From: a virus
DNA length: 64,000 nucleotides
Virus record (IMG/VR): IMGVR_UViG_3300017589_000061
Coordinates: 64,001-128,000 of that record
Reading direction: 5' to 3' (one strand)
In this document: in pieces, positions 1 through 64,000 of the stretch
Numbering within the stretch: the first letter of the stretch is position 1
Layout of the letters: every line of letters starts with the position of its first letter
Translations under genes and position numbers: made by a program
The notes under the pieces: model-generated
Seen by the model: the letters and a program-made list of their open reading frames with translations, nothing else
Told to the model about the DNA's origin: nothing
Databases searched by the model: none

Positions 1-1
1 T

Positions 2-214
2 GATAATGAAGAACATAATTTTGAACACAAACAAAGAGATGTATGTGTATTTTATCATAGGGACAGGGGTGAAAGTTGGGAGGATACTGCTCCATGTGGG
101 TTTGATAATGAAAAAGATTTTACAGATTACTATAGTGATTCAGATTATTATTACTTGTTTAATAATGGTTGGGAATATAAAACATATAAAAATAATGATT
201 GGAAAGTGTTATAA
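2..214 (+). CDS. Hypothetical phage protein, 3' part (5' end outside window)
   Basis: Open frame from base 2: DNEEHNFEHKQRDVCVFYHRDRGESWED...WKVL*; more protein-like than the 6..221 frame. Confidence 0.6.
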   Translation, partial: DNEEHNFEHKQRDVCVFYHRDRGESWEDTAPCGFDNEKDFTDYYSDSDYYYLFNNGWEYKTYKNNDWKVL

Positions 215-217
215 TAA

Positions 218-246
218 TTGATTAAGTAAAAATAAATTAGTATAAT
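218..246 (+). promoter_or_regulatory. sigmaA-type promoter
   Basis: TTGATT-17-TATAAT. Confidence 0.6.
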
Positions 247-285
247 AATAGTAAATAAAAATATTGTTTTAACACAGGAGGATTT

Positions 286-510
286 ATGAATCAAGAATGG
301 TATAATCCAAATAATGTAACAGCAGATAACTTTAACGAAACTATGAGGGGATATGTAAAATATGCTTTAAGAGATGTAGAAGCAACTTTAAAAAATAAAG
401 GTTTCAGTAATGAACAGATAGAAGATTTTAAAACTTCCTTTAGGGGTAGTTTAAATTGGTCAATAGATATGATGACAATGGAAGAAGCAAGAAAATATTA
501 TAACAAATAA
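286..510 (+). CDS. Hypothetical protein
   Basis: ORF with AGGAGG RBS. Confidence 0.75.
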   Translation: MNQEWYNPNNVTADNFNETMRGYVKYALRDVEATLKNKGFSNEQIEDFKTSFRGSLNWSIDMMTMEEARKYYNK

Positions 511-539
511 AAATAATTCAAAAGGGGGTGGAGTGGTAA

Positions 540-734
540 ATGAAAATTAGTGAAGCTAAAAAACTAAAAATAGGTGATGTTATTTATGAAAAAATACATG
601 GTTATAAAATGACAATTGAATCTATAAAAGAAAGCAACTCGACTGGGGAAAATAAAATAATAATAGGATGCAGAACTAACGATAGTGGTTTATTATTTAT
701 ATATGATCACAAAGAAGTTATAATAAAAAATTAG
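540..734 (+). CDS. Hypothetical protein
   Basis: ORF with RBS; stop lies in 18-bp site. Confidence 0.7.
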   Translation: MKISEAKKLKIGDVIYEKIHGYKMTIESIKESNSTGENKIIIGCRTNDSGLLFIYDHKEVIIKN

Positions 735-758
735 TTTTATTAGAAAGGAAATGTAAAA

Positions 759-932
759 ATGAGCAAAATATATGAATATCAAGGATATAAAATTCAAAAT
801 TCACCTTATGGAAGTGAAGCGAGATGGTTTATATTTGATGAAAATATGGAACGAATAAAATTCATATCACCATGTAGAACATTAAAAGACGCTAAAAAAG
901 AAATTGATGATATGATAAAAAGGAAATTTTAA
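759..932 (+). CDS. Hypothetical protein, 57 aa (not in ORF track)
   Basis: AAAGGA RBS; MSKIYEYQGYKIQ...KRKF*; bounded by sites 723 and 915. Confidence 0.65.
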   Translation: MSKIYEYQGYKIQNSPYGSEARWFIFDENMERIKFISPCRTLKDAKKEIDDMIKRKF

Positions 933-943
933 GGGGTGATAAG

Positions 944-1228
944 ATGGAACAAAAACATTTTAAAATTAATGTATTTATAGATTCAACAGATAGTAAAATG
1001 AATATTGAAGTGCTTAGAAATAAGTTTACGGAATGGACTAGACAAAATAATTTAACATTTTGTGGTTCATTTGGGGAGATTGAGGATGAACAAGAAAATA
1101 AAAATAATCAAATTTGTTTATATTGTAGCAACTCACTATCAACAGATGATGATAAATTATACTGCGTTGTAAGAGAAGAAATGGTAGAAGAAAATGAAGG
1201 TCAAGAATGTGGATGGCATAATATATAA
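944..1228 (+). CDS. Hypothetical protein with Cys-rich C-terminus
   Basis: GGGGTGA RBS; CLYC...C...C. Confidence 0.7.
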   Translation: MEQKHFKINVFIDSTDSKMNIEVLRNKFTEWTRQNNLTFCGSFGEIEDEQENKNNQICLYCSNSLSTDDDKLYCVVREEMVEENEGQECGWHNI

Positions 1229-1286
1229 AAATAAAACGGTCATTTTAAGGTAAAAATATTATGAATTTTAAAGGGAGAAATTTAGT

Positions 1287-1580
1287 ATGGATACGAATAG
1301 TTTAAATAATTTAAAAAAGCGTACAGAAATAGGTTCAGTGTTTTTATCAAAAATTAAAAAATATGATAGGTGGATTGATGAAATTAAAGACCATGAAGTG
1401 ACAAGTGCTTGGATTGGAAGAGAGTTGGTTGATTTCGAAGAAAATTGTGCATCTTGTGGTATACAAGGTATTTGCACAGAAGAGGAAGCTAAAGAATTGT
1501 CTGAATTTATAACAAAATATTTGGTGGACAAGATTGAGAAAAAGAAAATTCAGCTTGAAGAGTCATTTAAAAATCTTTAG
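1287..1580 (+). CDS. Hypothetical protein
   Basis: GGGAG RBS. Confidence 0.7.
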   Translation: MDTNSLNNLKKRTEIGSVFLSKIKKYDRWIDEIKDHEVTSAWIGRELVDFEENCASCGIQGICTEEEAKELSEFITKYLVDKIEKKKIQLEESFKNL

Positions 1581-1628
1581 TAAATAAAAACAGCATTTTA
1601 ACTATATAAAAATAAGGAGAATGTAAAA

Positions 1629-1826
1629 ATGAAGAATACTGAAGAAGTTTATTTAGTAAGATATGGTAAGACTTGGTTTACAGATGGTGAAATCGAGCAA
1701 CGTTATAAATTTAAAAATATAGATACATTATTAGAGACAATGAAAAGTTGTTTGTCCGATGGTGAATGGGTAGAAGATTTGAATGGTAATAAAATAGATA
1801 TAAAAATAGAATATGCTAAAAGATAA
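1629..1826 (+). CDS. Hypothetical protein
   Basis: AAGGAG RBS. Confidence 0.7.
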   Translation: MKNTEEVYLVRYGKTWFTDGEIEQRYKFKNIDTLLETMKSCLSDGEWVEDLNGNKIDIKIEYAKR

Positions 1827-1893
1827 AAGTGATATTTTATCGCACAAATGATAAAAATAAACATTGAAATATCAACGATTATAGGAGGTAAAA

Positions 1894-2112
1894 ATGCAAG
1901 AACTAATTAATTTGGGAGTAGCATATACTGTAGATGGTTACAATGAATCTAAAAAAGAATTAAAAAAGTTTGAGAAAAAATATAATATGAAATCAAAAAT
2001 ATTTTATGACAAAATTAATAGAGATATTTGCTCAATACGTATTCCAACAGAAGATGTTACTGATTGGATATTTAACTGTAATGTTTTTATATCATGTGGT
2101 GGAAAATTATGA
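1894..2112 (+). CDS. Hypothetical protein
   Basis: AGGAGG RBS. Confidence 0.7.
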   Translation: MQELINLGVAYTVDGYNESKKELKKFEKKYNMKSKIFYDKINRDICSIRIPTEDVTDWIFNCNVFISCGGKL

Positions 2113-2175
2113 TGAGGTTATTTTGGAAGTGGTTATATAAATTAGAGTATCAACAAATTAAATTAAAAAAATATG

Positions 2176-2204
2176 TTGACAAGTTAATATAAAAATAGTA
2201 TAAT
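2176..2204 (+). promoter_or_regulatory. sigmaA consensus promoter
   Basis: TTGACA-17-TATAAT preceded by AATTAAATTAAAA motif. Confidence 0.8.
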
Positions 2205-2223
2205 GTAAAAAAGGAGTTATATT

Positions 2224-2496
2224 ATGGAAAATAAATTATTAAGTGATGTTGATTTTTTCAATGATATCAACGATGAAGAAAAATTTGATTTACAGTATCA
2301 AGGAATATTATGTGATGTTGCATGTCATATTATCAATTACAGACTAAAAAATAATATTACCCAAAAAGAATTTGCAGATAAAATAAAAATATCAAAACGC
2401 AAATTACTAAAAATTGAAAGGGCTGAATATGATATCAAATTAAATCTATTGTTTGAAATTTTAAATGAAATTAATATGGAAATAAAAATATATTAA
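2224..2496 (+). CDS. XRE-family HTH regulator
   Basis: RLKNNITQKEFADKIKISKRKLLKIERAE. Confidence 0.8.
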   Translation: MENKLLSDVDFFNDINDEEKFDLQYQGILCDVACHIINYRLKNNITQKEFADKIKISKRKLLKIERAEYDIKLNLLFEILNEINMEIKIY

Positions 2497-2508
2497 ATGG
2501 AGAACGAT

Positions 2509-2691
2509 ATGAATAAAATAATATTTAAATTAGCAGAAAAATTAAGTTATGAATTAGATAAAATGGCGATGTACATAGTAAAAGATGGTGCTGAATACGA
2601 GAGCCATAAGACAATGTTTAGCGTATTGGATAAAGCGTCAACATGGATTTACACCACTGGATATAACAAATGTGTTATAGGGGCAAAATAA
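2509..2691 (+). CDS. Hypothetical protein
   Basis: GGAG RBS before ATG 2509. Confidence 0.55.
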   Translation: MNKIIFKLAEKLSYELDKMAMYIVKDGAEYESHKTMFSVLDKASTWIYTTGYNKCVIGAK

Positions 2692-2731
2692 GGGTCAAGA
2701 ATATAAAAATAAATTAGGAGGTTAACAAGCA

Positions 2732-3001
2732 ATGAGTATGATGATTCAGTCGAGAGCAAAGTGTCTGAGTGCAAATTTTAAAAGCGTATTAAAATACCTA
2801 GATCGGCAATATCCAAATTATGGGTTTGACGAAACTGAACAAGATATAGAAATGGGAATGACAAATATTGATGAAGAAATAGAGAATGCACATAAAACAC
2901 TAATGTTTTTAAAAGAAGCTAATAAAAATAATCAGAAGCAACGCACAGCAATAAATAGTTTTATAAAAATGTTAGTTAAAGAAAGTCAAATATACAGATA
3001 A
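2732..3001 (+). CDS. Hypothetical protein
   Basis: GGAGG RBS. Confidence 0.7.
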   Translation: MSMMIQSRAKCLSANFKSVLKYLDRQYPNYGFDETEQDIEMGMTNIDEEIENAHKTLMFLKEANKNNQKQRTAINSFIKMLVKESQIYR

Positions 3002-3136
3002 AATTAAATTAAAATAAAAAAAGCTATCGACAAATTTCGATGGATAAAGGAGAAAATTATGTGTATAATAATAGTAAGTAGTCAATCCACTTTTAACAAT
3101 AGTGGATGAATACATAAATAAGAAGGAGGAATTAAT

Positions 3137-3547
3137 GTGTTAAATAAAGAAAACACAAATTACAAGCGTGGTTCAGTGGTATTAGTAAATTTAGGGGACA
3201 AAGATGGATCGATTCAGTATGGGATTCGACCGTGCGTGGTAATTTCTAACGATCTTAATAACAAATATTCAACTGTTTTAACAGTGGTACCATTGAGTAC
3301 ATCAAAATTTAAAAAGGAATTACCAACACACATATCTATTACAACTGATAATAGTGAAATTGAAAAAGATTCTATTGCTCTTTGTGAGCAACCTATGTTG
3401 ATAACGAAAGATAAAATCATAAAAGAATTATTTGAATTAGATAATACATTGATGATGCAAATCAATATTGGAGTTATGATACAGCTAGGGTTAATAAATA
3501 AAAATACATTAAAAGTAAATACATCAAAGATGGCTTTTGCTGTATAA
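3137..3547 (+). CDS. PemK/MazF-family endoribonuclease
   Basis: KRGSVVLVNLG..GSIQYGIRPCVVISNDLNNKYS..TVVPLST..PTH..CEQ. Confidence 0.9.
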   Translation: MLNKENTNYKRGSVVLVNLGDKDGSIQYGIRPCVVISNDLNNKYSTVLTVVPLSTSKFKKELPTHISITTDNSEIEKDSIALCEQPMLITKDKIIKELFELDNTLMMQINIGVMIQLGLINKNTLKVNTSKMAFAV

Positions 3548-3572
3548 GAATTAAATTAAAGGGAGACAACAA

Positions 3573-4262
3573 ATGAAGAGAAGAGAAATATTTTTAATGG
3601 TATCAGTAATATTACTAGGCGTAAATAGCGTAAAACTTGGTGATATTACTGATACTTATATAAATGATATAAAAATAATTGAATCAGAAAATACCAGACT
3701 ACAAGAAGAATTGCTTGTAGCAAATGATAAAATAGAAGAATATAAAAATATTACAGAATGTTTTGTTAATACTGATACTAAAAAAGGAAAATATATTTAC
3801 TATTCAATTGACAATTTAACTTGTGAACAACAAGAATATATTCAAAATCTTTGCTGGAGTAATGATATTAGTTATGAATATATTCTTGCCATTATGAAAG
3901 CTGAATCGAACTATCAAATTGATGCAATTAGTTATGACGGAAGTAGCATGGGTATAATGCAAATACAAGAAAAATATGCTTCATCTTGGGCAAGTGTAAT
4001 TGGATTAGAAAATTATGATTTGTTTAATTTTGAAGATAATATTCAACTTGGGATTGCCGTTATTGTAACTTATAGAACTTATTGGCAAGAACAAGGGATT
4101 ACAGATCAGGAGAGTTTATTCATATATATTACAAATTCCTACAACTGTGGCATTGAAGGGTTTAAATTATACATAGAACGAAATGGAAATATTAATCGTA
4201 GTTATAGTAATGTGGTATTAAATTATAAAACACAATTAGAAACAACTAATAAATTATATTAA
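3573..4262 (+). CDS. Secreted SLT-domain lytic transglycosylase
   Basis: N-terminal hydrophobic segment; AIMKAESNY, GIMQI, SYNCG motifs. Confidence 0.8.
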   Translation: MKRREIFLMVSVILLGVNSVKLGDITDTYINDIKIIESENTRLQEELLVANDKIEEYKNITECFVNTDTKKGKYIYYSIDNLTCEQQEYIQNLCWSNDISYEYILAIMKAESNYQIDAISYDGSSMGIMQIQEKYASSWASVIGLENYDLFNFEDNIQLGIAVIVTYRTYWQEQGITDQESLFIYITNSYNCGIEGFKLYIERNGNINRSYSNVVLNYKTQLETTNKLY

Positions 4263-4269
4263 AAAAGTA

Positions 4270-4298
4270 TTGACAAAAACGAATAAATAGAATATAAT
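4270..4298 (+). promoter_or_regulatory. sigmaA consensus promoter
   Basis: TTGACA-17-TATAAT. Confidence 0.8.
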
Positions 4299-4344
4299 AA
4301 CATATAATAGAAATATAAAAATAAATCCAATAGGAGGAATAAAA

Positions 4345-5298
4345 ATGATAAATTTAGAATTAATTCAAGAAGAGAATATGACATTAATAGAAAATTATAT
4401 AGGTGGAAAAAGAAGATCAAATACTAAAGAGAGTTATAAATCGGATTTAAAGGTTTTTTCCCAAGAAATAAAAAAATCACTATTAAACGTTAACATTGAT
4501 GATATAAATTATTATTTTTATACTGTATTAGCTGATTACTCGCCAAGTAGTAAAAATCGTAAATTATCTAGCATAAGGGATTTTTATGAAGATTTATTAT
4601 ATAGAGATATGTATAATGATGAACATAATAAACCTCGTAGAAATCCAGTTGGTAGAATGGAAGTATTTAAAGTTGATAAAAAAGAAGAAATCAAAGCTTT
4701 AACCAACGAACAAGCTAAACAGTTTTTTAAAGAAATAAAAAGAAATATAAAAATCGCTGAATCGGATTTTCAAAAAAAACTCCATGTTAGAAATTTAGCT
4801 ATGGCTCATATTTTAATCAATACAGGATTAAGAGTAGAAGAATTAACAACATTAAACTTCAATGAACTTCAATTAGAAGATAAATATATAGTATTAACAG
4901 CAAATAAAACTAAAAGCCAAAAATCAAGATATTTAGATTTAGGAGATACTACAATTGAATATATAAATAATTATCTTGAAATTAGAGATGAATTTAAGCC
5001 AACAGAAAAAGACAAGAAGTATATTTTTCTTAGTGGGCGAGGTAAAAAAATGTCAACTAATTCAGTAAATGAATTTTTAAAAAAATATGCCGAAGCTGAA
5101 TCATGCAAAATAGATAATATACATGCACATCTTTTCCGTGATACATTTGGTACGAATTATTATAAAAAGAACAAAGATATCAAGGGTTTGAAAAACAAGC
5201 TTGGTCATTCGAGTATAACTACCACAGAAATCTATATTAATATTATAGATAAAGCAGGTGATGGAACAATGACTAATTTATCAACTGCTAATTATTAA
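4345..5298 (+). CDS. Tyrosine recombinase (YopP-like position)
   Basis: TGLRVEEL, HLFR, LGHSS, TEIY catalytic motifs; SAM-like N-terminus. Confidence 0.9.
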   Translation: MINLELIQEENMTLIENYIGGKRRSNTKESYKSDLKVFSQEIKKSLLNVNIDDINYYFYTVLADYSPSSKNRKLSSIRDFYEDLLYRDMYNDEHNKPRRNPVGRMEVFKVDKKEEIKALTNEQAKQFFKEIKRNIKIAESDFQKKLHVRNLAMAHILINTGLRVEELTTLNFNELQLEDKYIVLTANKTKSQKSRYLDLGDTTIEYINNYLEIRDEFKPTEKDKKYIFLSGRGKKMSTNSVNEFLKKYAEAESCKIDNIHAHLFRDTFGTNYYKKNKDIKGLKNKLGHSSITTTEIYINIIDKAGDGTMTNLSTANY

Positions 5299-5370
5299 AT
5301 CTATAATCGACATAATCCGACAAGACATATTAATTATAATATAAAAATAAAATAAAAAATACATTCTTTC

Positions 5371-5399
5371 TTGACAAAATACATAATATATAATAGAAT
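5371..5399 (+). promoter_or_regulatory. sigmaA-type promoter
   Basis: TTGACA-17-TAGAAT. Confidence 0.7.
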
Positions 5400-5458
5400 A
5401 AAAACAATGGATAACCATGTAGAGTTGTATATTATGTATATAAAAATAGAAAAGGAGA

Positions 5459-6796
5459 ATGTATTTTATGAAAGTTGAACCGAGTATTTTAAAAGATAGA
5501 ATTGACGAGATATTAATAGAATTAAATCAAAATGGTCAAATAAAAAGGTTGTTGGATAGTAATTTACTAGACGAATATATGAATGGTTCGTTGCTAACCA
5601 AAACATTAAATCAAAATCTACCTTTAAACAATAGGTCGATATCAGAATTATATCATATAAGTCGTTTAATTAATACTTTACAACCAAAAATCAAAGTTGA
5701 CGAATATTTTACGGATGATGAAATAACACAAGCCATTAATAATAAAAATAATATAAAAATAGAGAGTAATCCTTTGATAAAACTTAAAGATGTTTTATAT
5801 TCTAAAAACAACAATGAAGAAACTTGGATGACTATGGTTACTTATAAAGAAATTAATGAATGGATGAAAACAGGAAAGCTAGGCTATAACATGGAAACAC
5901 AAAGAGTTGGGAAGATGCGTAAAATTGGTCACAAGATGTTTGTTGTCCCACATATAAATGATAATTCAGTAGAAGATATCAAAGATGCTCTAGTGAAGAA
6001 TGAATTTTATTCTAATATGATTTCATTCAATATTACACCAGATTACAATAAAAAGTTAGAATACAATCCAGTAGAAAAAACTTTAACTATTGACACAGCA
6101 ATCTTTGATGTGGATGTTATTGACGGGTATCATAGATGTTCAGGTATTGTTAAGGCTTTTGAAGTTGATTCAAATTTGGAGGGTGAATTATATTTAAAAG
6201 TTACTAACATGAGTATCGAGAAAGCTCAAAAGTTTATTAGACAAGAATCTAAAAGTAATATTCAAAATCAAGATGCTTTAGAAAAATATAATCCAAAAAA
6301 TAAGATTACAAGATTTGTTAAAAATATAAACGAAATGGGTTCTGAAGAAAGTAATGCGTTATATAGAAAAATAGACATGGGAGTAAATACTCGTAATACT
6401 TGGATAATGTTTGAAACTTTTAAAGAAGGATTAGATTTATCTGGGTTTTTAAGAGAAATTAATTACACTGATGATAGAACAAAACTTAAAAATATGGAAA
6501 TTTTTATTGTAACTTTCTTTGATAATTTTTATAAAATCGCAAATGACTATAAATTAAATGATAAGAAACGAGAAGAATTAACTGATCCTACGTTTATTAA
6601 AGGTTTGATAGTCACTTGTTATAAGTTTTATAAAAGTGGGAAAGGAATTGATATAAATTTGATATCAGCAATGGAAGTGTTTATAAAAAAATTCAAAACA
6701 ACTACAACAAAATATACCTACGAAAAAACTCTAAAAACTAAAGAAGAAACGAAATATATCAATAAGTTTAAGAGGTTATTGGAGGTGGAAAACTAA
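5459..6796 (+). CDS. DGQHR/DndB-like (ParB/Srx-fold) protein, YopQ-like
   Basis: VIDGYHR motif, upstream QR motif; size and position like SPbeta yopQ. Confidence 0.65.
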   Translation: MYFMKVEPSILKDRIDEILIELNQNGQIKRLLDSNLLDEYMNGSLLTKTLNQNLPLNNRSISELYHISRLINTLQPKIKVDEYFTDDEITQAINNKNNIKIESNPLIKLKDVLYSKNNNEETWMTMVTYKEINEWMKTGKLGYNMETQRVGKMRKIGHKMFVVPHINDNSVEDIKDALVKNEFYSNMISFNITPDYNKKLEYNPVEKTLTIDTAIFDVDVIDGYHRCSGIVKAFEVDSNLEGELYLKVTNMSIEKAQKFIRQESKSNIQNQDALEKYNPKNKITRFVKNINEMGSEESNALYRKIDMGVNTRNTWIMFETFKEGLDLSGFLREINYTDDRTKLKNMEIFIVTFFDNFYKIANDYKLNDKKREELTDPTFIKGLIVTCYKFYKSGKGIDINLISAMEVFIKKFKTTTTKYTYEKTLKTKEETKYINKFKRLLEVEN

Positions 6797-7774
6797 ATGA
6801 TTATTGATAAAGAAAAGAAAAACGAATATTTAGAGAGTATTAAAACACGAAATGAAGAAAAAACTTATGAGTTATATAGTAAATTGATATCTAAACTAGC
6901 CGAGTATGAAGAATATAAAGGAATTCATGCAATCAATATGACTAAATTAGATTTTATGGAGTTTTTAACTATGATGAATTCCTCTAGTCTTAGTGTTCTA
7001 TACACTTATAAAAGTGCGATTAATAGTTATTTGATATTTGCAACTGATAAACAGAATTTCACACTTGGTTTATTAGAATTAGATAAAATTAATCAAGATG
7101 ATTTATTGGAGTGTCTTAATAAAAAAGCTGAATTAATGCAGTTTATAACCGAAAGTGAATATTATGAGATATTAATGAAAGTAGATGATAATGGTAAACT
7201 TATCGGAAATTATCAAGATAAATTAGTAATTATTCTTTTGTGGAATAAGATTAAAGGCGAGACACAATTTAGCGATTTATTAAATTTAAAAGTATCGAAT
7301 GTAGATTTTCAAAATAAAGCAATAAATTTAAAAAATAAAATAATACAATTATCAGATGTCGAATTTGATATTATGAAAAAAGCAATAAATGAACAAACTT
7401 ATATTAGAACCACAATGACTAAAAAGGGATTAGTTAATGAAACTCCAGTTGATATCTTAGAAGGTGATTATCTTGTAAAAGCTACAATTGGATCAACTAA
7501 TAAAGATGTAGATAATAATAGGTGTACGTATGGTACTTTTGCTAATAGAATGAGTAAATATTATACTATCGTTTTACAAAGAAGTGGATTAACAAATCAA
7601 AGAATTTATAAAAGTAGTGTTTATTATCATATGTTAAAAGAATACGGAAGAAAACTTAGCCTGGGTGAATTAATGGAGTATCTAAAATTACATGGTGAAA
7701 AAGTTTCATTGTCTAACACTTACAGAGAACAAGAAATTATGTTTAAGAAAATGATGGATCAGGGCGAAATTTAG
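6797..7774 (+). CDS. Catalytically dead recombinase-fold protein, YopR/MrpR-like lysogeny repressor
   Basis: Integrase-like segment LLNLKVSNVDF without R/HxxR motifs; 325 aa; follows YopP- and YopQ-like genes. Confidence 0.65.
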   Translation: MIIDKEKKNEYLESIKTRNEEKTYELYSKLISKLAEYEEYKGIHAINMTKLDFMEFLTMMNSSSLSVLYTYKSAINSYLIFATDKQNFTLGLLELDKINQDDLLECLNKKAELMQFITESEYYEILMKVDDNGKLIGNYQDKLVIILLWNKIKGETQFSDLLNLKVSNVDFQNKAINLKNKIIQLSDVEFDIMKKAINEQTYIRTTMTKKGLVNETPVDILEGDYLVKATIGSTNKDVDNNRCTYGTFANRMSKYYTIVLQRSGLTNQRIYKSSVYYHMLKEYGRKLSLGELMEYLKLHGEKVSLSNTYREQEIMFKKMMDQGEI

Positions 7775-7822
7775 CCTTGACCTATACATATAAAATTATA
7801 TTAAAAATAAATAAAATAGTTG

Positions 7823-7851
7823 TTGACAAATTGTGGAATAAGGAATATACT
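7823..7851 (+). promoter_or_regulatory. sigmaA-type promoter
   Basis: TTGACA-17-TATACT. Confidence 0.75.
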
Positions 7852-7882
7852 ATTATTATCAAAGAGAAAAGGAGAAATTAAT

Positions 7883-8134
7883 ATGAAACATGATGAAATG
7901 GAAATGAGGATTTTAGAGGTAGCAAACTACATGTTAAGAACCGAAGGTACAATAAGACAGACTGCAAATTATTTTAAAATGAGCAAGAGTACAGTACATA
8001 AAGATTTGCACAGGTTAAGAAATGTGAACTATACTAAGTATGGCGAAGTTAAAAAGATTTTAGATACCAATTGGGAAGAAAAATATATCCGTGGTGGACT
8101 TGCCACAAAACGAAAATATGCTATAATACAATAA
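7883..8134 (+). CDS. spoIIID: Sporulation regulator SpoIIID homologue
   Basis: TIRQTANYFKMSKSTVHKDL..RL..V....YGEVKKILD....RGGLATKRKY matches SpoIIID pattern; GGAG RBS before 7883. Confidence 0.9.
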   Translation: MKHDEMEMRILEVANYMLRTEGTIRQTANYFKMSKSTVHKDLHRLRNVNYTKYGEVKKILDTNWEEKYIRGGLATKRKYAIIQ

Positions 8135-8278
8135 GAGGTGACATGATGAAAATGTGCATAATGTGTTTGGAAAAATTAGCTGAAGATTATTCAGATTATT
8201 GTAAAGAGTGTGAAGAAATATTAGAAGAAGAAATACATAAGGAAATAAAAAGTTAATTTTAATAGAAAGGAAAATCAA

Positions 8279-8500
8279 ATGAATAAAGATATAGAAAAGA
8301 ATATGAATAATACAATAAAACGTATTGATGAGAGTATAGATTATTACGATAAAAAATGGGATATTAAATTTAATAAAATGGGGAAAACTTTAAAAGATAC
8401 ATCTAAAATAATAAAAAGTATTAATATAATTTTAATTATAACATTTGTAATAATTATAGGATTAATGATTTTTTATAATAAAAAATTACTTTTATTATAA
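8279..8500 (+). CDS. Membrane protein
   Basis: C-terminal TM helix. Confidence 0.65.
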   Translation: MNKDIEKNMNNTIKRIDESIDYYDKKWDIKFNKMGKTLKDTSKIIKSINIILIITFVIIIGLMIFYNKKLLLL

Positions 8501-8520
8501 AGATTAAATTAAAAAGGAGA

Positions 8521-8802
8521 ATGAATATGTTGATTAGGAGTCAAGATAAAGAAATAATTATCAACTTAGATAGAATAACAGCTATTGCTAAAAGTAAAGA
8601 TAATAATATTATTGTAACCGAAAGTCCGATGGCAAGATTAAATGAAATGTTGTCAATTGGGAAATATTCTACTAAAGAAAAAGCATTAAAGGTTTTAGAT
8701 ATGATAGACGAATTTCACTATCAGTTTATTAATTCACAAAATCCTAAAAGCACAACGGTGACATATACAGTATTTCAAATGCCACAAGAAAATCAAGTGT
8801 AA
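8521..8802 (+). CDS. Hypothetical protein (paralog of 41458-41643)
   Basis: MLIRSQDKEIIINLDRI. Confidence 0.7.
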   Translation: MNMLIRSQDKEIIINLDRITAIAKSKDNNIIVTESPMARLNEMLSIGKYSTKEKALKVLDMIDEFHYQFINSQNPKSTTVTYTVFQMPQENQV

Positions 8803-9031
8803 TAAAAGATATTATTTATCGGAAAGGGGATTAAGATGAAAGTATTAAAAAGAATATGGAATTTTGATAAACAAGATATGAAACATATGAAATGGTTGTT
8901 TAAGCAGTTATTTAAACATTTTTTCATAGGAGTATTCATTGGGAACATGGACGAATTTGTTGATACTTGGTTTTGGATCAAAATACATTGCTGTTATGAC
9001 AGTAAGAAAATAAATTAAAGTAGGTGCAAAA

Positions 9032-9358
9032 GTGGAAGATTTGTTAAGAAGAACAATTAAACAATCAGTTCCGACACATGCCGTTAAATTTATTATTGCA
9101 AATATAACATGTTTCTTTTTAGTAATAATCGGAACATTTTTATTAGTAGTAAGAGAGTACAATATAAACAATGTTATCCGAGCAGATTTCTTTGCTACTG
9201 GATTAATGATGGCTTTAGGAAACATGGTGTTAATAATCACAGGGATAGCGAGTATTCGTGATTATAAAAAGACTATATTAGGATGTTTAGATGATATTAA
9301 AGAAGCTGATGAATACTGTGAAAATGTGATTAAAGAAACAGAAAATAAGAGGGGTTAA
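9032..9358 (+). CDS. Membrane protein
   Basis: Two TM helices. Confidence 0.6.
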   Translation: MEDLLRRTIKQSVPTHAVKFIIANITCFFLVIIGTFLLVVREYNINNVIRADFFATGLMMALGNMVLIITGIASIRDYKKTILGCLDDIKEADEYCENVIKETENKRG

Positions 9359-9359
9359 A

Positions 9360-9890
9360 ATGGATTACGCAGATAAGTTGGATTTTATGGATGATGATTG
9401 TGATATACAAGGCTTTCCAATTGAAGATGAAGGAGAGAAAATGAATAGTACAGAAAAAGCAAATTTATATAATGAAACTTTAAAAAAGATAGAGGATTTG
9501 TTAATAGAAACAGATTCTAAATTAGGTGATATGCAATCGTTAGAAATATTATCTTCTATAGTTAGAGATTATGATTTAATAACAGCAAGTAATTTAATTA
9601 AAATGAATTGTGATCCATACCTTACTAAATCAATATTAGAGGATAGAATGTATGGCGAAGGAAATGAAGAAGCAGGATTCATATCATTAACATCTTTACT
9701 TGAATCAGTTGAAGAAATAATAAATTGTGATGATAGTGATATGGGTGAAGTTAAATTTCAATATCTTGTCCGACCTGAAACATCAGAAGAAGCAGAAGAA
9801 AATGAGCATGATGAATCTGATGCTACATGGTATATAAAAGATGAAAATATTGATATTGAAAAGTTAAATATTCAATTTGAATTTGAATAA
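9360..9890 (+). CDS. Acidic hypothetical protein
   Basis: ORF with RBS. Confidence 0.7.
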   Translation: MDYADKLDFMDDDCDIQGFPIEDEGEKMNSTEKANLYNETLKKIEDLLIETDSKLGDMQSLEILSSIVRDYDLITASNLIKMNCDPYLTKSILEDRMYGEGNEEAGFISLTSLLESVEEIINCDDSDMGEVKFQYLVRPETSEEAEENEHDESDATWYIKDENIDIEKLNIQFEFE

Positions 9891-9917
9891 AATTAGGAAT
9901 TTATAAGGAGAGATAAA

Positions 9918-10151
9918 ATGAAAGAAGTTAAATTATATGTTGAAGATAATGGTTATAGAGATTACGAAGATACGGATACATTACTAGACCAATTAAAAAA
10001 GGAATATGATAAACCAAGACCTGTAGTTTTACAATTATATGATAATGAGGGACAAATAATTATTGGTAGATGCACTTGTGTAATTGGAACATTAAAAAAT
10101 GGTTCTTTTCTTTTAACTGGCAATATTGATGATATTCTCTGTGAAAAGTAA
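9918..10151 (+). CDS. Hypothetical protein
   Basis: RBS; bounded by sites 9887 and 10151. Confidence 0.7.
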   Translation: MKEVKLYVEDNGYRDYEDTDTLLDQLKKEYDKPRPVVLQLYDNEGQIIIGRCTCVIGTLKNGSFLLTGNIDDILCEK

Positions 10152-10206
10152 TAAAACTAGGGTTTTATGAGAATTATAACGTTGAAATTTCAACGATTTA
10201 AGGAGA

Positions 10207-10479
10207 GTGAAAATGGATATATTAGAAAGTAAAGACGTAATTACAAAAAAAGAACATAATTGTTTTGGTTGTGGGAGAAAATTCCCAAAAGGATCAAAGT
10301 TAAATTTCACAAAATCAGTCGATGGTGGAGAATTTGCAAGTGCTTATTGGTGTAAAACTTGTCAAGAATATTGGGAAAAAAATATGTCATATGACGATGA
10401 AATAGGCTATGGGGAATTAAAATCAGAAGATTTTAGAGTATGGGAAATAATCAGAAAGGAAGTTGAAGTAAATGAATAA
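10207..10479 (+). CDS. Zn-ribbon hypothetical protein
   Basis: HNCFGCG...WCKTC. Confidence 0.7.
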   Translation: MKMDILESKDVITKKEHNCFGCGRKFPKGSKLNFTKSVDGGEFASAYWCKTCQEYWEKNMSYDDEIGYGELKSEDFRVWEIIRKEVEVNE

Positions 10480-10643
10480 ATTCGAACACTTCACAGATGA
10501 TGAATTATACATATTGAAACGTCAAGCAATAGAATCATCTTGGGAAATTTGTGGATGTGGAGCATATAACGAATTTGAAGTTAGATTACATGAAAAGTTA
10601 ATGAATGAAATTGCAGATGAAGTTAAAACGAGAGGGTGTTAGA

Positions 10644-10958
10644 ATGTTAAAAGTAAAAGATTCAGTAGGTGGAATTTACAAGAGAACTAAAGATGGGAAA
10701 GAAGAATGGTATCTACTTGAAGATACAATTAACAAAATTGTTGAAAATGGGAAAGGTAGAAAATATTATACAAAGTCAAAATTTGTTCCTTTAGACGCAG
10801 ATGATATTGACGATAATACAGAAATTTTGGAAAATGCCAAAGGATATATTATTACAAGAGAAGTATTCGGGTTGAATGATATTACTCGACCTAAAGCGGA
10901 AAATTGGGTTGAATGGGCGAATGAAAATATGGATAAAGCAGTAAGTGTTTTTGAATAG
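10644..10958 (+). CDS. Hypothetical protein
   Basis: GAGGGTG RBS before ATG 10644. Confidence 0.65.
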   Translation: MLKVKDSVGGIYKRTKDGKEEWYLLEDTINKIVENGKGRKYYTKSKFVPLDADDIDDNTEILENAKGYIITREVFGLNDITRPKAENWVEWANENMDKAVSVFE

Positions 10959-11276
10959 GGTGATAAATTCGTTGTTTTATTAGAAGCATGATGTTGAAAT
11001 TACAACGTTTATGGGAGGTGAAAAAATGAAAAATAAAGATAATACAATATATAAAGTATACATAATTGAAAACGTCACAATTTTAATTTTAGCAGGGTTT
11101 TTATGTTATATATTCAAGAGCTTATGGGGATTGTTACCCTTAGTATGTTTAAATACAGGTGTTAAAACAAGAAGTAATGATGATGAAGAATAGAAGAAGT
11201 AATTTAAACGAAACAAGGCTAAATTTAAAAATGACCGCATTTGATTTAAAAATATGAATAATAAAAGGGGAGTAAA

Positions 11277-11600
11277 ATGGATAACCAATTTACAAATAGT
11301 ATAACAAAAAAATTAATAGAAATACACAAAGAAGAGCAGAGGGATTTTCTTACTGGCGAAAAAGATTTATTAGTTCCAAAAAATGAATTTATAGATAAGA
11401 TAATGAAATATGAAAATGGAGAAAGTTATCTTGAAGTAATTTCTATGGAAAATTCTATTTTTGAAAGACAAGGGTTGGTTCATGGTTTTTCAGATGAAAA
11501 TTGGGATACATATTTTAAAATACCTAATTGGGATAATTTTATGAGTGGAGTATATGCATTTTATATAGCTTGTTATGCTGATGAAGATGAAGAAGAATAA
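11277..11600 (+). CDS. Hypothetical protein
   Basis: GGGAG RBS. Confidence 0.7.
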   Translation: MDNQFTNSITKKLIEIHKEEQRDFLTGEKDLLVPKNEFIDKIMKYENGESYLEVISMENSIFERQGLVHGFSDENWDTYFKIPNWDNFMSGVYAFYIACYADEDEEE

Positions 11601-11643
11601 ATTAAAATAAAAGGTGTGTTTTAATATAAAAGGAGATTAAATT

Positions 11644-11841
11644 ATGTTGACAGTTAGGGAAGCATCAATTATATCAGCATATACAGGGGTTTTAATTGGC
11701 GAATTTAGTGACATGTGTAAATATATCGAAGAGAAGTTAGATAGACCAGTTTTTACTCATGAATTAGGAAATAGTGACGTGTGGGAAGAATTAAAAGCAG
11801 TTTGTAAGGAAGATTTTATAAATATTCCAATAGAAAAATAG
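11644..11841 (+). CDS. Hypothetical protein
   Basis: AGGAG RBS. Confidence 0.7.
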   Translation: MLTVREASIISAYTGVLIGEFSDMCKYIEEKLDRPVFTHELGNSDVWEELKAVCKEDFINIPIEK

Positions 11842-11863
11842 ATAAATTAAAAGGGGTGTAAAA

Positions 11864-12091
11864 ATGCTTTTAGATAAAGAAGATAGATTTTTATTAGTTG
11901 ATGAAGATGGTAATGTAGTTATTGTAACAGAAATAGAAACGAATCATTTATTGACAATGAATTCATCTATGCCAGTAAGAGGTAAATTAATAAGATTAGA
12001 TTATGAAGATTTAAATGTTGATAGTATTGAAGATGTAGAAGTACAATTAAGTTTTTATATAGAAAATATTGAAAATATTACAAAAAGATAA
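11864..12091 (+). CDS. Hypothetical protein
   Basis: GGGGTG RBS. Confidence 0.7.
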   Translation: MLLDKEDRFLLVDEDGNVVIVTEIETNHLLTMNSSMPVRGKLIRLDYEDLNVDSIEDVEVQLSFYIENIENITKR

Positions 12092-12157
12092 AAGAACTCT
12101 TTTATTACTTATAGTGAAGATTTAGATATTGAAATTTCAATAAAAAAGGAGAATTAA

Positions 12158-12511
12158 ATGATAATAGAAAATGCTTTAATAATGAATATTATGAAAACTG
12201 AAAATGGGCTAGATATAACAAAAGAAATGGTTGAAAATTCCTTAGAGAGTTTTATAAATGCTCCGATAGTTTATAATGAAATGGGTACGTTTAAAGACTA
12301 TAAGGATGAGTCATTTAAAGATTATTTTAAAAAGAATATAGTTATTGGTATGGTATTAAAAAATGTAAATATTGCAAATGATGAAGTTAGAGCTAATATT
12401 TTAATATATGACGGATGTATAAATCTTTGGGCAGATAAATATGATAATTGGTGCATTAAATTAGCTGAAGATAAGAAAAGTTTTACCGTTGATTCAATAG
12501 AAGTATTTTAA
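12158..12511 (+). CDS. Hypothetical protein
   Basis: RBS; bounded by sites 12088 and 12512. Confidence 0.7.
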   Translation: MIIENALIMNIMKTENGLDITKEMVENSLESFINAPIVYNEMGTFKDYKDESFKDYFKKNIVIGMVLKNVNIANDEVRANILIYDGCINLWADKYDNWCIKLAEDKKSFTVDSIEVF

Positions 12512-12527
12512 ATAGAAAGTATATTTT

Positions 12528-12947
12528 ATGGGAGACAAAAATATGGATATGTATACTAAATGTAATAATTGTAAAAAAGAATTAAATATTGAAGATGCAA
12601 AAAAGCAAATTGTAAATAATGGGATTTGGATGAATGAAAAGATAATTTGTAAAGATTGTTATGAAAAAGAAATAAAAAAGTTAATACAACAGTTATGTAA
12701 AACCTATAATTTAAAATATGAAAACTGTTTTACTGAAATAAAAAATAATCATTTGCTGATAAAAACAGAATTAGGTGAAATTAACAAAGAATATTACGGT
12801 ACAGATACTTATTATTTTGTAATAGACACTTATAATAATATTAGATGGATACAAAAAGATGATATAGAATTTAATTTACATAATGAAAATAATAATGCTA
12901 TTGAAAGAATGATTGAATTAATAAAATTTATGTGTGATAAATATTGA
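12528..12947 (+). CDS. Zn-finger hypothetical protein
   Basis: CNNC...CKDC. Confidence 0.7.
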   Translation: MGDKNMDMYTKCNNCKKELNIEDAKKQIVNNGIWMNEKIICKDCYEKEIKKLIQQLCKTYNLKYENCFTEIKNNHLLIKTELGEINKEYYGTDTYYFVIDTYNNIRWIQKDDIEFNLHNENNNAIERMIELIKFMCDKY

Positions 12948-13193
12948 AATTTCAACGTTTAAAATTGTAAAGATTATGATAAAATGAGATTTTTATCGGG
13001 AGGGCGAAAATCATGAGTGATACTCATCTTAATGGTAAATATATTAAAAGTATTGATAGAATTGATGACAAAACAATTCACATCAATCTAAAAAATGGAA
13101 AAATTGTAGTGATAAGAGCTACAATGTGTGATTATGATGATTGTGAATTGATTATTAGAAGATAAAATTCAGACTTTATCAGGAGGTTAAAAA

Positions 13194-13508
13194 GTGAATG
13201 CAAATGTAAATGACATTGAAACAGCAATAAGCGAAGTAAAATATCATATGAATGGAAAGTCAGAAATTAGTCCAAAATCTTATAAAATTATTATTGAAGC
13301 TTTAGGGATACAAGTACCTGAACACCCAAGATATAATCATAGTTATGAATATGCTGACATAGATGGGAATAGGGGTATTTGGGTGGATTTTATACATTGT
13401 CCTAATTGCGGGTATGATTTATGTGATGAAGAAGAACCTGAACGTTGTCCAGAATGCGAGCAATTATTGGACTGGGGACTTCCTGAAGAAGATTACTGGG
13501 AGTATTAA
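13194..13508 (+). CDS. Zn-ribbon protein
   Basis: CPNCG...CPECEQLLDW. Confidence 0.7.
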   Translation: MNANVNDIETAISEVKYHMNGKSEISPKSYKIIIEALGIQVPEHPRYNHSYEYADIDGNRGIWVDFIHCPNCGYDLCDEEEPERCPECEQLLDWGLPEEDYWEY

Positions 13509-13518
13509 GAGGTGGAAT

Positions 13519-13869
13519 ATGGAATTAAATAAACATGGTGTAAATGCTTGCATAAAAGCACACTTATTGCCAGATACAGAAATGAGAAAAATAGGATTTA
13601 CAGATTACAGAGAAGGGTATTGGTATTTTTGCAGAGATTTAGGGTATGAGATATCTTTTAATGTTACTATAAACAAGAATGACGTTGAAGATTTATGCAT
13701 TGATGTTTTGGATGAAGATTTTGGTCAGCCATATGATTATCAAAAATATTTAAAAAACATTCCAGAAAATGAATTTGTGCTTAAAATAAAAGATAAAGTT
13801 GAACATTGGATGGAATATTTACAGACAAATGGTGTGTTGAGTGGACACATTAAAGGCGAGTATATTTAA
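13519..13869 (+). CDS. Hypothetical protein
   Basis: GAGGTG RBS before ATG 13519. Confidence 0.65.
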   Translation: MELNKHGVNACIKAHLLPDTEMRKIGFTDYREGYWYFCRDLGYEISFNVTINKNDVEDLCIDVLDEDFGQPYDYQKYLKNIPENEFVLKIKDKVEHWMEYLQTNGVLSGHIKGEYI

Positions 13870-13904
13870 GATAGAATCAAAAATTTATAAGGAGGTAGAA
13901 ATAA

Positions 13905-14246
13905 ATGGAAATTAAACAATTAATAAATTATTGCGATATGCAAATAAAGCGTTATGAGGACAATATTGAAACACTAAGATTATCGGCTAATCCTACATAT
14001 GATTGGAATAAACATAATATATTTATAGATAAAATACAAAAATACAAAGATTTAAAACAAATTTGTAAAAAACAAATACCTCAAAACCCAATTACATTAA
14101 AGTATCAACCACTTATAGATTATGGTTGGGAACATAGTTGTCCAACGTGTAATTGTGCAGCAGGCATTAATAGTCATGGATATGATTTTACGCAAGAAGA
14201 TAACTATTGTCCTAATTGTGGTCAAAAATTAGATTGGGGAAGATAA
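13905..14246 (+). CDS. Zn-ribbon protein
   Basis: KQIP...CPTC...YCPNCGQKLDW. Confidence 0.7.
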   Translation: MEIKQLINYCDMQIKRYEDNIETLRLSANPTYDWNKHNIFIDKIQKYKDLKQICKKQIPQNPITLKYQPLIDYGWEHSCPTCNCAAGINSHGYDFTQEDNYCPNCGQKLDWGR

Positions 14247-14510
14247 TTAAAATCGAAGTTTTAATAGGAGGGAATATGAAAGAATTATTTATGCAAATTG
14301 AAATTTATGAAGCTAAATTAAATAGAACAACTTGTTTTGATAACATTGTAAATATGAAGGTTTTAAATAACAATTTAATTATAAAAGATGAAAATGGCTG
14401 GTCAACAAATATTGAAATTAATGAAGGTATCGAAGTTAAAGTTAATTTTTATAATTTAGATGATGATGAATTTGAAATTTAATTAATAGTAGAATTATAT
14501 TAAAAAAGAA

Positions 14511-14539
14511 TTGACAATTCACAAAACAAAGAATATAAT
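14511..14539 (+). promoter_or_regulatory. sigmaA consensus promoter
   Basis: TTGACA-17-TATAAT. Confidence 0.8.
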
Positions 14540-14559
14540 ATTACAAAAGGGGTGAAGTA

Positions 14560-14967
14560 ATGGAAATAAAATTAAATGATGTTTATAAATTTAGGTATCA
14601 CGAAGAAGTACGGAATAAAAAAGCGTTTGATTCTTATTGGTGTTTTGATGGTAAATTAATTGTAAAAGAAAATAAAGACGGTTTATATTTACAAGATACG
14701 TACTTGAATAGTGGTGATGATAGACGCTTTACATTAAATGAAGCTCTAAAGCAAGGAATACTCACTTTTATATGTAATTTAGATGATGTTGAAGAAATAG
14801 GGGAATATAATATTCAATATTACAATGATGAAGATGTATTTGATTTATCAACTCAAAAAGGGTGTCGTAAAAAATATTGTATTAAAAAGGGAACAAAACG
14901 TTCAGCAGAAAAAATGAAGAGTGTGTTGAATGAGAAAATTGAAGATTCGGAACGTAAAATAGAATAG
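14560..14967 (+). CDS. Hypothetical protein, possibly truncated by an internal TAG (frame open to 15042)
   Basis: Frame continues LTSDIKRYKEKLQEVENGNLDIYI* after TAG. Confidence 0.65.
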   Translation: MEIKLNDVYKFRYHEEVRNKKAFDSYWCFDGKLIVKENKDGLYLQDTYLNSGDDRRFTLNEALKQGILTFICNLDDVEEIGEYNIQYYNDEDVFDLSTQKGCRKKYCIKKGTKRSAEKMKSVLNEKIEDSERKIE

Positions 14968-15363
14968 TTAACTTCTGATATAAAAAGATATAAAGAAAAG
15001 TTACAAGAAGTAGAAAACGGGAATTTAGATATTTATATTTAAGGTTATATTTATAAAAGGAGTGAAAAGTGAAATAATGACTAGACATAAGTATATGAAG
15101 GTAATAAAACATATTAAAAGATTATTTTGTTATCACAAATGGGATATAGTAGGAAATCCTTATTTGTGGGATTATGGTAAAACTAAAAGAGCAAGTGTCA
15201 GATGTATAAAGTGCAATAAATTATCAGATATTGACATCTTTGATACGCCTAAAAGAAGATTATATTAAAAAGATAAAATAACGGTTTTATCCGAATTATA
15301 GGTCGAAAAAACGTTGAAATTTCAATGGTTATGGAATGTATAAAATTTAAAAAGGAGTAATAA

Positions 15364-16056
15364 ATGTTAGGATTAAATAAATTATATCAAGGTGACACAT
15401 TAAAACTAATAAAACAAATTGACAGTGAAAGTATTGACTTAATAGTAACTGATCCACCATATCCAACAACCAAAAGAGGTATAAGTAAGAATACAACAAC
15501 TGGGGGAATGATGGTAAGCGAATTAGGTAAGCAAGGGAAAATGTTTGAACATAATAATATAAGTCCCAAAGAATACATACCAGAGTTTTACAGAGTTTTA
15601 AAAGAAAATTCACATTTTTATATTATGACAAATCATGTAAATTTACAAGAGATGTTGAATGTTTGTACTGAAAATGGATTTCACTTTATTAAGTCTTTAA
15701 TTTGGAAAAAAGATAATAAAATTATGGGGCAGTGGTATATGTCACAATTTGAATATATATTATTTTTTAGAAAAGGAAAAGCAAAAAGAATTAATAAATG
15801 TGGAACTTCAGATGTACTAGAAGTTGCTAATAAGAAAACTAAAAGTGAGGATGGTAAAAATCTGCACGATACAGAAAAACCTATTGAGTTAATGCAAATA
15901 TTAATAGAAAATTCGAGTCAAGAAAATGACATACTTTTAGAGCCGTTTGCTGGAATTGGTGCAACGTTAATCGCATGCAAAAATTGCAATAGGCAATACA
16001 TAGGTTTTGAAATTGATGAAAGTTATTATAATATAGCGTTTCAAAGATTAAATTAA
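15364..16056 (+). CDS. N4-C/N6-A DNA methyltransferase (beta order)
   Basis: TDPPY catalytic motif, HDTEKP, LEPFAGIG SAM motif. Confidence 0.9.
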   Translation: MLGLNKLYQGDTLKLIKQIDSESIDLIVTDPPYPTTKRGISKNTTTGGMMVSELGKQGKMFEHNNISPKEYIPEFYRVLKENSHFYIMTNHVNLQEMLNVCTENGFHFIKSLIWKKDNKIMGQWYMSQFEYILFFRKGKAKRINKCGTSDVLEVANKKTKSEDGKNLHDTEKPIELMQILIENSSQENDILLEPFAGIGATLIACKNCNRQYIGFEIDESYYNIAFQRLN

Positions 16057-16079
16057 AAATATAAATAAAAGGATAAAAT

Positions 16080-16301
16080 ATGGCAAAATTAAAAAATGAT
16101 TGGAGCAACGCATTTAGAGGTAGTTTTGAAACCGAAGAAGATGTGATTGAATTTATTTTTAAAAATTTAGATACAAAAAATTGGGAAGATAGTTATATAG
16201 ATATGGGTGGATATGGCGAACCTAACGAATGTTTCAAACAAACAGTTGGAGATAAGAAGAATTTATTGTATGAGTTTATAATGAGTTTAATAAAACCATA
16301 A
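16080..16301 (+). CDS. Hypothetical protein
   Basis: ORF with RBS. Confidence 0.65.
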   Translation: MAKLKNDWSNAFRGSFETEEDVIEFIFKNLDTKNWEDSYIDMGGYGEPNECFKQTVGDKKNLLYEFIMSLIKP

Positions 16302-16318
16302 AAGGAATCTTTTAAGAG

Positions 16319-16690
16319 GTGAATAATATGAGTATAGGATTTAACTGGTTTAAAAGTTATAGAATTGATGAAATAGATTACGGTGAATATGTAGGTATTG
16401 AGTACAATTTGGAATATCTTGATGGATATTCAACTTCTCATAGTGCTGGGAATATTATAAAATTACAAAATATTTTTCAAAAATATTTTAATATAGAAAT
16501 TCCTACCATTGACACATATTGTATATATAGTAAAGAACAAGATTTAAAACTAATAGAACCTAAATGCATGTTTAAAATGTGTGATGAATTATTGAATAGT
16601 GGTAATGATTTACAGGGCATGGAAGATAGAATCGCATGGATTAAAGAATTATCAGCAGAGGGGTATTATGTTAGCTATGATAACACATAG
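16319..16690 (+). CDS. Hypothetical protein
   Basis: ORF with GAGGTG RBS. Confidence 0.7.
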   Translation: MNNMSIGFNWFKSYRIDEIDYGEYVGIEYNLEYLDGYSTSHSAGNIIKLQNIFQKYFNIEIPTIDTYCIYSKEQDLKLIEPKCMFKMCDELLNSGNDLQGMEDRIAWIKELSAEGYYVSYDNT

Positions 16691-16723
16691 ATACTATAAA
16701 AAATCATTTATTGGGAGGTAAAA

Positions 16724-17026
16724 ATGAATAAGATGATAATAAACCCGTCAATAAATTTAAACGAATTATGTTCTTGGTGGGACGACAATGGGAAAGAATT
16801 TAAAATAATAGATTCTTTTGGAGAAGAGTTTGTGACTATAAACAAAGAAACAAGAGAGGTTTATAATTATGGTTATAATGGAATGTTATCTGAATGGTAT
16901 AATGCAAGAATATTAATCGAAGATAATAATTTAGACACTACATTATGTTTTCCACATACTATAGGAAGAATTACATTTTATACGAGACAAGAATTAGAGA
17001 GTTGGGTATTAAGTAAACAAATGTAA
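16724..17026 (+). CDS. Hypothetical protein
   Basis: GGAGG RBS. Confidence 0.7.
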   Translation: MNKMIINPSINLNELCSWWDDNGKEFKIIDSFGEEFVTINKETREVYNYGYNGMLSEWYNARILIEDNNLDTTLCFPHTIGRITFYTRQELESWVLSKQM

Positions 17027-17049
17027 TTATATTAAAAAGGAGATATAAA

Positions 17050-17316
17050 ATGGATAAACAATTTCAAGTTGATAGAGAAATATTAATGTACGCAATGAGA
17101 TACGCATTAGGCAGAATGACATTTGCACCAATGACAGTAGTTGAAAATATTAAGCACAATATTGATTTATTTTCAGAAGGCGATTTGGAAATATTTATTA
17201 GAGATATTGAAGAACAAGAAAGCTATGGTAGGCAAGCGTTAGGAATGAATTGTGATGTAGAAACATGGTTAAGTTTTAAACAATATTTAAAAGATAGAAT
17301 ACAAAAGGAGTTGTAA
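17050..17316 (+). CDS. Hypothetical protein
   Basis: AGGAG RBS; YAMRYALGR motif. Confidence 0.7.
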   Translation: MDKQFQVDREILMYAMRYALGRMTFAPMTVVENIKHNIDLFSEGDLEIFIRDIEEQESYGRQALGMNCDVETWLSFKQYLKDRIQKEL

Positions 17317-17318
17317 AC

Positions 17319-17777
17319 ATGGAAAATTTAAGTATAAAAGAAGTAGCAGAATATGTTATTAAGAATCATCCAGAGTCTTGTATAGCATACAATGTAAAAG
17401 ATTATACAAATGAATACGAAGGAATATTAATAGATGAATTAGATAGTTTTTTTACATATGACATAATAGGGATATGTGGCTGTGGCGACCCTGATTTATG
17501 CAAAAAAGATATAAGAGATATTTTAAATATTATTTATGAATATGATAATTCAGAAGATGATTTTAGCAAAAAATATGAAGTAAAGCAAAATAGGTTATTA
17601 GATAGATTTGGATGTATGAGTGTTTATGATAATTCTTTGTTATTGTTTATGGTTTACATATTAGACAATGTGGGATTACTAGAACATGGAAGTGGTATTG
17701 GTGGTGCTTGGATAACAAATTTAGGCAATATGTGTAGAGTAGTATATAATAATTTAAAGCTTGATGAAGAAGATTAA
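17319..17777 (+). CDS. Hypothetical protein
   Basis: GICGCGDP and EHGSGIGGAW motifs. Confidence 0.7.
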   Translation: MENLSIKEVAEYVIKNHPESCIAYNVKDYTNEYEGILIDELDSFFTYDIIGICGCGDPDLCKKDIRDILNIIYEYDNSEDDFSKKYEVKQNRLLDRFGCMSVYDNSLLLFMVYILDNVGLLEHGSGIGGAWITNLGNMCRVVYNNLKLDEED

Positions 17778-17836
17778 AACATTGCTTTTATTAGGTTGAT
17801 AATAATTCAAAAATACTTTATAATATTTTAAAGGAT

Positions 17837-18109
17837 GTGATAAATTTGAATAAAAGTCATTTTGGTGAATGGAATAGACCTTTAAAATATAAAAGAATGG
17901 TCGAACGTGTAATAGCAGTACAATTATTTGATGTATGGAACACCCCACCAACAAAAGCATATGTTCATTATTATGATGCTGATAATGGTTTTGATATGAG
18001 TAATCCAATAAAAATATATCAAAGAAAAAATGGAACGTATTATGTACAATTTGAAGGGTATAGATTCGATATTGATGTTTTATTAGGAAATAAAGAACAA
18101 TTCATATAA
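17837..18109 (+). CDS. Hypothetical protein
   Basis: ORF. Confidence 0.55.
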   Translation: MINLNKSHFGEWNRPLKYKRMVERVIAVQLFDVWNTPPTKAYVHYYDADNGFDMSNPIKIYQRKNGTYYVQFEGYRFDIDVLLGNKEQFI

Positions 18110-18150
18110 TAATATTAACTTAATAAATAAATTAAAAAGGAAGTGGTGTA

Positions 18151-18624
18151 TTGTTAAACGATTCATTGTTTAGTAGTAAAGATCAAGCGTGGGAAACTCC
18201 ACAAGATTTATTTGATAAATTAAATTCAGTTTTTAATTTTAAAATAGATGTTTGTGCAGTTCCAGAAACAGCAAAATGTAATACATATTTTACACCAGAA
18301 ATAGATGGGTTAAAACAAGAATGGAAAGGTAATTGTTGGATGAATCCACCATATGGTAGAGAACAAATTAAATGGATTGAGAAAGCAAGTAATGAAAATG
18401 CAACAACAGTTTGTTTAATTCCTGCAAGACCTGATACAAAAGTATGGCATGAAACAATATTTAAAAAAGCCAAAGCTGTTTGTTTTATAAAAGGAAGATT
18501 AAAATTTGGTGGCAGTAAAGATTCAGCACCATTTCCAAGTGCCTTAATAGTATTCGGAAATGAATTGACAGATGATCAGAGAAAAGTATTAAATGAGTTG
18601 GGTAAATTATACATAGAAAATTAA
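18151..18624 (+). CDS. Phage N6-adenine DNA methyltransferase (Dam-like family)
   Basis: WETPQDLF, DVCA, DGLKQEW, WMNPPYGR, IPARPDT, GRLKF, APFPS. Confidence 0.9.
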   Translation: MLNDSLFSSKDQAWETPQDLFDKLNSVFNFKIDVCAVPETAKCNTYFTPEIDGLKQEWKGNCWMNPPYGREQIKWIEKASNENATTVCLIPARPDTKVWHETIFKKAKAVCFIKGRLKFGGSKDSAPFPSALIVFGNELTDDQRKVLNELGKLYIEN

Positions 18625-18705
18625 ATTAAAATGATAAAACCAAGATTTTATTATACAAAATCAAAAATTGAGCGTTGAAATTGCAACGAATTTAGGAGGT
18701 AAGAA

Positions 18706-19044
18706 ATGAATAAAATTGAAAATGCAATTATGAATTTAAAATCACTAGACAATCAAGCAGATTTATATGGTTTTCAAATAGATACTATAAATTTAGCAAT
18801 AGAAGCACTTGAAAGGCAATTAAATAATGGTTGGATTCCTACAAAACAAAGATTACCAAATATGAAAGAATGTCAAAAGAATGATTGTAGATTTATTGTT
18901 ACAGACGGAAATAGAGTTTATGGAGATAGTTTTGATTATCTTGCTGATGGATACATAGAACCAAAATGGGTTTATTCGTCAATGTGTGAACCGATAGCAT
19001 GGCAAGAGTTACCTGAAAGATATAAGGAGGTAAAAAATGAATAA
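18706..19044 (+). CDS. DUF551-like protein
   Basis: AIEALERQLNNGWIP..RLP...IAWQELPE. Confidence 0.7.
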   Translation: MNKIENAIMNLKSLDNQADLYGFQIDTINLAIEALERQLNNGWIPTKQRLPNMKECQKNDCRFIVTDGNRVYGDSFDYLADGYIEPKWVYSSMCEPIAWQELPERYKEVKNE

Positions 19045-19387
19045 TGTTGAGATTAAAAAAGCAATATATACAATAGAACATTTTCAAGAACTTATTGGCG
19101 ATTATGAAACCAGAGAACATATAGAGGATTTAATAGATTCAATAGATTTAGCAATTGAAGCACTTGAAAAACAATTAAATGGTGGTTGGATATTATGCAA
19201 TGAAAAATTACCAGATGATATACCACCAGATAATAATTTTGGTGTTGATTATTGGATTACATATTTAGATGAATATAATAATCCTGCGGTTGGAGTGTAT
19301 GAGTGGTTGTGGAATAGAAAATGGAATATAATACATAAAGTTATAGCTTGGCAACCATTACCAAAAGAATACAAAGAATTAAGTTAA
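19037..19387 (+). CDS. DUF551-like protein (tandem paralog)
   Basis: AIEALEKQLNGGWI..KLP...VIAWQPLP. Confidence 0.7.
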   Translation: MNNVEIKKAIYTIEHFQELIGDYETREHIEDLIDSIDLAIEALEKQLNGGWILCNEKLPDDIPPDNNFGVDYWITYLDEYNNPAVGVYEWLWNRKWNIIHKVIAWQPLPKEYKELS

Positions 19388-19667
19388 AATATAAAACGAG
19401 GCTTTATTGGGAGGTTAATAATATGTCAAAAGAAACAGCTATAAATGTTATTAAAGCATTTTTAAATGGTGGCATAAAGGCAGATGATAACGCATTTAAA
19501 GTAGCTTGTAAAATTGCAATAGAAGTAATGGAAGAAAGTCCCAAACAATCTATATTCTCAGATGACCTTATAAATCATCTGATAGATAAACATATTGCTG
19601 AAATTGTAAGTAATAATTAATAATAGAATCTATAATTTAATGATATTTAAAAAAGGGAGAAAATAAA

Positions 19668-20858
19668 ATGAATTATGAATTTGAAAAGAAAAAATTAAAA
19701 GCATACTTAGGAAGTAACATATATAATTCCTTAAAAGCAAGACAATGTATTATAGCTGGTGGTATGATAACAAGTTTATTTTGTAACAGAGAAATAAATG
19801 ATGTAGATGTTTATTTTAGGGATAATGATTCTTTAGAATGTTTTCTTAATGAAAATATAAGAAATAATACGTGGATATTAAGTAAAACAGATAAAGCTTT
19901 ATTAATTAATTGGAATAAATTAAAAATTCAGCTTATATATTTTGATACTTTTGACAACGTACAAGATTTATTTGAAACATTTGATTTTACTGCTTGCATG
20001 GGAGCTTATGATTTTAAGATTGAAGAGTTCGTATTGCATGAAGATTTTATAAAACATAATGCTCAAAGAATATTAAAATTTAATGCTAAAACAGCATATC
20101 CATTGGTTTCAGCTTTTAGACTTGATAAATATAAGTTAAAAGGTTATACAATAAGCAAAGACGAATTTATGAGGATCATGCTAACTTGCTCATTATTAAA
20201 TATTGATACATACGAACAATTCAAAGAACAAATAGGTGGAATGTACGGAATAAATTATGATAAATTTTTAAAGCCAAAAGAAGGCGAGAAATTCGATTTA
20301 TTAGATACCATAGAAAAAATGTCAACGCTGTGTTTGAATGATGAATATTTTAATGGAATAAATACTGATTTTGTAATTGATGATTTTAATATTCTAATAG
20401 CTGAAATTACAAAAAATAAGATAAAATATTTTGAATTCAAAGATAATTATTATATACATACATTTGACGGGATTTCACATATATCAATTTCAGAAATAGA
20501 GAAAAATGTAAATCTTTATGAAAAAGTAGATTTATTCGATAGCATAATAAAAGACGGTAAACTTTATAAATATGTTATGAAGAAAAATAATAAATATTAT
20601 AGCTTTTATGATACAGGTTTTGAATACAAAATAAGCAAAGATATTATTGCTCAAGAAACAAATAGTTTTAGTAATGCAGGAATTTATTGTGGTATGTATG
20701 ATGACAGATTAAGTTTTTCCTATTCATGTTATGATGATTCTGTATTGATAGAAATAGAAGTTAAAAGTGAAGATTTGATAGGAATTGATTATAATGGAAT
20801 GTTTAAATTTAAAAAGGCTAAATTTATCAGAAAAATGGAAAAGGATTCTATAAATTAA
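19668..20858 (+). CDS. Nucleotidyltransferase-fold protein
   Basis: IAGG-x-ITSL...DVDVYF and FDFTACM motifs of Pol-beta-type NTases. Confidence 0.65.
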   Translation: MNYEFEKKKLKAYLGSNIYNSLKARQCIIAGGMITSLFCNREINDVDVYFRDNDSLECFLNENIRNNTWILSKTDKALLINWNKLKIQLIYFDTFDNVQDLFETFDFTACMGAYDFKIEEFVLHEDFIKHNAQRILKFNAKTAYPLVSAFRLDKYKLKGYTISKDEFMRIMLTCSLLNIDTYEQFKEQIGGMYGINYDKFLKPKEGEKFDLLDTIEKMSTLCLNDEYFNGINTDFVIDDFNILIAEITKNKIKYFEFKDNYYIHTFDGISHISISEIEKNVNLYEKVDLFDSIIKDGKLYKYVMKKNNKYYSFYDTGFEYKISKDIIAQETNSFSNAGIYCGMYDDRLSFSYSCYDDSVLIEIEVKSEDLIGIDYNGMFKFKKAKFIRKMEKDSIN

Positions 20859-20947
20859 GTTAAAAATGTAAAGTACATAAAATTTACATTTTATCGTACA
20901 AAACAAGAAAATAAGTGTTGAAATTTCAACAAAAAAGGAGTAGTAAT

Positions 20948-21742
20948 TTGGCAAAGATAGAAAATGATAAATATTATACATCAAAAGAATTAGCTAAATA
21001 CTGTATAGATAAAACATATAAAATTATTGGTTATGACAATATTTCAGAGGTGATTGAACCATCGGCAGGAAGTGGAAATTTTAGTTTACAGATATCTACT
21101 ATTTGTTGGGCGTATGATATTGAACCTGAACACGAAACTATTATAAAAGCTGATTTTCTTGAAAAAGAATTTAATTATTTAGATGGTAGGTTGATAATAG
21201 GTAATCCCCCATATGGTAGATGTTTAAATTTAGCACAGAAATTTTTTAAAAAATCAACTAAATTAGGTGATTATATAGCTTTTATATTACCGATAAGTCA
21301 ACTCAATAATACACAAAGTTTTTATGAGTTTGATTTAATACATAGTGAAGATTTAGGTAAACAAACTTATACTGATAGAGAATTACATTGTTGCTTTAAT
21401 ATTTATCAAAGACCTGAAAGTGGAGAATTGAATAAAAGACCAATAAATAAATTAAAAGACATTTCAATCATAAGACAAGATAGTAAAGGTTATAAAGAAA
21501 AAGATTTTGACATTAGAATGTGTTATTGGGGTGATGGTACAGCAGGAAAAATACTCAACAATGACGAAAATTATTCTGCCGAATATAAGATACAAATACA
21601 TAATGAGCAGTTAAAAGATAGGATAATTGAAGTCTTAACTAATTTTAATTGGAAAGAATACTTGAATTGTATAGCAATGAGAAAAATTCAACAATTTCAT
21701 ATTATTGATGTATTAAAGAAACAAATATCAGAAATAAATTAA
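20948..21742 (+). CDS. SAM-dependent DNA methyltransferase (gamma order)
   Basis: DKYYT, IEPSAGSGNF, YDIEP, IGNPPYG; TTG start after AAGGAG. Confidence 0.85.
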   Translation: MAKIENDKYYTSKELAKYCIDKTYKIIGYDNISEVIEPSAGSGNFSLQISTICWAYDIEPEHETIIKADFLEKEFNYLDGRLIIGNPPYGRCLNLAQKFFKKSTKLGDYIAFILPISQLNNTQSFYEFDLIHSEDLGKQTYTDRELHCCFNIYQRPESGELNKRPINKLKDISIIRQDSKGYKEKDFDIRMCYWGDGTAGKILNNDENYSAEYKIQIHNEQLKDRIIEVLTNFNWKEYLNCIAMRKIQQFHIIDVLKKQISEIN

Positions 21743-21770
21743 ATTAAAAAGGCAATAAAAACTATGTTTT

Positions 21771-22055
21771 ATGAGAGGTGTTAAAATGAGTAAGATATTA
21801 AAATGGTTTAGTAGCTTAAAAGATTGGCAAGTATTAGTTATTGGTTTGACGTTACTTATAGTTGGTATAACGACAAGTCCATTTGAAGCAGGTGTTTTTA
21901 TGACAATTGAGGAATATATAGAATATACAAAACTTTCAAAAATAGAACAGCAAATCGACTATATAATTAGAGTTATTAAAGGAATTACCTTATTGATGAC
22001 AGCGTTAATGGGTGGTGGATTTATAGGCGAATGGGTGCATAGAAAAACCAAATAA
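21771..22055 (+). CDS. Membrane protein
   Basis: Two TM helices; bounded by sites 21755 and 22052. Confidence 0.65.
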   Translation: MRGVKMSKILKWFSSLKDWQVLVIGLTLLIVGITTSPFEAGVFMTIEEYIEYTKLSKIEQQIDYIIRVIKGITLLMTALMGGGFIGEWVHRKTK

Positions 22056-22319
22056 ATGTTGCATTTTAAGTCCCAAAAGGAGAATAGTATGTTTAAATAT
22101 TTAAACAAAAAACTTAAATCAATTAAAAAAACAATTATATTTTATATCACTTATTATGATAATCAGCCAAGTCTTTTAGAAAAAGCAAATTTTAAGATAA
22201 ATCAAGAAAAGCCTGATTTTGCTAATCACGAAGGAGACGATTACGAGAGATAAAGTTTATAAATGGTATGAAATTCTTTATATTTAAAGAGTTTTGAGTA
22301 AATTTAAAGGGGTGATAAA

Positions 22320-22655
22320 ATGAATTTAGTTAAAATGGCAAAAGAATTGTTGGATATACATGAAGAAATCAAATATTATACAGGATTTGGTGAATTTAAA
22401 GAAGATGAGTATGATATTTACATATTTGAACAAATGTGGGGAAATACTTCAGGTGGATTTCAAGGTGTAGGCGGATCAGCTATGACAAATCAAAATACAT
22501 ATGTGTTAATACCTAAGTGTGAAGGAAAGTGTTTTGTTTTCTTTGGCGGAATATTTGCTTATAAAGTTCCATATAGTCAGAAATTTATAAAAGATGTAAT
22601 TGACCATAACGTAAAAGGTATACATGGTATGGGAGAGTATTTAAAAAATAACTAA
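22320..22655 (+). CDS. Hypothetical protein
   Basis: FEQMWGNTSGGFQGVGGSAMT motif; RBS. Confidence 0.7.
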   Translation: MNLVKMAKELLDIHEEIKYYTGFGEFKEDEYDIYIFEQMWGNTSGGFQGVGGSAMTNQNTYVLIPKCEGKCFVFFGGIFAYKVPYSQKFIKDVIDHNVKGIHGMGEYLKNN

Positions 22656-22669
22656 GAAAGGAAAATATT

Positions 22670-23137
22670 ATGGTAGACATTAAGTTTTGTAAAAAAAGTG
22701 GTTGTGACTATTACTTTAACAAAATGGATGACTGCATGTACGGAGACAAAAATTTACCAAAGGATTATTTAAGAATATGTAAAACATCAAGGTACCAAGT
22801 TTATTTAATTGGGAAAGAAAATAAAAAGGAAGGTGAGAAAATGAATCAAACAGTTACAATTACAGGTGAACCAGAACCCTTTGGAAAGTTAATCGTTGAT
22901 AAAGAAGTTTTAATTTATGCTTTATTATGGGCAACAAATATGTCAAATAAATCACCATATAAAATTATAGAAAACATTAGATTAAATTTCGACAAATTAT
23001 CTACTTATGACTTAGAATTTATATCAAAAGAAATTATAGGTAGTGGAAGTTGGAATTTAGAATATGATGGTCAACAGTGGAAAGGATTCTTAGAAGATTT
23101 AAAAAAGGAAATAGAAGGGAGAGAAGATGACTGTTAG
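22670..23137 (+). CDS. Hypothetical protein (C-terminal half resembles 17050-17316)
   Basis: Internal RBS+ATG at 22841; VDKEVLIYALLWA. Confidence 0.6.
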   Translation: MVDIKFCKKSGCDYYFNKMDDCMYGDKNLPKDYLRICKTSRYQVYLIGKENKKEGEKMNQTVTITGEPEPFGKLIVDKEVLIYALLWATNMSNKSPYKIIENIRLNFDKLSTYDLEFISKEIIGSGSWNLEYDGQQWKGFLEDLKKEIEGREDDC

Positions 23138-23360
23138 AGAATTAATTGAAAAACTTCAGGAATTAGATCAAGACACCGATATATTTATTGAAGGATATGA
23201 GTTTGGTAAAATATCAACATATGATGACATAGATGAAGAAAACTTTTACGTAATAGAAGGTAAAACGTGGAAGTATTAAAAGAGGAATTTTATTAGGTAA
23301 AACGTAAAATTAAGTGTTGGAATTTCAACGTTTAACAAATATAAAAGAAAGGAACATTAA

Positions 23361-23606
23361 ATGAATATTGAAGATTTAAAATTTAAAGAAAGACCTATTG
23401 ATAAATTACATAAAGAATTATTTGAATCATTGCCAGAGTGTAAATATTATAATTTAGGTATAAGTGTGGCGTTATCTTCTTTATATACGATAATTAAAGA
23501 AAGTAAATTAAATTTTAGTAGAGAAGAGTTATTGGAAATTATTAAAATTACAGCAGATCAAAACAAGGATATTCATTATTATTTTTATAACTTAATGGAT
23601 AAATAA
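23361..23606 (+). CDS. Hypothetical protein
   Basis: RBS. Confidence 0.65.
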   Translation: MNIEDLKFKERPIDKLHKELFESLPECKYYNLGISVALSSLYTIIKESKLNFSREELLEIIKITADQNKDIHYYFYNLMDK

Positions 23607-23633
23607 ATTATTTAAAATTAAATTAAAAAACAC

Positions 23634-23662
23634 TTGACAATGAATTTTGGCTATGTTATACT
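23634..23662 (+). promoter_or_regulatory. sigmaA-type promoter with extended -10
   Basis: TTGACA-17-TATACT with TG. Confidence 0.75.
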
Positions 23663-23684
23663 ATTAAGGTAAGGAGGTGGCAAA

Positions 23685-23876
23685 GTGCCAATATTAAGAA
23701 ATTGGAAGGTATTAGAATATTATTCAAGCGTACATTTAGAGAAGGTTCAATATTTGACAGGGCAAGTTTTTAATGACACAAGATTCGCTGATGGAACAGA
23801 AATAAGAACTTCAATATTAAAAGAATTTGGTGGTGGATTTGCAAAGACACAAAATACTACATACATATTAGAATAA
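23685..23876 (+). CDS. Hypothetical protein
   Basis: AAGGAGGTG RBS. Confidence 0.7.
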   Translation: MPILRNWKVLEYYSSVHLEKVQYLTGQVFNDTRFADGTEIRTSILKEFGGGFAKTQNTTYILE

Positions 23877-23900
23877 GATTATATTAAAAAGGAGAATAAG

Positions 23901-24377
23901 ATGTTTAATTTAGAGGAATTACAATGTATTAAAGAAAAATTTTCAAATGAAAATCTAGTCGATGACACAAATAATTATAACAAAACTATTGCAAAAAAAT
24001 GCCAAGTATTGATAAACAAGGCTCAAAATTGCAAAGAAAAGCTTTATTCATTTTATTGGGACTGTGGTAGACAAGGAGAAGTAGAAGGATTATTTAAGGC
24101 AACAGAAGAAGAAATAAATAGAGCCATAGGGCAACAAGTATATTTTGGAGAGATACTAGGCAAACATAGTGAAGTATATGGGACATTAGATGAAGGTGAT
24201 ATTACTTTGGTGTCAGATGATTCCTTGATAGTTTCAAATTCTGCCGAAAGTGGATATAACCCTTTAAACTATGTTAGATTTATATGTTCGGTTTGTGGAG
24301 AAAGACTTAGTATAGAAGAATTTGATGACTTAGAAAATATGATTTGTGATTATTGTGCTAAAGAACAGGATCAATAA
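23901..24377 (+). CDS. Hypothetical protein with C-terminal Zn ribbon
   Basis: YFGEILGKHSEV; CSVCG...CDYC. Confidence 0.7.
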   Translation: MFNLEELQCIKEKFSNENLVDDTNNYNKTIAKKCQVLINKAQNCKEKLYSFYWDCGRQGEVEGLFKATEEEINRAIGQQVYFGEILGKHSEVYGTLDEGDITLVSDDSLIVSNSAESGYNPLNYVRFICSVCGERLSIEEFDDLENMICDYCAKEQDQ

Positions 24378-24419
24378 AAAAGATATAAAATAAAACTTTT
24401 ATATGAAAGGAGTAAAATT

Positions 24420-24803
24420 TTGGATAACGCAAAAAAGTTACAACAATCCATAAAAAGAAAGACTGTGCTTCGAGAAACATTACATAATACTACAGGATAT
24501 AAAGTTAAAGAATGTGAAGTAGAGTATATTGGTAAAGGATGGTATAGTTTTAATTTGGACGGAAACGAGTTTGAATGTAAGTGGAGTAGTTCACCAATTC
24601 TAAAAGATAGAAATAAGGCAATGTTTTGGTTTAGAAATAATTCTATATTGGAACAAGCAGGATATTGTTATGAGTATGGAATAGATGTAGGTAGAGTAAA
24701 ATATGCAAGTTCATTATATTTTGGATTTGGACACAGTATTATAAACTGTTTATGGGTATTGGGAGAAGTTTTAGAAAAGAAACCAAGTTATGATTATCGG
24801 TAG
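24420..24803 (+). CDS. Hypothetical protein
   Basis: RBS; bounded by sites 24385 and 24804. Confidence 0.7.
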   Translation: MDNAKKLQQSIKRKTVLRETLHNTTGYKVKECEVEYIGKGWYSFNLDGNEFECKWSSSPILKDRNKAMFWFRNNSILEQAGYCYEYGIDVGRVKYASSLYFGFGHSIINCLWVLGEVLEKKPSYDYR

Positions 24804-24837
24804 TTAAAATTTTAGTTTTATAAGAAGGGAGTAAATT

Positions 24838-25317
24838 ATGGGAATGTATACAGGAATAAGATTTAAAGGATATGTAAAACCAGAATTTAGAGAAGATTTT
24901 GGAAATATTGCATTAAATGGTGAGTGGAAAAGTAGTAATGACAACACTATACGATCTTTTAGTAGTTTTTATAGGGCTTCATTTATACCATGTGGAAGTT
25001 TGTCTTATATGCCCGATGAATGGGAATCACACGACGATAAATATAAGGAATATTCGGGTGAATGGTTTGATTCTGCAAAAGATACAGATGGATTTAATAG
25101 AACATGGAATAAAGAAACAGGATATTGGACATTTCAATGCAGTTTAAAAAATTATGAATCTGAAATTGAAGCATGGTTTGATATATTACCACACTTCATA
25201 GAAAAAATTGAACATTTAGAATATTTTTATGAAGAATGGGATTATAGTTGTAGATATGACCTGATTGATAGTGAAATAAAGTGCATTGATACAGAATTTA
25301 TTAAATATGATAGGTAA
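24838..25317 (+). CDS. Hypothetical protein
   Basis: MGMYT...SLKNY; bounded by sites 24804 and 25326. Confidence 0.75.
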   Translation: MGMYTGIRFKGYVKPEFREDFGNIALNGEWKSSNDNTIRSFSSFYRASFIPCGSLSYMPDEWESHDDKYKEYSGEWFDSAKDTDGFNRTWNKETGYWTFQCSLKNYESEIEAWFDILPHFIEKIEHLEYFYEEWDYSCRYDLIDSEIKCIDTEFIKYDR

Positions 25318-25359
25318 ATAGGGTAATAAAACTAAGTTTTTATAAGAAAGGAGAATGAG

Positions 25360-25725
25360 ATGAATAAAGATTTGTTTTTAAAAATTGTAGCAAGTATGGG
25401 TGAAGATGATTTAGAAGATTTTTCTTATAAACATGATGGTAAAATTTATGGATTTTATGGAGTAGATGAAGATAATTGGGAAGATGAAGGTAAATATCAA
25501 TACAAAACTGAATCGGGTGTATTGATTGAAATGGATGAAAAGTATCATGAGATTCAACGTTTTGATTATGGCGTTTCTCGTAGCGTTCAAAGAAGTGGAT
25601 CATATTTTTCAGACTATTATTATGACTATGAACCATACGATGCTTATGAAATTGTGGAAGAATTAATTCCAGAAGTTATTATTCCAGCACATACAGAAAA
25701 TAAATGGAAAATATTAAACAACTAA
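25360..25725 (+). CDS. Acidic hypothetical protein
   Basis: RSGSYFSDYYY; bounded by sites 25326 and 25722. Confidence 0.7.
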   Translation: MNKDLFLKIVASMGEDDLEDFSYKHDGKIYGFYGVDEDNWEDEGKYQYKTESGVLIEMDEKYHEIQRFDYGVSRSVQRSGSYFSDYYYDYEPYDAYEIVEELIPEVIIPAHTENKWKILNN

Positions 25726-25788
25726 AACACACATTTTATTAAGTGTTTTATATAGATTAAAAATTAAATTAAAAAGAGAGGTAAAAGA

Positions 25789-26712
25789 ATGAGTAAAGAA
25801 TTACAAAAAAAAACCCGAGGAAACATTGCAATTACAGGTAGAATTGTCGGATTAAACAACAAAGAAATTAGATCAACGAATTGGATAAAAGAATTGAAAT
25901 TTGGCGTAATGACAACCAAAGACAATATGGTTTATGTTCAAGTAATGGGTTTTAATAAAGCAGATGACGATGATATATTAGTTGAATTTCAAGATGAGGA
26001 TAAGAAAAGAACAATTAAAAAAGTTCCATATGGTGATAGATTTTTTCTTGAAGAAGGAGAAACGGTAATAGGGACTAAGATTAAAAAATCTCCAGATGGT
26101 CAGGTTGAAGCATTCGTAGATGTAGATAGTGTTCAGGTAATAAAAGATAACTTTAAAGATGGTGACGTTGTTACAATAGTTGCAAATGCTGAAGCAGATA
26201 CATATTATCAGGGATTAAAATTTAATATCAACAGAATTTATGCAAGCTCAAAAGAGATGGATTTTGAAAAGGGCAATTTTGAAGAAGAAAATCATGGTCG
26301 ATTATGGGTAGCTTTTGCTGGGATAGAAAATGAAAAAGTAAATGGATTTATATTTGACAGAAAAGACGAAGGTGTTAAATTAGAATTTGATTTAGATACT
26401 AAATATATATCTGTTGAAGATTTTGCAGAATTTGAGCAAGGTGCGATAATTCAGTTGGAATATGAATACGTGAAGAATCCTATCTATGAAGATGTAGAAG
26501 TTGAAGAAAAAAAGGATGAGCCAAAATTTAAACCAAAGGGCAAATATGCCAGTGAGGTTAACAATAGCGGTGGTGGGCGTAGGTTTCCACAAATTACGGG
26601 CTATACTGAGAAGTTAGTATGTACTGGTATTAGTAACTTAAATACTGAAGAAGTGATAGATTTAACGCCTTATTTATCAATAGCTGATTCAGAAGAGGAT
26701 ATACCTTTTTAA
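25789..26712 (+). CDS. Putative single-stranded DNA-binding protein
   Basis: Acidic C-terminal tail EEDIPF; first gene of replication module. Confidence 0.65.
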   Translation: MSKELQKKTRGNIAITGRIVGLNNKEIRSTNWIKELKFGVMTTKDNMVYVQVMGFNKADDDDILVEFQDEDKKRTIKKVPYGDRFFLEEGETVIGTKIKKSPDGQVEAFVDVDSVQVIKDNFKDGDVVTIVANAEADTYYQGLKFNINRIYASSKEMDFEKGNFEEENHGRLWVAFAGIENEKVNGFIFDRKDEGVKLEFDLDTKYISVEDFAEFEQGAIIQLEYEYVKNPIYEDVEVEEKKDEPKFKPKGKYASEVNNSGGGRRFPQITGYTEKLVCTGISNLNTEEVIDLTPYLSIADSEEDIPF

Positions 26713-26762
26713 GATTGATAAATTAAGTTAAAAGTGAGATATTATAATAAAAGGAGAATTAT

Positions 26763-27428
26763 ATGGGTGAAGAAAAAGTTTTAAAAAAGGATATTGAAAA
26801 GGAAGTTAAATTAGAGGATATTTCAAAATTAAACTTATTTTCAAAACTACAAAATGTACGTGCAGAATTATCAAGAACAGAGTTGACAAAAAGTGCTAGA
26901 AATGACTTTAACAAATATAATTATTTTGAACTTTCGGACTTTCTACCTACTATCAACGAATTATGTGCAAAGTATCATGTTTTTACATACTGTGATATAA
27001 ATTCAGACATTGCCAGAATTACAGCAGTTGATTGTGATAATCCAGAAATGGTATTTACTTTAACTATGGATTCTGCTGAAGTAGAACTCAAAGGGATGAA
27101 CAAAATTCAAGGAATCGGAAGCCAAAATACCTATATGCGTCGATATTTGTACATGGCTTTGTTTGAAATTTCTGAAACAGATGAAGTTGACGCAGATACA
27201 GGTAAATCAGAAAAATCACAAAAAGCTAAAAGTTCTAAAAAGGATAAAGCACCTGAAGATGACAAGAAAACAAAAATGAAACAATTGTGTACTTCATTAT
27301 CAGCTGATGGGCGTAACAAAGATGTTGTAGATATTTTAACTAATCGTGCTAAAGTTAAAAACCCGAATTCCATTACAGATGAAAAAATAATCGATGAAAT
27401 AATTAAAGATTTGGAAGCCCTTAAATAA
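26763..27428 (+). CDS. ERF-family ssDNA annealing protein
   Basis: KSARNDFNKYNYFELSDFLP; QGIGSQNTYMRRYLY..LFEI. Confidence 0.85.
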   Translation: MGEEKVLKKDIEKEVKLEDISKLNLFSKLQNVRAELSRTELTKSARNDFNKYNYFELSDFLPTINELCAKYHVFTYCDINSDIARITAVDCDNPEMVFTLTMDSAEVELKGMNKIQGIGSQNTYMRRYLYMALFEISETDEVDADTGKSEKSQKAKSSKKDKAPEDDKKTKMKQLCTSLSADGRNKDVVDILTNRAKVKNPNSITDEKIIDEIIKDLEALK

Positions 27429-27457
27429 GGGTTTCCTTCACAACGGGAGGTGATTAA

Positions 27458-27961
27458 ATGGCTGAAAAATCTTATAAATGTCCATATAAAAATTGTGACA
27501 ATTTAGGAATTGCAGTCAATCCAATTAAATACAAAAATAGATATTATTGCGAGGATTGTTTAAATAGATTAATGGATGATTTAAAACAGAAAAAAGAAGA
27601 AGATAAAGTAAAAAGACGTAATGTGGAATTACGTAAAAGGATAATGGAAACTGCACTTGAAATTTTACCGAAAGAGATACCAAGTTTAATTAATAAGGCT
27701 ATTAGCCAATGGGTCGATTTGGGTTATTCAATGGAATATATATTATACACATCAGAATACATAAGATTAAACAAGTGTATACTAAATCATTTTTATGGGG
27801 TTCGATTTTACATGAATAAAGATGAAGTTAAAAACACTTATAAAAACTTAAAATTAAAGCACAAGTTAAAACAAATGGAAAATCAAGAGTTTGAAATAAG
27901 CGATGAAATAGTTGAGTTTAGACCAGTACAAGGAAATAGCAATTGGAGTGATTTAATTTGA
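27458..27961 (+). CDS. Zn-finger replication protein (possible helicase loader)
   Basis: CPYKNC...YYCEDC; overlaps dnaB start. Confidence 0.5.
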   Translation: MAEKSYKCPYKNCDNLGIAVNPIKYKNRYYCEDCLNRLMDDLKQKKEEDKVKRRNVELRKRIMETALEILPKEIPSLINKAISQWVDLGYSMEYILYTSEYIRLNKCILNHFYGVRFYMNKDEVKNTYKNLKLKHKLKQMENQEFEISDEIVEFRPVQGNSNWSDLI

Positions 27962-29349
27962 CGGGATATAAAGCTGAAGAAGTTAAAGTATTTGAACGAG
28001 ATAATAAAGTTGAATTACCGAGAGATGATAATAGTGAAAGGGGTGTTTCAGCCACCCTAATTAGCCACCCAACATACATATTTAAAAGTGATTTTCTTAA
28101 ACCAAAGAATTTTATAAATAAAGAATTGGGGGCGATTTATTATATTGTAGGGGAGTTAACTAAAAAAGGAATAAAAGACATAGATACATTTACAATATTG
28201 ACAGAAATTGAAAATAATCCACCAGTAGAAAAGATATTTAAGACTGCAAATATTAAAAATTTAGCAGAATTTTTAGATGATATACAATTATTATCAAGAA
28301 ATACCGTAGAAGAATATGAATTATTAGCTAAAAACATACTTTCTGCATCTTTTAAAAGAGATAGTTATATTAAATTACACATGATGTCTAAAGAGATTCT
28401 TGACAGCACAGAAGATATTAACACAGTTAATTATAAAATGCAGAATGATATTTCTAAATTTGCGAGTATATACATATGTAACAAAGAAATTAAAACATTG
28501 GGTGAAAGGGCAGATGAAATTTGGGCAGGTATACAAAAGAAAAGAGCAACTGGTTTTTTTGGTTATCCAAGCAAATTTTCAGAACTCAACAAATTTACAA
28601 CATATGAACCAACTGAATTAGTGTTGATTTGTGCGTCCTCAAAAGTGGGTAAATCTCAGGTATTAATGAACGAAGCATTGCATAAGTCAGCAAATGGAAT
28701 CCCTACTCTTTACATTGATACAGAATTATCTACTGAAAATCAATTTTTAAGAATATTAGCTAATCTTACTGGAATTGAAAACAGAAGAATTAAAGAGGGT
28801 AAAACAACATCAGCAGAAGAATTGCTAATACAAGAGAAAATTAAATTCATTAAAAAATTACCATATACACATATTTACACGCCGAACATAAATATGGATG
28901 AAGTTTTTATGACTGCTAAGCAATTAAAAATTAATTCAGGGTTACAATTCATATGTTTTGATTATATAAAATATACTAATTCATTAACGAATGAAAAAGA
29001 ACATCAAGCTTTAGGATCAATAACTGATAAACTAAAAAATGCAATTTGTGGTGAACTTGATTTAGCTGGTTTAGGTTCAGCCCAACTTGACCGACTTGGA
29101 ACTAAAATAAGCGATTCGGCAAAAGTTGAAAGATACGCCTCTACAATTTGCTATCTACATAGAAAAACACAAGAGGAAATAGCTAGAGATGGCAAAGAAT
29201 GTGGGAATATGAAACTAAGCGTTAGTTTTAACAGAAATGGTGGAATGACAGAAGAAAATGAATATATTAATTTATCTATGATTGGCGATTTATGTAGAGT
29301 GTTGCAAGCAAAAGTACCATTTACAGCAGTAGAACAACCATTCGATTAA
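27958..29349 (+). CDS. dnaB: DnaB-like replicative helicase
   Basis: Walker A ASSKVGKS, YIDTEL, FDYIK, AQLDR, NRNG. Confidence 0.85.
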   Translation: MTGYKAEEVKVFERDNKVELPRDDNSERGVSATLISHPTYIFKSDFLKPKNFINKELGAIYYIVGELTKKGIKDIDTFTILTEIENNPPVEKIFKTANIKNLAEFLDDIQLLSRNTVEEYELLAKNILSASFKRDSYIKLHMMSKEILDSTEDINTVNYKMQNDISKFASIYICNKEIKTLGERADEIWAGIQKKRATGFFGYPSKFSELNKFTTYEPTELVLICASSKVGKSQVLMNEALHKSANGIPTLYIDTELSTENQFLRILANLTGIENRRIKEGKTTSAEELLIQEKIKFIKKLPYTHIYTPNINMDEVFMTAKQLKINSGLQFICFDYIKYTNSLTNEKEHQALGSITDKLKNAICGELDLAGLGSAQLDRLGTKISDSAKVERYASTICYLHRKTQEEIARDGKECGNMKLSVSFNRNGGMTEENEYINLSMIGDLCRVLQAKVPFTAVEQPFD

Positions 29350-29360
29350 AGGAGAATAAT

Positions 29361-30395
29361 ATGATTAGTGGAATTGAATTAAAAAGAATGTTATACGATG
29401 AACCTAATCTAATTAAGAAACTTTTAGAAAGTTTTGGTTGTAGACACATACATAAATCAAACAAGAGGATATCTTCCACAAGACCAGATGCAGATGCTAG
29501 AAATAGAAATTCTGTAAATGTAATTCTAAATGAAACATTGAATGCTAAAATATATACAAGACAATCGGAATTTGAGCAATATGAGATTCAAGATATAATC
29601 TCTTTAACACAATTTTTTCTCAAATGTTCATTTGAAGATGCTATAAATTACATATGTTCCACTTGTGGAATTGAAAATAGTGGAACATATGTAAAACAAG
29701 AAGAAAATGAAACGGTTTCTTTTCTAAAGAAATATAAGCGAATAATCAAAAATGAAACCGTGACAGAAGATGTAATTTTAGACGATAAAATACTAGATTT
29801 ATTCGTTCATGCTCCATGTAAGATATTTACCGATGATGGGGTTGATATTCTTACGCAAGAATTTTGGGGTGTGGCGTATGATATTTTAACAAATAGAGCT
29901 GTGTTCCCAATAAGAAATTACACTGGTGGGATAGTGACTTTTAAAGGTAGAACACTTGAAATAAATTTTAAATTATTAGGAATTCCTAAATACTATGTTT
30001 ATTTTGAAGTGGAAACGAGTCATATTTTGTTCGGTGAATGGGAAAACAAAGATTATATTAAAAATGCAGATTATATTATAGTAGTTGAATCGGAAAAAAG
30101 CGTAATGAAATTGTGGCAAATGGGATATAGGAATTGTGTAGCTATAGGAAGAAAATCAATTAGTAGGCAACATAGAAATAAACTTTTAGCATACGGTAAG
30201 CCACTTGTAATAGCATTTGACAATGATGTTAAAGAAAAAGAATTGCAGATTATATCAAGAATGTTTAAAGGGTTAATTCCTGTAAGCTACACTTTAGATA
30301 GATTTAATTTACTAAAAGAAAAAGATAGTCCATGTGATAATGGTTTACGTATATTTGAAGAATTATTAGAAACAAGAATAGAATTTAAGGAGTGA
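29361..30395 (+). CDS. TOPRIM DNA primase
   Basis: RAVFPIRN..G.IV.FKGR, PKY, VESEKSV, AFDND. Confidence 0.85.
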   Translation: MISGIELKRMLYDEPNLIKKLLESFGCRHIHKSNKRISSTRPDADARNRNSVNVILNETLNAKIYTRQSEFEQYEIQDIISLTQFFLKCSFEDAINYICSTCGIENSGTYVKQEENETVSFLKKYKRIIKNETVTEDVILDDKILDLFVHAPCKIFTDDGVDILTQEFWGVAYDILTNRAVFPIRNYTGGIVTFKGRTLEINFKLLGIPKYYVYFEVETSHILFGEWENKDYIKNADYIIVVESEKSVMKLWQMGYRNCVAIGRKSISRQHRNKLLAYGKPLVIAFDNDVKEKELQIISRMFKGLIPVSYTLDRFNLLKEKDSPCDNGLRIFEELLETRIEFKE

Positions 30396-30399
30396 TTAA

Positions 30400-32103
30400 G
30401 TGCAAATAAAAGTTTTAAATCCAGAATTAGACACAGATAATTTTCTTGAGAATATATTTTTCAACAAAGGAATTTATGACATAGAAGGTTTTTTAAATTT
30501 AGATAAATCAGTTTTGGAAAACCCAGAAAACTATGACAATATGGAAGAAGGATATTTATTATTAAAAAATAATTTAGAAAACAAAATAGGATTGCTTGTA
30601 GACTGTGATCCAGACGGATTTACCAGTGCAAGTGTAATTTATTTATACATACAGAAATTAAATCCATCTACTACAATACAAACATTTTTCCATAGAGGTA
30701 AAAAACATGGTTTAACAGATGAAAGGGTAGTATACGAAATATTAAAGAGTGATATTAATTTATTAATTATGCCCGATGCAGGAAGTAATGATTATGAACA
30801 ACATAAAAAATTAAAAGATAAAGGAATTGATATTCTCGTATTAGATCACCATGAAGCTGAAAAATATAGTGAAGATGCGGTAGTTATTAATAATCAATTA
30901 TCAAATAAAGTTAAAAATAAACAACTTAGCGGAGTTGGTATAGTTTATAAATTTTTACAATATTACGACAAGAAAGAAAAAACTAAATATGCTAATGAAT
31001 ATTTAGATTTAGTTGCATTGGGTAATATTAGTGATTCAATGAGTACACTATCTGAAGAAACTAGGTTTTTGTGCCTAGAAGGATTAAAAAATAAAAATTT
31101 ATCCAATGGGTTATTTACTGAATTACTTGATAAATATGTAAAAGATGAAGTTAACATGATGAATGTTGCGTGGAATCTAACTCCAAAGGTGAATGCTATA
31201 ATACGTTCAGGAACACAGAAAGATAAAGTTGAATTATTTCAAGCTTTTATAAATCCAACAGAGCAGATTAAATTCAAAAAGAATAGCAGAACAAAAGAAG
31301 AAATAGTTGATTTATCTACAAAGATTACGGCAATTTCAGAGCAATTAAAGAAGAAACAAGACACTGAAGTTAAAGAAGGTATGGTACTTGTAGAAGATAA
31401 AATTGACGATACAAAGAAAGTCATTATTATTGAACTAGATGACGAAGAATTAGATAAGTCATTTACTGGTTTAGTGGCAAATAAATATGTAGCAATTTAT
31501 AATCGACCTGTTATATTACTTCAAAAATCAAAGAGAAATACATATACAGGAAGTGTTAGATGCCCAGAATTAGTTTATGATATTGAAAATTTTAAAGATT
31601 TTATAAAAGAGAGTGATTTATTTATTAGCTGTGAAGGTCATCCAAGTGCCTGTGGCTGTGAAATAAAAGAAGAAAATGTTAAATTGTTTAGTGAATGGAT
31701 AGAAGATAAATTAAAAGATAAAGAAGTTAGTGTTGGTGGAATTTATGAAGTTGAAGGAATAATTTCTGCCGATGATTTAGAAGAAGATTTTGTTAAAGAA
31801 GTTGGCAATTATTCAAAGATTTGGGGAACTGATTTGCTTGAACCGTTATTTTTAATTGAAGGTGTTAAGATTAATTCCAGTGACATTAAAATGGTGTTTA
31901 ATAAAACAATTCTAACTTTTGAGTATAATTACATTCAATACCAAAAAAGATATTGCAGTAGGGTTTTTAGAGAACGATTAAATGTTGATGGTGATGAAGA
32001 TATAGAGTTAGAATTAAACGTCATTGGAAAACTCATTAACGAAAAATATAATGGAAATAAGTACCCAAAAGTGGACATTGTAGAAGTCGAAATAATAAAT
32101 TAA
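30400..32103 (+). CDS. recJ: RecJ-like DHH ssDNA exonuclease
   Basis: DCDPDG, PDAG, LDHH, GSVR, EGHPSACG. Confidence 0.85.
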   Translation: MQIKVLNPELDTDNFLENIFFNKGIYDIEGFLNLDKSVLENPENYDNMEEGYLLLKNNLENKIGLLVDCDPDGFTSASVIYLYIQKLNPSTTIQTFFHRGKKHGLTDERVVYEILKSDINLLIMPDAGSNDYEQHKKLKDKGIDILVLDHHEAEKYSEDAVVINNQLSNKVKNKQLSGVGIVYKFLQYYDKKEKTKYANEYLDLVALGNISDSMSTLSEETRFLCLEGLKNKNLSNGLFTELLDKYVKDEVNMMNVAWNLTPKVNAIIRSGTQKDKVELFQAFINPTEQIKFKKNSRTKEEIVDLSTKITAISEQLKKKQDTEVKEGMVLVEDKIDDTKKVIIIELDDEELDKSFTGLVANKYVAIYNRPVILLQKSKRNTYTGSVRCPELVYDIENFKDFIKESDLFISCEGHPSACGCEIKEENVKLFSEWIEDKLKDKEVSVGGIYEVEGIISADDLEEDFVKEVGNYSKIWGTDLLEPLFLIEGVKINSSDIKMVFNKTILTFEYNYIQYQKRYCSRVFRERLNVDGDEDIELELNVIGKLINEKYNGNKYPKVDIVEVEIIN

Positions 32104-32123
32104 GTTAAAAAGGAAGTGATTAT

Positions 32124-35100
32124 ATGGATAATTATGTTGTATATCATATACACGATGATACAAGCAACTGTAATGGATATGCTGATTCTTGTACAAAATA
32201 TGATGAATATGTTAAATTGGCAAAAAAGAATAATATGAAAGCTTTAGCTTTTTCTAATCACGGTGGAATTTATGACTGGGTTAAAAAGAAACAAAGTTGC
32301 GATAAAGCTAAAATAAAATATATACATGGTGTTGAATTATACATAGTAAATGATTTAAAAGATAATTCCAGAGGAGGACATATTGGATTATACAGTAAAA
32401 ATTGGGAAGGTGTAAAAGAATTAAATACTTTAATGTCATTATCAACAAGCAAAGGTGTTAATGAAGATAATTCAGATAGACATATGTATTATAACCCAAG
32501 AATCACTTTCGAAGAATTGTTTAATACTTCAGATAATATTATAATTACGTCTGCTTGTTTAGCATCGCCATTATGGAAATTATATTCAAATTTTAAAGAT
32601 GAAAAAGATAAACAGCAAGAAAGAGAAGAAAACTTAAACAAACTAAAAAATATATTAGAATGGCTTGGCAAAAACAACAATAGATGTTTTTTAGAAATTC
32701 AATATCATAATGTAGAACACCAAAAAGAATATAACAAATTGCTTTATAAGTGGTCAAAACAATACAATATTCCATTGATAGCTGGAACAGATACTCATTC
32801 TTCAACAAAATATAAAGCTGAATGTAGAAAAGTTTTGCAAAAATCAAAAGATAGTTTTTATGGCGAAGAAGATGAGTTTGATTTAATATGGAAAAATTAC
32901 AATGAATTAGTGGAATGTTTTAAAATTCAAAACGCATTACCTGAAGAAGTTTATTTAGAAGCTATTGAAAATACAAATAAATTATCCGATATGGTGGAAG
33001 AATTTACATTAGATAAAAGCTTTAAATATCCTACTCTTTATGGTAAAGATTCAGATAAAAAATGGAAAGATTTAATAGATAGAAAATTACAATATAAAAT
33101 CGACAATAATATAATTAACAAAGAAAAAATTGATTTATATAAAAGAGATATTGATATAGAATATGAAACTATGGTTAAACAAGGAATGTCTAGTTTTATG
33201 ATGTTTATGTCAGAGTTAATGGATTGGTGTAGAGAAAATAATATTCATTCAAGCCCTTGTAGGGGTTCTGTTGGTGGAAGTACAATTGCATATTTAACTG
33301 ATATTACCGATGTTGATCCTATTATATGGAATACAGTTTTTGCTCGATTCTGTAATGCAGATAGGATTTCTCTTGGTGATATAGATCAAGATTTTGCACC
33401 AAAAGACAGAGCAAAAGTTTATCAATATATAATAGATAGATTTGGCAAAAATAATGTTTCGTACATATTATCATTAAGTACAATACAAGACAGAGGAAGT
33501 ATTGATGTTTTAGCTAAAGGATTAGATTATGATGATTTAGATTTAGTTAAAGAAATAAAAAATTCATTTGATAAAATATTTAAAGATTATTCTAAAATAA
33601 TTCAAGAAGAAGTTAATACAGAAGAATTAGAGGGTGCAACAAGTACATCACCAAACTTTGATGATTATGAATTATATTTAAAAGTAATAAGAAATCAAGA
33701 ACAATTAAAAAACTTAACAAATCTAAAAAGGCAATGGGATAAATTAAGGGCAGATAATAAAGATTTATTTTATTATTTTGATGGTATAAAAGGAACTATT
33801 ATTTCAAAAGGAAATCATCCTGCTGGTATGATTGGTTCTCCCATTACATTATTTGATAATTTAGGTGTATTTTATAGAAAAGGTGATGAAAATTTTCCAG
33901 TATCATTTTGTTCTATGAAGGCTGTAGATAGTTTGAATTATGTTAAATTTGATATATTGGGACTTAAAACTATAGGAATATTACAAGACACTTTTAGATT
34001 GGCAGAAGTGGGATGGAAATACTCACATGAGATTAATTGGGATGATGAAAAAGTATGGAAAGATATAATAAAGTGTAATTCTGGATTATTTCAATTTGAA
34101 GGAGATTATGCATTCGACTTAATAAAACAATTTTCACCACATACAATAAATGGGATGTCGTTAGTCAATGCATCACTTCGACCATCTGGTAAATCATATA
34201 GAGACAGATTAATTAAGGGAGAATTTAACAACAATCCTTCAGAAGAAATTGATGAACTATTAAAGGATAATAATGGATGGTTAGTTTTTCAAGAAGATAC
34301 TATTAAATTTTTAACTGATATTTGTGGTTTTAGTGGTTCGCTTGCCGACACTACCAGAAGAGCTATTGGAAAAAAAGATATTAAATTGCTAAATGAACAG
34401 TTACCTAAAATATTAGAAGGGTATTGTAATAAATCACCCAAACCGAGAGAAGTTGCAGAAAAAGAAGCAAAGGAATTTATACAAATAATTTCCGACTCTT
34501 CGGAATATCAATTTGGATATAATCATAGTACGGGATATTCTATGAACGGCTACTTGTGTTCTTTAGCAAGAACTTATTATCCAATAGAGTTTGTAACATC
34601 ATATTTAAATTGGGCAGAAAATGAAGATGATATGAATAATGGTATGAAATTAATTAAAGAGTATGGGTTTAAAATTAAATCGCCAGAATTTAGATATTCT
34701 AAAGGTGAATTTTTCTTTAACAGAGAAACTCAAACCATCTACAAAGGAATTGGAAGTATAAAATTTTTAAATTCTCAAGTTGGAGATGAATTATTTTCTT
34801 TAAAAGATAACAAATATGGCTCGTTTTTAGACCTATTAATTGATATCAAAACAAAAGTTTCATGTGATAGTAGACAATTAGACCTACTTGTTAAAATAGA
34901 CTTTTTTAAAGAGTTTGGGTGCATTAAAACCCTACTGCATATCATAGATTTATATGATAAATTTTATGGCAAACAAAGTTTATCAAAAGAAAAATTAGAT
35001 GAATTAAATTTAAGTTTGGATCAAGTTAAAAAATATGGAAGAGAAACTCCTAAAAAAATTATGGATTTTGATTCAGTTTCATTAATTAAAGATTTGATTG

Positions 35101-35474
35101 CGAATATAAAAGATGAAGATTTTACTGTAATTGAATTAATTAAAATGCAAAAAGAAATTTTAGGATATATAGATTATAAAGATGATATTTTAGACAAAAA
35201 TATTTGCTTGGTAGATACATTAAATATACAATACAACACCAAAAAAGCAAATTTATATTGTTTAAATAATGGAAAAGTTTTAGAATTTAAAATAAGTAAA
35301 AAACTATTTGACTTAAAACCTTTAAAAGAAGGCGATATAATTCATATTAATCCAGTTAAATTACCAAAACCAATAATAATAGGGGAAAAACCTAACGGCA
35401 AGCCACTTTGGGGAAAAGATTTTTCAACAATGGAGTGGAATTTAAACAATTATAATATTATAAAAGAATTATAA
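32124..35474 (+). CDS. dnaE: DNA polymerase III alpha subunit
   Basis: PHP domain, RGSVGGS, DIDQDF, HPAG, KFDILGL, FQFE, YQFGYNHS. Confidence 0.95.
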   Translation: MDNYVVYHIHDDTSNCNGYADSCTKYDEYVKLAKKNNMKALAFSNHGGIYDWVKKKQSCDKAKIKYIHGVELYIVNDLKDNSRGGHIGLYSKNWEGVKELNTLMSLSTSKGVNEDNSDRHMYYNPRITFEELFNTSDNIIITSACLASPLWKLYSNFKDEKDKQQEREENLNKLKNILEWLGKNNNRCFLEIQYHNVEHQKEYNKLLYKWSKQYNIPLIAGTDTHSSTKYKAECRKVLQKSKDSFYGEEDEFDLIWKNYNELVECFKIQNALPEEVYLEAIENTNKLSDMVEEFTLDKSFKYPTLYGKDSDKKWKDLIDRKLQYKIDNNIINKEKIDLYKRDIDIEYETMVKQGMSSFMMFMSELMDWCRENNIHSSPCRGSVGGSTIAYLTDITDVDPIIWNTVFARFCNADRISLGDIDQDFAPKDRAKVYQYIIDRFGKNNVSYILSLSTIQDRGSIDVLAKGLDYDDLDLVKEIKNSFDKIFKDYSKIIQEEVNTEELEGATSTSPNFDDYELYLKVIRNQEQLKNLTNLKRQWDKLRADNKDLFYYFDGIKGTIISKGNHPAGMIGSPITLFDNLGVFYRKGDENFPVSFCSMKAVDSLNYVKFDILGLKTIGILQDTFRLAEVGWKYSHEINWDDEKVWKDIIKCNSGLFQFEGDYAFDLIKQFSPHTINGMSLVNASLRPSGKSYRDRLIKGEFNNNPSEEIDELLKDNNGWLVFQEDTIKFLTDICGFSGSLADTTRRAIGKKDIKLLNEQLPKILEGYCNKSPKPREVAEKEAKEFIQIISDSSEYQFGYNHSTGYSMNGYLCSLARTYYPIEFVTSYLNWAENEDDMNNGMKLIKEYGFKIKSPEFRYSKGEFFFNRETQTIYKGIGSIKFLNSQVGDELFSLKDNKYGSFLDLLIDIKTKVSCDSRQLDLLVKIDFFKEFGCIKTLLHIIDLYDKFYGKQSLSKEKLDELNLSLDQVKKYGRETPKKIMDFDSVSLIKDLIANIKDEDFTVIELIKMQKEILGYIDYKDDILDKNICLVDTLNIQYNTKKANLYCLNNGKVLEFKISKKLFDLKPLKEGDIIHINPVKLPKPIIIGEKPNGKPLWGKDFSTMEWNLNNYNIIKEL

Positions 35475-35492
35475 AATTAAATTAAAAAGTAG

Positions 35493-35521
35493 TTGACAAA
35501 TTCCCAAATATGGAATATACT
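35493..35521 (+). promoter_or_regulatory. sigmaA-type promoter
   Basis: TTGACA-17-TATACT preceded by AATTAAATTAAAA. Confidence 0.75.
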
Positions 35522-35584
35522 ATTACTAACGACAGAGATACATACATAAATATCATATAAATTAAATTAAAAAGGAGAACAAAT

Positions 35585-35932
35585 ATGTTAATAATGAAAA
35601 AAGGTATGCCAGCCAATAGTGGCAAAACAACAGAGGCTTTAAAGAAAGTAGTTGAATTACTTTCTAATAATCAATCAGTTCTTTATATTAATAATGAATT
35701 ATCTTTTGGCAGTGTTCGTAAGAGATTGGAAGAATTAACGGATGATTGTAAGTTATTTAATGAATTTTATTTTTGTAGTAGCGAAGGTCTAGAAGAATTA
35801 ATATCAGATATACAATCTGACGATGTGTTAAAAGATACATCAATAATTATTGATATAGGGAAAGATGTTTCAGATTTAAAATGTGAACAAGATTTATACG
35901 TATATTATCAAACGCCAAGAGAATTAAGATAA
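35585..35932 (+). CDS. Small P-loop NTPase-like protein
   Basis: MPANSGKTT; VLYINNEL; IIID. Confidence 0.55.
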   Translation: MLIMKKGMPANSGKTTEALKKVVELLSNNQSVLYINNELSFGSVRKRLEELTDDCKLFNEFYFCSSEGLEELISDIQSDDVLKDTSIIIDIGKDVSDLKCEQDLYVYYQTPRELR

Positions 35933-35960
35933 AACGAGTTTTTTAACTCGAAAAAAGGGG

Positions 35961-37181
35961 GTGATAAAAATTTTAGTCAATAGAATAGAAAAACATATAA
36001 TTAAAAAGTCACATAAAATGTGGAAGATTTGTGATGAATTGTGTTTTAAGTCAAAGAATTTATATAATTACGCAAATTATATACAGAGGCAAAAATTTAT
36101 TAAGGACAAAAAAATAATTAAATATGTAGAATTATCAAAATTATTAAATACACATGAAACATTTATAGCATTAGGATCAAATTCGTCACAAATGACATTA
36201 AAATTATTAGATAAAGCTTGGAAATCATTCTTTATATCAATAAAAGATTATCGAAAAAATCCAAGTAAATATTTAGGAGAACCCAAAATTCCTAAATACA
36301 AAGATAAAAACGGCAGATATATTTGCGTATTAACAAATTTACAATCGCAAATAAAAGATGACTATTTATATTTTGCTTTTAAACCTTTGAAACCATACAA
36401 CAATATGTTCATAACTAAAATTAAAGGTAAGCATATGCAAACAAGAATTATTCCAAAGGGTTCATGTTATGTATTAGAAATTGTGTATGAAATAGAAGTA
36501 TCAGATATTATAACAGAATCCAAAAATATAGCAGGTATTGATTTAGGACTTAATAATTTTGCTACATTAACAAATAACGTAGGTGCATTGCCCATCGTTA
36601 TAAATGGTAAAGGAATAAAATCTTATAATCAGTATTGGAATAAACAAGTCTCAAATTTAACTTCAGATTTAAAGAAACGTCATAATCAAAATTGGAGCAA
36701 TAAACTTGAAATATTAACACAAAAACGCAACAATAAAATGGAATATTTTTTACACTGTGCAAGTAAATATGTAGTTGATTATTGTATGGGTATAGGATGT
36801 GATACCATTATTATAGGTTATAATAAAGAATGGAAACAAAACTGCAACATGGGCAAAACTACTCAAAATTTTATACAAATACCTTATTATAATTTTATTA
36901 ACAAACTAAAATACAAATGTGAAGATAAAGGAATTAAATTTATTCAAACAGAAGAAAGCTACACATCGGGTACGAGTTTTCTTGATTACGAATTACCAAT
37001 AAAAGATAATTACGATAAATCAAGAAGAATTCATAGAGGATTATTTAAAAGTAATGAGGGATTATTGATTAATGCAGATGTTAATGGCAGTTATCAAATA
37101 ATAAAGAAAGTATTCTCAAATGCTTTTGCTAATGAGATAAAGGGTGTACATTTACATCCAATTAGAGTTAATGTTGGTTAA
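35961..37181 (+). CDS. tnpB: TnpB RNA-guided endonuclease family (IS200/IS605, no TnpA seen)
   Basis: SKNLYNYAN, PKYK, GIDLGLNN, KLKYKCE, EESYTS, INADVNGS. Confidence 0.9.
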   Translation: MIKILVNRIEKHIIKKSHKMWKICDELCFKSKNLYNYANYIQRQKFIKDKKIIKYVELSKLLNTHETFIALGSNSSQMTLKLLDKAWKSFFISIKDYRKNPSKYLGEPKIPKYKDKNGRYICVLTNLQSQIKDDYLYFAFKPLKPYNNMFITKIKGKHMQTRIIPKGSCYVLEIVYEIEVSDIITESKNIAGIDLGLNNFATLTNNVGALPIVINGKGIKSYNQYWNKQVSNLTSDLKKRHNQNWSNKLEILTQKRNNKMEYFLHCASKYVVDYCMGIGCDTIIIGYNKEWKQNCNMGKTTQNFIQIPYYNFINKLKYKCEDKGIKFIQTEESYTSGTSFLDYELPIKDNYDKSRRIHRGLFKSNEGLLINADVNGSYQIIKKVFSNAFANEIKGVHLHPIRVNVG

Positions 37182-37327
37182 ACAATATTATGTACTAATA
37201 AATTTGGTTTATTTATGTAAACCAGATAAATGTAAGAATTTATCCGAATGTTCAAAGAAATATTCGTTGAAATTTAAGCATTTGTTTATAAATTAAAACA
37301 AAAAAAATAAAAGGAGAAATAATACAA

Positions 37328-37705
37328 ATGGAATTTAAATGTGAAACACATGACTATAAAGAAAGATATTTTGACAATATAGATGAAGCAGTGGAATGCT
37401 TATTTAAGAAAAATAATTTTTTATATTTATATTTAATACATGAGATGGAAGAAGTAGAGATAGATTTTCCTAATTTATTACGGTTAAATAATGGTAAAAT
37501 TCTTAATGTAACTTATGGTGATAATATTTTTAAGCTTTATTTAAACAAAAGTAATAGAAATATTAATAATTTTATAAATAAACAATCTAATTCAAACAAC
37601 CTTAATATTGCTTCTTTTATAGCAACAAATGATTGTGATAAAGATGATTATAGGAGTAAAGATTTAATTAAAATTTTAAATTATGCAAGAAAAATATTCG
37701 AATAA
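37328..37705 (+). CDS. Hypothetical protein
   Basis: RBS; bounded by sites 37226 and 37702. Confidence 0.65.
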   Translation: MEFKCETHDYKERYFDNIDEAVECLFKKNNFLYLYLIHEMEEVEIDFPNLLRLNNGKILNVTYGDNIFKLYLNKSNRNINNFINKQSNSNNLNIASFIATNDCDKDDYRSKDLIKILNYARKIFE

Positions 37706-38041
37706 ATGGAAAATTTTATTCGAAAGGTAGGGGTTAGAATGAATAAAAGAATATTTGTGGCAACGATTAAGGATAATAAATATATAACAAACGTTACTAA
37801 AAACATTTTCAACAAACAAAATTTAACACGTGAAGATATGCTTTACTTATTTGATTATTTGGCTTATAACATTATATTCGATGTTACTGATGGAAAAGAG
37901 TTAGAATGTCGAGATAAAATTAAAGAAATAATTGATTTGAGATATAGAGATGTGGTAAATAAAAGATTAAAAATTTAATAATCTTTACATCATTAAATAA
38001 ATGTTATATAATGTTACTAAAATTAATTAAGGAGTAACAGT

Positions 38042-38392
38042 ATGACATTTGGTGAAAAATTAAAAGAATTACGCATAGAAAAAGGATTGACTCAAAAAGA
38101 ATTCGGTAAAATATTCAACATGCAAAGATCAAGATTATCGCAATATGAAACAAATAAACGACAAGTTGATGATAAAACTAAAACATTATTTGCAGATTAC
38201 TTTAATATTTCGCTTGATTATTTACTTGGAAGAAGTAATATTAGAAATCCTGAATTATTAAACATTGATAGTGATATTCAAAAATTATTGAGTAATACTA
38301 AAAGTATTGAAATGTTAAAAGATTTTAATACTTTGCCTGACATAAAAAAACAAGAGGTATTAAAGTTTGTAAAATTTCAAAAAAATAATTAG
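38042..38392 (+). CDS. XRE-family HTH repressor
   Basis: FGEKLKELRIEKGLTQKEF...YETNKR...ISLDYLLGRS. Confidence 0.9.
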   Translation: MTFGEKLKELRIEKGLTQKEFGKIFNMQRSRLSQYETNKRQVDDKTKTLFADYFNISLDYLLGRSNIRNPELLNIDSDIQKLLSNTKSIEMLKDFNTLPDIKKQEVLKFVKFQKNN

Positions 38393-38711
38393 ATATTAGT
38401 AGGTATAAAGATGATTAAATTAATAAATTGGATTATTAAAAAAACTATATTAACTTGGGATGTAGACTATACCAAACTAACAAAATCTGAATTAAAATCA
38501 TTTAAAGAAGCTAAAAAAGATAATTATAGAATAACTAATGAACAATTAAAAAAAGAGCTTGGTATATTAAATAATACAAAGGAGAAATAAATTGTGTGAA
38601 TATTGTAACGATGAGGATTTCGAAAATCGCATACCGTTACCACCTATGAAACATATAGATAATCAACTAGATAGTAATATGAAAGTTTTATATTAGAAAG
38701 GAGATGATTAA

Positions 38712-38981
38712 GTGGAAAAATTAGTAAGCGAAGAAGGTCAATTATATGCTTGTGGTAATAGTTTATGTATAGAAGAAGGTATAGAATGCACAGATTGTCA
38801 TTATGCAGACGAAGCATTTTCAAAACTTGCAAAATACCAAAATACAAAATTACAACCTGAACAAGTAGAAAAATTAAAAGAGAAAAACAAAACTCTAGCA
38901 AAAGAAAATCGCAAGCTGAAGAAAGAAATGTTAAAAATGATGACATATGCTTGGTATAAACAGGAGGACGAAGATGAGTAA
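38712..38981 (+). CDS. Hypothetical protein
   Basis: KLAKYQNTKLQPEQV; RBS. Confidence 0.6.
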   Translation: MEKLVSEEGQLYACGNSLCIEEGIECTDCHYADEAFSKLAKYQNTKLQPEQVEKLKEKNKTLAKENRKLKKEMLKMMTYAWYKQEDEDE

Positions 38982-39311
38982 GAATAAGTGTTTAAATTGT
39001 ACAGAACGTTACATAGGTTGTCATGATACTTGCGAAAGTTATTTAAAGTTTAAAGCTGAAAGAGAATTAATTAGTAAGAACCGATACATATTAAATTATA
39101 TTAAAAAATAAGTTAGAAAGAATATTTTATTGCCTGAAGGGAGTTAGTAATGTGTAAGAATGATTTGCTTAAATGGATTTATGAATTACCCGATGATATT
39201 CAAATATACAGAACAAAAATTGACGATTATAATTGTGTAGATATTAAAATATTTACGAAGCCAAAAGATCAAGAATTTTTAGAATGGTATTTTGGGATGT
39301 AGGAGGATAAA

Positions 39312-39518
39312 ATGGATATTCAAATTATTGGTATAGATTTGGCAGATGAAAATTCTGAAGATTGGTCGGCTATTAGCAGTGTGTGTGGAAATTGTAAAAC
39401 CGTTATCGAATCAAAAACTTTTGATAAAGATAATATACCACAATCTGCAATATTTAAAAGATGTCCTATTTGCGGGGTAAGATTTAAGAAACATATTATA
39501 AATGAATATACTTATTAG
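39312..39518 (+). CDS. Zn-ribbon protein
   Basis: CGNC...CPICG. Confidence 0.6.
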   Translation: MDIQIIGIDLADENSEDWSAISSVCGNCKTVIESKTFDKDNIPQSAIFKRCPICGVRFKKHIINEYTY

Positions 39519-39533
39519 AAGGGAGTAATTAAA

Positions 39534-40184
39534 ATAGACGTAAAAGTTTGTAAAAAATGCAATAGAGAATTACCAATAGAAATGTTTCACAAAAGTAAAA
39601 AATCCAAAGATGGTCATGTTAGGATATGCAAAGACTGCGTTAAAGAGTATTATGAAGAAAATAAAGATAAAATAATTGAACAATCAAGACAATATATTCA
39701 AAATCACAAAGACAAGGATGTTGAATATCATAAACAATACTATATTGACAATAAAGAAATAATGTTAAAACATTCATCTAAATATAAGAAGAAAAATTGG
39801 AATAGAATTCAAAAGAAATATAAAGAATGGTGTCAAAATAATAGAGAAAAAATAAATACATATCAACGAGAAAGAAGATTAAAAGAAGAACAATTACCAC
39901 ATACTCTTACAAATGATGAATGGGAAGAAATTAAATTAAAATTTAATAATACATGTTGCTATTGTGGCAATGAATTACCATTACAAAAAGACCATTTCAT
40001 ACCCGTAACACAAGATGGTGAGTGTACTATCAATAATATTCTTCCTGCTTGTAAAAGTTGCAATGCGAGTAAAGGTGTAAAAGATTTCTTTGAATGGTAT
40101 CCAGAACAAGAATATTTTAACGGAGAACGAGCAGAAAAAATATTAAATCATATTGAATATGAAATTGAAGAACAAAATACATAA
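39534..40184 (+). CDS. HNH endonuclease with N-terminal Zn finger (probable ATA start)
   Basis: CCYCG..QKDHFIP..G.CTINNILPACKSCNASK; upstream in-frame VCKKC pairs with ICKDC. Confidence 0.85.
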   Translation: MDVKVCKKCNRELPIEMFHKSKKSKDGHVRICKDCVKEYYEENKDKIIEQSRQYIQNHKDKDVEYHKQYYIDNKEIMLKHSSKYKKKNWNRIQKKYKEWCQNNREKINTYQRERRLKEEQLPHTLTNDEWEEIKLKFNNTCCYCGNELPLQKDHFIPVTQDGECTINNILPACKSCNASKGVKDFFEWYPEQEYFNGERAEKILNHIEYEIEEQNT

Positions 40185-40217
40185 GATAATAAAAAGTATG
40201 TTAAAAGAGGTGAATAA

Positions 40218-40673
40218 TTGAAAATTGTATTTTTAGATTTTGACGGTGTTATTAATTCATTAATATGGTATAAAAATCACTATAATGAGTGGGAAATAAA
40301 ATATTTAGCAAACGAGCAAGCAATTCAATGGGTGTCGGAATTTTGTGAAAAATATGGTTACAAAATAGTCATTTCAAGCACATGGAGATATGACGGGCTA
40401 GAAGATTGTATTAAATATTTAAAAGGTTACGGATTGAGAGATGACATTGACATAATAGATGTTACTCCTATATTGCATGGTAAACAACGTGGTGATGAAA
40501 TAACAGTATGGTTAAATAATCATCCAGAAGTTGAAAGATATTTAATATTTGACGATGATTCTGATATGACTGTACATATGGATAAATTAATTAAAAGTCA
40601 TTGCCATGTTGGGTTTACTTACAAGGAATATAAGATGGCTGAAGATATTGAAATTGCTAGTGTAATAGGGTAA
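40218..40673 (+). CDS. HAD-domain protein (Swiss-army-knife RNA-repair-like)
   Basis: FLDFDGVI, ISSTWR, RGDEI..WL, IFDDD. Confidence 0.8.
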   Translation: MKIVFLDFDGVINSLIWYKNHYNEWEIKYLANEQAIQWVSEFCEKYGYKIVISSTWRYDGLEDCIKYLKGYGLRDDIDIIDVTPILHGKQRGDEITVWLNNHPEVERYLIFDDDSDMTVHMDKLIKSHCHVGFTYKEYKMAEDIEIASVIG

Positions 40674-40747
40674 TAAAAAATACATTTTATCGCATAAACG
40701 GTAAAAAATAATGTTGAAATTTCAACAATATTAAGGAGGGTAAAATA

Positions 40748-41017
40748 ATGAGAGGTTTAAAATTAAGTATATTTCATGAAAAAGCTCATCGATTTGAATA
40801 TTATCAAATTGGAGTTGATAATGATAATAGAGAGTTATTATTAATAACTGAAGGTTTTTATATTATACATACAGGAGTTTATAGTAATGAATTTTTAGAT
40901 GTAGAAAGTAGAATTGCTGAGGTTATTTTAAAACTAAATAATAATTCAGATTGTAAAGAAGTTACAATATTTGACACACCGAATGCATGGCACGGAAGGA
41001 AATTTGGGATCAGATAA
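40748..41017 (+). CDS. Hypothetical protein
   Basis: RBS; bounded by sites 40673 and 41017. Confidence 0.65.
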   Translation: MRGLKLSIFHEKAHRFEYYQIGVDNDNRELLLITEGFYIIHTGVYSNEFLDVESRIAEVILKLNNNSDCKEVTIFDTPNAWHGRKFGIR

Positions 41018-41076
41018 TAAAAGAATGGTTTTAAGATACATAAAAATTATATTAAAATAAAAAGGAGATTAAAATA

Positions 41077-41388
41077 ATGGGATCAAGATATTTAACAACA
41101 AATTTTACAATTGACAATACTATTAATTGGGAAAAATATTTCACGGGAGGATTGGTAAGTAAAAATTGTAATTGCCCACAAGCAGAAAAGATAATTTACA
41201 ATTTAAAAAATCCAAATAAGCCATGTACAATCGTATATTGGTCGGATTCTACTAAAACAATAGTTAAATGCTGTGATGGTGAGAGTTTTACTAAAGACGG
41301 CGGGCTTGCTCAGTGCTATTTAAAGAAAATATTAGGTAGTAGAGGTAGTATTCAAAAACTTATAGAAAGTGCCGATATTCAAGAGTAA
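41077..41388 (+). CDS. Hypothetical phage protein
   Basis: TIVYWSDSTKTIVKC..GE.F.KDGGLA. Confidence 0.7.
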   Translation: MGSRYLTTNFTIDNTINWEKYFTGGLVSKNCNCPQAEKIIYNLKNPNKPCTIVYWSDSTKTIVKCCDGESFTKDGGLAQCYLKKILGSRGSIQKLIESADIQE

Positions 41389-41457
41389 AAAACGTTGAAA
41401 TTTCAACGCCGTAAAAGTGATAAAATGTGGTTTTTATCGTAGGAGGAACAAATACAT

Positions 41458-41643
41458 ATGTGGATTAAATCAGATGAAGGTAAATTAATTAATTTAGATA
41501 GGGTTGACACAATAGAAATCAACCCACTAAATTCAATAATATGTAAGATTGGTGATAAGGGAATATGTTTGGGTAGTTATAAATCAGAAGCACAAGCAAA
41601 AGCAACTTTAAACGATTTACAGGAGGTGTTGAAAGGGATATGA
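41458..41643 (+). CDS. Hypothetical protein
   Basis: AGGAGG RBS. Confidence 0.65.
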   Translation: MWIKSDEGKLINLDRVDTIEINPLNSIICKIGDKGICLGSYKSEAQAKATLNDLQEVLKGI

Positions 41644-41744
41644 ATATTGTTAATTTTGAAGATATTAATAGAATAGCAAAGTTATATTCGCTTGGGCGTT
41701 TATATAGATTAAATTAAAAAATTATACATAGGGATGGTAACAGT

Positions 41745-42455
41745 ATGGTAAAAAAAAGACTAGGAAGTGGCTTTGAAATACCACAAACTAATGTATCAAG
41801 AGTGGGTAGAAAGATTATGTTGACTGGTGGAGTTGACGAATCAAGTATTCATGAAATTATGAAATTATTATTTGAAATTGAAAATGAAGATAACGATGTT
41901 GGGTATCAAGGAAGTGCCGAAGTTGCCTTAAATGGAATTGCGGGTGTTTTAGAAACGGAAACTGAAGAATTAACTAAAGATGAAGAGAAAAATTTAATTA
42001 AAATAGTAAATAATTACAAAAGAACCATACATAAACCAACTTGTTACGACAGAGAACCAATAGAACTTTATATAAGTAGTTATGGCGGTGACGGATATGA
42101 GGTGCTAGGAGTCGTTGATTTAATCAGAAATATGAAAGCTCCAGTATATACATATTTATATGGCAAAGCAATGTCAGCAGGTTTCTTAATGTTTATGGTT
42201 GGTGATAGAAGATTTATTTCAAGAAACTCAACTTTAATGATTCATCAATTATCAGGTGGAATGGCAGGAACAATACAAGATATGCGTGAACAATTAGAAG
42301 AATATGAAAGAATGCAAGAACAAGTCGAAGATTTAATAATGCTAAATACACATTTGAATGAAGACGATTTAGAAGGTGTGAGATTTGGTAAATATGATTT
42401 ATATTTAAATGCTGAAGAATCTATTGAGTTAGGGATTGCAGACGAAATAATTTAA
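41745..42455 (+). CDS. clpP: ClpP-family protease
   Basis: LYISSYGG, AMSAG, MIHQ, DLYLNAEESIELGIADEI. Confidence 0.85.
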   Translation: MVKKRLGSGFEIPQTNVSRVGRKIMLTGGVDESSIHEIMKLLFEIENEDNDVGYQGSAEVALNGIAGVLETETEELTKDEEKNLIKIVNNYKRTIHKPTCYDREPIELYISSYGGDGYEVLGVVDLIRNMKAPVYTYLYGKAMSAGFLMFMVGDRRFISRNSTLMIHQLSGGMAGTIQDMREQLEEYERMQEQVEDLIMLNTHLNEDDLEGVRFGKYDLYLNAEESIELGIADEII

Positions 42456-42489
42456 CTTAGAGAGAAGGAAGGTGATAGGGGAAATATGA

Positions 42490-43974
42490 ATGAGTAAGAA
42501 AAAAGAAAAAATTAATCAGGTATTGGTAGAATTTTGTGGCAATAATGCAGTAGACGTGACGGGTTCGATGGTGTATACGAAGTTTTGGGATAATTCGTTA
42601 GGAAGGGATATACAAATATTATTCGATGCAGGCGGCGTACAAGGTTATAGTATTGAAGAATGCTATTCTATGAATTTAAGAGCATTGGAAAAATTTGATA
42701 TTAAAAATTTAGATTTTATATTGATATCTCATCAAAATTTAGATCATATTTTTTTAATTTCAGCCCTTGTTGCTAGAAATTTTACTGGACGTATTATAAT
42801 GAGTAAAGAATGTTACTATTTGTGCATTCCAATGTTAATGGATTCTGCTTTTATTAATGGCAAAGAATCTGAATGGCTCAAAAGAACCAAACAAGCAAAA
42901 GGTAAGGTTTATCTACCACTATATGATGTTTATGACGTAGAAAAGACTAAAAGTTTTATAGATATTACACCATTAAATGAAATAGTACAATTAACACCTA
43001 ATATATCAGTTGAATTATTGCCAAATATACATATGCTCGGTGCTTGTAGCATAAGTTGCTACTACAAAGACACCAACTCAAGAGTGCATAAGCTATTTTA
43101 TAGTGGAGATATCGGAAACTGTGATTCAGAAAAGAGGTTTGTGTATGATTCTCAGATACCACCTAAAAACGCCACTCTTGCAATACTGGAGTCAACTTAT
43201 GGTAAACGACCAGAAATCAATGTAGATAAGAATTTTAGACAAAAAGAATTAAAGATATTAGAAGAAACTTTAGTTAACACAATAATAAATAAAAAAGGAG
43301 ACTGTTGTATTCCGACATTTAGTTTAGATCGTACAGAAAATATTTTATATAATCTAAAACGTATAATGGATAATAATGAACAATTAAAATCGGTTAAGGT
43401 TATATTAGATGGGAAACTTTCAAACACACTACTTGACATATATGAATGGATTTGCACTAATCAAAATAAAACCGACATAAATGAAATAATAGGGTGGAAA
43501 AACTTAATTAGAATAAGAGATTATAAGGCAACCGAAAAAATGCTAGACGATAATACCCCTAAAGTGGTTGTGTCCAGTTCTGGATTTGCAACAGGCGGCA
43601 GAGTAATAAGTTATCTGCGTAAATTGTTACCACAAAAACGAAACACTATCATCTTCTGTGGATTTGCGAGTGAAGGCAGTCCAGCTTATAAAATCAAGAA
43701 TAAAGAACAAACGGGGCAAAGAACAATTAAAATGGACGGTAATACTGTATTGATGAATGCAGAAGTTTTATCATTAGAAAGTTTTTCTAGTCATATTCAA
43801 CATAATTCACTAATTAAGTATGCCCTTCAAATAAATACAGACACAATAGTTTTGGTTCATGGTGAATTATCTGGACGACAAGAATTAAAAGAAGATTTAG
43901 AAAAAGAGTTTAGCCATGAATGTCGTTCAACAAAAGTAATTATACCAAAGAAAAATCAAATATTATATTTTTAG
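42490..43974 (+). CDS. MBL-fold beta-CASP nuclease
   Basis: VTGS, SHQNLDH, HMLG, YSGDIG, ESTYG, PTFSLDR, SSSG..GGR, FSSH, VLVHGE. Confidence 0.85.
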   Translation: MSKKKEKINQVLVEFCGNNAVDVTGSMVYTKFWDNSLGRDIQILFDAGGVQGYSIEECYSMNLRALEKFDIKNLDFILISHQNLDHIFLISALVARNFTGRIIMSKECYYLCIPMLMDSAFINGKESEWLKRTKQAKGKVYLPLYDVYDVEKTKSFIDITPLNEIVQLTPNISVELLPNIHMLGACSISCYYKDTNSRVHKLFYSGDIGNCDSEKRFVYDSQIPPKNATLAILESTYGKRPEINVDKNFRQKELKILEETLVNTIINKKGDCCIPTFSLDRTENILYNLKRIMDNNEQLKSVKVILDGKLSNTLLDIYEWICTNQNKTDINEIIGWKNLIRIRDYKATEKMLDDNTPKVVVSSSGFATGGRVISYLRKLLPQKRNTIIFCGFASEGSPAYKIKNKEQTGQRTIKMDGNTVLMNAEVLSLESFSSHIQHNSLIKYALQINTDTIVLVHGELSGRQELKEDLEKEFSHECRSTKVIIPKKNQILYF

Positions 43975-43994
43975 TAAATTAAATTAAAAAGTAG

Positions 43995-44023
43995 TTGACA
44001 AGCTAAATCAAAAAGTATATACT
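43995..44023 (+). promoter_or_regulatory. sigmaA-type promoter
   Basis: TTGACA-17-TATACT preceded by AATTAAATTAAAA. Confidence 0.75.
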
Positions 44024-44080
44024 ACTAAGTGTAGGATTGTAAATTAGTTCTATACTTAGTAGAGAAAGGAGAGGATTAAC

Positions 44081-44422
44081 ATTAGTGAAATAAAAGGAAC
44101 ATTTTATCAGAAAAGCGAGTTACAAAACATAACTGAAAACAGCACTATACATACGTTATTAAGGTTAATAGAGAATAATACAGACGAAAGCAAAGTAGAA
44201 GATACGTTATTTGAATTAAGAGAATTGAATGATAGGTATTTTAGAAATGATGTGCAAGAAACGATTAATAATCTAAGCAAAGGACTAAATATCTGTCCGA
44301 TATGCGGTGGAGTTTTAACACCTACAATTGAAGTTATTTCACATCCAGAAATAGAAGGCAACTTCAAGGAAGAATCACTCTATTATGAGTGTGAAGAATG
44401 CGGGTTTGATGATCGAGATTAA
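44081..44422 (+). CDS. Zn-ribbon hypothetical protein (probable ATT start)
   Basis: AAGGAGAGG RBS then ATT in frame with 44225; CPICGG...CEECG. Confidence 0.55.
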   Translation: MSEIKGTFYQKSELQNITENSTIHTLLRLIENNTDESKVEDTLFELRELNDRYFRNDVQETINNLSKGLNICPICGGVLTPTIEVISHPEIEGNFKEESLYYECEECGFDDRD

Positions 44423-44451
44423 AAGATTATATTAAAAAGGAGAATAATTAT

Positions 44452-44664
44452 TTGATAAGAGTAATAGGCAACCACGGATGTTCAAGATGTGAAATAGTAA
44501 AACAAATACTTACTAATACTGGTATAGAATTTGAATATGAGATACTATCAGATTTGCCAGAAGAAACACAAAAGAAATATATGAAAGAAGCAAGATCAAA
44601 GGGGCAATTAAACATGCCGTTGATATTTAAAGACAATGAAATTATAGACATAAAGGAGATATGA
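44452..44664 (+). CDS. Glutaredoxin/NrdH-like redoxin
   Basis: GCSRCEIVK; MPLI; adjacent to nrdD. Confidence 0.75.
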   Translation: MIRVIGNHGCSRCEIVKQILTNTGIEFEYEILSDLPEETQKKYMKEARSKGQLNMPLIFKDNEIIDIKEI

Positions 44665-44665
44665 T

Positions 44666-46570
44666 ATGTATTTTAAAACAAATTATGACCAAGAATTTGA
44701 CGATTTGTATATGCATTTAAAAGCAAAATATCCACAGAAATTATTTGATTTAGACGGGATAGGTAAACAACTCGATATGTCTGAATTTAGTAAGAATTTC
44801 TTTTCTTCAAAAGTAACGGCAGATGCAAGTATTGATGCAAACGCAAATGTTGATGATATAAGTGTAATTGCTTATAACACCGAATTACCTAAACCATTTT
44901 TTAGACTAAATAGTTATTATATACTGTGGAAAGAATTAAAAAGATTATATGGGCATGAAACAGCCAATATAATTATAGAAATGCAACTTACGGGCGATAT
45001 TTACATACATGATTTTCATGGTATTGGTGCAGGGATGCCTTATTGTTTCAACTATTCAACATATGACGTTATGACAAAAGGACTGCCGATGGTTAAAAAG
45101 GTAAAGTCTTTGCCGCCTAAATACTTATATGCTTTTAAATCACAGTTAGAACAGTTTACAGTAATTGCATCTAATTCAACGTTGGGAGCTGCTGGATTAG
45201 CCGATGTACTTATAGTTATGAGCTATTATGTAAAAAACATATTAGAAACTAAATCAGATGCACATTTTACATTTGCTACAGAAGAAGATGTTTGGAAATA
45301 TGTTAAAGAAAATCTTGTTTCTTTTATATATACAATTAATCAACCAATGAGAGCTAATCAATCACCATTTACAAATGTAAGTGTTTATGATGGATATTTC
45401 TTAGAAAAATTATGTAACGATTATATATTTCCAGACGGTAGTAATCCAGATATTGAAATTGTTGAAAAAATACAAGCTATTTATTTAAATATTATGAATG
45501 AAGAATTAAGAAGAACGGCATTAACATTTCCTGTAACGACAGCTTGTTTTTCAATAGATGAAGAAAAAAATATAAAAGATGAAAAGTTTTTGAGATTTAT
45601 ATCGGAATATAATAAAGAGTTTGGATTTATCAATCTTTATTGTGGTAATACTTCAACGTTAAGTTCATGTTGTAGACTTAGATCAGAACAAGGTTCAGAA
45701 TACTTTAATTCATTTGGTAGTGGTTCAAGTAAGATTGGCAGTTTAGGTGTATGTTCAATAAACTTTCCAAGATTAGCAATTAAACATCCTAATATAGACG
45801 AATTCTTAATTGAATTAAAAAGAACGGTAGAAGTTTGTGCGAAAATTAATAATGCCAAAAGAAAAATAGTAGATAAAAGAATTAAAAATGGAAACGAACC
45901 TTTATATACATACGGTTTTATGGAATTGTCCAAACAATATTCTACGGTTGGAGTAAATGGTTTTAATGAATGTATTAATTTATTAGGCGAAGATATATTA
46001 GAAGAATCTGGACAACAATTAGCTTTAAAAATATTAGATGCAATAAATGCTACAAATGCTAAATTGCAAAAACAATATGATGCTCCACATAATTGCGAAC
46101 AAGTTCCAGCAGAGAATATGAGTATTAAATTAGCAGATAAAGATAAATTGTTAGGTTATCAAAATACATATGATATTTATAGTAATCAATTTATTCCTCT
46201 TACAACAAACGCTGACATATTGGACAGAATTAAATTACAGGGATTGTTTGATGGTCATTTTTCAGGCGGAGCAATATGCCATTTAAATGTTGATACTCAG
46301 ATAGAAGATACTGAAAAAATAATGGATTTAATTAGAATTTCAGCCAAAAGGGGTGTTGTCTATTTTGCAATTAATTATGTTTTGTCTGAATGCGAAGATG
46401 GACACATGACAGTTAGTAATAATGAAGTTTGTAGTATCTGTGGAAAACCAATTGTTAACAAGTATAGTCGGGTGGTCGGATTTTTAACAAATATCAAAAA
46501 TTGGCACAAAACTAGAAGAGAGTTAGATTTTCCAAATCGTCAATTTTATAAAGGGGTTGATTTAAAATAA
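44666..46570 (+). CDS. nrdD: Anaerobic (class III) ribonucleotide reductase
   Basis: GDIYIHD, YCFN, QSPFTN, SCCRL, PAEN, SGGAICH, CSICG, RVVGF glycyl-radical motif. Confidence 0.95.
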   Translation: MYFKTNYDQEFDDLYMHLKAKYPQKLFDLDGIGKQLDMSEFSKNFFSSKVTADASIDANANVDDISVIAYNTELPKPFFRLNSYYILWKELKRLYGHETANIIIEMQLTGDIYIHDFHGIGAGMPYCFNYSTYDVMTKGLPMVKKVKSLPPKYLYAFKSQLEQFTVIASNSTLGAAGLADVLIVMSYYVKNILETKSDAHFTFATEEDVWKYVKENLVSFIYTINQPMRANQSPFTNVSVYDGYFLEKLCNDYIFPDGSNPDIEIVEKIQAIYLNIMNEELRRTALTFPVTTACFSIDEEKNIKDEKFLRFISEYNKEFGFINLYCGNTSTLSSCCRLRSEQGSEYFNSFGSGSSKIGSLGVCSINFPRLAIKHPNIDEFLIELKRTVEVCAKINNAKRKIVDKRIKNGNEPLYTYGFMELSKQYSTVGVNGFNECINLLGEDILEESGQQLALKILDAINATNAKLQKQYDAPHNCEQVPAENMSIKLADKDKLLGYQNTYDIYSNQFIPLTTNADILDRIKLQGLFDGHFSGGAICHLNVDTQIEDTEKIMDLIRISAKRGVVYFAINYVLSECEDGHMTVSNNEVCSICGKPIVNKYSRVVGFLTNIKNWHKTRRELDFPNRQFYKGVDLK

Positions 46571-47037
46571 ATATTTTAGCAACACAATATACTCTTGCTA
46601 ATAAATCCTTTGAAATATATATGGCTGGCTGTAATGCCAGCCCACATTGTAAAGGTTGTCACTCTGAAGAATCGTGGGATTTCAATGCAGGAGAAGAAAT
46701 TACAAGATTGTATTTTTCTAAAATGTGGCACAAAATAAAAGAATTTGATAATTTAATAGATAAGATTTGGATTTTAGGCGGCGATCCCTTAGATAATGAT
46801 ATCGAAGAAATATATGAAATGGTTAATACCCTTTCATTATTAAATAAAGAAATATGGTTATTTACTAGATATTCATTGGAAGAAGTAAAAGTTAAATTAA
46901 AAAAATATATTAAAGTGTTTGATTATATTAAATGTGGTGCATATGAACAAGATTTAACAGTAGATGATAATATTCAATATGGTGTTAAATTGGCAACAAG
47001 TAATCAAAAGATATATAAAAGAGGTGTTGATTATTGA
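46567..47037 (+). CDS. nrdG: Class III RNR activase, radical SAM (probable ATA start)
   Basis: GC...HCKGCH, LGGDPL, WLFTRY, SNQ. Confidence 0.8.
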   Translation: MNILATQYTLANKSFEIYMAGCNASPHCKGCHSEESWDFNAGEEITRLYFSKMWHKIKEFDNLIDKIWILGGDPLDNDIEEIYEMVNTLSLLNKEIWLFTRYSLEEVKVKLKKYIKVFDYIKCGAYEQDLTVDDNIQYGVKLATSNQKIYKRGVDY

Positions 47038-47483
47038 GAGTTGATAAAGTAAATTACTACTTAAATATAGCACAAACGGTTTTACAACGTTCAACTTGTA
47101 TCAGAAGAGCATATGGCTGTGTTATAACAAAAGATGATGTAATTGTATCCACTGGTTATAATGGTTCGTGTCGTGGAATGAAAAATTGTTCAGATATTGG
47201 AATTTGCAAAAGAGAAGAATTAAATATTCCAAGTGGAGAGAGATATGAATTATGTGTTTCTGTTCACAGCGAACAAAATGCCATTATATCAGCGAAAACA
47301 GACCTAAAGGGTACTACACTATATCTAGTTGGAATTGATTCTAAAACAGGTGAGTTAAATCCTTTTACAGAACCATGTTTGCTTTGCAAGAGATTGATTA
47401 AAAACAGTAATATTGAGAAGGTAATTATCAGAAGGACACCAACAGAATATGAAACACAATTAGTAGCTGATTGGGAATTATAA
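47034..47483 (+). CDS. dCMP deaminase-like protein
   Basis: RSTC.RR, STGYNG, HSEQNA, PCLLC. Confidence 0.85.
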   Translation: MRVDKVNYYLNIAQTVLQRSTCIRRAYGCVITKDDVIVSTGYNGSCRGMKNCSDIGICKREELNIPSGERYELCVSVHSEQNAIISAKTDLKGTTLYLVGIDSKTGELNPFTEPCLLCKRLIKNSNIEKVIIRRTPTEYETQLVADWEL

Positions 47484-47971
47484 AGGGGATTAATATGGGA
47501 AAAGATTTTATAATAAAAGGAATTAAAAGTGTTAAATTTTTAAATAAAAACGGGAATGAAATACCAGATTCAAGAGATGTAGAGCCAATATTACAAGAAA
47601 CAAAGTTAGATATTCCAATTATGGATTTAGTTTTGCATCATACTGTTATCCCATATGAATGGATGGGTAAAGAACCTTTTGTTAAATATGGTTATTTTGG
47701 CGGAAGTAGCCTTTGTGAAAGTTGGTTTTGGCGTGAAGATAAATTGAAAAAAGCTCCAGAAGTTGATTTGTGGAAAATGTATGGATTGTGCAACGAGTAT
47801 TGGCATCATGAATATGAATATTGGGATAGCAAACATGAAAAAGAATTTAGAGATTACAGACGAAGTAAAGGTGAAGATTTAAACAATTGGAATTTAGATT
47901 CAAGCAGCTTTGATATCTGCGATAACCATCCGATCAATTTAAGAATATTTGGAGATAGAAATGAAAAATAA
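47471..47971 (+). CDS. Hypothetical protein
   Basis: ORF. Confidence 0.6.
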   Translation: MGIIKGINMGKDFIIKGIKSVKFLNKNGNEIPDSRDVEPILQETKLDIPIMDLVLHHTVIPYEWMGKEPFVKYGYFGGSSLCESWFWREDKLKKAPEVDLWKMYGLCNEYWHHEYEYWDSKHEKEFRDYRRSKGEDLNNWNLDSSSFDICDNHPINLRIFGDRNEK

Positions 47972-48042
47972 AAGCATTGAAATTTCAACGTTAAAAATTA
48001 GTATAATAAAAGAATAGTTTTAACTGCCGAAAGGAGAATGAA

Positions 48043-48315
48043 ATGATTATTAAAAAAGGAAACGAATTACCAGATAACCCAATGGGATCATTAACTTTAG
48101 AACCTAATTATATTGGAACACATGAAAATGGATGGACTATAACAGGTAAAATTAAAGAAGATTATTATGAATGGGTAAATGAGTTTCATGCCATCAAAAA
48201 TGGGAAAATTGTATTTGGAGATTTTGAAAGTCAAGTATATGCAAGTGATGAAGAAACATATCAAGAATTTATTAAAGAATTCCCCCCGCATGCATGGGAT
48301 TATGGTGATATATAA
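48043..48315 (+). CDS. Hypothetical protein
   Basis: RBS; bounded by sites 48006 and 48312. Confidence 0.7.
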   Translation: MIIKKGNELPDNPMGSLTLEPNYIGTHENGWTITGKIKEDYYEWVNEFHAIKNGKIVFGDFESQVYASDEETYQEFIKEFPPHAWDYGDI

Positions 48316-48802
48316 AGCAATGGTTTTATTAAAAAGGAGATGTTTAATGTGTGTTTATTTGAAATATCAATGTAGGAATGGGAAGAAAAGGGGGATGTAG
48401 AAGGTCAAAAGAAATTAATGAATTTATTAAATGATTTAGATGGTATGATTAAGGATTGTTTAAAATAGAATAATGCAATGTTTTTATTAGAAAAGTAGGG
48501 TAAATAATATGAAAATAATAATGATAATTTTTAGTGCTACTGTTGCAATTTTTTATGGAATATTAGCGTATATAGGTTTTATAAATAATTATAAGTTTGT
48601 GTATTCTAATATAATGGTTGCAATTACTTGGGGTGTTTTTTCTATATTATGGTTACGATTGTATTTAAACGATAAATAGATTAAATTAAAAGTGGGGGTA
48701 CAAATTCCATCAGTATAATCAGAGTTATCTATACATAATTAAAACAATACAATTATAAACATGGTTTTAATCCCCACATAAAATTAAAAAGGAGAAAATA
48801 GA

Positions 48803-49165
48803 ATGTATGTTAAAACTTATTTTGAAGCTAAAAGAGAAATGACGAATTATTGCGACAAAGGAACGTGCAATATGAATAATCCAAATTGCCCATTCAGTAT
48901 TTTAAATAATGGAATGTATGTGAATTGTGTAAAATTAGAACAAGATTATCCTGAATCGGCACAAATAATAATGAAACAATATTTAGATAAAAAGTTTCCT
49001 GAAGGTTATAGAATATGTATAAGAACGCACAAAGCTGAAAGTGTTTATAAATGCAATAAATATGATTCTTGTATGGAATGTCAAAAGGTGGATAAAGAAT
49101 TAGAGATGGTTGTAGATTTAATGGATCAAGCAATAACATTAAAAGAAATGCATGAAAGAATTTAA
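48803..49165 (+). CDS. Cys-rich hypothetical protein
   Basis: AGGAG RBS. Confidence 0.65.
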   Translation: MYVKTYFEAKREMTNYCDKGTCNMNNPNCPFSILNNGMYVNCVKLEQDYPESAQIIMKQYLDKKFPEGYRICIRTHKAESVYKCNKYDSCMECQKVDKELEMVVDLMDQAITLKEMHERI

Positions 49166-49196
49166 TGATAATTAAATTAAAAAATGAGAATAGGAT

Positions 49197-49448
49197 ATGA
49201 AAAAAGTAATAGCAGTTTTAATAATAGTTTTAATATTAGTAACATTAACAGCGTGTGGTAATCAAACAATACTTGATACTCAATACACATTTGAAAAAGC
49301 TAAGATTGAATTTGGTGGCGAAATAATAGAAGTTAATGTAAAACAATGGAATGATTATGAAGATGGATCATTTCAAATTATAGCCACCGATGGCAGAATA
49401 TATCTTACTGATTACATAAATGTATTATTAATACATGAGGTGAAATAA
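49197..49448 (+). CDS. Lipoprotein
   Basis: Signal peptide with lipobox LTAC. Confidence 0.75.
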   Translation: MKKVIAVLIIVLILVTLTACGNQTILDTQYTFEKAKIEFGGEIIEVNVKQWNDYEDGSFQIIATDGRIYLTDYINVLLIHEVK

Positions 49449-49542
49449 ATGTTTATAAGTGCTGGTTCAATATTTGGATTATTTGTGATATTTATATATT
49501 ATTTAGTAATATATAAATTAGGAAATAAATAAGGAGGATAAA

Positions 49543-49965
49543 ATGAAAATTAAATTAACATTACCAACGGCAAAAATGCCACAAAGAGCTAATCCTACGG
49601 ATGCAGGGTCAGATTTATTTGCTACTGAAGATGTTAAAATACCACCTAACTGTCATCATTTTATGGATTTAGGTGTTCAGCTTGAAATTCCAGAAGGATA
49701 TGTAGGTTTAATATTTGCTAGAAGTGGATTGGGATCAAAATATGGTATAAGACCAAGAAATTGTACGGGTGTAATCGACTCTAAATATAGGGGAAATTTG
49801 GGTATGATGATTGAAAACGCAAATGATAATACATATACAATCATCAAAGGAGACAAAATTGCACAATTAGTTTTATTACCGATAATTACACCAGAATTTG
49901 AAGTAGTTGATGAATTAGATACGACCAATGACAGAATGGGTGGATTTGGTCACACAGGAAAATAA
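49543..49965 (+). CDS. dut: Trimeric dUTPase
   Basis: AGSDL, ARSGL, GVIDSKYRG, GDKIAQL, RMGGFGHTG. Confidence 0.95.
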   Translation: MKIKLTLPTAKMPQRANPTDAGSDLFATEDVKIPPNCHHFMDLGVQLEIPEGYVGLIFARSGLGSKYGIRPRNCTGVIDSKYRGNLGMMIENANDNTYTIIKGDKIAQLVLLPIITPEFEVVDELDTTNDRMGGFGHTGK

Positions 49966-49988
49966 TATGAATTAAATTAAAAAAGATG

Positions 49989-50017
49989 TTGACAATTTGT
50001 CCTGTTAAGATTATAAT
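49989..50017 (+). promoter_or_regulatory. sigmaA consensus promoter
   Basis: TTGACA-17-TATAAT preceded by AATTAAATTAAAA. Confidence 0.8.
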
Positions 50018-50044
50018 ATTATCAAGAGGTGAGAAGAACTTTAA

Positions 50045-50608
50045 ATGGAAAAATCTAAAATATTATTACTTGAAGGAGTATCGGGTTCGGGGAAAAGTAC
50101 GTTGGGTGAATATCTTCAAACATTAGGAGTGTCCGAACTAATTTCTTGTACTACTAGACAACCACGAAAAGGAGAAATTCCTAATAAAACATATTATTAT
50201 ATAACAAAGGAACTATTCGATAATATCGATAAGTTGGAAAATACTTGTTATTCAGGGAATTATTATTGTTTATCTCGGCAAGAAGTAGAACGACATAATG
50301 AAGAGTTAGTATATTGTATCGTGGACGAACAAGGCGTAAAACAAATCAGAGAAAATTATGGGGAAGAAAACGTAATAGTGATTTATGTCCACGTAACTAT
50401 GAATCAGATGAAAGAGAGATTAAAAGCAAGAGGTGATTCAGAGGATGAAATTAAAAAAAGAATTGATTATGCAATTACCAATGATGAAATGAATAAGGAT
50501 CGTGAGTTAGCAGATTTTACAATTTACAATGACAATTTAGAAAAAAGCAAGGAGATATTAAAATACATAGTGAAGGGGATTTTAAGTGAAGAAGAAATTA
50601 TTTTTTGA
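50045..50608 (+). CDS. gmk: Guanylate kinase-like protein
   Basis: GVSGSGKST, TTRQPRKGE, YSGNYY, RLKARGD. Confidence 0.85.
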   Translation: MEKSKILLLEGVSGSGKSTLGEYLQTLGVSELISCTTRQPRKGEIPNKTYYYITKELFDNIDKLENTCYSGNYYCLSRQEVERHNEELVYCIVDEQGVKQIRENYGEENVIVIYVHVTMNQMKERLKARGDSEDEIKKRIDYAITNDEMNKDRELADFTIYNDNLEKSKEILKYIVKGILSEEEIIF

Positions 50609-51167
50609 TGTTGACAATACAATCTGCAACAGCACAAAACGTTTTGTAGAAATTTACAACAAAACATATAATGCTAATGCAGATTGGACAAAGTGTTATC
50701 GGTGGGATTATTCAGATATTTGCCCACTACTAGAAGATTCAGAAGTAATATTTGCAAGAGAAGATTTTTATAAAGATATAGAATTTACAGACAAACTCAT
50801 ACAAAATGTAATAGGTATGTTATACCTAGAAAAGTATGATATAAATTTTATTACAATTGGTACAAAAGAAAATCTTAAATATAAGAAATTATGGTTGGAA
50901 GAAAATTTCCCAGTCATAAAAGAAGAGAATTATCATTTGTTGGAAAAAACAAGCATGGGTAAAGAAGAAATTTCCATGCAAGGTGGAATTTTAATTGATG
51001 ATAATTACATTAACCTTTTAACAAGCAACGCAGATTTAAAAATATGTATGCATAAAGAAACCGAATGGAATAAGGGTGTTGAAAAGAGTGGATTTATTAG
51101 ATTACATAATAGTTCAGAATTATTTAGATATATATTGAAATTAGAAAGTGAGGAATTTAATGTATAA
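50586..51167 (+). CDS. HAD 5'(3')-deoxyribonucleotidase-like protein
   Basis: FFDVDNTI, K..WLEENFP, LIDD. Confidence 0.75.
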   Translation: MKKKLFFDVDNTICNSTKRFVEIYNKTYNANADWTKCYRWDYSDICPLLEDSEVIFAREDFYKDIEFTDKLIQNVIGMLYLEKYDINFITIGTKENLKYKKLWLEENFPVIKEENYHLLEKTSMGKEEISMQGGILIDDNYINLLTSNADLKICMHKETEWNKGVEKSGFIRLHNSSELFRYILKLESEEFNV

Positions 51168-51368
51168 GCATAACAAAAATGGATACTTCACACAAGAAGA
51201 ATTGTTGGAATTTAAACATATGACCGATGAAGAATTTGAAGAAAAAATATTAAGACATTTTAATACAAAAGATTTTAAATGCCCACCAGAAAAATATGAA
51301 ACTGTACCATGTTTTTATTGTCAAACTTGCATGAGGAACACACGAATGTTAGTAAAGGAGAAAAAGTA

Positions 51369-52127
51369 ATGAGTGGATACTTAAAAAAATACATTTCGAA
51401 ATATAGAGTGAAGGCTGATTATGATTTAAGAACAAATGATTTTGTCCGCGATGAAGAAGGGAATTTAGATAAAAGTTTTGATGATTATTACATCCCATGT
51501 GCAAGTAAAGCAAAAATACGACATTACCAACAAAATATATTATTCTATTATTGTCCTTCGGTTGGTAGATTTAGAAATATATTAAAAAAGATATACGAAG
51601 ATAAAATCGGCAGTTTAGAAAAATTTCAAACTGTATCAGTTTCCAAAAAAGGGGAACAACGAATTTCATTTGATGTCGAATCTATGTACAAAGAATTAGT
51701 AGCAGAAAAGGTAGTAGAATATATAGACGAAATGGAGGAAGAAGGAGAGTTTAGATTTAAAACAGATTTGATGGAATACATAGCAAATATTGTTGGAGCA
51801 AAAACTTCTGGATCATCAATCAGTCCATTCTCTCCTAAAAATTTACCTAATAAAAAGATTGATATACCCCTAGAAAATTTGACCAAATACAAAGAAATTA
51901 TCAAAGATTTAGAAAAGAGTGAATTATTAGTGATTAATAGAATACAAAATCAATTTGATAAGGTTATTCAAACTAAAAAAGGTAAGCTATATGACATAAA
52001 CAAGGAAAGAAAATTATCATGTTTGTCAGGGAAGGAGTTTATCTATTCTATCGGATTGTTTGATGATTATTTGAAATTTTTAAAAGATAAGGTATCGAAG
52101 TATCAAAAGGATAAAAACGTGCGTTAA
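51369..52127 (+). CDS. Conserved-looking hypothetical phage protein
   Basis: AAGGAG RBS before ATG 51369; ISPFSPKNLP. Confidence 0.65.
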   Translation: MSGYLKKYISKYRVKADYDLRTNDFVRDEEGNLDKSFDDYYIPCASKAKIRHYQQNILFYYCPSVGRFRNILKKIYEDKIGSLEKFQTVSVSKKGEQRISFDVESMYKELVAEKVVEYIDEMEEEGEFRFKTDLMEYIANIVGAKTSGSSISPFSPKNLPNKKIDIPLENLTKYKEIIKDLEKSELLVINRIQNQFDKVIQTKKGKLYDINKERKLSCLSGKEFIYSIGLFDDYLKFLKDKVSKYQKDKNVR

Positions 52128-52229
52128 AACGTAAATAAAAGACTTGTTTTATAATTTTGATATTCGAAAAATATTTAAATTTATTAGGGTGGCTGATTTA
52201 AAAATAAATTAAAAATACATTGTTATTAA

Positions 52230-52258
52230 TTGACAAAATTCGACAAAAGTGGTACAAT
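52230..52258 (+). promoter_or_regulatory. sigmaA-type promoter with a Spo0A-box-like TTCGACA in the spacer
   Basis: TTGACA-17-TACAAT, TG extension; TTCGACA at 52239. Confidence 0.6.
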
Positions 52259-52283
52259 AAATTTATTCACACTAGGAGGAAAT

Positions 52284-52559
52284 ATGTGTTTGAACTGTGA
52301 AAATAAGGGGTATAGTTATAGGTTGAAAATTAACGGACGAGGATGGGGTAGCAAATTTGACTTAGAAAACATAGAAATTCTTTTATGTAAAAATTGTATC
52401 AATGAATTAAATTTAAAAAGAGAATGGTTTAAAAACAAACGCAATAAAGATGGGGATTACGAACATGAAGATGAATTAGAAGCTTTAATTGATAAGATTG
52501 GATTAAATAAAGTGTTATTGACAAACGTATGTTCGAGTAGTATAATGATGTTAAAATAA
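52284..52559 (+). CDS. Zn-finger hypothetical protein
   Basis: CLNC...RGWGSKFD...LCKNC. Confidence 0.65.
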   Translation: MCLNCENKGYSYRLKINGRGWGSKFDLENIEILLCKNCINELNLKREWFKNKRNKDGDYEHEDELEALIDKIGLNKVLLTNVCSSSIMMLK

Positions 52560-52582
52560 TATAAAAAGGAAGGTATTGACAA

Positions 52583-52900
52583 TTGGATAAATATTATTTA
52601 TTTAAAGTTAGCATCAATGGGGATACGACAACAAGAAAATACGAACAAATTAAAAATGACAACGTTGAATACATAGCATATAACAAATTTCTAATCAACT
52701 GTTATACAAATATTGAAGAAAATGAAGATTACATCGCTTTTGTAAATAACCAAACAGCAATTATAGTATTAAGTGAAGATTGTTTTAATAAGAATGAACT
52801 AGAAGATGTTTTCGAAATATTATATGACAACTTATATATGAATAGGGGTGAGGAAGTTGAAGAAAATAGTAATAGTGAATGGGTATCCAAAATCGGGTAA
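52583..52900 (+). CDS. Hypothetical protein
   Basis: RBS. Confidence 0.6.
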   Translation: MDKYYLFKVSINGDTTTRKYEQIKNDNVEYIAYNKFLINCYTNIEENEDYIAFVNNQTAIIVLSEDCFNKNELEDVFEILYDNLYMNRGEEVEENSNSEWVSKIG

Positions 52901-53360
52901 AACGGAATATGAATTGTTTTTAGCAAAACATACTAGATGTATTATTTATTCTTCTATAACACCAGTTAAAGAATACGCTAAAAAATATTTTGGATGGAGT
53001 GGTAACGAAGATGATAAGACTGAAGATTGGAGAAGATTTTTTTCAGAATTGAAACATATGCTTGTAGCCGAGTTTGACTACATCTTCAAAGATTTAAGTA
53101 CTCAGGTTAATAAGTTTTACAGAGATACTAATGCTGAATTATTATTAATTGATAGTAGAGAACCAGAAGAAATTGAACGGTTTAAAAATCAATTCCAAGC
53201 AATAACAATATTTGTTAAAAATGATAGGGTGGAGAAAATTATGTCCAATGAATCTGATGCAAATGTAGAGAACTATAAGTATGATTATTATATAGATAAT
53301 AATTCTTCGCTTGATGATTTAGAACAAAAAGCTATTGAATTTATTAAAGAATTAAATTAA
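52848..53360 (+). CDS. dNMP-kinase-like P-loop protein
   Basis: NGYPKSGKT, IDSREPEE, YDYYIDNN. Confidence 0.7.
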   Translation: MRKLKKIVIVNGYPKSGKTEYELFLAKHTRCIIYSSITPVKEYAKKYFGWSGNEDDKTEDWRRFFSELKHMLVAEFDYIFKDLSTQVNKFYRDTNAELLLIDSREPEEIERFKNQFQAITIFVKNDRVEKIMSNESDANVENYKYDYYIDNNSSLDDLEQKAIEFIKELN

Positions 53361-53377
53361 AATTGAGAGGACAGAAT

Positions 53378-53977
53378 ATGAAAACAAAAATTAATAAGAT
53401 GGAAAATGATTGGATTAACATAAAAAACAAATGTAGGAATACTGTCAATAAAGAATATACAGACAACGAACCTAAATCATTATTTAAAACAAAATTACTA
53501 ATATCAGAACATTCTCCAATAAGATTATTAAAAGTAGATTGGAGTTGGAAAAATATATTTTCATGGATTGCCACTCAATTTTCCAGATCAAAATGGGAGT
53601 GCTTTATATCAACTCGTAGAAGTGATAGAACTGGTATAGATAGAGGGGTGTTGTCTCAAAATGAATTAGTTAATTTTGATGGAGAAGCTAATGCTCAAAA
53701 TTTAATTGATACTGCGAGAAAAAGACTATGTTTTCAAGCAAGCAAAGAAACTAGAGAATTAATGGAAGATTTGAAAATAACACTAAGGGAAACTGAGCCA
53801 GAATTAGCTGATGTACTAGTTCCAAATTGTATATATCGTTGCTCCTGTCCCGAATTTGAAGAATGTGGATATTTTAAACATATAAAAGAATTATTGACAA
53901 AAGACGAATTAATTGATATTAAATTGAGATATCATTTATATAATGTATATTTTTATGAAAATAATAAATTAAGTTAA
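53378..53977 (+). CDS. ThyX-like flavin-dependent thymidylate synthase
   Basis: SEHSP, RKRLC..AS.ETR, VPNCIYR..CPEF. Confidence 0.6.
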   Translation: MKTKINKMENDWINIKNKCRNTVNKEYTDNEPKSLFKTKLLISEHSPIRLLKVDWSWKNIFSWIATQFSRSKWECFISTRRSDRTGIDRGVLSQNELVNFDGEANAQNLIDTARKRLCFQASKETRELMEDLKITLRETEPELADVLVPNCIYRCSCPEFEECGYFKHIKELLTKDELIDIKLRYHLYNVYFYENNKLS

Positions 53978-54004
53978 AAATTATCTTTTATCGGGAGGAT
54001 TAAA

Positions 54005-54670
54005 ATGAGTAGTTGGAATGGAAAAATAATATGTACGCAAAGTTTTTATGGTAATGTTTTTAATGAACAAGAAATTTATAATATTAAAAATGGTTGTTTC
54101 CAAAAGGGGATATTTGATAAAGAATTTGAGAATATAGATGAAATAAATAGTTACTTTTCGGCTAAATTTGAAGAAATTACAGAAAATAATTATGTTAACC
54201 TAAATAAACGTTGCAATTACAACGTTTCTAAAAGTGATTTACCTAATAAAATCCCTGTTTTATGTGAAATTTTAAATGTTGAACCACTGAAAAAATTTGG
54301 CATTCAATTATCCAAAGAGAAATATTATATTGATACATACGGACACTTATTGACTGAATGTGGAACAAGTAAAGATGAATATGTTCCATATCTAATTTCA
54401 GGCGAATATAAAATAGTAAAATTGCCATTTTATTCGTTTGCTGAAGATGAAAGGATTATTATGAAAGGTTTATTATTGAATGATTATAATTACATAGCAA
54501 GAGATGAAGATAATGATTTATGGGCTTATCAACTTAAACCTTTGGAAGATGAATCAGGCGAATATGATGCTGATGATGGAGATTTTTCAAAACTAAACAA
54601 TGGATTCTTTAAACAAGTCCAATGGGGAAATGTACTTGACATTAAAGCTGAAATTGATAGATTAAATTAA
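54005..54670 (+). CDS. Hypothetical protein
   Basis: GGAGG RBS; YIARDED motif. Confidence 0.65.
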   Translation: MSSWNGKIICTQSFYGNVFNEQEIYNIKNGCFQKGIFDKEFENIDEINSYFSAKFEEITENNYVNLNKRCNYNVSKSDLPNKIPVLCEILNVEPLKKFGIQLSKEKYYIDTYGHLLTECGTSKDEYVPYLISGEYKIVKLPFYSFAEDERIIMKGLLLNDYNYIARDEDNDLWAYQLKPLEDESGEYDADDGDFSKLNNGFFKQVQWGNVLDIKAEIDRLN

Positions 54671-54682
54671 AAGGAGAGTATT

Positions 54683-54946
54683 ATGATAAGTTTATACATA
54701 TATAGCATTTTAATTACAATGGTAGCTTTTATTCTTATATGGATTCTTTACCAATCAAATGAAGAAATTAAAAATTTAAAAAAAACAAGTGAATGGACAA
54801 TTAATTATATAAGAAAATTTTATGAAGGAAACATTGAGTATTATGACGAAAAAATTAAACAGTGTGAAAATCAAATTTGTGAAGATACTGATTTAATTAA
54901 TAAATTAAGAAAAGAATATCAGAGGTTAAAAGATAGCAAATGGTAG
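54683..54946 (+). CDS. Membrane-anchored coiled-coil protein
   Basis: N-terminal TM. Confidence 0.6.
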   Translation: MISLYIYSILITMVAFILIWILYQSNEEIKNLKKTSEWTINYIRKFYEGNIEYYDEKIKQCENQICEDTDLINKLRKEYQRLKDSKW

Positions 54947-55011
54947 TTGACAAGAAGGTTTAATATGGTACAATGTAGTATATATGACAATCTTTATATT
55001 ATTTGCAAAAA

Positions 55012-55054
55012 AAAATAAGGATACCGAGTTTTTAGCTCAAAGTATCCTTATTTT
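55012..55054. terminator. Bidirectional terminator at convergence of early and late blocks
   Basis: AAAATAAGGATAC...GTATCCTTATTTT stem with A and T tails. Confidence 0.75.
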
Positions 55055-55079
55055 AGTATTAAATTTCGTGATTTATCTT

Positions 55080-55538
55080 TTAATTTAATTCATCGTCATA
55101 TTCAAATATATATTCAACCGAAGGCGATTTGCCTTTTATATATTCCATTTTTAAATTAACATCTTTAATTTGTATATAACTATCATCTTCTAATAATCCA
55201 TACTTAGTCATAGGATCAAGATAAAACTTTAAACATATACAATAATTATCATAATCTCTGCGAATACGATTATGCCAAATAAAGTGTACGGTCAGTGTAC
55301 AATCTTTTAATTTTAACGAAGGAATATTGTAATAGTGTAGCACCCACTCAACAAATTCCGAATACTTCACCTTTTCTCCAGCTTGTACGATACGAACCAT
55401 TGCAGTAAATTCATTGAGTGATATTGCAGTTGGTTTAAGTTTTAAGACTTTCCTTCTTGGATATTTCTTAAAATAATACTCTGTATATTTATCTACCATT
55501 TCTTGGTTGAATAATATTCTCACTTCTTTTTTAGCCAT
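55080..55538 (-). CDS. RusA-like Holliday junction resolvase
   Basis: RRDYDN...K..LD....GLLEDDS. Confidence 0.75.
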   Translation of the reverse strand: MAKKEVRILFNQEMVDKYTEYYFKKYPRRKVLKLKPTAISLNEFTAMVRIVQAGEKVKYSEFVEWVLHYYNIPSLKLKDCTLTVHFIWHNRIRRDYDNYCICLKFYLDPMTKYGLLEDDSYIQIKDVNLKMEYIKGKSPSVEYIFEYDDELN

Positions 55539-57398
55539 CTATTTTTCACACCCTTCAATGAATTTTTTATAATCTTCATTTTTGAGTATTAAAAAAGGAT
55601 AGCCATTTGAACCTATCCCAAAGTATTCTTTCAATTGTTTATTTGCTCTAACACGAATTAAATCATTGCCTTCTAATATTTCTTGTATGCTACGTTTTAA
55701 TTGAGTTTTTACTGTATCCTCTTTTACATTTTGTTCTTTAGAATACATTTTAATTACATCTTTTTCAGTAGTATAGCCTTGATTACTTATAAAAAATATA
55801 ATATACTTAACTATTTCTTCTGTACGTAATTCTGAAATCTTACTTACTCCGTTAGCATTAGCTTGTATATATTGTGGATAAACTTTATTTGCTTTTTCTT
55901 CGCCAAAAGTTCTTAATATGTATTCACGACTTATCCCTTTTAGTGTAATATTCTTGTCTTTTAATTCTTGAGCAAGTTCTTCACTATCTTCTAATTGTAA
56001 TATTCCATACTCACTAAAAGAATAAAAATTTGTTAATTTTTTAAAGTTATATTTTGCACTTATATGTTTAGCTTTCTTCAATTCATTTTCAGGAATATCT
56101 TCCAGTGAAACTTTTTCAATCATATTCAACAACGCAAATAATGTTAGTGATTGTGAAAGTGTATTTGGTTTATTTGGATTTATACCACACACATTCATTA
56201 AGGTTTTATAACTTGCATAGAACAAAGGCTTATCATTATGTGTAATGGATTCATTTATATAATTTGTAAAGTGTAATAATATACTTTTAATATGAGGTTT
56301 CCTTGTCCTGATTAAACTTGATAAATAGGGAAAATTCATTTTAAATTCATCACTATCTAAATAATTTGCACTATCAAGCATTAATTGTTTCTGTCTTATA
56401 GTCCATTCTGATTCTTTTAATTCTAAATTATAGATACATTTAATAAATTCTATTGATTCACTTCTTTTACATCTTGCTAACTCTTCGGTTATACTAATTA
56501 TTGTTCTAGTTTTACCACAACCATGACAATAATAAAGTGGTGTGCCATCATCTGATATGAATATTCTTGCTGAAGGATTGTTGTCTTGGTGTTTAGGTAA
56601 AATACAATTAAAGTTTTCGCCAATGGTTAATCCAAGATATTCTGATATATCTATATTATTTATGAAGTCATACAAATCTTGTTGGCAACTAAACACTAAG
56701 GGGGTTTTAGGGGTACTATATAAAGAAGGTTTATTTAGTTCTTTATTACGTACCCCTTTTCTCAAATCTATTAGTTGAGCTAACACATTAACGTTCATAT
56801 TCTTAATAGCTTCTATATTCATATTAGCATTTGTATTAATTTGATTATAAGTATTGGGTTTGTTTTTAATTTCTTTTTTATTATAATATTTAGCCACAAC
56901 TTCACTTCCTTTAATAATACTGTTGCAGTTTTCATATATCAATTTTCTACCACCAAAGAATATTCTACTTGCATCCATTGTTTGTTTGTCACAGTTATCA
57001 AAAGCAAGTATTAAACTCTTTTGCAGTTTATTTCTCTCATCTAGATTAGTTATAACTTCGTCATTACAGAATACTAATCTAAATTTATGGCATATAGGCG
57101 TATGACTGAATGTTGTATAACCAAAACAAGGAATAATATTTAATTCCTTACATCTATTTAATTCAGTTTCTATGTCTGAATTATTGTCAAAATCTAATGC
57201 AAATAATTGTTGTGAAATAAAGTCATTACTCGTTCTACCATTTAAATATGCTGGTTTAAAAGTACAACCTTGTGCCAAATTATTTGCTAAATCTTTAATT
57301 TTCATTTCAGTTTGTTGTAATCTATTTTGTAACTTTTTAACTTCATTTGTATCTGGTTTGCTAATATATTTTGTATTGTCAAACATTATTTTAATCAT
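55539..57398 (-). CDS. Replication initiator/primase-like protein with CHC2-type Zn finger
   Basis: FALDFDN, YTTFSH..KFRLVF, CILPKHQDNNPS...YYCHGC. Confidence 0.6.
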   Translation of the reverse strand: MIKIMFDNTKYISKPDTNEVKKLQNRLQQTEMKIKDLANNLAQGCTFKPAYLNGRTSNDFISQQLFALDFDNNSDIETELNRCKELNIIPCFGYTTFSHTPICHKFRLVFCNDEVITNLDERNKLQKSLILAFDNCDKQTMDASRIFFGGRKLIYENCNSIIKGSEVVAKYYNKKEIKNKPNTYNQINTNANMNIEAIKNMNVNVLAQLIDLRKGVRNKELNKPSLYSTPKTPLVFSCQQDLYDFINNIDISEYLGLTIGENFNCILPKHQDNNPSARIFISDDGTPLYYCHGCGKTRTIISITEELARCKRSESIEFIKCIYNLELKESEWTIRQKQLMLDSANYLDSDEFKMNFPYLSSLIRTRKPHIKSILLHFTNYINESITHNDKPLFYASYKTLMNVCGINPNKPNTLSQSLTLFALLNMIEKVSLEDIPENELKKAKHISAKYNFKKLTNFYSFSEYGILQLEDSEELAQELKDKNITLKGISREYILRTFGEEKANKVYPQYIQANANGVSKISELRTEEIVKYIIFFISNQGYTTEKDVIKMYSKEQNVKEDTVKTQLKRSIQEILEGNDLIRVRANKQLKEYFGIGSNGYPFLILKNEDYKKFIEGCEK

Positions 57399-57432
57399 TA
57401 TTTGTTTACCTTCTCATATTTAGTATTTTAAT

Positions 57433-57606
57433 TTATTTTTCTACATACATTTTAAATATTTCTTCAAATTCAGGAGTATTGTCATATTTCCAAACTAATA
57501 ATCTAGCATTGGTTAAATTTATATCTGTTTTCATTGGATAAATATTATGTTCTGCCAATAAGGTATATAATCTTTTACTATAAACCATTTGAAATTCTTT
57601 TCTCAT
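57433..57606 (-). CDS. Small hypothetical protein, 57 aa (not in track)
   Basis: GGAG RBS; MRKEFQMVYSKRL...YVEK*. Confidence 0.55.
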   Translation of the reverse strand: MRKEFQMVYSKRLYTLLAEHNIYPMKTDINLTNARLLVWKYDNTPEFEEIFKMYVEK

Positions 57607-57679
57607 CTTTTAATCTCCATTCATATTTAGTATAATAAAAGAGCCATTCTAATTGAACAGCTCTCCTTTTAATTTAATT

Positions 57680-58708
57680 TTATAAATTTTTTATATCTTT
57701 CTTTTCAATTTCTTTAATTCCATTTTCATCAAAATATTCACCTAAAATATCATCAACCTGATTGTCATCGTAAATGTCGATCATCGAAGTGCTATCCCAT
57801 GACGAAATATCTTTTATAATATTTGCTGGGACGTTTGCACTGACAAGACCAGTAGTAAAATTATGTCTTAACGAATGCCAATAAAAATCAACATTTAAAT
57901 ACTTACCAAATGATTCAGCATAATAATTTAAACTTGCTTCAGTCATACATTGCCATTTATCATCTTTTTTAATAACAAGTAAATCGTCAATACTTACTCC
58001 CAATTTTTCTCTTTCAATCATCCATAAATCAAAGTAGGGTTTAAATTTATTCTTTAATGTGTACTTAAAAATTTGCTTCCCAGCCTTACTTCGCCCTTTT
58101 GATTTTATCTTTTCTGGTGTTTTGTAAAGCGAACCATATAAAATATTTTCTTCATCGAAAAATGAAGTTTTAAATCTTAACAATTCTGATTTTCTACTAC
58201 CCGAACCCCAAGCAAGAGCTAATGCACAAGCTTGTTGATATTCTTTATTCTCAACTAAATAATCAAGTAATTTTTGAACATCTTCATCTTGTAATATTGT
58301 TTTTTCTCTAACTGGATTTTTAGCTGGAGCAGGAATTTTATTAATTATATTTCTAAAATTCGGGTATAAATCGTCCATTATTGCTTCGATATAGTTACTC
58401 ATACTGCTTAATGAAGCTCTTAATCTTCTTATCCTATTAGATGATAAATGCATAATATTTAACATATAATTTTGAAATTTTATTAAATCACGTTTTGTAA
58501 AATCAACAAAATATTTGTTATTATTATTTTCTAAATTCCAAATATAAAATATTTTTATATCTGAAGTATAATTTTTAACAGTCAAATCACTTCTGTCTAT
58601 TGAATTAAGATAATCACAAAATTCCTCAAGCAACTGCTTATTTTCTTCTAATACTAAATCATAATTACCTTCGCTTACTACATTATTATATACCGTACCT
58701 CTAGCCAA
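57680..58708 (-). CDS. Tyrosine recombinase
   Basis: SGSRKSEL, KSKG, HSLRH, SSW, IDIY. Confidence 0.85.
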   Translation of the reverse strand: MARGTVYNNVVSEGNYDLVLEENKQLLEEFCDYLNSIDRSDLTVKNYTSDIKIFYIWNLENNNNKYFVDFTKRDLIKFQNYMLNIMHLSSNRIRRLRASLSSMSNYIEAIMDDLYPNFRNIINKIPAPAKNPVREKTILQDEDVQKLLDYLVENKEYQQACALALAWGSGSRKSELLRFKTSFFDEENILYGSLYKTPEKIKSKGRSKAGKQIFKYTLKNKFKPYFDLWMIEREKLGVSIDDLLVIKKDDKWQCMTEASLNYYAESFGKYLNVDFYWHSLRHNFTTGLVSANVPANIIKDISSWDSTSMIDIYDDNQVDDILGEYFDENGIKEIEKKDIKNL

Positions 58709-58726
58709 AATCTCAACTTCTTTCTC

Positions 58727-59056
58727 TTATATTCCTATTTGCTTAAATGCTGTTCCTAATATTGCCATAACTACAGCACCAATTATAATCCAAATTAGTT
58801 TGTCCCATTTCTTGGCATCTTTTCTATCTGATTTATTTTTAACTTCATCCATATCACATCTTAAATCACCAATATCCTTTTTAATACCGCTAATTTCAGT
58901 ATTTGTAGTTCCTATTTTTTCAACAAGAAGCTTGATATTAGTGTTCATCTCATACATCATCTTTTGAGTATCTTTTAAATCTTTAATATCATCTTTAATA
59001 TTTTCTATTTCTACAGTGTGTTGAGCTACTGTCTCAACGATTTTTTCATTTTCCAA
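58727..59056 (-). CDS. XhlA-like/coiled-coil membrane protein of lysis cassette
   Basis: Coiled coil plus C-terminal TM KWDKLIWIIIGAVV. Confidence 0.6.
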   Translation of the reverse strand: MENEKIVETVAQHTVEIENIKDDIKDLKDTQKMMYEMNTNIKLLVEKIGTTNTEISGIKKDIGDLRCDMDEVKNKSDRKDAKKWDKLIWIIIGAVVMAILGTAFKQIGI

Positions 59057-59140
59057 TTTTACACCTCATAAAAGTTGAATTTTATCTGTTATTATCTTTT
59101 TTTTAACTTGATTTTTTCAAACTTTATGATATAATTAATA

Positions 59141-59197
59141 AAACTCATCAGAGTTTTTGGGAGCAGGATGTCTTGATAGGTAAACTGCTCCTTTTTT
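59141..59197 (+). ncRNA. Putative small antisense RNA inside lysis cassette
   Basis: TTGATT..TGATATAAT promoter 59108-59135; hairpins AAAACTC/GAGTTTT and GGAGCAG/CTGCTCC followed by T-run. Confidence 0.4.
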
Positions 59198-59206
59198 AAT
59201 ATCATT

Positions 59207-59557
59207 TTACTTACCTTCACCAATGTCTATATGTCCTTTAATTAAATCTACAAACTTAACTGATACCTGTGTTGCATAAAATACGAACCCAGACAAAAGT
59301 ATTAAATAACAAGCTGTCAACAAATTAACTTCTTCACCATTTACATTTACTGCTATAATATCAGGGTTAATAAATCCTGCATAATAAGTTGCGAAAAAAC
59401 AAAATGCTATAATTATACCTTTAATTATTCCTTGAAAAAGTTTCTTTTTATCAAATGCTTGGTTAAATAATGCCGAAAATGATCCTAAAACTATATTAAC
59501 TACTATTAAAATTACTAATCCTTTTGCAAGGTTAAGTGTACTTAATTCAATAAACAT
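59207..59557 (-). CDS. Holin
   Basis: Three TM helices, directly after endolysin. Confidence 0.7.
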   Translation of the reverse strand: MFIELSTLNLAKGLVILIVVNIVLGSFSALFNQAFDKKKLFQGIIKGIIIAFCFFATYYAGFINPDIIAVNVNGEEVNLLTACYLILLSGFVFYATQVSVKFVDLIKGHIDIGEGK

Positions 59558-59573
59558 TCTTTTAATCTCCTTT

Positions 59574-60941
59574 TTAATTTAAATTAAATCTTATTATATT
59601 ATGTATTCGTCTTGAATTTTCACCTTCAAATACATATTCACCATTGGCATCCATAAAAGTTGATCCACCCGAATCTAATGATATAGCAAAATTATATGCC
59701 TCACCTGTACTATTATCTGAAATTATTTTTAACAATTCACCATGAGAAACATTCTTAACAGTTAATAAATATACTTTATTTAGTCTTTTATTGTATCCTA
59801 ATACAGTTTTATTTGTTTTTCTTAATACATCCGAATAATCAACCCATTTATTATCTTGTTTTCTATATCCACCTTTAAAACCTTCGGTTACGGGACTATA
59901 CTTAAAATTATTATCTTGTGTATTTTTAAGACCAAGTCCTCCAATTACCAAACTAATTTTATTTAAATCTAATTCATTTAAAAAGTTAATTCTCTTTAAA
60001 TCAACTGTATTATCCTTATAAATTATAAAAACTGATTGTGGTGTTCCAAAATCATAATAATGATTGGCTACATCTTGATATGTTTTACCATCTACATATA
60101 AAATACTTGTTGCATAAGTAGTACCATCTGGATTTCGCCAATAATATGTTCCGTTGGTGCAGTTTGTAAATTCAGTAATATCCCATATTTTTTTATCTAC
60201 AATAGCAACATCTAATAACTCTGGATTTCCTTTTAATTCAGTCATATTGCTATATTTTTTAAAATCAACTTTTGGTTTTTCGGCTATTGGTGCTACTATT
60301 ACATCTTCAATAACTTCACCATTTATAGCTTTTGCCAAACTAATAATCATTGATTCTGCATATTGATAATCAGTCAAATATTTCATACTAATATCTTCTA
60401 ATTTTGCTTTTTCTCTTATTATTTGCTTTGCTTTATCAAATTCCATTTTTTTCATCTCCTTTTTTATATTATCAATGAATACATCCCAATGTGGCAATAT
60501 CAATCTAGGACAAATTTTACCACTCCAATGTTTATGTGGTACAACTTTATCAATAGTAATTCCAGTAGCCTTTAATAATTCGGCTACAAATTTAATTGCT
60601 AATTCTTCAGCACCGTCTACTTCAGCAATTTCTATAGCTATTGATTTTCTATTACCATCACCATTTAACCCATCGCCAGAATTCCAACTAGCTTCAATAA
60701 TAGGTATTTCTTGATAAACTTCATTTGCCCCAACTGTAAAATGCCAAGAAACATATCCTGTAGCAGTATCTACATATTCACTATTTGCCTTAGCACTTGT
60801 ATTTGTGTTGCCAGTGTTATGTATTGTAATATACTCAGGATTCATTTTATATTGTGATCTGCTGGTAGCATTGCTTATTGGAATTAAATCTTGAATTATG
60901 TTAATTGTATCAGAACTTACAATTCCATTTTTAATTAACAT
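59574..60941 (-). CDS. Endolysin: amidase_2 plus phosphodiester-glycosidase-like C-terminal domain
   Basis: YITIHNT, SWHFTV, GNRKSIAIEI, PHKHWSGKICP; C-terminal AISLDSGGST. Confidence 0.85.
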   Translation of the reverse strand: MLIKNGIVSSDTINIIQDLIPISNATSRSQYKMNPEYITIHNTGNTNTSAKANSEYVDTATGYVSWHFTVGANEVYQEIPIIEASWNSGDGLNGDGNRKSIAIEIAEVDGAEELAIKFVAELLKATGITIDKVVPHKHWSGKICPRLILPHWDVFIDNIKKEMKKMEFDKAKQIIREKAKLEDISMKYLTDYQYAESMIISLAKAINGEVIEDVIVAPIAEKPKVDFKKYSNMTELKGNPELLDVAIVDKKIWDITEFTNCTNGTYYWRNPDGTTYATSILYVDGKTYQDVANHYYDFGTPQSVFIIYKDNTVDLKRINFLNELDLNKISLVIGGLGLKNTQDNNFKYSPVTEGFKGGYRKQDNKWVDYSDVLRKTNKTVLGYNKRLNKVYLLTVKNVSHGELLKIISDNSTGEAYNFAISLDSGGSTFMDANGEYVFEGENSRRIHNIIRFNLN

Positions 60942-60962
60942 CTTTTACACATCCTTTATATT

Positions 60963-60989
60963 AAAAAGAGTGTCAAGTTTATGACACTC
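60963..60989 (-). terminator. Rho-independent terminator
   Basis: GAGTGTCA/TGACACTC stem with U-tail on minus strand. Confidence 0.65.
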
Positions 60990-61002
60990 ACAAAATTAAA
61001 TT

Positions 61003-61233
61003 TTATTTTTCAGGAACTTTTAACATTTCTTCAATTTCTACGTCCATTGTTTCGTAGTCTAAATTTTCACAACCAGTAAAATTGTATTTGTAAATTGTTT
61101 CAGTATTTCTATTTCTTACATGAGCTACTAATATATCAGTAGCAACTCCCATATCAACTTCTTTTTCTCTTGATATAGTTTTTCTTTCTTCTAAATATTT
61201 TTGTTCAAATTTTTCTCTTAATTCAATTATCAT
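61003..61233 (-). CDS. Hypothetical protein directly downstream of recombinase site
   Basis: AGGAG RBS. Confidence 0.7.
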   Translation of the reverse strand: MIIELREKFEQKYLEERKTISREKEVDMGVATDILVAHVRNRNTETIYKYNFTGCENLDYETMDVEIEEMLKVPEK

Positions 61234-61311
61234 TTTTATCTCCTAATTTTTGATTTTTATATTAAAAAAGTGTTGAAATTCCAACACTATAATTCGGATA
61301 AAATGTGACTT

Positions 61312-62310
61312 TTATGATATGTATTGTTCATAACTTGCTTTTACTTTATTCTGATTTATTTTTGCGTATATCATAGTTGAATTTATTGACGAATGCCCCA
61401 TTAATTCTGCCAACACGGTAATATCTAATCCCTTATTACATGCTTGAGTCGCATAACTATGACGAAATTTATGCGGTGATACCGAGGAAATTATATCTGT
61501 CTTTTTAGCAATACGTTTAAAAATTTTTTCCATTCCAGATTTACCTAAAGGTCTAAATGGCTTTCTTTCGCCAAGAAATAAACTCTCACTTGTTCCTTCA
61601 CGTTCTTTTATGTATTCTTGTAAGTATAATTTACATTTAACAGAAAAATAAACTATTCTATTTTTATCACCCTTACCATGAACCAATATACTATTATCAT
61701 TCCAACTGATGTCTTTTAATTTAATTTTTAACATTTCACTTATTCTACAACCAGTTGATATTGCTACTTCTATAATACTCTTTTCTCGTATATCTTTACA
61801 TACATTTCTTAATTTTTCAACTTCTTCAATCTCTAATGGTTCTCTTAATTCTTTTACGTTAACTTTTAAATTCTTTAATCTAACAGACGGATCTTTTTGT
61901 ATTATTTCTTCTTTGTAAAGTGTACCGAAGAAACTTCTCAAAACTGCCATTTTACCATTCAAAGTTATTTTCTCATATTTTCTTTCAGATTGAATAATTA
62001 CAAGATAACCTCTTAAATCGTTTATGTCAATTTGGTTAACTGGTTTATTTATGTATTTGCTAAATAGATTTAATTCTTCTCTATATCGCTCTATAGATTG
62101 TTCCGACAATCCTTCGACAGTTTTTAATCCTAAAAAGAAATGTATCTTTTCTGGTAAATCAGAAATCATTAAATCTGTACTATTAGATAATAATGTATAA
62201 CAGCTTAAATTTCTATCAAGAATTTCTTTAACCTCTAAGTTATTTATGCTATATTTATTTTGTAATTCTGACAGTATTTTGATGACAACTAATTCTTTTT
62301 CATCTTCCAT
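61312..62310 (-). CDS. XerD/integron-integrase-like tyrosine recombinase, candidate cassette integrase
   Basis: TGCRISE, GKGDK, HKFRH, MGHSS, TMIY; stop codon lies in the composite site. Confidence 0.9.
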   Translation of the reverse strand: MEDEKELVVIKILSELQNKYSINNLEVKEILDRNLSCYTLLSNSTDLMISDLPEKIHFFLGLKTVEGLSEQSIERYREELNLFSKYINKPVNQIDINDLRGYLVIIQSERKYEKITLNGKMAVLRSFFGTLYKEEIIQKDPSVRLKNLKVNVKELREPLEIEEVEKLRNVCKDIREKSIIEVAISTGCRISEMLKIKLKDISWNDNSILVHGKGDKNRIVYFSVKCKLYLQEYIKEREGTSESLFLGERKPFRPLGKSGMEKIFKRIAKKTDIISSVSPHKFRHSYATQACNKGLDITVLAELMGHSSINSTMIYAKINQNKVKASYEQYIS

Positions 62311-62347
62311 GTTGACTATTCTCCTTTTTAATTTAATTTATATTTAT

Positions 62348-62376
62348 AGTATAAACTAAATTTTGAGAATAGTCAA
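62348..62376 (-). promoter_or_regulatory. Promoter of the recombinase
   Basis: Minus strand TTGACT-17-TATACT preceded by GATTAAATTAAAA. Confidence 0.7.
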
Positions 62377-62421
62377 CCGTTTTTTAATTTAATCTATTCC
62401 ATACAATTTTTCTTTTGTTTA

Positions 62422-62565
62422 CTAACTTAATATTTCAATAGTTCTTTCTGCAACTTTTATTTCAACTTCTGCTCTTAATTTTTCAGGTACTTGTTCAATA
62501 GTTCTTTTTTCTGCCAATACTAAAATTATATACGCATCAATTAATTTTAATTCTATAATACTCAT
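62422..62565 (-). CDS. CD1375/XkdX-like small tail-associated protein
   Basis: AYIILVLAEKRTIEQVPEKLRAEV; GGAGG RBS. Confidence 0.65.
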   Translation of the reverse strand: MSIIELKLIDAYIILVLAEKRTIEQVPEKLRAEVEIKVAERTIEILS

Positions 62566-62702
62566 ATCAAAACTTCCTCCAATAATGTTAATATTTTTAT
62601 TTCTAATTCTGCGTTTTTAATTTCTTCACCCGTTGGTTTTAAACTTTCCAATAGTTGTTCTTCTACGATTTCCGTTTTAGTTTTCCATTTAATTTGAGCC
62701 AT
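62562..62702 (-). CDS. Small hypothetical protein
   Basis: AGGAG RBS; MAQIKWKTK... Confidence 0.55.
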   Translation of the reverse strand: MAQIKWKTKTEIVEEQLLESLKPTGEEIKNAELEIKILTLLEEVLI

Positions 62703-62967
62703 TTTCAAACAACTCCTTTTCCTCAAAACTGTAAAATCTCAATACCTCTATATTGATTGCATCACTTGTTTTTTCAGCGTTTAAAATAGGATTAATAGTC
62801 AATGCTTCTGCAATTATTTCTTCTGCTTTGCCCTCCGCCAATCCTGTAAAATCAAAGGTTTCTGTTTTATCATTAATTTTAACTGTCAAAATGTCATTAT
62901 CCGTTATATATTCTGCCTTAAAATCTGCTCTTTGCGGGGTTTTGACTAACTTAATCATCATTTCCAC
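62689..62967 (-). CDS. Tail-fibre-associated protein (possible chaperone)
   Basis: PQRAD...ETFDFTGL.EG; follows fibre gene. Confidence 0.6.
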   Translation of the reverse strand: MEMMIKLVKTPQRADFKAEYITDNDILTVKINDKTETFDFTGLAEGKAEEIIAEALTINPILNAEKTSDAINIEVLRFYSFEEKELFENGSN

Positions 62968-63998
62968 CTCCCGATTGATAACGCAAATACGGGTATCGTA
63001 TCACTGTCGACAAAACCACCGTCAACTTCTAATATGTTAACATTACAATTATAAGCAGTTAAGTCCACTATTCTTAAAGGTAATGCTTTCGCCAATGTAT
63101 CATTTGCTAAAGTTCCACCCTGTGTATAAGTGGCAAAAACGTTCGGGTTCGCACTAAAGGTAGCAGGGAAAACCCAATTTGCGCCCATTGTCCAATTACT
63201 TGCATATACTGCGGTTACTAAATGGTTGCATATCATAGTGCCATCTTCAAATTTTATATAACTGCCATTTGCATTGCTACCACTTTCAGCAATGACTTTA
63301 GCACCCAAATCGTTAATTTGTGCCTCATGCTCATTAATTGCATTTACTAAATTTGTCTTAACATCGGTAGTTAAAGTAGCCTTATTCCCAATATCTGCAT
63401 CTAATTCGTTAATTGCACCAGTTGCCGTTTGTGCAGTTGTAGTCATTGCAACGCTTCCGAGTGTCGTTTTAGCTGATAAAATATCTGTTTTATTGGTATC
63501 AACTTGTGTGCTTAAATCTTCAAAATCGCTTGTTTCATTCCATTTATTGTTGATGACTGTATTGCCTATCCCACCTGCAACTGAAACATCTTTACCTATA
63601 CAGTTATTAGAGGAAATAAAATTATAGTTATTTAAAGCACCTTGTAACAATATAGTATAGCGTAGAGGGATATAATCTTCTGGTGATCCATTACCCCTGA
63701 TACTAGTATTATTTATTATCATATTTCTATCGCTAGAATATAGATAAATTCCAATTTCTCCATCTCTACATATATTACTATTAATAAAATTATATTTGCT
63801 GGTAGATAAACTGAGATTATACATAGAATTTAAAATGGTATTATATCTAATAATATTATTATCACCTTGAAATATCCTAATTCCCGAATTATTATTTGAT
63901 GAATAAATAATATTTTTCCCATCAATGTATAAGTTTTCTATTTTGCAATAATTAGCACTATTTATTGCAACGATTCCTTCTGAGCTACTACTATTCCA
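62958..63998 (-). CDS. Tail fibre/spike, 3' part (beta-helix plus C-terminal tip)
   Basis: Frame open to window edge; N/I-rich beta-helix repeats (IENLYIDG), AINE repeats, SGSNANGSYIKFEDGTMIC...WVFPATF. Confidence 0.75.
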   Translation of the reverse strand, partial: WNSSSSEGIVAINSANYCKIENLYIDGKNIIYSSNNNSGIRIFQGDNNIIRYNTILNSMYNLSLSTSKYNFINSNICRDGEIGIYLYSSDRNMIINNTSIRGNGSPEDYIPLRYTILLQGALNNYNFISSNNCIGKDVSVAGGIGNTVINNKWNETSDFEDLSTQVDTNKTDILSAKTTLGSVAMTTTAQTATGAINELDADIGNKATLTTDVKTNLVNAINEHEAQINDLGAKVIAESGSNANGSYIKFEDGTMICNHLVTAVYASNWTMGANWVFPATFSANPNVFATYTQGGTLANDTLAKALPLRIVDLTAYNCNVNILEVDGGFVDSDTIPVFALSIGRWK

Positions 63999-64000
63999 AT

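What the first reader, a model, noticed from the sequence alone, without database searches (positions are those of the whole stretch)
255..61315. Candidate integron-like gene-cassette system: 18-bp ATAAAA-N6-TTTTAT sites delimit the accessory genes
Seen: about 45 sites with two inverted 6-bp arms and an exactly 6-bp variable core, e.g. ATAAAA-GTGATA-TTTTAT (1823), ATAAAA-CTAGGG-TTTTAT (10151), ATAAAA-GAACTC-TTTTAT (12088), ATAAAA-TAACGG-TTTTAT (15273), ATAAAA-CCAAGA-TTTTAT (18634), ATAAAA-TGTGGT-TTTTAT (41420). Nearly all lie at gene junctions, often supplying the upstream stop codon and running into the next RBS. Many promoterless single ORFs are therefore bracketed by two sites (759-932, 9918-10151, 12158-12511, 13905-14246, 24420-24803, 24838-25317, 25360-25725, 48043-48315). 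Established: inverted arms around a 6-bp overlap is tyrosine-recombinase core-site architecture. From memory, difH (XerH) and difSL (XerS) have AAAA-N6-TTTT inner arms. Tn916-type integrases tolerate non-matching 6-bp cores. Inference: these ORFs are mobile cassettes captured or shuffled by a phage recombinase and read from upstream sigmaA promoters.
Basis: partly seen in the sequence, partly recalled or inferred. Interest (0 to 1): 0.93.

Follow-up and report, generated by a model that had tools for sequence, protein, structure and literature searches.

The report
Barcoded palindromes where phage genes swap
A strict 16-base palindrome with a unique six-base centre sits between many genes of this large Clostridium-type relative of phage SPbeta, and related phages keep these sites in the same order while the genes between them differ, so they look like fixed joints for exchanging genes.

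Summary
The window has 20 exact ATAAAA-N6-TTTTAT sites against 0.47 expected and 38 core sites, TAAAA-N6-TTTTA. Only the 6-bp spacing is enriched: 51 in intergenic DNA against at most 1 for each other spacing from N2 to N10.

The genome is a 137-kb SPbeta-like phage-plasmid. It carries a yopP/Q/R-like trio, a YonO-like RNA polymerase and ParA. SPbeta itself has 34 such sites.

The sites behave as exchange joints.
- In nine SPbeta-group phages, 69 of 72 site-bearing junctions carry a homology breakpoint, against 72 of 157 other spaced junctions. Homology blocks end flush with the site.
- Relatives of this window share up to 7 six-base centres in the same order. In 16 of 19 intervals between shared centres the DNA is unrelated.
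- Centres are never palindromic (0 of 211) and never repeated within a genome.

The enzyme is not shown, and the integron criteria are not met. MrpR's known site, SPBRE, is a different motif. My own test against distant relatives showed no enrichment at the sites.

Eight earlier follow-ups of this scan found the same palindrome on other DNA. I found no description of it in print.

The parts
256..271 (.). A core site TAAAA-ATATTG-TTTTA at a gene junction
724..739 (.). A core site, centre AATTAG (exact 18-mer 723-740)
916..931 (.). A core site, centre AGGAAA. Shared in the same order with contig C685 of G006.
1232..1247 (.). A core site, centre CGGTCA. Shared in the same order with C685.
1585..1600 (.). 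A core site, centre ACAGCA. Shared in the same order with C685.
1824..1875 (.). A-B module: A core (centre GTGATA), 24 nt, then the B box TTGAAATATCAA
8246..8261 (.). A core site, centre AGTTAA. Homology with contigs C406 and C425 ends 4-8 bp after it.
8479..8494 (.). A core site, centre AATTAC. The same centre occurs in C406 and C425, where homology starts 2 bp before the core.
10152..10193 (.). A-B module with the short 14-nt spacer, centre CTAGGG. L166 has a related module with centre CTAGGT.
11608..11623 (.). A core site, centre GGTGTG. Shared in the same order with L166 and C400.
12089..12140 (.). A-B module, centre GAACTC. Shared in the same order with L166.
12944..12995 (.). B-A module (inverted arrangement), centre TGAGAT. 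Shared in the same order with L166.
14248..14263 (.). A core site, centre TCGAAG
15274..15325 (.). A-B module, centre TAACGG, upstream of a DNA methylase gene. The same centre occurs in C231, C389, L006 and L166.
16299..16314 (.). A core site, centre GGAATC. Its TAA is the upstream stop codon. Shared with C231.
17775..17790 (.). A core site, centre CATTGC. Shared with L006 and C389.
18635..18686 (.). A-B module, centre CCAAGA, after a Dam-like methylase gene. Shared in the same order with L166.
20878..20929 (.). A-B module, centre TTTACA. The whole 52 bp is identical in five other contigs (four metagenome contigs, L163-L166, and G006 contig C400), and C149 carries it with one mismatch. C475 and C347 hold only the part that reaches their contig ends. 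The flanking genes differ.
21756..21771 (.). A core site, centre ACTATG. Shared in the same order with L165, L166, C149 and C475.
23277..23328 (.). A-B module, centre GAGGAA. Shared with L165, C475 and C538, and homology starts at the first base of the core.
24386..24401 (.). A core site, centre TAAAAC
24805..24820 (.). A core site, centre TTTTAG. Shared with L165 and C596.
25327..25342 (.). A core site, centre CTAAGT. Shared in the same order with L165 and C596.
25723..25738 (.). A core site, centre CACACA. Its TAA is the stop codon. Homology with C596 starts exactly at its first base, at 100% over the first 96 bp and 93% over the 2.2-kb block. The upstream genes are unrelated.
35930..35945 (.). 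A core site, centre CGAGTT. A TnpB insertion sequence starts 6-9 bp after it. C596 carries the same centre in an uninterrupted A-B module.
40674..40725 (.). A-B module, centre AATACA
41018..41033 (.). A core site, centre GAATGG
41395..41436 (.). B-A module with the short 14-nt spacer, centre TGTGGT. The whole module is absent from the matching junction of contig C343, so it is a filled/empty difference.
44091..44106 (.). A core site, centre GGAACA
46563..46578 (.). A core site, centre TAAATA
47977..48022 (.). B-A module with an 18-nt spacer, centre GAATAG
52136..52151 (.). A core site, centre GACTTG. The matching junction in C343 keeps the arms but has the centre GGTTCA.
53975..53990 (.). A core site, centre ATTATC
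54211..54262 (.). B-A module (B variant TTGCAATTACAA, centre TCCCTG) lying inside my ORF call 54005-54670
54417..54432 (.). A core match inside an ORF. It may be a chance match.
59069..59084 (.). A core site, centre GTTGAA, in the block of minus-strand genes
61273..61314 (.). A-B module on the minus-strand gene block (centre TGTGAC as read on the + strand). The A arm supplies the stop codon of the Xer-type recombinase gene 61312-62310.
63477..63492 (.). A core match inside an ORF, centre TATCTG. The same centre lies at the start of the fetched piece of contig C16.
4345..5298 (+). YopP-like Xer-type tyrosine recombinase. The R, H-x-x-R, H and Y residues are visible in the alignment. It is the candidate reader of the sites.
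5459..6796 (+). YopQ-like protein
6797..7774 (+). YopR/MrpR-like protein with a recombinase-type fold (weak matches only)
57680..58708 (-). Tyrosine recombinase with homologues in G001, G003 and G004
61312..62310 (-). Xer-type tyrosine recombinase. It reaches the NCBIfam XerA model cut-off (223.1 against 220).

Best explanation
The W-TAAAA-N6-TTTTA-W sites are fixed joints at which related SPbeta-type phages exchange the genes that lie between them.

How I think it works:
- Each site has the same two 5-bp inverted arms. A conserved phage protein reads these arms.
- Each site also has its own asymmetric 6-bp centre, which is unique within the genome and acts as an address.
- An exchange happens inside the site and succeeds only between sites with the same centre.
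- A co-infecting or resident relative can therefore replace the gene or genes between two addresses without disturbing gene order, and the different sites of one genome do not recombine with each other.
- The most likely catalyst is a phage-encoded Xer-type tyrosine recombinase, with the YopP-like protein at 4345-5298 as first candidate. In that case the 6 bp would be the strand-exchange overlap.
- In this Clostridium-type lineage many sites are coupled, at 14 or 24 nt, to a second palindrome, (C)GTTGAAATTTCAAC(G). I take this to be an accessory-protein site. The 52-bp composite travels as one unit.

What is shown: the motif, its strict geometry, its junction position, the conserved order of the centres, the replaced intervals, and the flush homology edges.

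What is inferred: that the exchange is site-specific, which protein does it, and what the second palindrome does.
For: Geometry.
- Only the 6-bp spacing is enriched: 51 in intergenic DNA against at most 1 for each other spacing from N2 to N10, and 60 against 7.5 expected genome-wide.
- The arms are read as sequence, not as a stem. There is no covariation at positions -1/16, and complementarity at 5/10 is depleted. Compensated double changes are not in excess: 49 against 31-60 at the other spacings. No hidden pairing with the flanks was found.

A conserved reader encoded by the phage.
- The same motif is N6-specific in SPbeta (34 against at most 3) and in four very distant phages, G001-G004 (13-39 sites). 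It is also raised in the C. difficile phage LIBA6276, where the only control is the backwards-read pattern (19 against 6; all 9 sites in L001 lie at annotated CDS junctions).
- A 4.5-Mb Clostridium MAG shows no host-wide excess: N6 241 against N7 212.

Exchange joints, SPbeta region 82.7-100 kb plus 8 relatives.
- 69 of 72 site junctions carry a homology breakpoint. So do 72 of 157 other junctions with a gap of 20 bp or more, and 37 of 86 tighter junctions.
- Of the 169 block ends within -40 to +60 of a core, 49 fall at +16/+17. Of the 138 block starts, 86 fall at -2 to 0. Only 1 end and 4 starts lie inside N6.
- All 172 steps between shared centres keep the same order. Of the 172 intervals, 50 are replaced and 70 partly replaced.

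This window.
- L166 shares 7 centres in the same order, L165 shares 5, and C596 and C685 share 3 each.
- Of 19 intervals between consecutive shared centres, 16 have under 20% alignable DNA, 3 are partly alignable and 0 are out of order.
- By my hand estimate about 0.1 shared centres would be expected by chance for L166.
- The 52-bp module at 20878-20929 is identical in five other contigs with different upstream or downstream genes; a sixth has one mismatch and two hold only part of it.
- Of 28 alignments with the same centre, 20 end within 4 bp of a core edge. This is my reading, and at least two of them are contig ends.

The centres look like overlap regions.
- 0 of 211 are palindromic, against a null of 4.9 (P = 0.006).
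- None is repeated within any of six genomes. The null expectations sum to about 4.5, and the product of the six tail probabilities is about 0.01.

Candidate enzymes.
- The window holds three Xer-type recombinases with full catalytic-domain matches.
- The catalytic motifs of the YopP-like one are visible in the alignment to XerA.
- The yopP/Q/R trio is shared with SPbeta and with G002.
Against: - No recombination product, circular cassette or protein-DNA contact was observed.
- Against this genome's nearest relatives (66-93% identity), the ends of long alignments were not enriched at the sites. Of 65 breakpoints outside the insertion sequence, 49 lay at gene boundaries and only 6 within 25 bp of a core, while 54 of 244 junctions carry a site. 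At that divergence alignment ends may mostly mark decay of similarity, so I treat this test as weak. It is still negative.
- In the C. difficile group, breakpoints also fall at ribosome-binding sites, at start codons and inside genes. In the SPbeta group, 46% of site-free spaced junctions also carry breakpoints.
- Arms of 5-6 bp are much shorter than the 10-11-bp arms of dif-type sites, and nothing outside W-TAAAA is conserved.
- At one matching junction the arms are kept but the centre differs, GACTTG against GGTTCA. In the C. difficile set one centre varies between TGTAGA, TGTGAA and TTTGAA.
- Flush edges and conserved centres are equally expected if rare annealing-type homologous exchange uses the identical 16-52-bp patches.
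- The absence of palindromic centres could instead reflect avoidance of perfect 16-bp palindromes.
- The SPbeta-group counts repeat the same ancestral events across genomes, and they rest on my own heuristic gene calls.
- In laboratory phi3Ts x SPbeta hybrids, 15 of 16 junctions lay in long homologous regions (bioRxiv 10.1101/2020.05.06.055103, passages).
Confidence: 0.5

Rival explanations
1. PeSL-like punctuation. The A sites, and the B boxes in this lineage, are binding sites for a conserved phage DNA-binding protein with a regulatory or architectural job, such as a roadblock, silencing or phage-plasmid organisation. Because they are the only conserved patches between divergent genes, general or annealing-type homologous recombination occasionally crosses over in them. 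No dedicated recombinase is involved.
For: - A 5-6-5 palindrome with a free spacer is typical of sites bound by protein dimers.
- A and B are phased by one helical turn (14 or 24 nt), occur in either orientation, and once occur as A-B-A.
- The 52-bp modules are long enough for phage annealing proteins. SPbeta encodes a Sak4-like one and LIBA6276 an ERF one.
- PeSLs of T4-type phages are a documented precedent for short conserved junction motifs that mediate gene swaps by homologous recombination (PMC4122927, abstract; PMC2839356, listing).
- Breakpoints also occur at site-free junctions.
- The distant-relative test showed no enrichment at the sites.
- Modules can be absent from an otherwise conserved junction.
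- Laboratory hybrids recombine mostly in long homology (bioRxiv 10.1101/2020.05.06.055103, passages).
Against: - A-only sites offer just 16-18 bp of identity, yet 69 of 72 mark breakpoints.
- This model predicts neither that centres are unique within a genome nor that they are never palindromic.
- A and B contain no promoter or strong terminator. B folds at about -5 to -6 kcal/mol and A at -0.4 to -4.9, and the perfect sigma-A promoters lie elsewhere. So the defining PeSL parts are missing.
Confidence: 0.28
2. Purely regulatory element with no role in exchange. Either a dispersed operator in the manner of stoperators or KorA/KorB sites, or an intercistronic RNA hairpin that affects processing or translation of the downstream gene.
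For: - The sites lie just after stop codons and, in junctions with an A site alone, 12-21 nt before the next start codon.
- Dispersed repressor sites are known in mycobacteriophages (PMC9283540, abstract).
- SPbeta's repressor MrpR has a recombinase fold (PMC10516654, passages).
- Some sites with G-C closing pairs fold at about -5 kcal/mol as RNA.
Against: - MrpR's mapped site, SPBRE, is a different motif, as I read it in the ten promoter regions of SPbeta.
- The sites are not in promoters.
- A free spacer should drift, yet centres are conserved in the same order between genomes whose intervening genes are unrelated.
- An RNA stem should show covariation and tolerate G-U pairs. It does not, and the bare core is unstable at -0.4 kcal/mol.
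- The composite occurs in both orientations relative to transcription.
- YonO uses a single mapped start site (PMC5467207, passages).
Confidence: 0.1
3. A true integron-like platform. Single promoterless ORFs would be excised as circles and captured at the sites by an integron-type integrase acting on folded single-stranded hairpins.
For: - The sites overlap stop codons and precede the next ribosome-binding site, as attC sites do.
- Four single ORFs lie between two perfect sites.
- Tyrosine recombinases are present.
Against: - The integron-integrase models score 57-88 bits against cut-offs of 265 and 435.
- The sites are 16-18 bp with no extended or imperfect stems.
- They are dispersed through both gene blocks rather than arrayed behind one integrase and promoter.
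- The centres are position-specific and keep the same order between genomes. That fits replacement in place, not capture at one site.
- No duplicated cassettes flanked by sites were found; the single duplicated gene has different flanks.
Confidence: 0.04

Closest known systems
dif (pdif) modules of Acinetobacter plasmids, and single-recombinase Xer sites (difH/XerH, difSL/XerS, dif/XerA)
   Same: - Many short sites of inverted arms around a 6-bp centre bound discrete gene modules on one replicon, and the modules differ between relatives (PMC6449649 and PMC13141974, abstracts).
- The inner arms of difH and difSL read GAAAA...TTTTC-like (passages), close to TAAAA...TTTTA.
- Xer-type recombinases are encoded here.
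- Insertion sequences target pdif sites (PMC10132070, abstract). Here a TnpB element sits 6-9 bp from a site.
   Different: - The arms here are 5-6 bp, not 10-11 bp, and nothing outside them is conserved.
- The arms are symmetrical, so there are no distinct XerC and XerD halves.
- Every site has its own centre, kept in a fixed order between genomes.
- The element is a phage, and the recombinase would be phage-encoded.
- No recombination has been shown.
PeSLs (promoter-early stem-loops) of T4-type phages
   Same: Short conserved junction motifs flank variable genes of unknown function, and they mark the points where relatives have swapped, gained or lost genes (PMC4122927, abstract). The 52-bp A-B modules behave in the same way.
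   Different: - PeSLs are a terminator plus an early promoter, and they act through homologous recombination.
- A and B contain neither a promoter nor a real terminator.
- A alone is 16-18 bp.
- It has strict palindromic arms and a unique centre.
Integron attC / IntI gene cassettes
   Same: The sites lie right after the stop codon of mostly promoterless small genes, and a tyrosine recombinase is suspected.
   Different: - attC sites are 57-141-bp folded single-strand hairpins. That size is recalled, not taken from any call.
- Integron cassettes are captured at one attI behind one promoter.
- None of these features is met here.
SPBRE / MrpR master repressor of SPbeta, and mycobacteriophage stoperators
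   Same: Both are dispersed short sites read by a phage protein. MrpR has a tyrosine-recombinase fold, and a weakly similar MrpR-like gene lies in the window (PMC10516654, passages; PMC9283540, abstract).
   Different: - SPBRE has ten sites in promoter regions and a different 15-bp motif.
- Stoperators are asymmetric 13-mers. That detail is recalled.
- A sites are not in promoters, and their spacers are conserved as addresses.
Engineered heterospecific lox/FRT cassette exchange (recalled; no call)
   Same: It works the same way in principle. The arms are identical, and spacer variants recombine only with their like, so a segment between two different sites is swapped in place.
   Different: - It is an artificial use of Cre or Flp.
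- It has 13-bp arms and an 8-bp spacer, and two sites rather than 40-60.
- This is an analogy only, not a family to which the sites could belong.

Membership tests
Integron (IntI/attC/attI) | An integron-type integrase | tested here: not met
   The integron-integrase models TIGR02249 and NF011946 score 57-88 and 28-60 bits against cut-offs of 265 and 435, for the two best recombinases.
Integron (IntI/attC/attI) | attC: a long imperfect palindrome that folds as a single strand | tested here: not met
   The site is a 16-18-bp bare palindrome. The stem does not extend and does not pair with the flanks. There are no compensatory changes.
Integron (IntI/attC/attI) | A cassette array at one attI, next to the integrase and one promoter | tested here: not met
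   Sites occur at 51 of 244 junctions across all regions and both gene orientations. Several perfect sigma-A promoters lie inside the block.
Integron (IntI/attC/attI) | Circular excised cassettes | not testable with these tools
Xer/dif-type sites, including pdif modules | Two 10-11-bp recombinase-binding arms | tested here: not met
   Only W-TAAAA (6 bp) is conserved on each side. Positions -2 to -5 and +17 to +20 look like background. Arm lengths of dif sites are taken (passages).
Xer/dif-type sites, including pdif modules | A 6-8-bp central region between inverted arms | tested here: met
   The spacing is strictly 6 bp.
Xer/dif-type sites, including pdif modules | A cognate Xer-type recombinase | tested here: inconclusive
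   Xer-type recombinases are present. 61312-62310 reaches the XerA model cut-off, and 4345-5298 has visible catalytic motifs. No link to the sites was shown.
Xer/dif-type sites, including pdif modules | The sites bound modules that differ between related replicons | tested here: met
   In the window, 16 of 19 intervals between shared centres are replaced. In the SPbeta group, 50 of 172 are replaced and 70 partly replaced. Breakpoints fall at 69 of 72 site junctions.
PeSL (T4-type phages) | A composite of an early promoter and a terminator stem-loop | tested here: not met
   I could place no -35/-10 pair in A, in B or in the spacer (my reading). The consensus promoters lie elsewhere. The hairpins are weak, at -0.4 to -6 kcal/mol.
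PeSL (T4-type phages) | A conserved junction motif at indel or replacement boundaries in variable regions | tested here: met
SPBRE (MrpR operator) | The 15-bp SPBRE motif in the promoter regions bound by MrpR | tested here: not met
   The motif shared upstream of aimR, yonT, yonP, yonX, yorZ, yosX, yopV, yopM and yorE (none seen upstream of yorM, the tenth) differs from TAAAA-N6-TTTTA. A sites sometimes lie nearby but are separate. The list of bound genes comes from PMC10516654 (passages).
REP elements with a RAYT transposase | A Y1 (HUH) transposase gene that co-occurs with the palindromes | not tested
   Only a TnpB gene was identified. The proteome was not screened for Y1 transposases.

The most novel reading that the evidence does not exclude
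SPbeta-type phages, from Bacillus subtilis SPbeta to this Clostridium-type phage-plasmid, carry a natural, genome-wide system of recombinase-mediated cassette exchange. It consists of 30-60 sites per genome with identical arms and mutually incompatible, position-specific 6-bp overlaps. A conserved phage Xer-type recombinase, YopP-like, reads them. Related phages can then trade accessory and anti-defence genes slot by slot without scrambling gene order.
Probability: 0.4. Interest if true: 0.92.

Novelty: new variant of a known kind. Interest (0 to 1): 0.8.

Why it matters
How large temperate phages keep a stable gene order while constantly replacing accessory and anti-defence genes is an open question. 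A set of addressed exchange joints would be a concrete mechanism.

It can be tested directly, because the same motif is present 34 times in the genetically tractable model phage SPbeta. Several of the variable slots in SPbeta relatives hold known anti-defence genes: Gad1 and Gad2 lie in the region I compared.

If a recombinase reads the sites, it would also supply dozens of naturally orthogonal recombination sites for genome engineering.

If instead the sites are regulatory patches used by homologous exchange, they extend the PeSL principle from T4-type phages to Gram-positive temperate phages.

Tried and rejected
Readings I considered and rejected
- Sigma-A promoter in A, B or the spacer. I could place no -35/-10 pair with a workable spacing (my reading). 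Perfect promoters lie elsewhere.
- Intrinsic terminator. The hairpins are weak and lack a U-run. The scan found only B boxes on the opposite strand.
- Hidden extended hairpin, or pairing of N6 with the flanks. None was found; all |z| are 1 or less.
It is the only G000 protein with BLASTP hits in all of G001-G004. However, it is absent from the motif-bearing LIBA6276 and present in the motif-poor G007.
- A host factor. The 4.5-Mb MAG shows no N6-specific excess.
- MrpR/SPBRE. The motif is different.
- YonO promoter. Only one start site is mapped (PMC5467207, passages).
The intron follows a GC-rich hairpin plus TTTTA, not a TAAAA-N6-TTTTA site.
Rfam found none at gathering thresholds in L069. 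I did not repeat the search at E-value thresholds.

Searches that led nowhere
- There is no near-identical genome. No nucleotide match exists in 'phages', and the best DnaE identity in viral contigs is 68%.
- Sequencing runs: six holders were listed, all DNA by the tool's guess, each with a share of 0.13 or less. No RNA holder was listed. Read mapping gave no result.
- A PDB sequence search with the MrpR-like protein gave nothing significant.
- Supplementary Table 1 of bioRxiv 10.1101/2020.05.06.055103 lists the 16 hybrid junctions, including the one non-homologous junction 'following yosA'. SPbeta has an A site at 116415 near that gene. I could not see the table, because supplements are closed.

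Searches behind 'not in print'
- Full-text searches.
- Passage searches for 'palindrom', 'motif' or 'intergenic' in PMC5786514, PMC10516654 and PMC8270828.
- None mentions this palindrome. Subscription papers, including the 1999 SPbeta genome paper, were not searchable.

Full report
1. WHAT THE WINDOW IS

The window is bases 64,001-128,000 of a 137,366-bp record whose first and last 99 bases are identical, so the record is probably circular. GC content is 27%.

The genome is a siphovirus-like phage-plasmid:
- tape-measure and portal proteins and a ParB-like nuclease;
- ParA and an FtsK-like ATPase;
- DnaB, primase, RecJ, a DnaE-type polymerase and NrdD;
- a TnpB insertion sequence;
- a group II intron.

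It is a distant relative of Bacillus phage SPbeta:
- The genes at 4345-5298, 5459-6796 and 6797-7774 match YopP, YopQ and YopR/MrpR in the same order. Pairwise BLASTP gives E = 7e-5, 3e-14 and 1e-5 (SPbeta gene order).
- A 911-aa protein matches the SPbeta RNA polymerase YonO (E = 2e-26).
- The replication genes follow the yorI-L order.

The nearest annotated phages are the large plasmid-like C. difficile phages LIBA6276 and LIBA2945, at 64% DnaE identity.

- The exact 18-mer occurs 20 times against 0.47 expected.
- The conserved unit is W-TAAAA-N6-TTTTA-W, with 38 copies in the window and 60 in the genome against 7.5 expected.
- The 6-bp spacing is exclusive. In intergenic DNA there are 51 sites with N6, 0 or 1 for every other spacing from N2 to N10, and 1.3 expected from shuffles.
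- In five genomes, 151 of 177 sites lie at gene junctions by my heuristic gene calls.
- In 13 of 60 sites the left arm supplies the upstream stop codon.

3. WHAT KIND OF SITE IT IS

Outside the arms only A or T is tolerated at positions -1 and +16, and nothing else is conserved. The arms are read as sequence, not as a stem:
- There is no covariation at positions -1/16.
- Complementarity at the innermost spacer pair is depleted, 30 against 46 expected.
- Compensated double changes are not in excess (49, against 31-60 at control spacings), and single-mismatch variants are hardly above background, 215 against 152-260.
- The spacer does not pair with the flanks.
- As RNA the sites fold at -0.4 to -4.9 kcal/mol.

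A second palindrome, (C)GTTGAAATTTCAAC(G), lies 14 or 24 nt from many sites. It occurs on either side, and once on both sides as A-B-A.

The same A motif, with the same spacing rule, occurs in:
- four very distant IMG/VR phages, G001-G004, with 13-39 sites each. All four have B boxes, and only one G000 protein has BLASTP hits in all four;
- LIBA6276, where the relaxed core TAAAA-N6-TTTTA occurs 19 times against 6 for the control pattern and there is no B box. Only the backwards-read control was run there, not the other spacings. All 9 sites in L001 lie at annotated CDS junctions;
- SPbeta itself, with 34 sites against at most 3 for the other spacings.

A 4.5-Mb Clostridium MAG that carries related phage contigs shows no host-wide excess, 241 against 212. 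So the reader of the site is most likely phage-encoded and conserved across this phage superfamily.

4. WHAT THE SITES DO IN EVOLUTION

My first tests were discouraging.
- Against the nearest relatives of this genome (contigs of MAG G006, 66-93% identity), I found 65 long-alignment ends outside the insertion sequence. Of these, 49 lay at gene boundaries but only 6 within 25 bp of a site, while 54 of 244 junctions carry a site.
- In the C. difficile group, breakpoints fell at ribosome-binding sites, at start codons and inside genes as well as next to sites.

Three further observations changed the picture.

First, whole A-B modules are kept letter for letter while both flanks change. The 52 bp at 20878-20929 is identical in five other contigs from several sources: four metagenome contigs and G006 contig C400. 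C149 carries it with one mismatch, and C475 and C347 hold only the part that reaches their contig ends. The upstream and downstream genes around it differ from contig to contig. For example, a methylase-like gene follows it in C149, where this genome has an unrelated 275-codon ORF. One module is present here and absent from the matching junction of C343, between a conserved stop codon and ribosome-binding site.

Second, earlier notes of this scan pointed to SPbeta, and I tested that independently. I compared SPbeta 82.7-100 kb with eight relatives (Goe11, Goe13, SPbetaL1, L4, L6, L8, phi3T and SPR).
- 69 of 72 site-bearing junctions carry a homology breakpoint. So do 72 of 157 site-free junctions with a gap of 20 bp or more, and 37 of 86 tighter ones.
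- Homology blocks arriving from the left end at +16/+17 relative to the core in 49 of the 169 ends near a site. Blocks from the right start at -2 to 0 in 86 of 138 starts. Almost none end or start inside the 6-bp centre, 1 and 4 respectively.
- The whole site, centre included, therefore belongs to both neighbouring blocks. That is what is expected if crossovers occur within a site that is identical in both parents.

Third, the centres act as addresses.
- In the SPbeta group all 172 steps between shared centres keep the same order. Of the 172 intervals between consecutive shared centres, 50 are replaced (under 20% alignable) and 70 partly replaced.
- In this window, L166 shares seven centres in window order (GGTGTG, GAACTC, TGAGAT, TAACGG, CCAAGA, TTTACA, ACTATG). 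L165 shares five, and C596 and C685 share three each.
- Of 19 intervals between consecutive shared centres, 16 are replaced, 3 are partly alignable and none is out of order.
- By my hand estimate, chance sharing for L166 would be about 0.1 centres.
- Of 28 local alignments between this genome and its relatives that share a centre, 20 stop within 4 bp of a core edge. This is my reading, and at least two of them are contig ends.

5. MECHANISM

Two properties of the centres point to an overlap-dependent, oriented reaction rather than a passive patch.
- None of the 211 centres is palindromic. The null is 4.9 and P = 0.006.
- None is repeated within any of six genomes. The null expectations sum to about 4.5, and the product of the six tail probabilities is about 0.01.

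This is the logic of heterospecific recombination sites. Identical arms bind the enzyme, and an asymmetric centre sets orientation and partner choice. Sites within one genome cannot delete the DNA between them, whereas matching sites in two genomes can exchange it.

Xer-type tyrosine recombinases are encoded here. The YopP-like one shows the catalytic Arg, His-x-x-Arg, His and Tyr in its alignment to XerA. It is shared with SPbeta and G002.

I therefore commit to site-specific, address-matched exchange as the best explanation, at about even odds.

The main rival is that the sites are protein-binding punctuation whose identity lets rare annealing-type homologous exchange happen there, as proposed for the PeSLs of T4-type phages (PMC4122927, abstract). 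It explains flush edges and conserved centres equally well. These points also fit the rival:
- the short 5-6-bp arms;
- the breakpoints at site-free junctions;
- my negative test against distant relatives;

The rival does not predict unique, non-palindromic centres. However, avoidance of perfect 16-bp palindromes could explain the absence of palindromic centres.

A purely regulatory role is unlikely:
- MrpR's mapped operator SPBRE is a different motif (PMC10516654, passages).
- The sites are not in promoters.
- YonO uses one mapped start site (PMC5467207, passages).

6. COMPARISON WITH KNOWN SYSTEMS

- Integron. The integrase models are far below their cut-offs, there is no attC-type hairpin, and there is no single platform. 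The sites are not a member.
- dif and pdif modules. The 6-bp centre, a Xer-type enzyme in the genome and the module-bounding behaviour are shared. The defining 10-11-bp arms are not, and position-specific centres are not a feature of that system. The sites work in a similar way but are not a member.
- PeSL. The evolutionary role is the same. The promoter and terminator content is missing.

I found no description of this palindrome in the library. The scan itself has met it before on other DNA, in eight earlier follow-ups.

7. LIMITS

- No recombination event, intermediate or protein-DNA contact was observed.
- The SPbeta-group counts re-count shared ancestry.
- The gene calls are my own heuristic.
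- 'Replaced' means not alignable by blastn at E <= 1e-5, so very fast-evolving orthologues would be counted as replaced.
- The role of the B box is unknown.

Noticed in passing
G000:C1:29260-31995 (- strand), outside the window: A 911-aa protein is a homologue of the SPbeta single-chain RNA polymerase YonO (27% identity over 509 aa, E = 2e-26). PHROGs lists its family as 'unknown function'. This Clostridium-type phage-plasmid therefore probably transcribes its late genes with its own YonO-type enzyme.
   Followed up: partly
window 4345-7774: A yopP-yopQ-yopR(MrpR)-like gene trio lies in the same order and with similar sizes as in SPbeta. The MrpR-like member is recognisable only weakly: Pfam MrpR_N_CB scores 24 bits against a cut-off of 27, and BLASTP gives E = 1e-5.
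   Followed up: yes
G000:C1:49700-64000 and window 1-3000 (junctions listed): A different recurring junction motif, roughly ATATAAAAATAA, lies directly upstream of the ribosome-binding sites of the early small genes. It loosely recalls the A/T-rich SPBRE of SPbeta, so it could be the operator of the MrpR-like protein. This was not tested.
   Followed up: no
window 2176-2204, 4270-4298, 14511-14539 and others (23606-23685, 35474-35585, 43974-44107, 49965-50045): Perfect or near-perfect TTGACA-17-TATAAT promoters are each preceded by the same AATTAAATTAAAAA tract, which looks like an UP element. The same tract also occurs directly before many ribosome-binding sites that have no promoter.
   Followed up: no
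G000:C1:47522-49696: A 2.2-kb non-coding stretch lies between the partition and FtsK-like genes and the early genes. It is full of repeats of a CATACTAA-like unit and may be the plasmid origin or an iteron region.
   Followed up: no
G000:C1:135434-137277 (- strand), L068 7434-9277: A group II intron (Rfam D1-D4 and domain V/VI hits) with a reverse-transcriptase ORF is inserted right after a GC-rich hairpin plus TTTTA, the classic terminator target. A B-box variant, TTGAGATTTCAA, follows the 3' exon start by about 27 nt.
   Followed up: partly
window 35951-37317: A TnpB-only IS200/IS605-type element starts 6-9 bp after the A site at 35930. Several copies exist in the related MAG contigs C60, C202, C442, C151 and C225, and in C60 the element abuts an A-B module. 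This suggests that it targets the right arm.
   Followed up: partly
window 3137-3547: A MazF/PemK-like endoribonuclease is the only G000 protein with BLASTP hits in all four distant phages G001-G004. It does not track the palindrome, being absent from LIBA6276 and present in the motif-poor G007.
   Followed up: yes
window 16080-16301 and G000:C1:61043-61253: This is the only duplicated gene in the genome (88% identity over 212 bp). The homology runs from the start codon to 12 nt before the stop. One copy is followed by an A site and the other is not.
   Followed up: partly
L015/L022 against L017-L021 (C. difficile phage loci), site near position 1957: At one matching junction the centre reads TTATCA in most genomes and TGATAA, its exact reverse complement, in two. 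This is either a flipped centre or two point changes.
   Followed up: no
Rfam at gathering thresholds found none there. I did not repeat the search at E-value thresholds.
   Followed up: partly

Follow-up and report, generated by a model that had tools for sequence, protein, structure and literature searches.

What is a 14-letter palindrome doing when it recurs between phage genes, beside an 18-bp element and at a small number of fixed distances from it? The question arose from a stretch of 64,000 nucleotides (the window) taken from a 137-kb SPbeta/c-st-like phage that encodes a YonO-type RNA polymerase. A preliminary description had listed 14 palindromes with their gaps to the 18-bp core (22 bp, n = 9; 12 bp, n = 4; 16 bp at 47976) and had likened them to the arm or accessory sites of tyrosine recombination. 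All listed positions and gaps were correct; the likeness was not borne out by the evidence below.

Composite sites in the window

The core was defined as ATAAAA-N6-TTTTAT (18 bp; fuller form, RATAAAA-N6-TTTTATY), with symmetric flanks in which R precedes and Y follows. The palindrome is a 14-letter dyad whose full form is about ..AAAC-GTTGAAATTTCAAC-G. The respective half-sites, GATAAAA and GTTGAAA, have five of seven letters in common. Four exact copies of the palindrome were found in the window (0.00 expected) and 16 matches with up to 2 mismatches, compared with 0.87 expected and a maximum of 4 after shuffling. Cores with up to 1 mismatch numbered 48 versus 8.3 expected. Across the whole phage genome, approximately 76 gene junctions, on either strand, carry a core in the orientation of the genes, and at about 18 junctions the core is paired with a palindrome.

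Table 1. Composite sites and genes for recombinase-like and Xre-type proteins in the window (mm, mismatches)
Positions	Strand	Feature	Details
1823..1876	+	Core-22-palindrome-gene	Core 1823-1840 perfect, left arm contains stop codon of ORF 1629-1826; palindrome 1863-1876, 2 mm; then 17 nt to start codon at 1894
2224..2496	+	Xre-type HTH_3 protein, 90 aa	Candidate regulator; preceded by consensus TTGACA-17-TATAAT promoter
10151..10194	+	Core-12-palindrome-gene	Palindrome 10181; both perfect; start codon 10213, 18 nt past palindrome
10963..11006	+	Core-12-palindrome-gene	Palindrome 10993; 1 mm in each element
12088..12141	+	Core-22-palindrome-gene	Palindrome 12128, ATTGAAATTTCAAT, symmetric change of both end letters
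12943..12996	+	Palindrome-22-core-gene (reverse order)	Palindrome 12943-12956; core 12979-12996; ribosome site directly after core
15273..15326	+	Core-22-palindrome	Palindrome 15313; upstream of DNA methyltransferase gene 15364-16056; core centre and spacer found again in relatives L002/L227, L162, and L163
18634..18687	+	Core-22-palindrome-gene	Palindrome 18674; in relative L002, homologous upstream gene, then opposite-order composite, then different gene
20877..20930	+	Core-22-palindrome-gene	Palindrome 20917; both perfect
23276..23329	+	Core-22-palindrome-gene	Palindrome 23316, GTTGGAATTTCAAC
37226..37279	+	Weak core-22-palindrome	Palindrome 37266; core 2 mm, palindrome 2 mm; just 3' of TnpB-like gene 35961-37181
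38042..38392	+	Xre-type HTH_3 protein, 116 aa	Candidate dyad-binding regulator
40673..40726	+	Core-22-palindrome-gene	Palindrome 40713; both perfect
41394..41437	+	Palindrome-12-core-gene	Both perfect
47976..48023	+	Palindrome-16-core-gene (off class)	16-bp class with same core centre again in relatives
54210..54263	+	Putative palindrome-22-core	Absent from earlier list; palindrome 2 mm, core perfect; wholly within ORF 54005-54670
57680..58708	-	Second, divergent tyrosine-recombinase-like gene, 342 aa	Large Firmicutes phages have related genes
61272..61315	-	Core-12-palindrome-gene	Core contains stop codon of Xer-like gene 61312-62310; precedes 76-aa ORF 61003-61233
61312..62310	-	Xer-type tyrosine recombinase, 332 aa	SAM-like and catalytic domains; catalytic motifs visible in alignment

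Each of the 14 palindromes does lie beside a core, but the elements are less uniform than their listing implied: the palindrome is exact in 4 of the 14 and bears 1 or 2 mismatches in the other 10, and the core at 37226 deviates twice. As had been claimed, the palindrome can stand on either side of the core (compare 12943..12996 with 1823..1876). A supposed degenerate copy at 40647, 12 bp from the core at 40673 and opposite that core's palindrome, has 4 mismatches; approximately 0.4 matches of this quality are expected by chance at the 192 slots beside cores, and it therefore carries no weight. The match at 51204 (2 mismatches) lies within a gene, has no neighbouring core, and is probably fortuitous.

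The palindrome appears to depend on the core. Cores accompanied by a palindrome were perfect in 12 of 16 cases versus 15 of 60 lone cores (Fisher P = 0.0007), and the only well-matched intergenic palindrome without a core has a group II intron gene just upstream. The palindrome is also restricted to phage. All four copies in a 4.5-Mb MAG are on contigs homologous to the source phage, and one copy is present in a 2.9-Mb genome. The nearest named relatives, LIBA6276, c-st, and SPbeta, have no copy at all. The composites are a feature of a family of uncultured Clostridium-type phages, beyond the source phage alone.

Spacing of core and palindrome

Thirteen of the 16 palindromes with up to 2 mismatches have a core (up to 1 mismatch) at exactly 12 or 22 bp. 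Random placement of palindromes yielded a mean of 0.05 such pairs (maximum of 2 in 5,000 trials), and placement within 100 nt of a core yielded 0.33 (maximum of 4). The same spacings dominate in related phages, and the random spacing that would have spoken against the preliminary description was not found. A scan of the sequence collection for exact composites, with the gap left free from 4 to 34 bp, returned 78 distinct composites with gaps of 22 bp (n = 47), 12 bp (n = 28), 16 bp (n = 2), and 11 bp (n = 1). With relaxed matching, 121 of 134 composites had gaps of 12 or 22 bp; when gaps of 0 to 80 bp were allowed, the proportion was 81 of 91, with no peak at 32 or 42 bp.

The spacer had been described as varying in sequence at fixed length. 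The fixed length holds, and the variation holds in part. Spacers differed at a median of 13 positions in the 22-bp class and 7 in the 12-bp class, against about 15 of 22 estimated for unrelated sequence of the same composition. Spacers nevertheless group into families; they share an A-rich stretch ending in ..AAAC beside the palindrome, and many 22-bp spacers contain (G)TAAAAATAA. A given core centre can recur with more than one spacer and in either gap class. Spacers that are near random in sequence yet free of indels imply that their length is selected.

The two gaps place the dyad centres 28 or 38 bp apart, equivalent to 2.7 or 3.6 turns at 10.5 bp per turn, so that one relative angle is common to both classes. 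The earlier proposal of a one-turn difference therefore stands as to the shared angle. It fails as to a literal common face of the DNA, since at these distances the two sites are not co-facial.

Placement between genes and RNA folding

The composites occupy all of the space between stop codon and ribosome site. Among 30 core-first sites measured, 15 had the upstream stop codon ending at core position 1 or 4, and 16 to 22 nt separated the palindrome end from the start codon in 33 of 53 sites. The slot beside the ribosome site is open to either element, and in both orders the A-rich ..AAAC flank is on the gene-upstream side. Variants of the core arms are likewise asymmetric relative to the gene (T18>A in 23 cases versus A1>T in 8).

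These features would suit a pair of RNA stem-loops in polycistronic transcripts, folded by themselves or held by a protein, that serves processing, stability, or translation control, for example as a 5' stabilizer left by cleavage in the A-rich flank. Predicted energies of the palindrome with its flanks as RNA were -4.9 to -7.5 kcal/mol, the predicted minimum-energy structures of composites were two-hairpin folds, and interior arm changes comprised four A>G and no T>C. Overall, however, A>G and T>C changes were balanced (5 versus 6), and G is already in excess on the sense strand. The core is predicted to be too weak for a self-standing RNA hairpin, with a median of -0.3 kcal/mol, 35% of cores unfolded, and only 5 to 13% at -2 kcal/mol or lower. 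The sequence of its arms is kept without covarying changes. Each variant at palindrome positions 5/10 affects one side only, with no double changes; in relative L002 the variant leaves an A.C mismatch in the sense strand. It is hard to see why an RNA would need two discrete spacings 10 nt apart, and there was no match to an Rfam family. We consider an RNA-level function unlikely, though it deserves to be kept in view.

Exchange of genes at the sites

In relatives, the same sites are flanked by different genes, and the breakpoints of homology fall at core arms. Alignment ends lay within 30 bp of a core in 43 of 242 cases versus 10.6 for random positions, an enrichment that is overstated because the null was not confined to intergenic positions. 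On one reading, a tyrosine recombinase crosses over at the cores to move gene cassettes, with the palindrome as an accessory or arm site setting directionality. The phage has two tyrosine-recombinase genes, one of which ends within a composite; the core has the layout of arm, 6 bp, and arm seen in recombinase core sites, and stop codons overlap the sites as they overlap integron attC sites.

Several observations oppose this explanation. Both recombinases have only SAM-like core-binding and catalytic domains and lack an arm-binding domain, and the core arms measure only 6 to 7 bp. The arms are conserved, whereas the centre is variable, with 43 different 6-bp centres among 78 composites. Xer- or Int-type exchange is generally blocked between sites whose 6-bp centres differ, so this heterogeneity would prevent exchange between copies. 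The palindrome is a 14-bp dyad, and arm-type sites are not known to be dyads. About 76 junction cores, some of them in conserved late operons, long-range attC-like pairing that is absent, and a phage genome in which no Y1/HUH transposase was found fit the explanation no better. The phage encodes an ERF annealase, which could account for exchange through short homology. Site-specific recombination is thus a very unlikely function.

Possible promoter, terminator, and partition functions

The oriented block ..TArAAAC-GTTGAAATTTCAAC could be a promoter for the YonO-type single-chain RNA polymerase, or for host polymerase with a phage factor, with the core as a phased regulator site to either side of it. 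By their flank, all of the approximately 18 copies are co-oriented with genes, and intergenic copies lie 16 to 22 nt or about 50 to 70 nt ahead of start codons, a pattern that resembles T7-type promoter sets. In the late region, one copy comes after a strong terminator; another lies ahead of a late-strand gene, and the phage has its own YonO homologue. The YonO promoter sequence was given as not determined in a 2017 report on SPbeta (PMC5467207), and none of the later papers listed settles it. In SPbeta, the late operon is the sole target of YonO, which reads it from a single start site (PMC5467207), whereas 14 of the approximately 18 copies here are in the early/replication strand block. No copy stands clearly at the head of the late operon; the site adjacent to the yonO block, with 2 mismatches, does not rise above background. 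Promoters are seldom perfect dyads, and the core sometimes lies downstream of the palindrome. A promoter function is distinctly improbable in our judgment.

Termination of antisense transcription, by a palindrome hairpin and a T-run complementary to the A-rich flank on the strand opposite the genes, would agree with the gene-upstream position of this flank in both orders, and two stretches, 10195-10180(-) and 18688-18673(-), looked terminator-like in a consensus scan. The stem, however, has only 5 to 6 bp (-2.5 to -4.9 kcal/mol), T-runs are poor in about half of the palindrome-first sites, and the core and the two fixed spacings are left unexplained, which makes this function highly improbable.

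The palindromes could also be dispersed parS-like partition sites for a phage ParB. Genes for ParA and ParB_N are present, the palindrome matches the parS type in being a 14-bp dyad, and its right half presumably resembles the ATTTCAA/C A-box of P1 parS; the plasmid prophage N15 has dispersed centromere sites. No palindrome lies near parAB, however, and an array of 12-bp-period repeats between parB and parA is the likelier centromere. As junction cores and the link to stop codon and ribosome site are not explained either, a partition role is scarcely credible.

A proposed two-dyad site on duplex DNA

We tentatively prefer to read core and palindrome as a protein site of two dyads on duplex DNA, comparable to SPBRE or stoperators, through which transcription may be controlled at junctions between genes. 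The preliminary description had already placed a second site on duplex DNA, and this part is kept by inference from the dependence on the core, the two conserved spacings, and the weak RNA hairpin of the core; protein binding is what we infer from them. A phage-encoded dimeric DNA-binding protein would occupy the core at most junctions (~76 copies). Where a palindrome is present at either permitted distance (~18 junctions), a second dimer, of the same protein or of one that interacts with it, would touch the first and yield a stronger, cooperative complex. No sigma factor gene was found in the phage; three Xre-type HTH genes and a SpoIIID-like gene are present, and two of the Xre-type proteins (Table 1) are candidate regulators. 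As an operator or roadblock comparable to SPBRE/MrpR or the L5 stoperators, the complex would influence transcription that starts at the junction or runs through it, and would set how strongly the accessory and early genes downstream are expressed. Any recombination between copies would be incidental to this regulatory role; because the conserved blocks recur many times, they also provide short homologies for module exchange among related phages.

Some features sit poorly with a two-dyad DNA site. Seventy-six junction sites are a large number for an ordinary operator, and the two sites are not co-facial. The tie to stop codon and ribosome site and the gene-relative asymmetries of the ..AAAC flank and the core arms also count against it; such asymmetries are not predicted by a purely symmetric DNA site and would be by an RNA-level or promoter-like role. 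The window's approximately 11 near-consensus sigmaA promoters carry neither element, so the obvious early promoters do not have the composite as operator. No sigmaA-type promoter was readable in most composites.

Comparison with known systems

Arm and accessory sites of the lambda Int type share with the composites a second site near an arm-spacer-arm core and the presence of recombinase genes; the composites differ in the missing arm-binding domain, the dyad, the variable centres, and the many junction cores. P1 parS combines A-box with B-box motifs, which are recognized by two domains of ParB. Like it, the composites join two motif types in a constrained geometry, with a palindrome half similar to the A-box heptamer; unlike it, they are dispersed over gene junctions rather than forming one centromere, and a separate repeat array is found at parAB.

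The stoperators of mycobacteriophage L5, which Brown et al. are said to have described in 1997, are reportedly asymmetric 13-bp sites for one monomeric repressor, gp71. They too are reported to occur in dozens of copies in short intergenic gaps of early and late operons, co-oriented with transcription, and the action proposed here by analogy, blocking of passing polymerase, would be the same. The putative sites described here consist of two dyads at fixed mutual spacing.

PeSLs of T4-type phages combine a strong sigma70-like promoter with a terminator stem-loop (PMC2839356, PMC4122927). The composites resemble these cassettes as small conserved motifs between variable small genes, with exchange of modules at the motifs (PMC2839356, PMC4122927). 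They differ in that most have no readable sigmaA promoter and no sense-strand U-run follows either hairpin.

SPBRE sites in early promoter regions of SPbeta are bound by the repressor MrpR (YopR) (PMC10516654). The sequence that we derived from the SPBRE region upstream of seven SPbeta genes is nonpalindromic and overlaps the -10 element of sigmaA promoters, whereas the element described here is a perfect dyad, does not coincide with consensus promoters, and is dependent on another dyad 12 or 22 bp away; the 14-mer has zero copies in SPbeta. The recombinase-like proteins showed no sequence similarity to YopR or YopP, and none to SPbeta YopR/MrpR was detectable for the protein encoded at 57680..58708. 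Both are short, phage-specific elements with about 10 to 18 intergenic copies, in each case within the early strand block; both phages are of SPbeta type and have a YonO polymerase and two tyrosine-recombinase-like genes.

Two fixed spacings between palindrome and core

The 14-bp palindrome GTTGAAATTTCAAC and the 18-bp core ATAAAA-N6-TTTTAT both occurred in the window more often than expected. Exact copies of the palindrome numbered four (0.00 expected), and allowing up to two mismatches gave 16 matches, compared with 0.87 expected and 4 in the largest shuffle. The core was matched 48 times with no more than one mismatch, against an expectation of 8.3. The whole genome contains 76 cores and 24 palindrome matches, with approximately 18 palindromes at gene junctions, where both elements are present on both strands.

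A core (≤1 mismatch) was located exactly 12 or 22 bp from 13 of the 16 window palindromes, forming what is referred to here as a composite. In 5,000 random-placement trials, the mean number of such pairings was 0.05; when placement was restricted to positions no more than 100 nt from a core, the mean rose to 0.33 and no trial exceeded 4. The preliminary description had placed 14 palindrome copies beside cores, and its positions and gaps were all reproduced on remeasurement, although only four of the 14 are the exact 14-mer. The degenerate copy that it had proposed at 40647 carries 4 mismatches and is not significant. A fifteenth, composite-like stretch was found at 54210-54263, inside an open reading frame (ORF). 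The palindrome match at 51204 looks like a chance occurrence. Two composites 46 kb apart on opposite strands have the flank TTTTATCCGAATTATAG after the core in common (15273-15300 and 61298-61315, the latter as reverse complement), which suggests copying between sites.

The spacing rule in related phages

Three public collections were scanned for the core and palindrome, with the full core in the pattern and the gap left free between 4 and 34 bp. Matches were obtained in 77 metagenome stretches, 4 genome contigs, and 3 viral contigs. Among 78 distinct composites, the gap was 22 bp in 47, 12 bp in 28, 16 bp in 2, and 11 bp in 1. Relaxed matching in the same loci and the genome placed 121 of 134 at 12 or 22 bp. 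When gaps of 0 to 80 bp were allowed, 81 of 91 fell at these two values, and no third peak was seen at 32 or 42 bp. Random spacing in homologous phages had been named beforehand as the outcome that would speak against phasing; the spacing in these relatives is mostly 12 or 22 bp and not random.

Pairwise comparison of the 47 distinct 22-bp spacers gave a median of 13 differing positions out of 22, where approximately 15 of 22 would be expected of unrelated sequences, as estimated from spacer composition. For the 27 distinct 12-bp spacers, the pairwise difference is 7 of 12 positions. Because the sequence has drifted almost to randomness while the length was kept, spacer length is under selection.

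The spacing rule is family-wide yet confined to a narrow clade. In 28 viral-contig loci with DnaE relatives at 38 to 68% identity, there were 0 palindromes, and cores occurred at background level only. Neither c-st, LIBA6276 (whole record), nor SPBc2 contains the palindrome at ≤1 mismatch. All four copies in a 4.5-Mb metagenome-assembled genome are on contigs homologous to the phage. A host transcription factor regulon was rejected, because two genome records have their copies exclusively on phage-homologous contigs. In two loci from relatives (L228:10215-10308 and L088:34-105), one palindrome is flanked by cores on both sides, with gaps of 22 and 22 bp or 22 and 12 bp.

Arrangement of the composites at gene junctions

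The core extends to a 20-bp dyad, RATAAAA-N6-TTTTATY, whose 6-bp center is variable and relatively G+C rich (43% G+C), with 43 different centers among the 78 composites; window copies also differ from one another at this place. Upstream of the palindrome, the flank ..A-A-A-C is conserved, and downstream there is a weaker preference for G when the core comes first or A when the palindrome comes first. The half-sites GATAAAA and GTTGAAA, read directly, are identical at five of seven letters. Perfect cores were found in 12 of 16 sites with a palindrome versus 15 of 60 without (P = 0.0007).

Composites typically span the entire intergenic gap. Orientation could be assigned for 89 of 111 sites, 53 of which read core-palindrome-gene and 36 palindrome-core-gene, both orders being seen in both gap classes. 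Of 30 core-first sites measured, 15 have the end of the upstream stop codon at core position 1 or 4, and in 33 of 53 the start codon lies 16 to 22 nt past the palindrome. The majority of cores stand alone, ending 0 to 6 nt before the ribosome site, and cores are present in late minus-strand genes too. A well-matched intergenic palindrome is always accompanied by a core, with a sole exception at genome position 135397, next to which, upstream, lies the group II intron reverse transcriptase gene (genome 135535-136944).

The 9-mer TAAAAATAA has 48 intergenic copies at genome 48 to 70 kb (window up to approximately 5500). It usually adjoins the ribosome site, often also directly following the upstream stop codon, and recurs within many 22-bp spacers. 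In some 22-bp spacers, GATAAAA or TAAAAATAA is able to pair with the right core arm (fold of 40665-40750); such a third half-site or alternative hairpin is absent from the 12-bp class.

Action on DNA or RNA

As RNA, the core has a median folding energy of -0.3 kcal/mol; 35% of copies are predicted to be unfolded, and only 5 to 13% reach -2 kcal/mol. Because folding barely occurs in these predictions, the core is conserved as sequence and not as structure. For the palindrome, the folding energy is -2.5 kcal/mol, or -4.9 kcal/mol when its C/G flank is included. Its variants are mostly single sided: GTTGGAATTTCAAC and GTTGAAATTCCAAC were both found, the double change combining them was not found among relaxed-match composites, and a double change recurred at the outermost pair alone. 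Substitutions in the core arms that bear on G.U versus A.C pairing were too scarce for a comparison, with five A>G and six T>C. Rfam 15 gave 0 matches in the window at gathering score.

Cooperative binding on duplex DNA would predict two discrete spacings that differ by one helical turn and persist although the spacers have diverged, and we know of no RNA reason for them. Other features point in the opposite direction: the positions of the elements are linked to those of the stop codon and the ribosome site, and the elements are asymmetric relative to the gene, both in the core (T18>A, 23, versus A1>T, 8; P = 0.01) and in the palindrome flank. An RNA or promoter-like role therefore retains some probability.

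Gene content of the phage

The virus record is complete, at 137,366 bp with direct terminal repeats, and the window covers its bases 64001-128000. The window has 25 to 30% G+C, and genes up to approximately 55 kb are on the plus strand. Its DnaE-type polymerase shares 64% identity with the one in Clostridioides phages LIBA6276 and LIBA2945. The YonO homologue is 42% identical to its counterpart in Clostridium phage c-st, a split gene annotated as two pieces, and 27% identical to SPbeta yonO. Judging by homologies of DnaE, YonO, and other genes, the virus is an SPbeta/c-st-like large phage; its host is probably Clostridium, as read from the titles of the related contigs' records.

Further genes encode DnaB, RecJ, primase, ERF annealase, NrdD, endolysin, holin, ParA, and ParB, together with TnpB, a group II intron reverse transcriptase, two tyrosine recombinase-like proteins, three Xre-type helix-turn-helix proteins, and a SpoIIID-like protein. 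The three Xre-type genes are located at window 2224-2496, window 38042-38392, and genome 57370-57630. The SpoIIID-like gene is preceded by a TTGACA-17-TATACT promoter, and a weak composite lies downstream of the TnpB gene. No Y1 transposase (Y1_Tnp/TnpA) was found in the whole genome, and a REP-RAYT or Y1-HUH transposase origin of the sites was rejected on that ground. The composites are probably not parS sites for the phage ParB either; a repeat array between parB and parA is likely a centromere or origin.

Features of the phage genome considered in relation to the composites (window coordinates unless marked genome; L153 and L155 are loci within the same genome)
Feature	Position	Strand	Basis or remark
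YonO single-chain RNA polymerase homologue, 911 aa	genome 29260-31995 = L153:9260-11995, outside window	-	similarity
12-bp-period TTATC(T/C)AT-type repeat array	genome ~38550-39050 = L153:18550-19050, outside window		between divergent parB and parA
Stand-alone 96-aa ORF	genome 53502-53792 = L155:1502-1792, outside window	+	subthreshold Arm-DNA-bind_4
Near-consensus sigmaA promoters	2176, 4270, 5371, 7823, 14511, ~23640, ~35500, ~50000, ~52200		
SpoIIID-like DNA-binding protein	7820-8134	+	Pfam PF12116, E 5.6e-25
TnpB/IS605 OrfB-type gene	35961-37181	+	OrfB_IS605 + Cas12f1-like TNB domain
Divergent tyrosine recombinase-like gene	57680-58708	-	Pfam: only SAM_4 + Phage_integrase
Xer-type recombinase, 332 aa	61312-62310		Pfam: only Phage_int_SAM_1/4/5 + Phage_integrase
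Core-less palindrome, 1 mismatch	genome 135397-135410, outside window	-	19 nt before start codon

Promoter and terminator readings

Approximately 11 near-consensus TTGACA-17-TATAAT sigmaA promoters were recognized in the window, with an A/T-rich block upstream, TAAATTAAA(AA) or ATTATATTAAAAAAG. Of all intergenic 9-mers, TAAATTAAA shows the strongest enrichment, with 61 intergenic copies genome-wide. None of the near-consensus promoters of the window has a palindrome or core. Conversely, no general -35/-10 pair could be placed in the composites. If the TTGAAA of the palindrome is taken as a -35 element, a core 12 bp downstream offers an extended -10, TG-n-TAAAAT, at a spacing of 20 bp, which is too long, and no space for a -10 remains where the palindrome adjoins the ribosome site. 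The A-rich hexamer before the palindrome fails as a -10 element, since most copies are without T at position 6 and many without A at position 2. Sense-strand terminators were likewise rejected, as both stems are weak and terminator-like matches at palindromes are only antisense. For a sigma factor of the phage's own, there was no Sigma70_r2 match in the genome, the best being an r4_2 match at 8.7 bits.

It is improbable, in our estimation, that the oriented sequence ..TArAAAC-GTTGAAATTTCAAC is a promoter of the YonO-type polymerase, with the core as a phased regulator site. Promoter recognition by YonO was left undetermined in a 2017 paper (PMC5467207), and no later paper settling it was found in the literature listing. 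The SPbeta yonK-yonN gap, scanned for palindromes, gave nothing informative. If true, this reading would provide the first promoter set defined for the YonO-type polymerase class.

Recombinases and exchange points

The preliminary description had likened the palindrome, as a second protein-binding site, to the arm or accessory sites that set directionality in tyrosine recombination. The R, H-x-x-R, H/W, and Y motifs are apparently present in both recombinase-like proteins of the phage. Pfam detected no arm-DNA-binding domain in either, and the core centers differ between copies, both of which argue against the arm-site reading. The stand-alone 96-aa ORF matched Arm-DNA-bind_4 at E 0.004 and 17 bits, below the cutoff of 22.

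The best solved relatives of the 332-aa recombinase are XerA, an XerC-like protein, and XerD (E 1e-24 to 1e-27); its alignment to XerA begins at residue 52 against residue 39, and the match to IntI4 is of partial length (E 1.6e-12). It is thus best described, from these similarities, as a probable ordinary Xer-type enzyme. The divergent protein has relatives in large Firmicutes phages (Tsamsa, phiL47, and SPbeta-like phages, among others), including several lytic ones. Homology to MrpR was found neither by blastp (E 0.76 or worse against YopR) nor by a sequence search of solved structures. Partner core sites of the lambda Int type have an identical overlap, unlike the composites with their 43 different 6-bp centers among 78. 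Sites of the attC type, whose long imperfect inverted repeat (R''/L'' ... L'/R') forms a single hairpin with extrahelical bases, were rejected, given folds that form two separate local hairpins with no long-range pairing.

Related contigs are syntenic mosaics of the phage genome. Of 242 internal alignment ends, 43 are no more than 30 bp away from a core, versus 10.6 at random positions, an excess that is overstated by this null, which draws on intergenic and genic positions alike. The core centers CGAGTT, TGTGTG, and CAGATA each occur with unrelated spacers and both gap classes. Relatives carry palindrome-12-core or palindrome-22-core at the junction that precedes the replication module; in the window, this junction has a core alone, at 25722. 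We read these patterns as exchange through short homologies within conserved blocks that recur, and not as evidence of site-specific recombination; such exchange accounts equally well for breakpoints at the sites. Exchange of this kind is described for PeSLs (PMC2839356 and PMC4122927).

Comparison with known systems

A single literature search returned 0 occurrences of the palindrome string. Because no cultured phage was found within the clade, the function of the composites is a matter of inference from genomes. If they form a cooperative two-dyad operator at gene junctions, this would account for how 70-kb one-directional gene arrays are punctuated and controlled across a large group of uncultured SPbeta/c-st-like clostridial phages. 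It would also supply a simple geometric rule that admits only gaps of 12 or 22 bp. As the same sites mark accessory gene swaps, they would also bear on the origin of phage mosaicism.

Like PeSLs, the composites sit at exchange points between variable genes of related phages. Unlike PeSLs, they contain no sigma70-type promoter, no -10 with A2 and T6 being placeable in most of them, and no sense-strand terminator stem-loop, the folding energies being -0.3 kcal/mol (median) for the core and -2.5 to -4.9 kcal/mol for the palindrome.

The closest precedents are dispersed phage operators, namely SPBRE/MrpR and the L5 stoperators, and the composites are accordingly filed as a variant of dispersed phage regulatory repeats. 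In SPbeta, the recombinase-fold repressor MrpR binds SPBRE elements in about ten promoter regions of early genes (PMC10516654). Like SPBRE, the composite is a phage-specific short element repeated intergenically in the early region. However, composites do not overlap sigmaA promoters, and the palindrome is a dyad, whereas the SPBRE-region sequence as derived is nonpalindromic. Compared with stoperators, 76 cores and approximately 18 palindromes lie at junctions and are dyads, so their orientation is visible only in the flanks. What separates the composites from both precedents is the combination of two dyads, no overlap with consensus promoters, and a strict two-state spacing.
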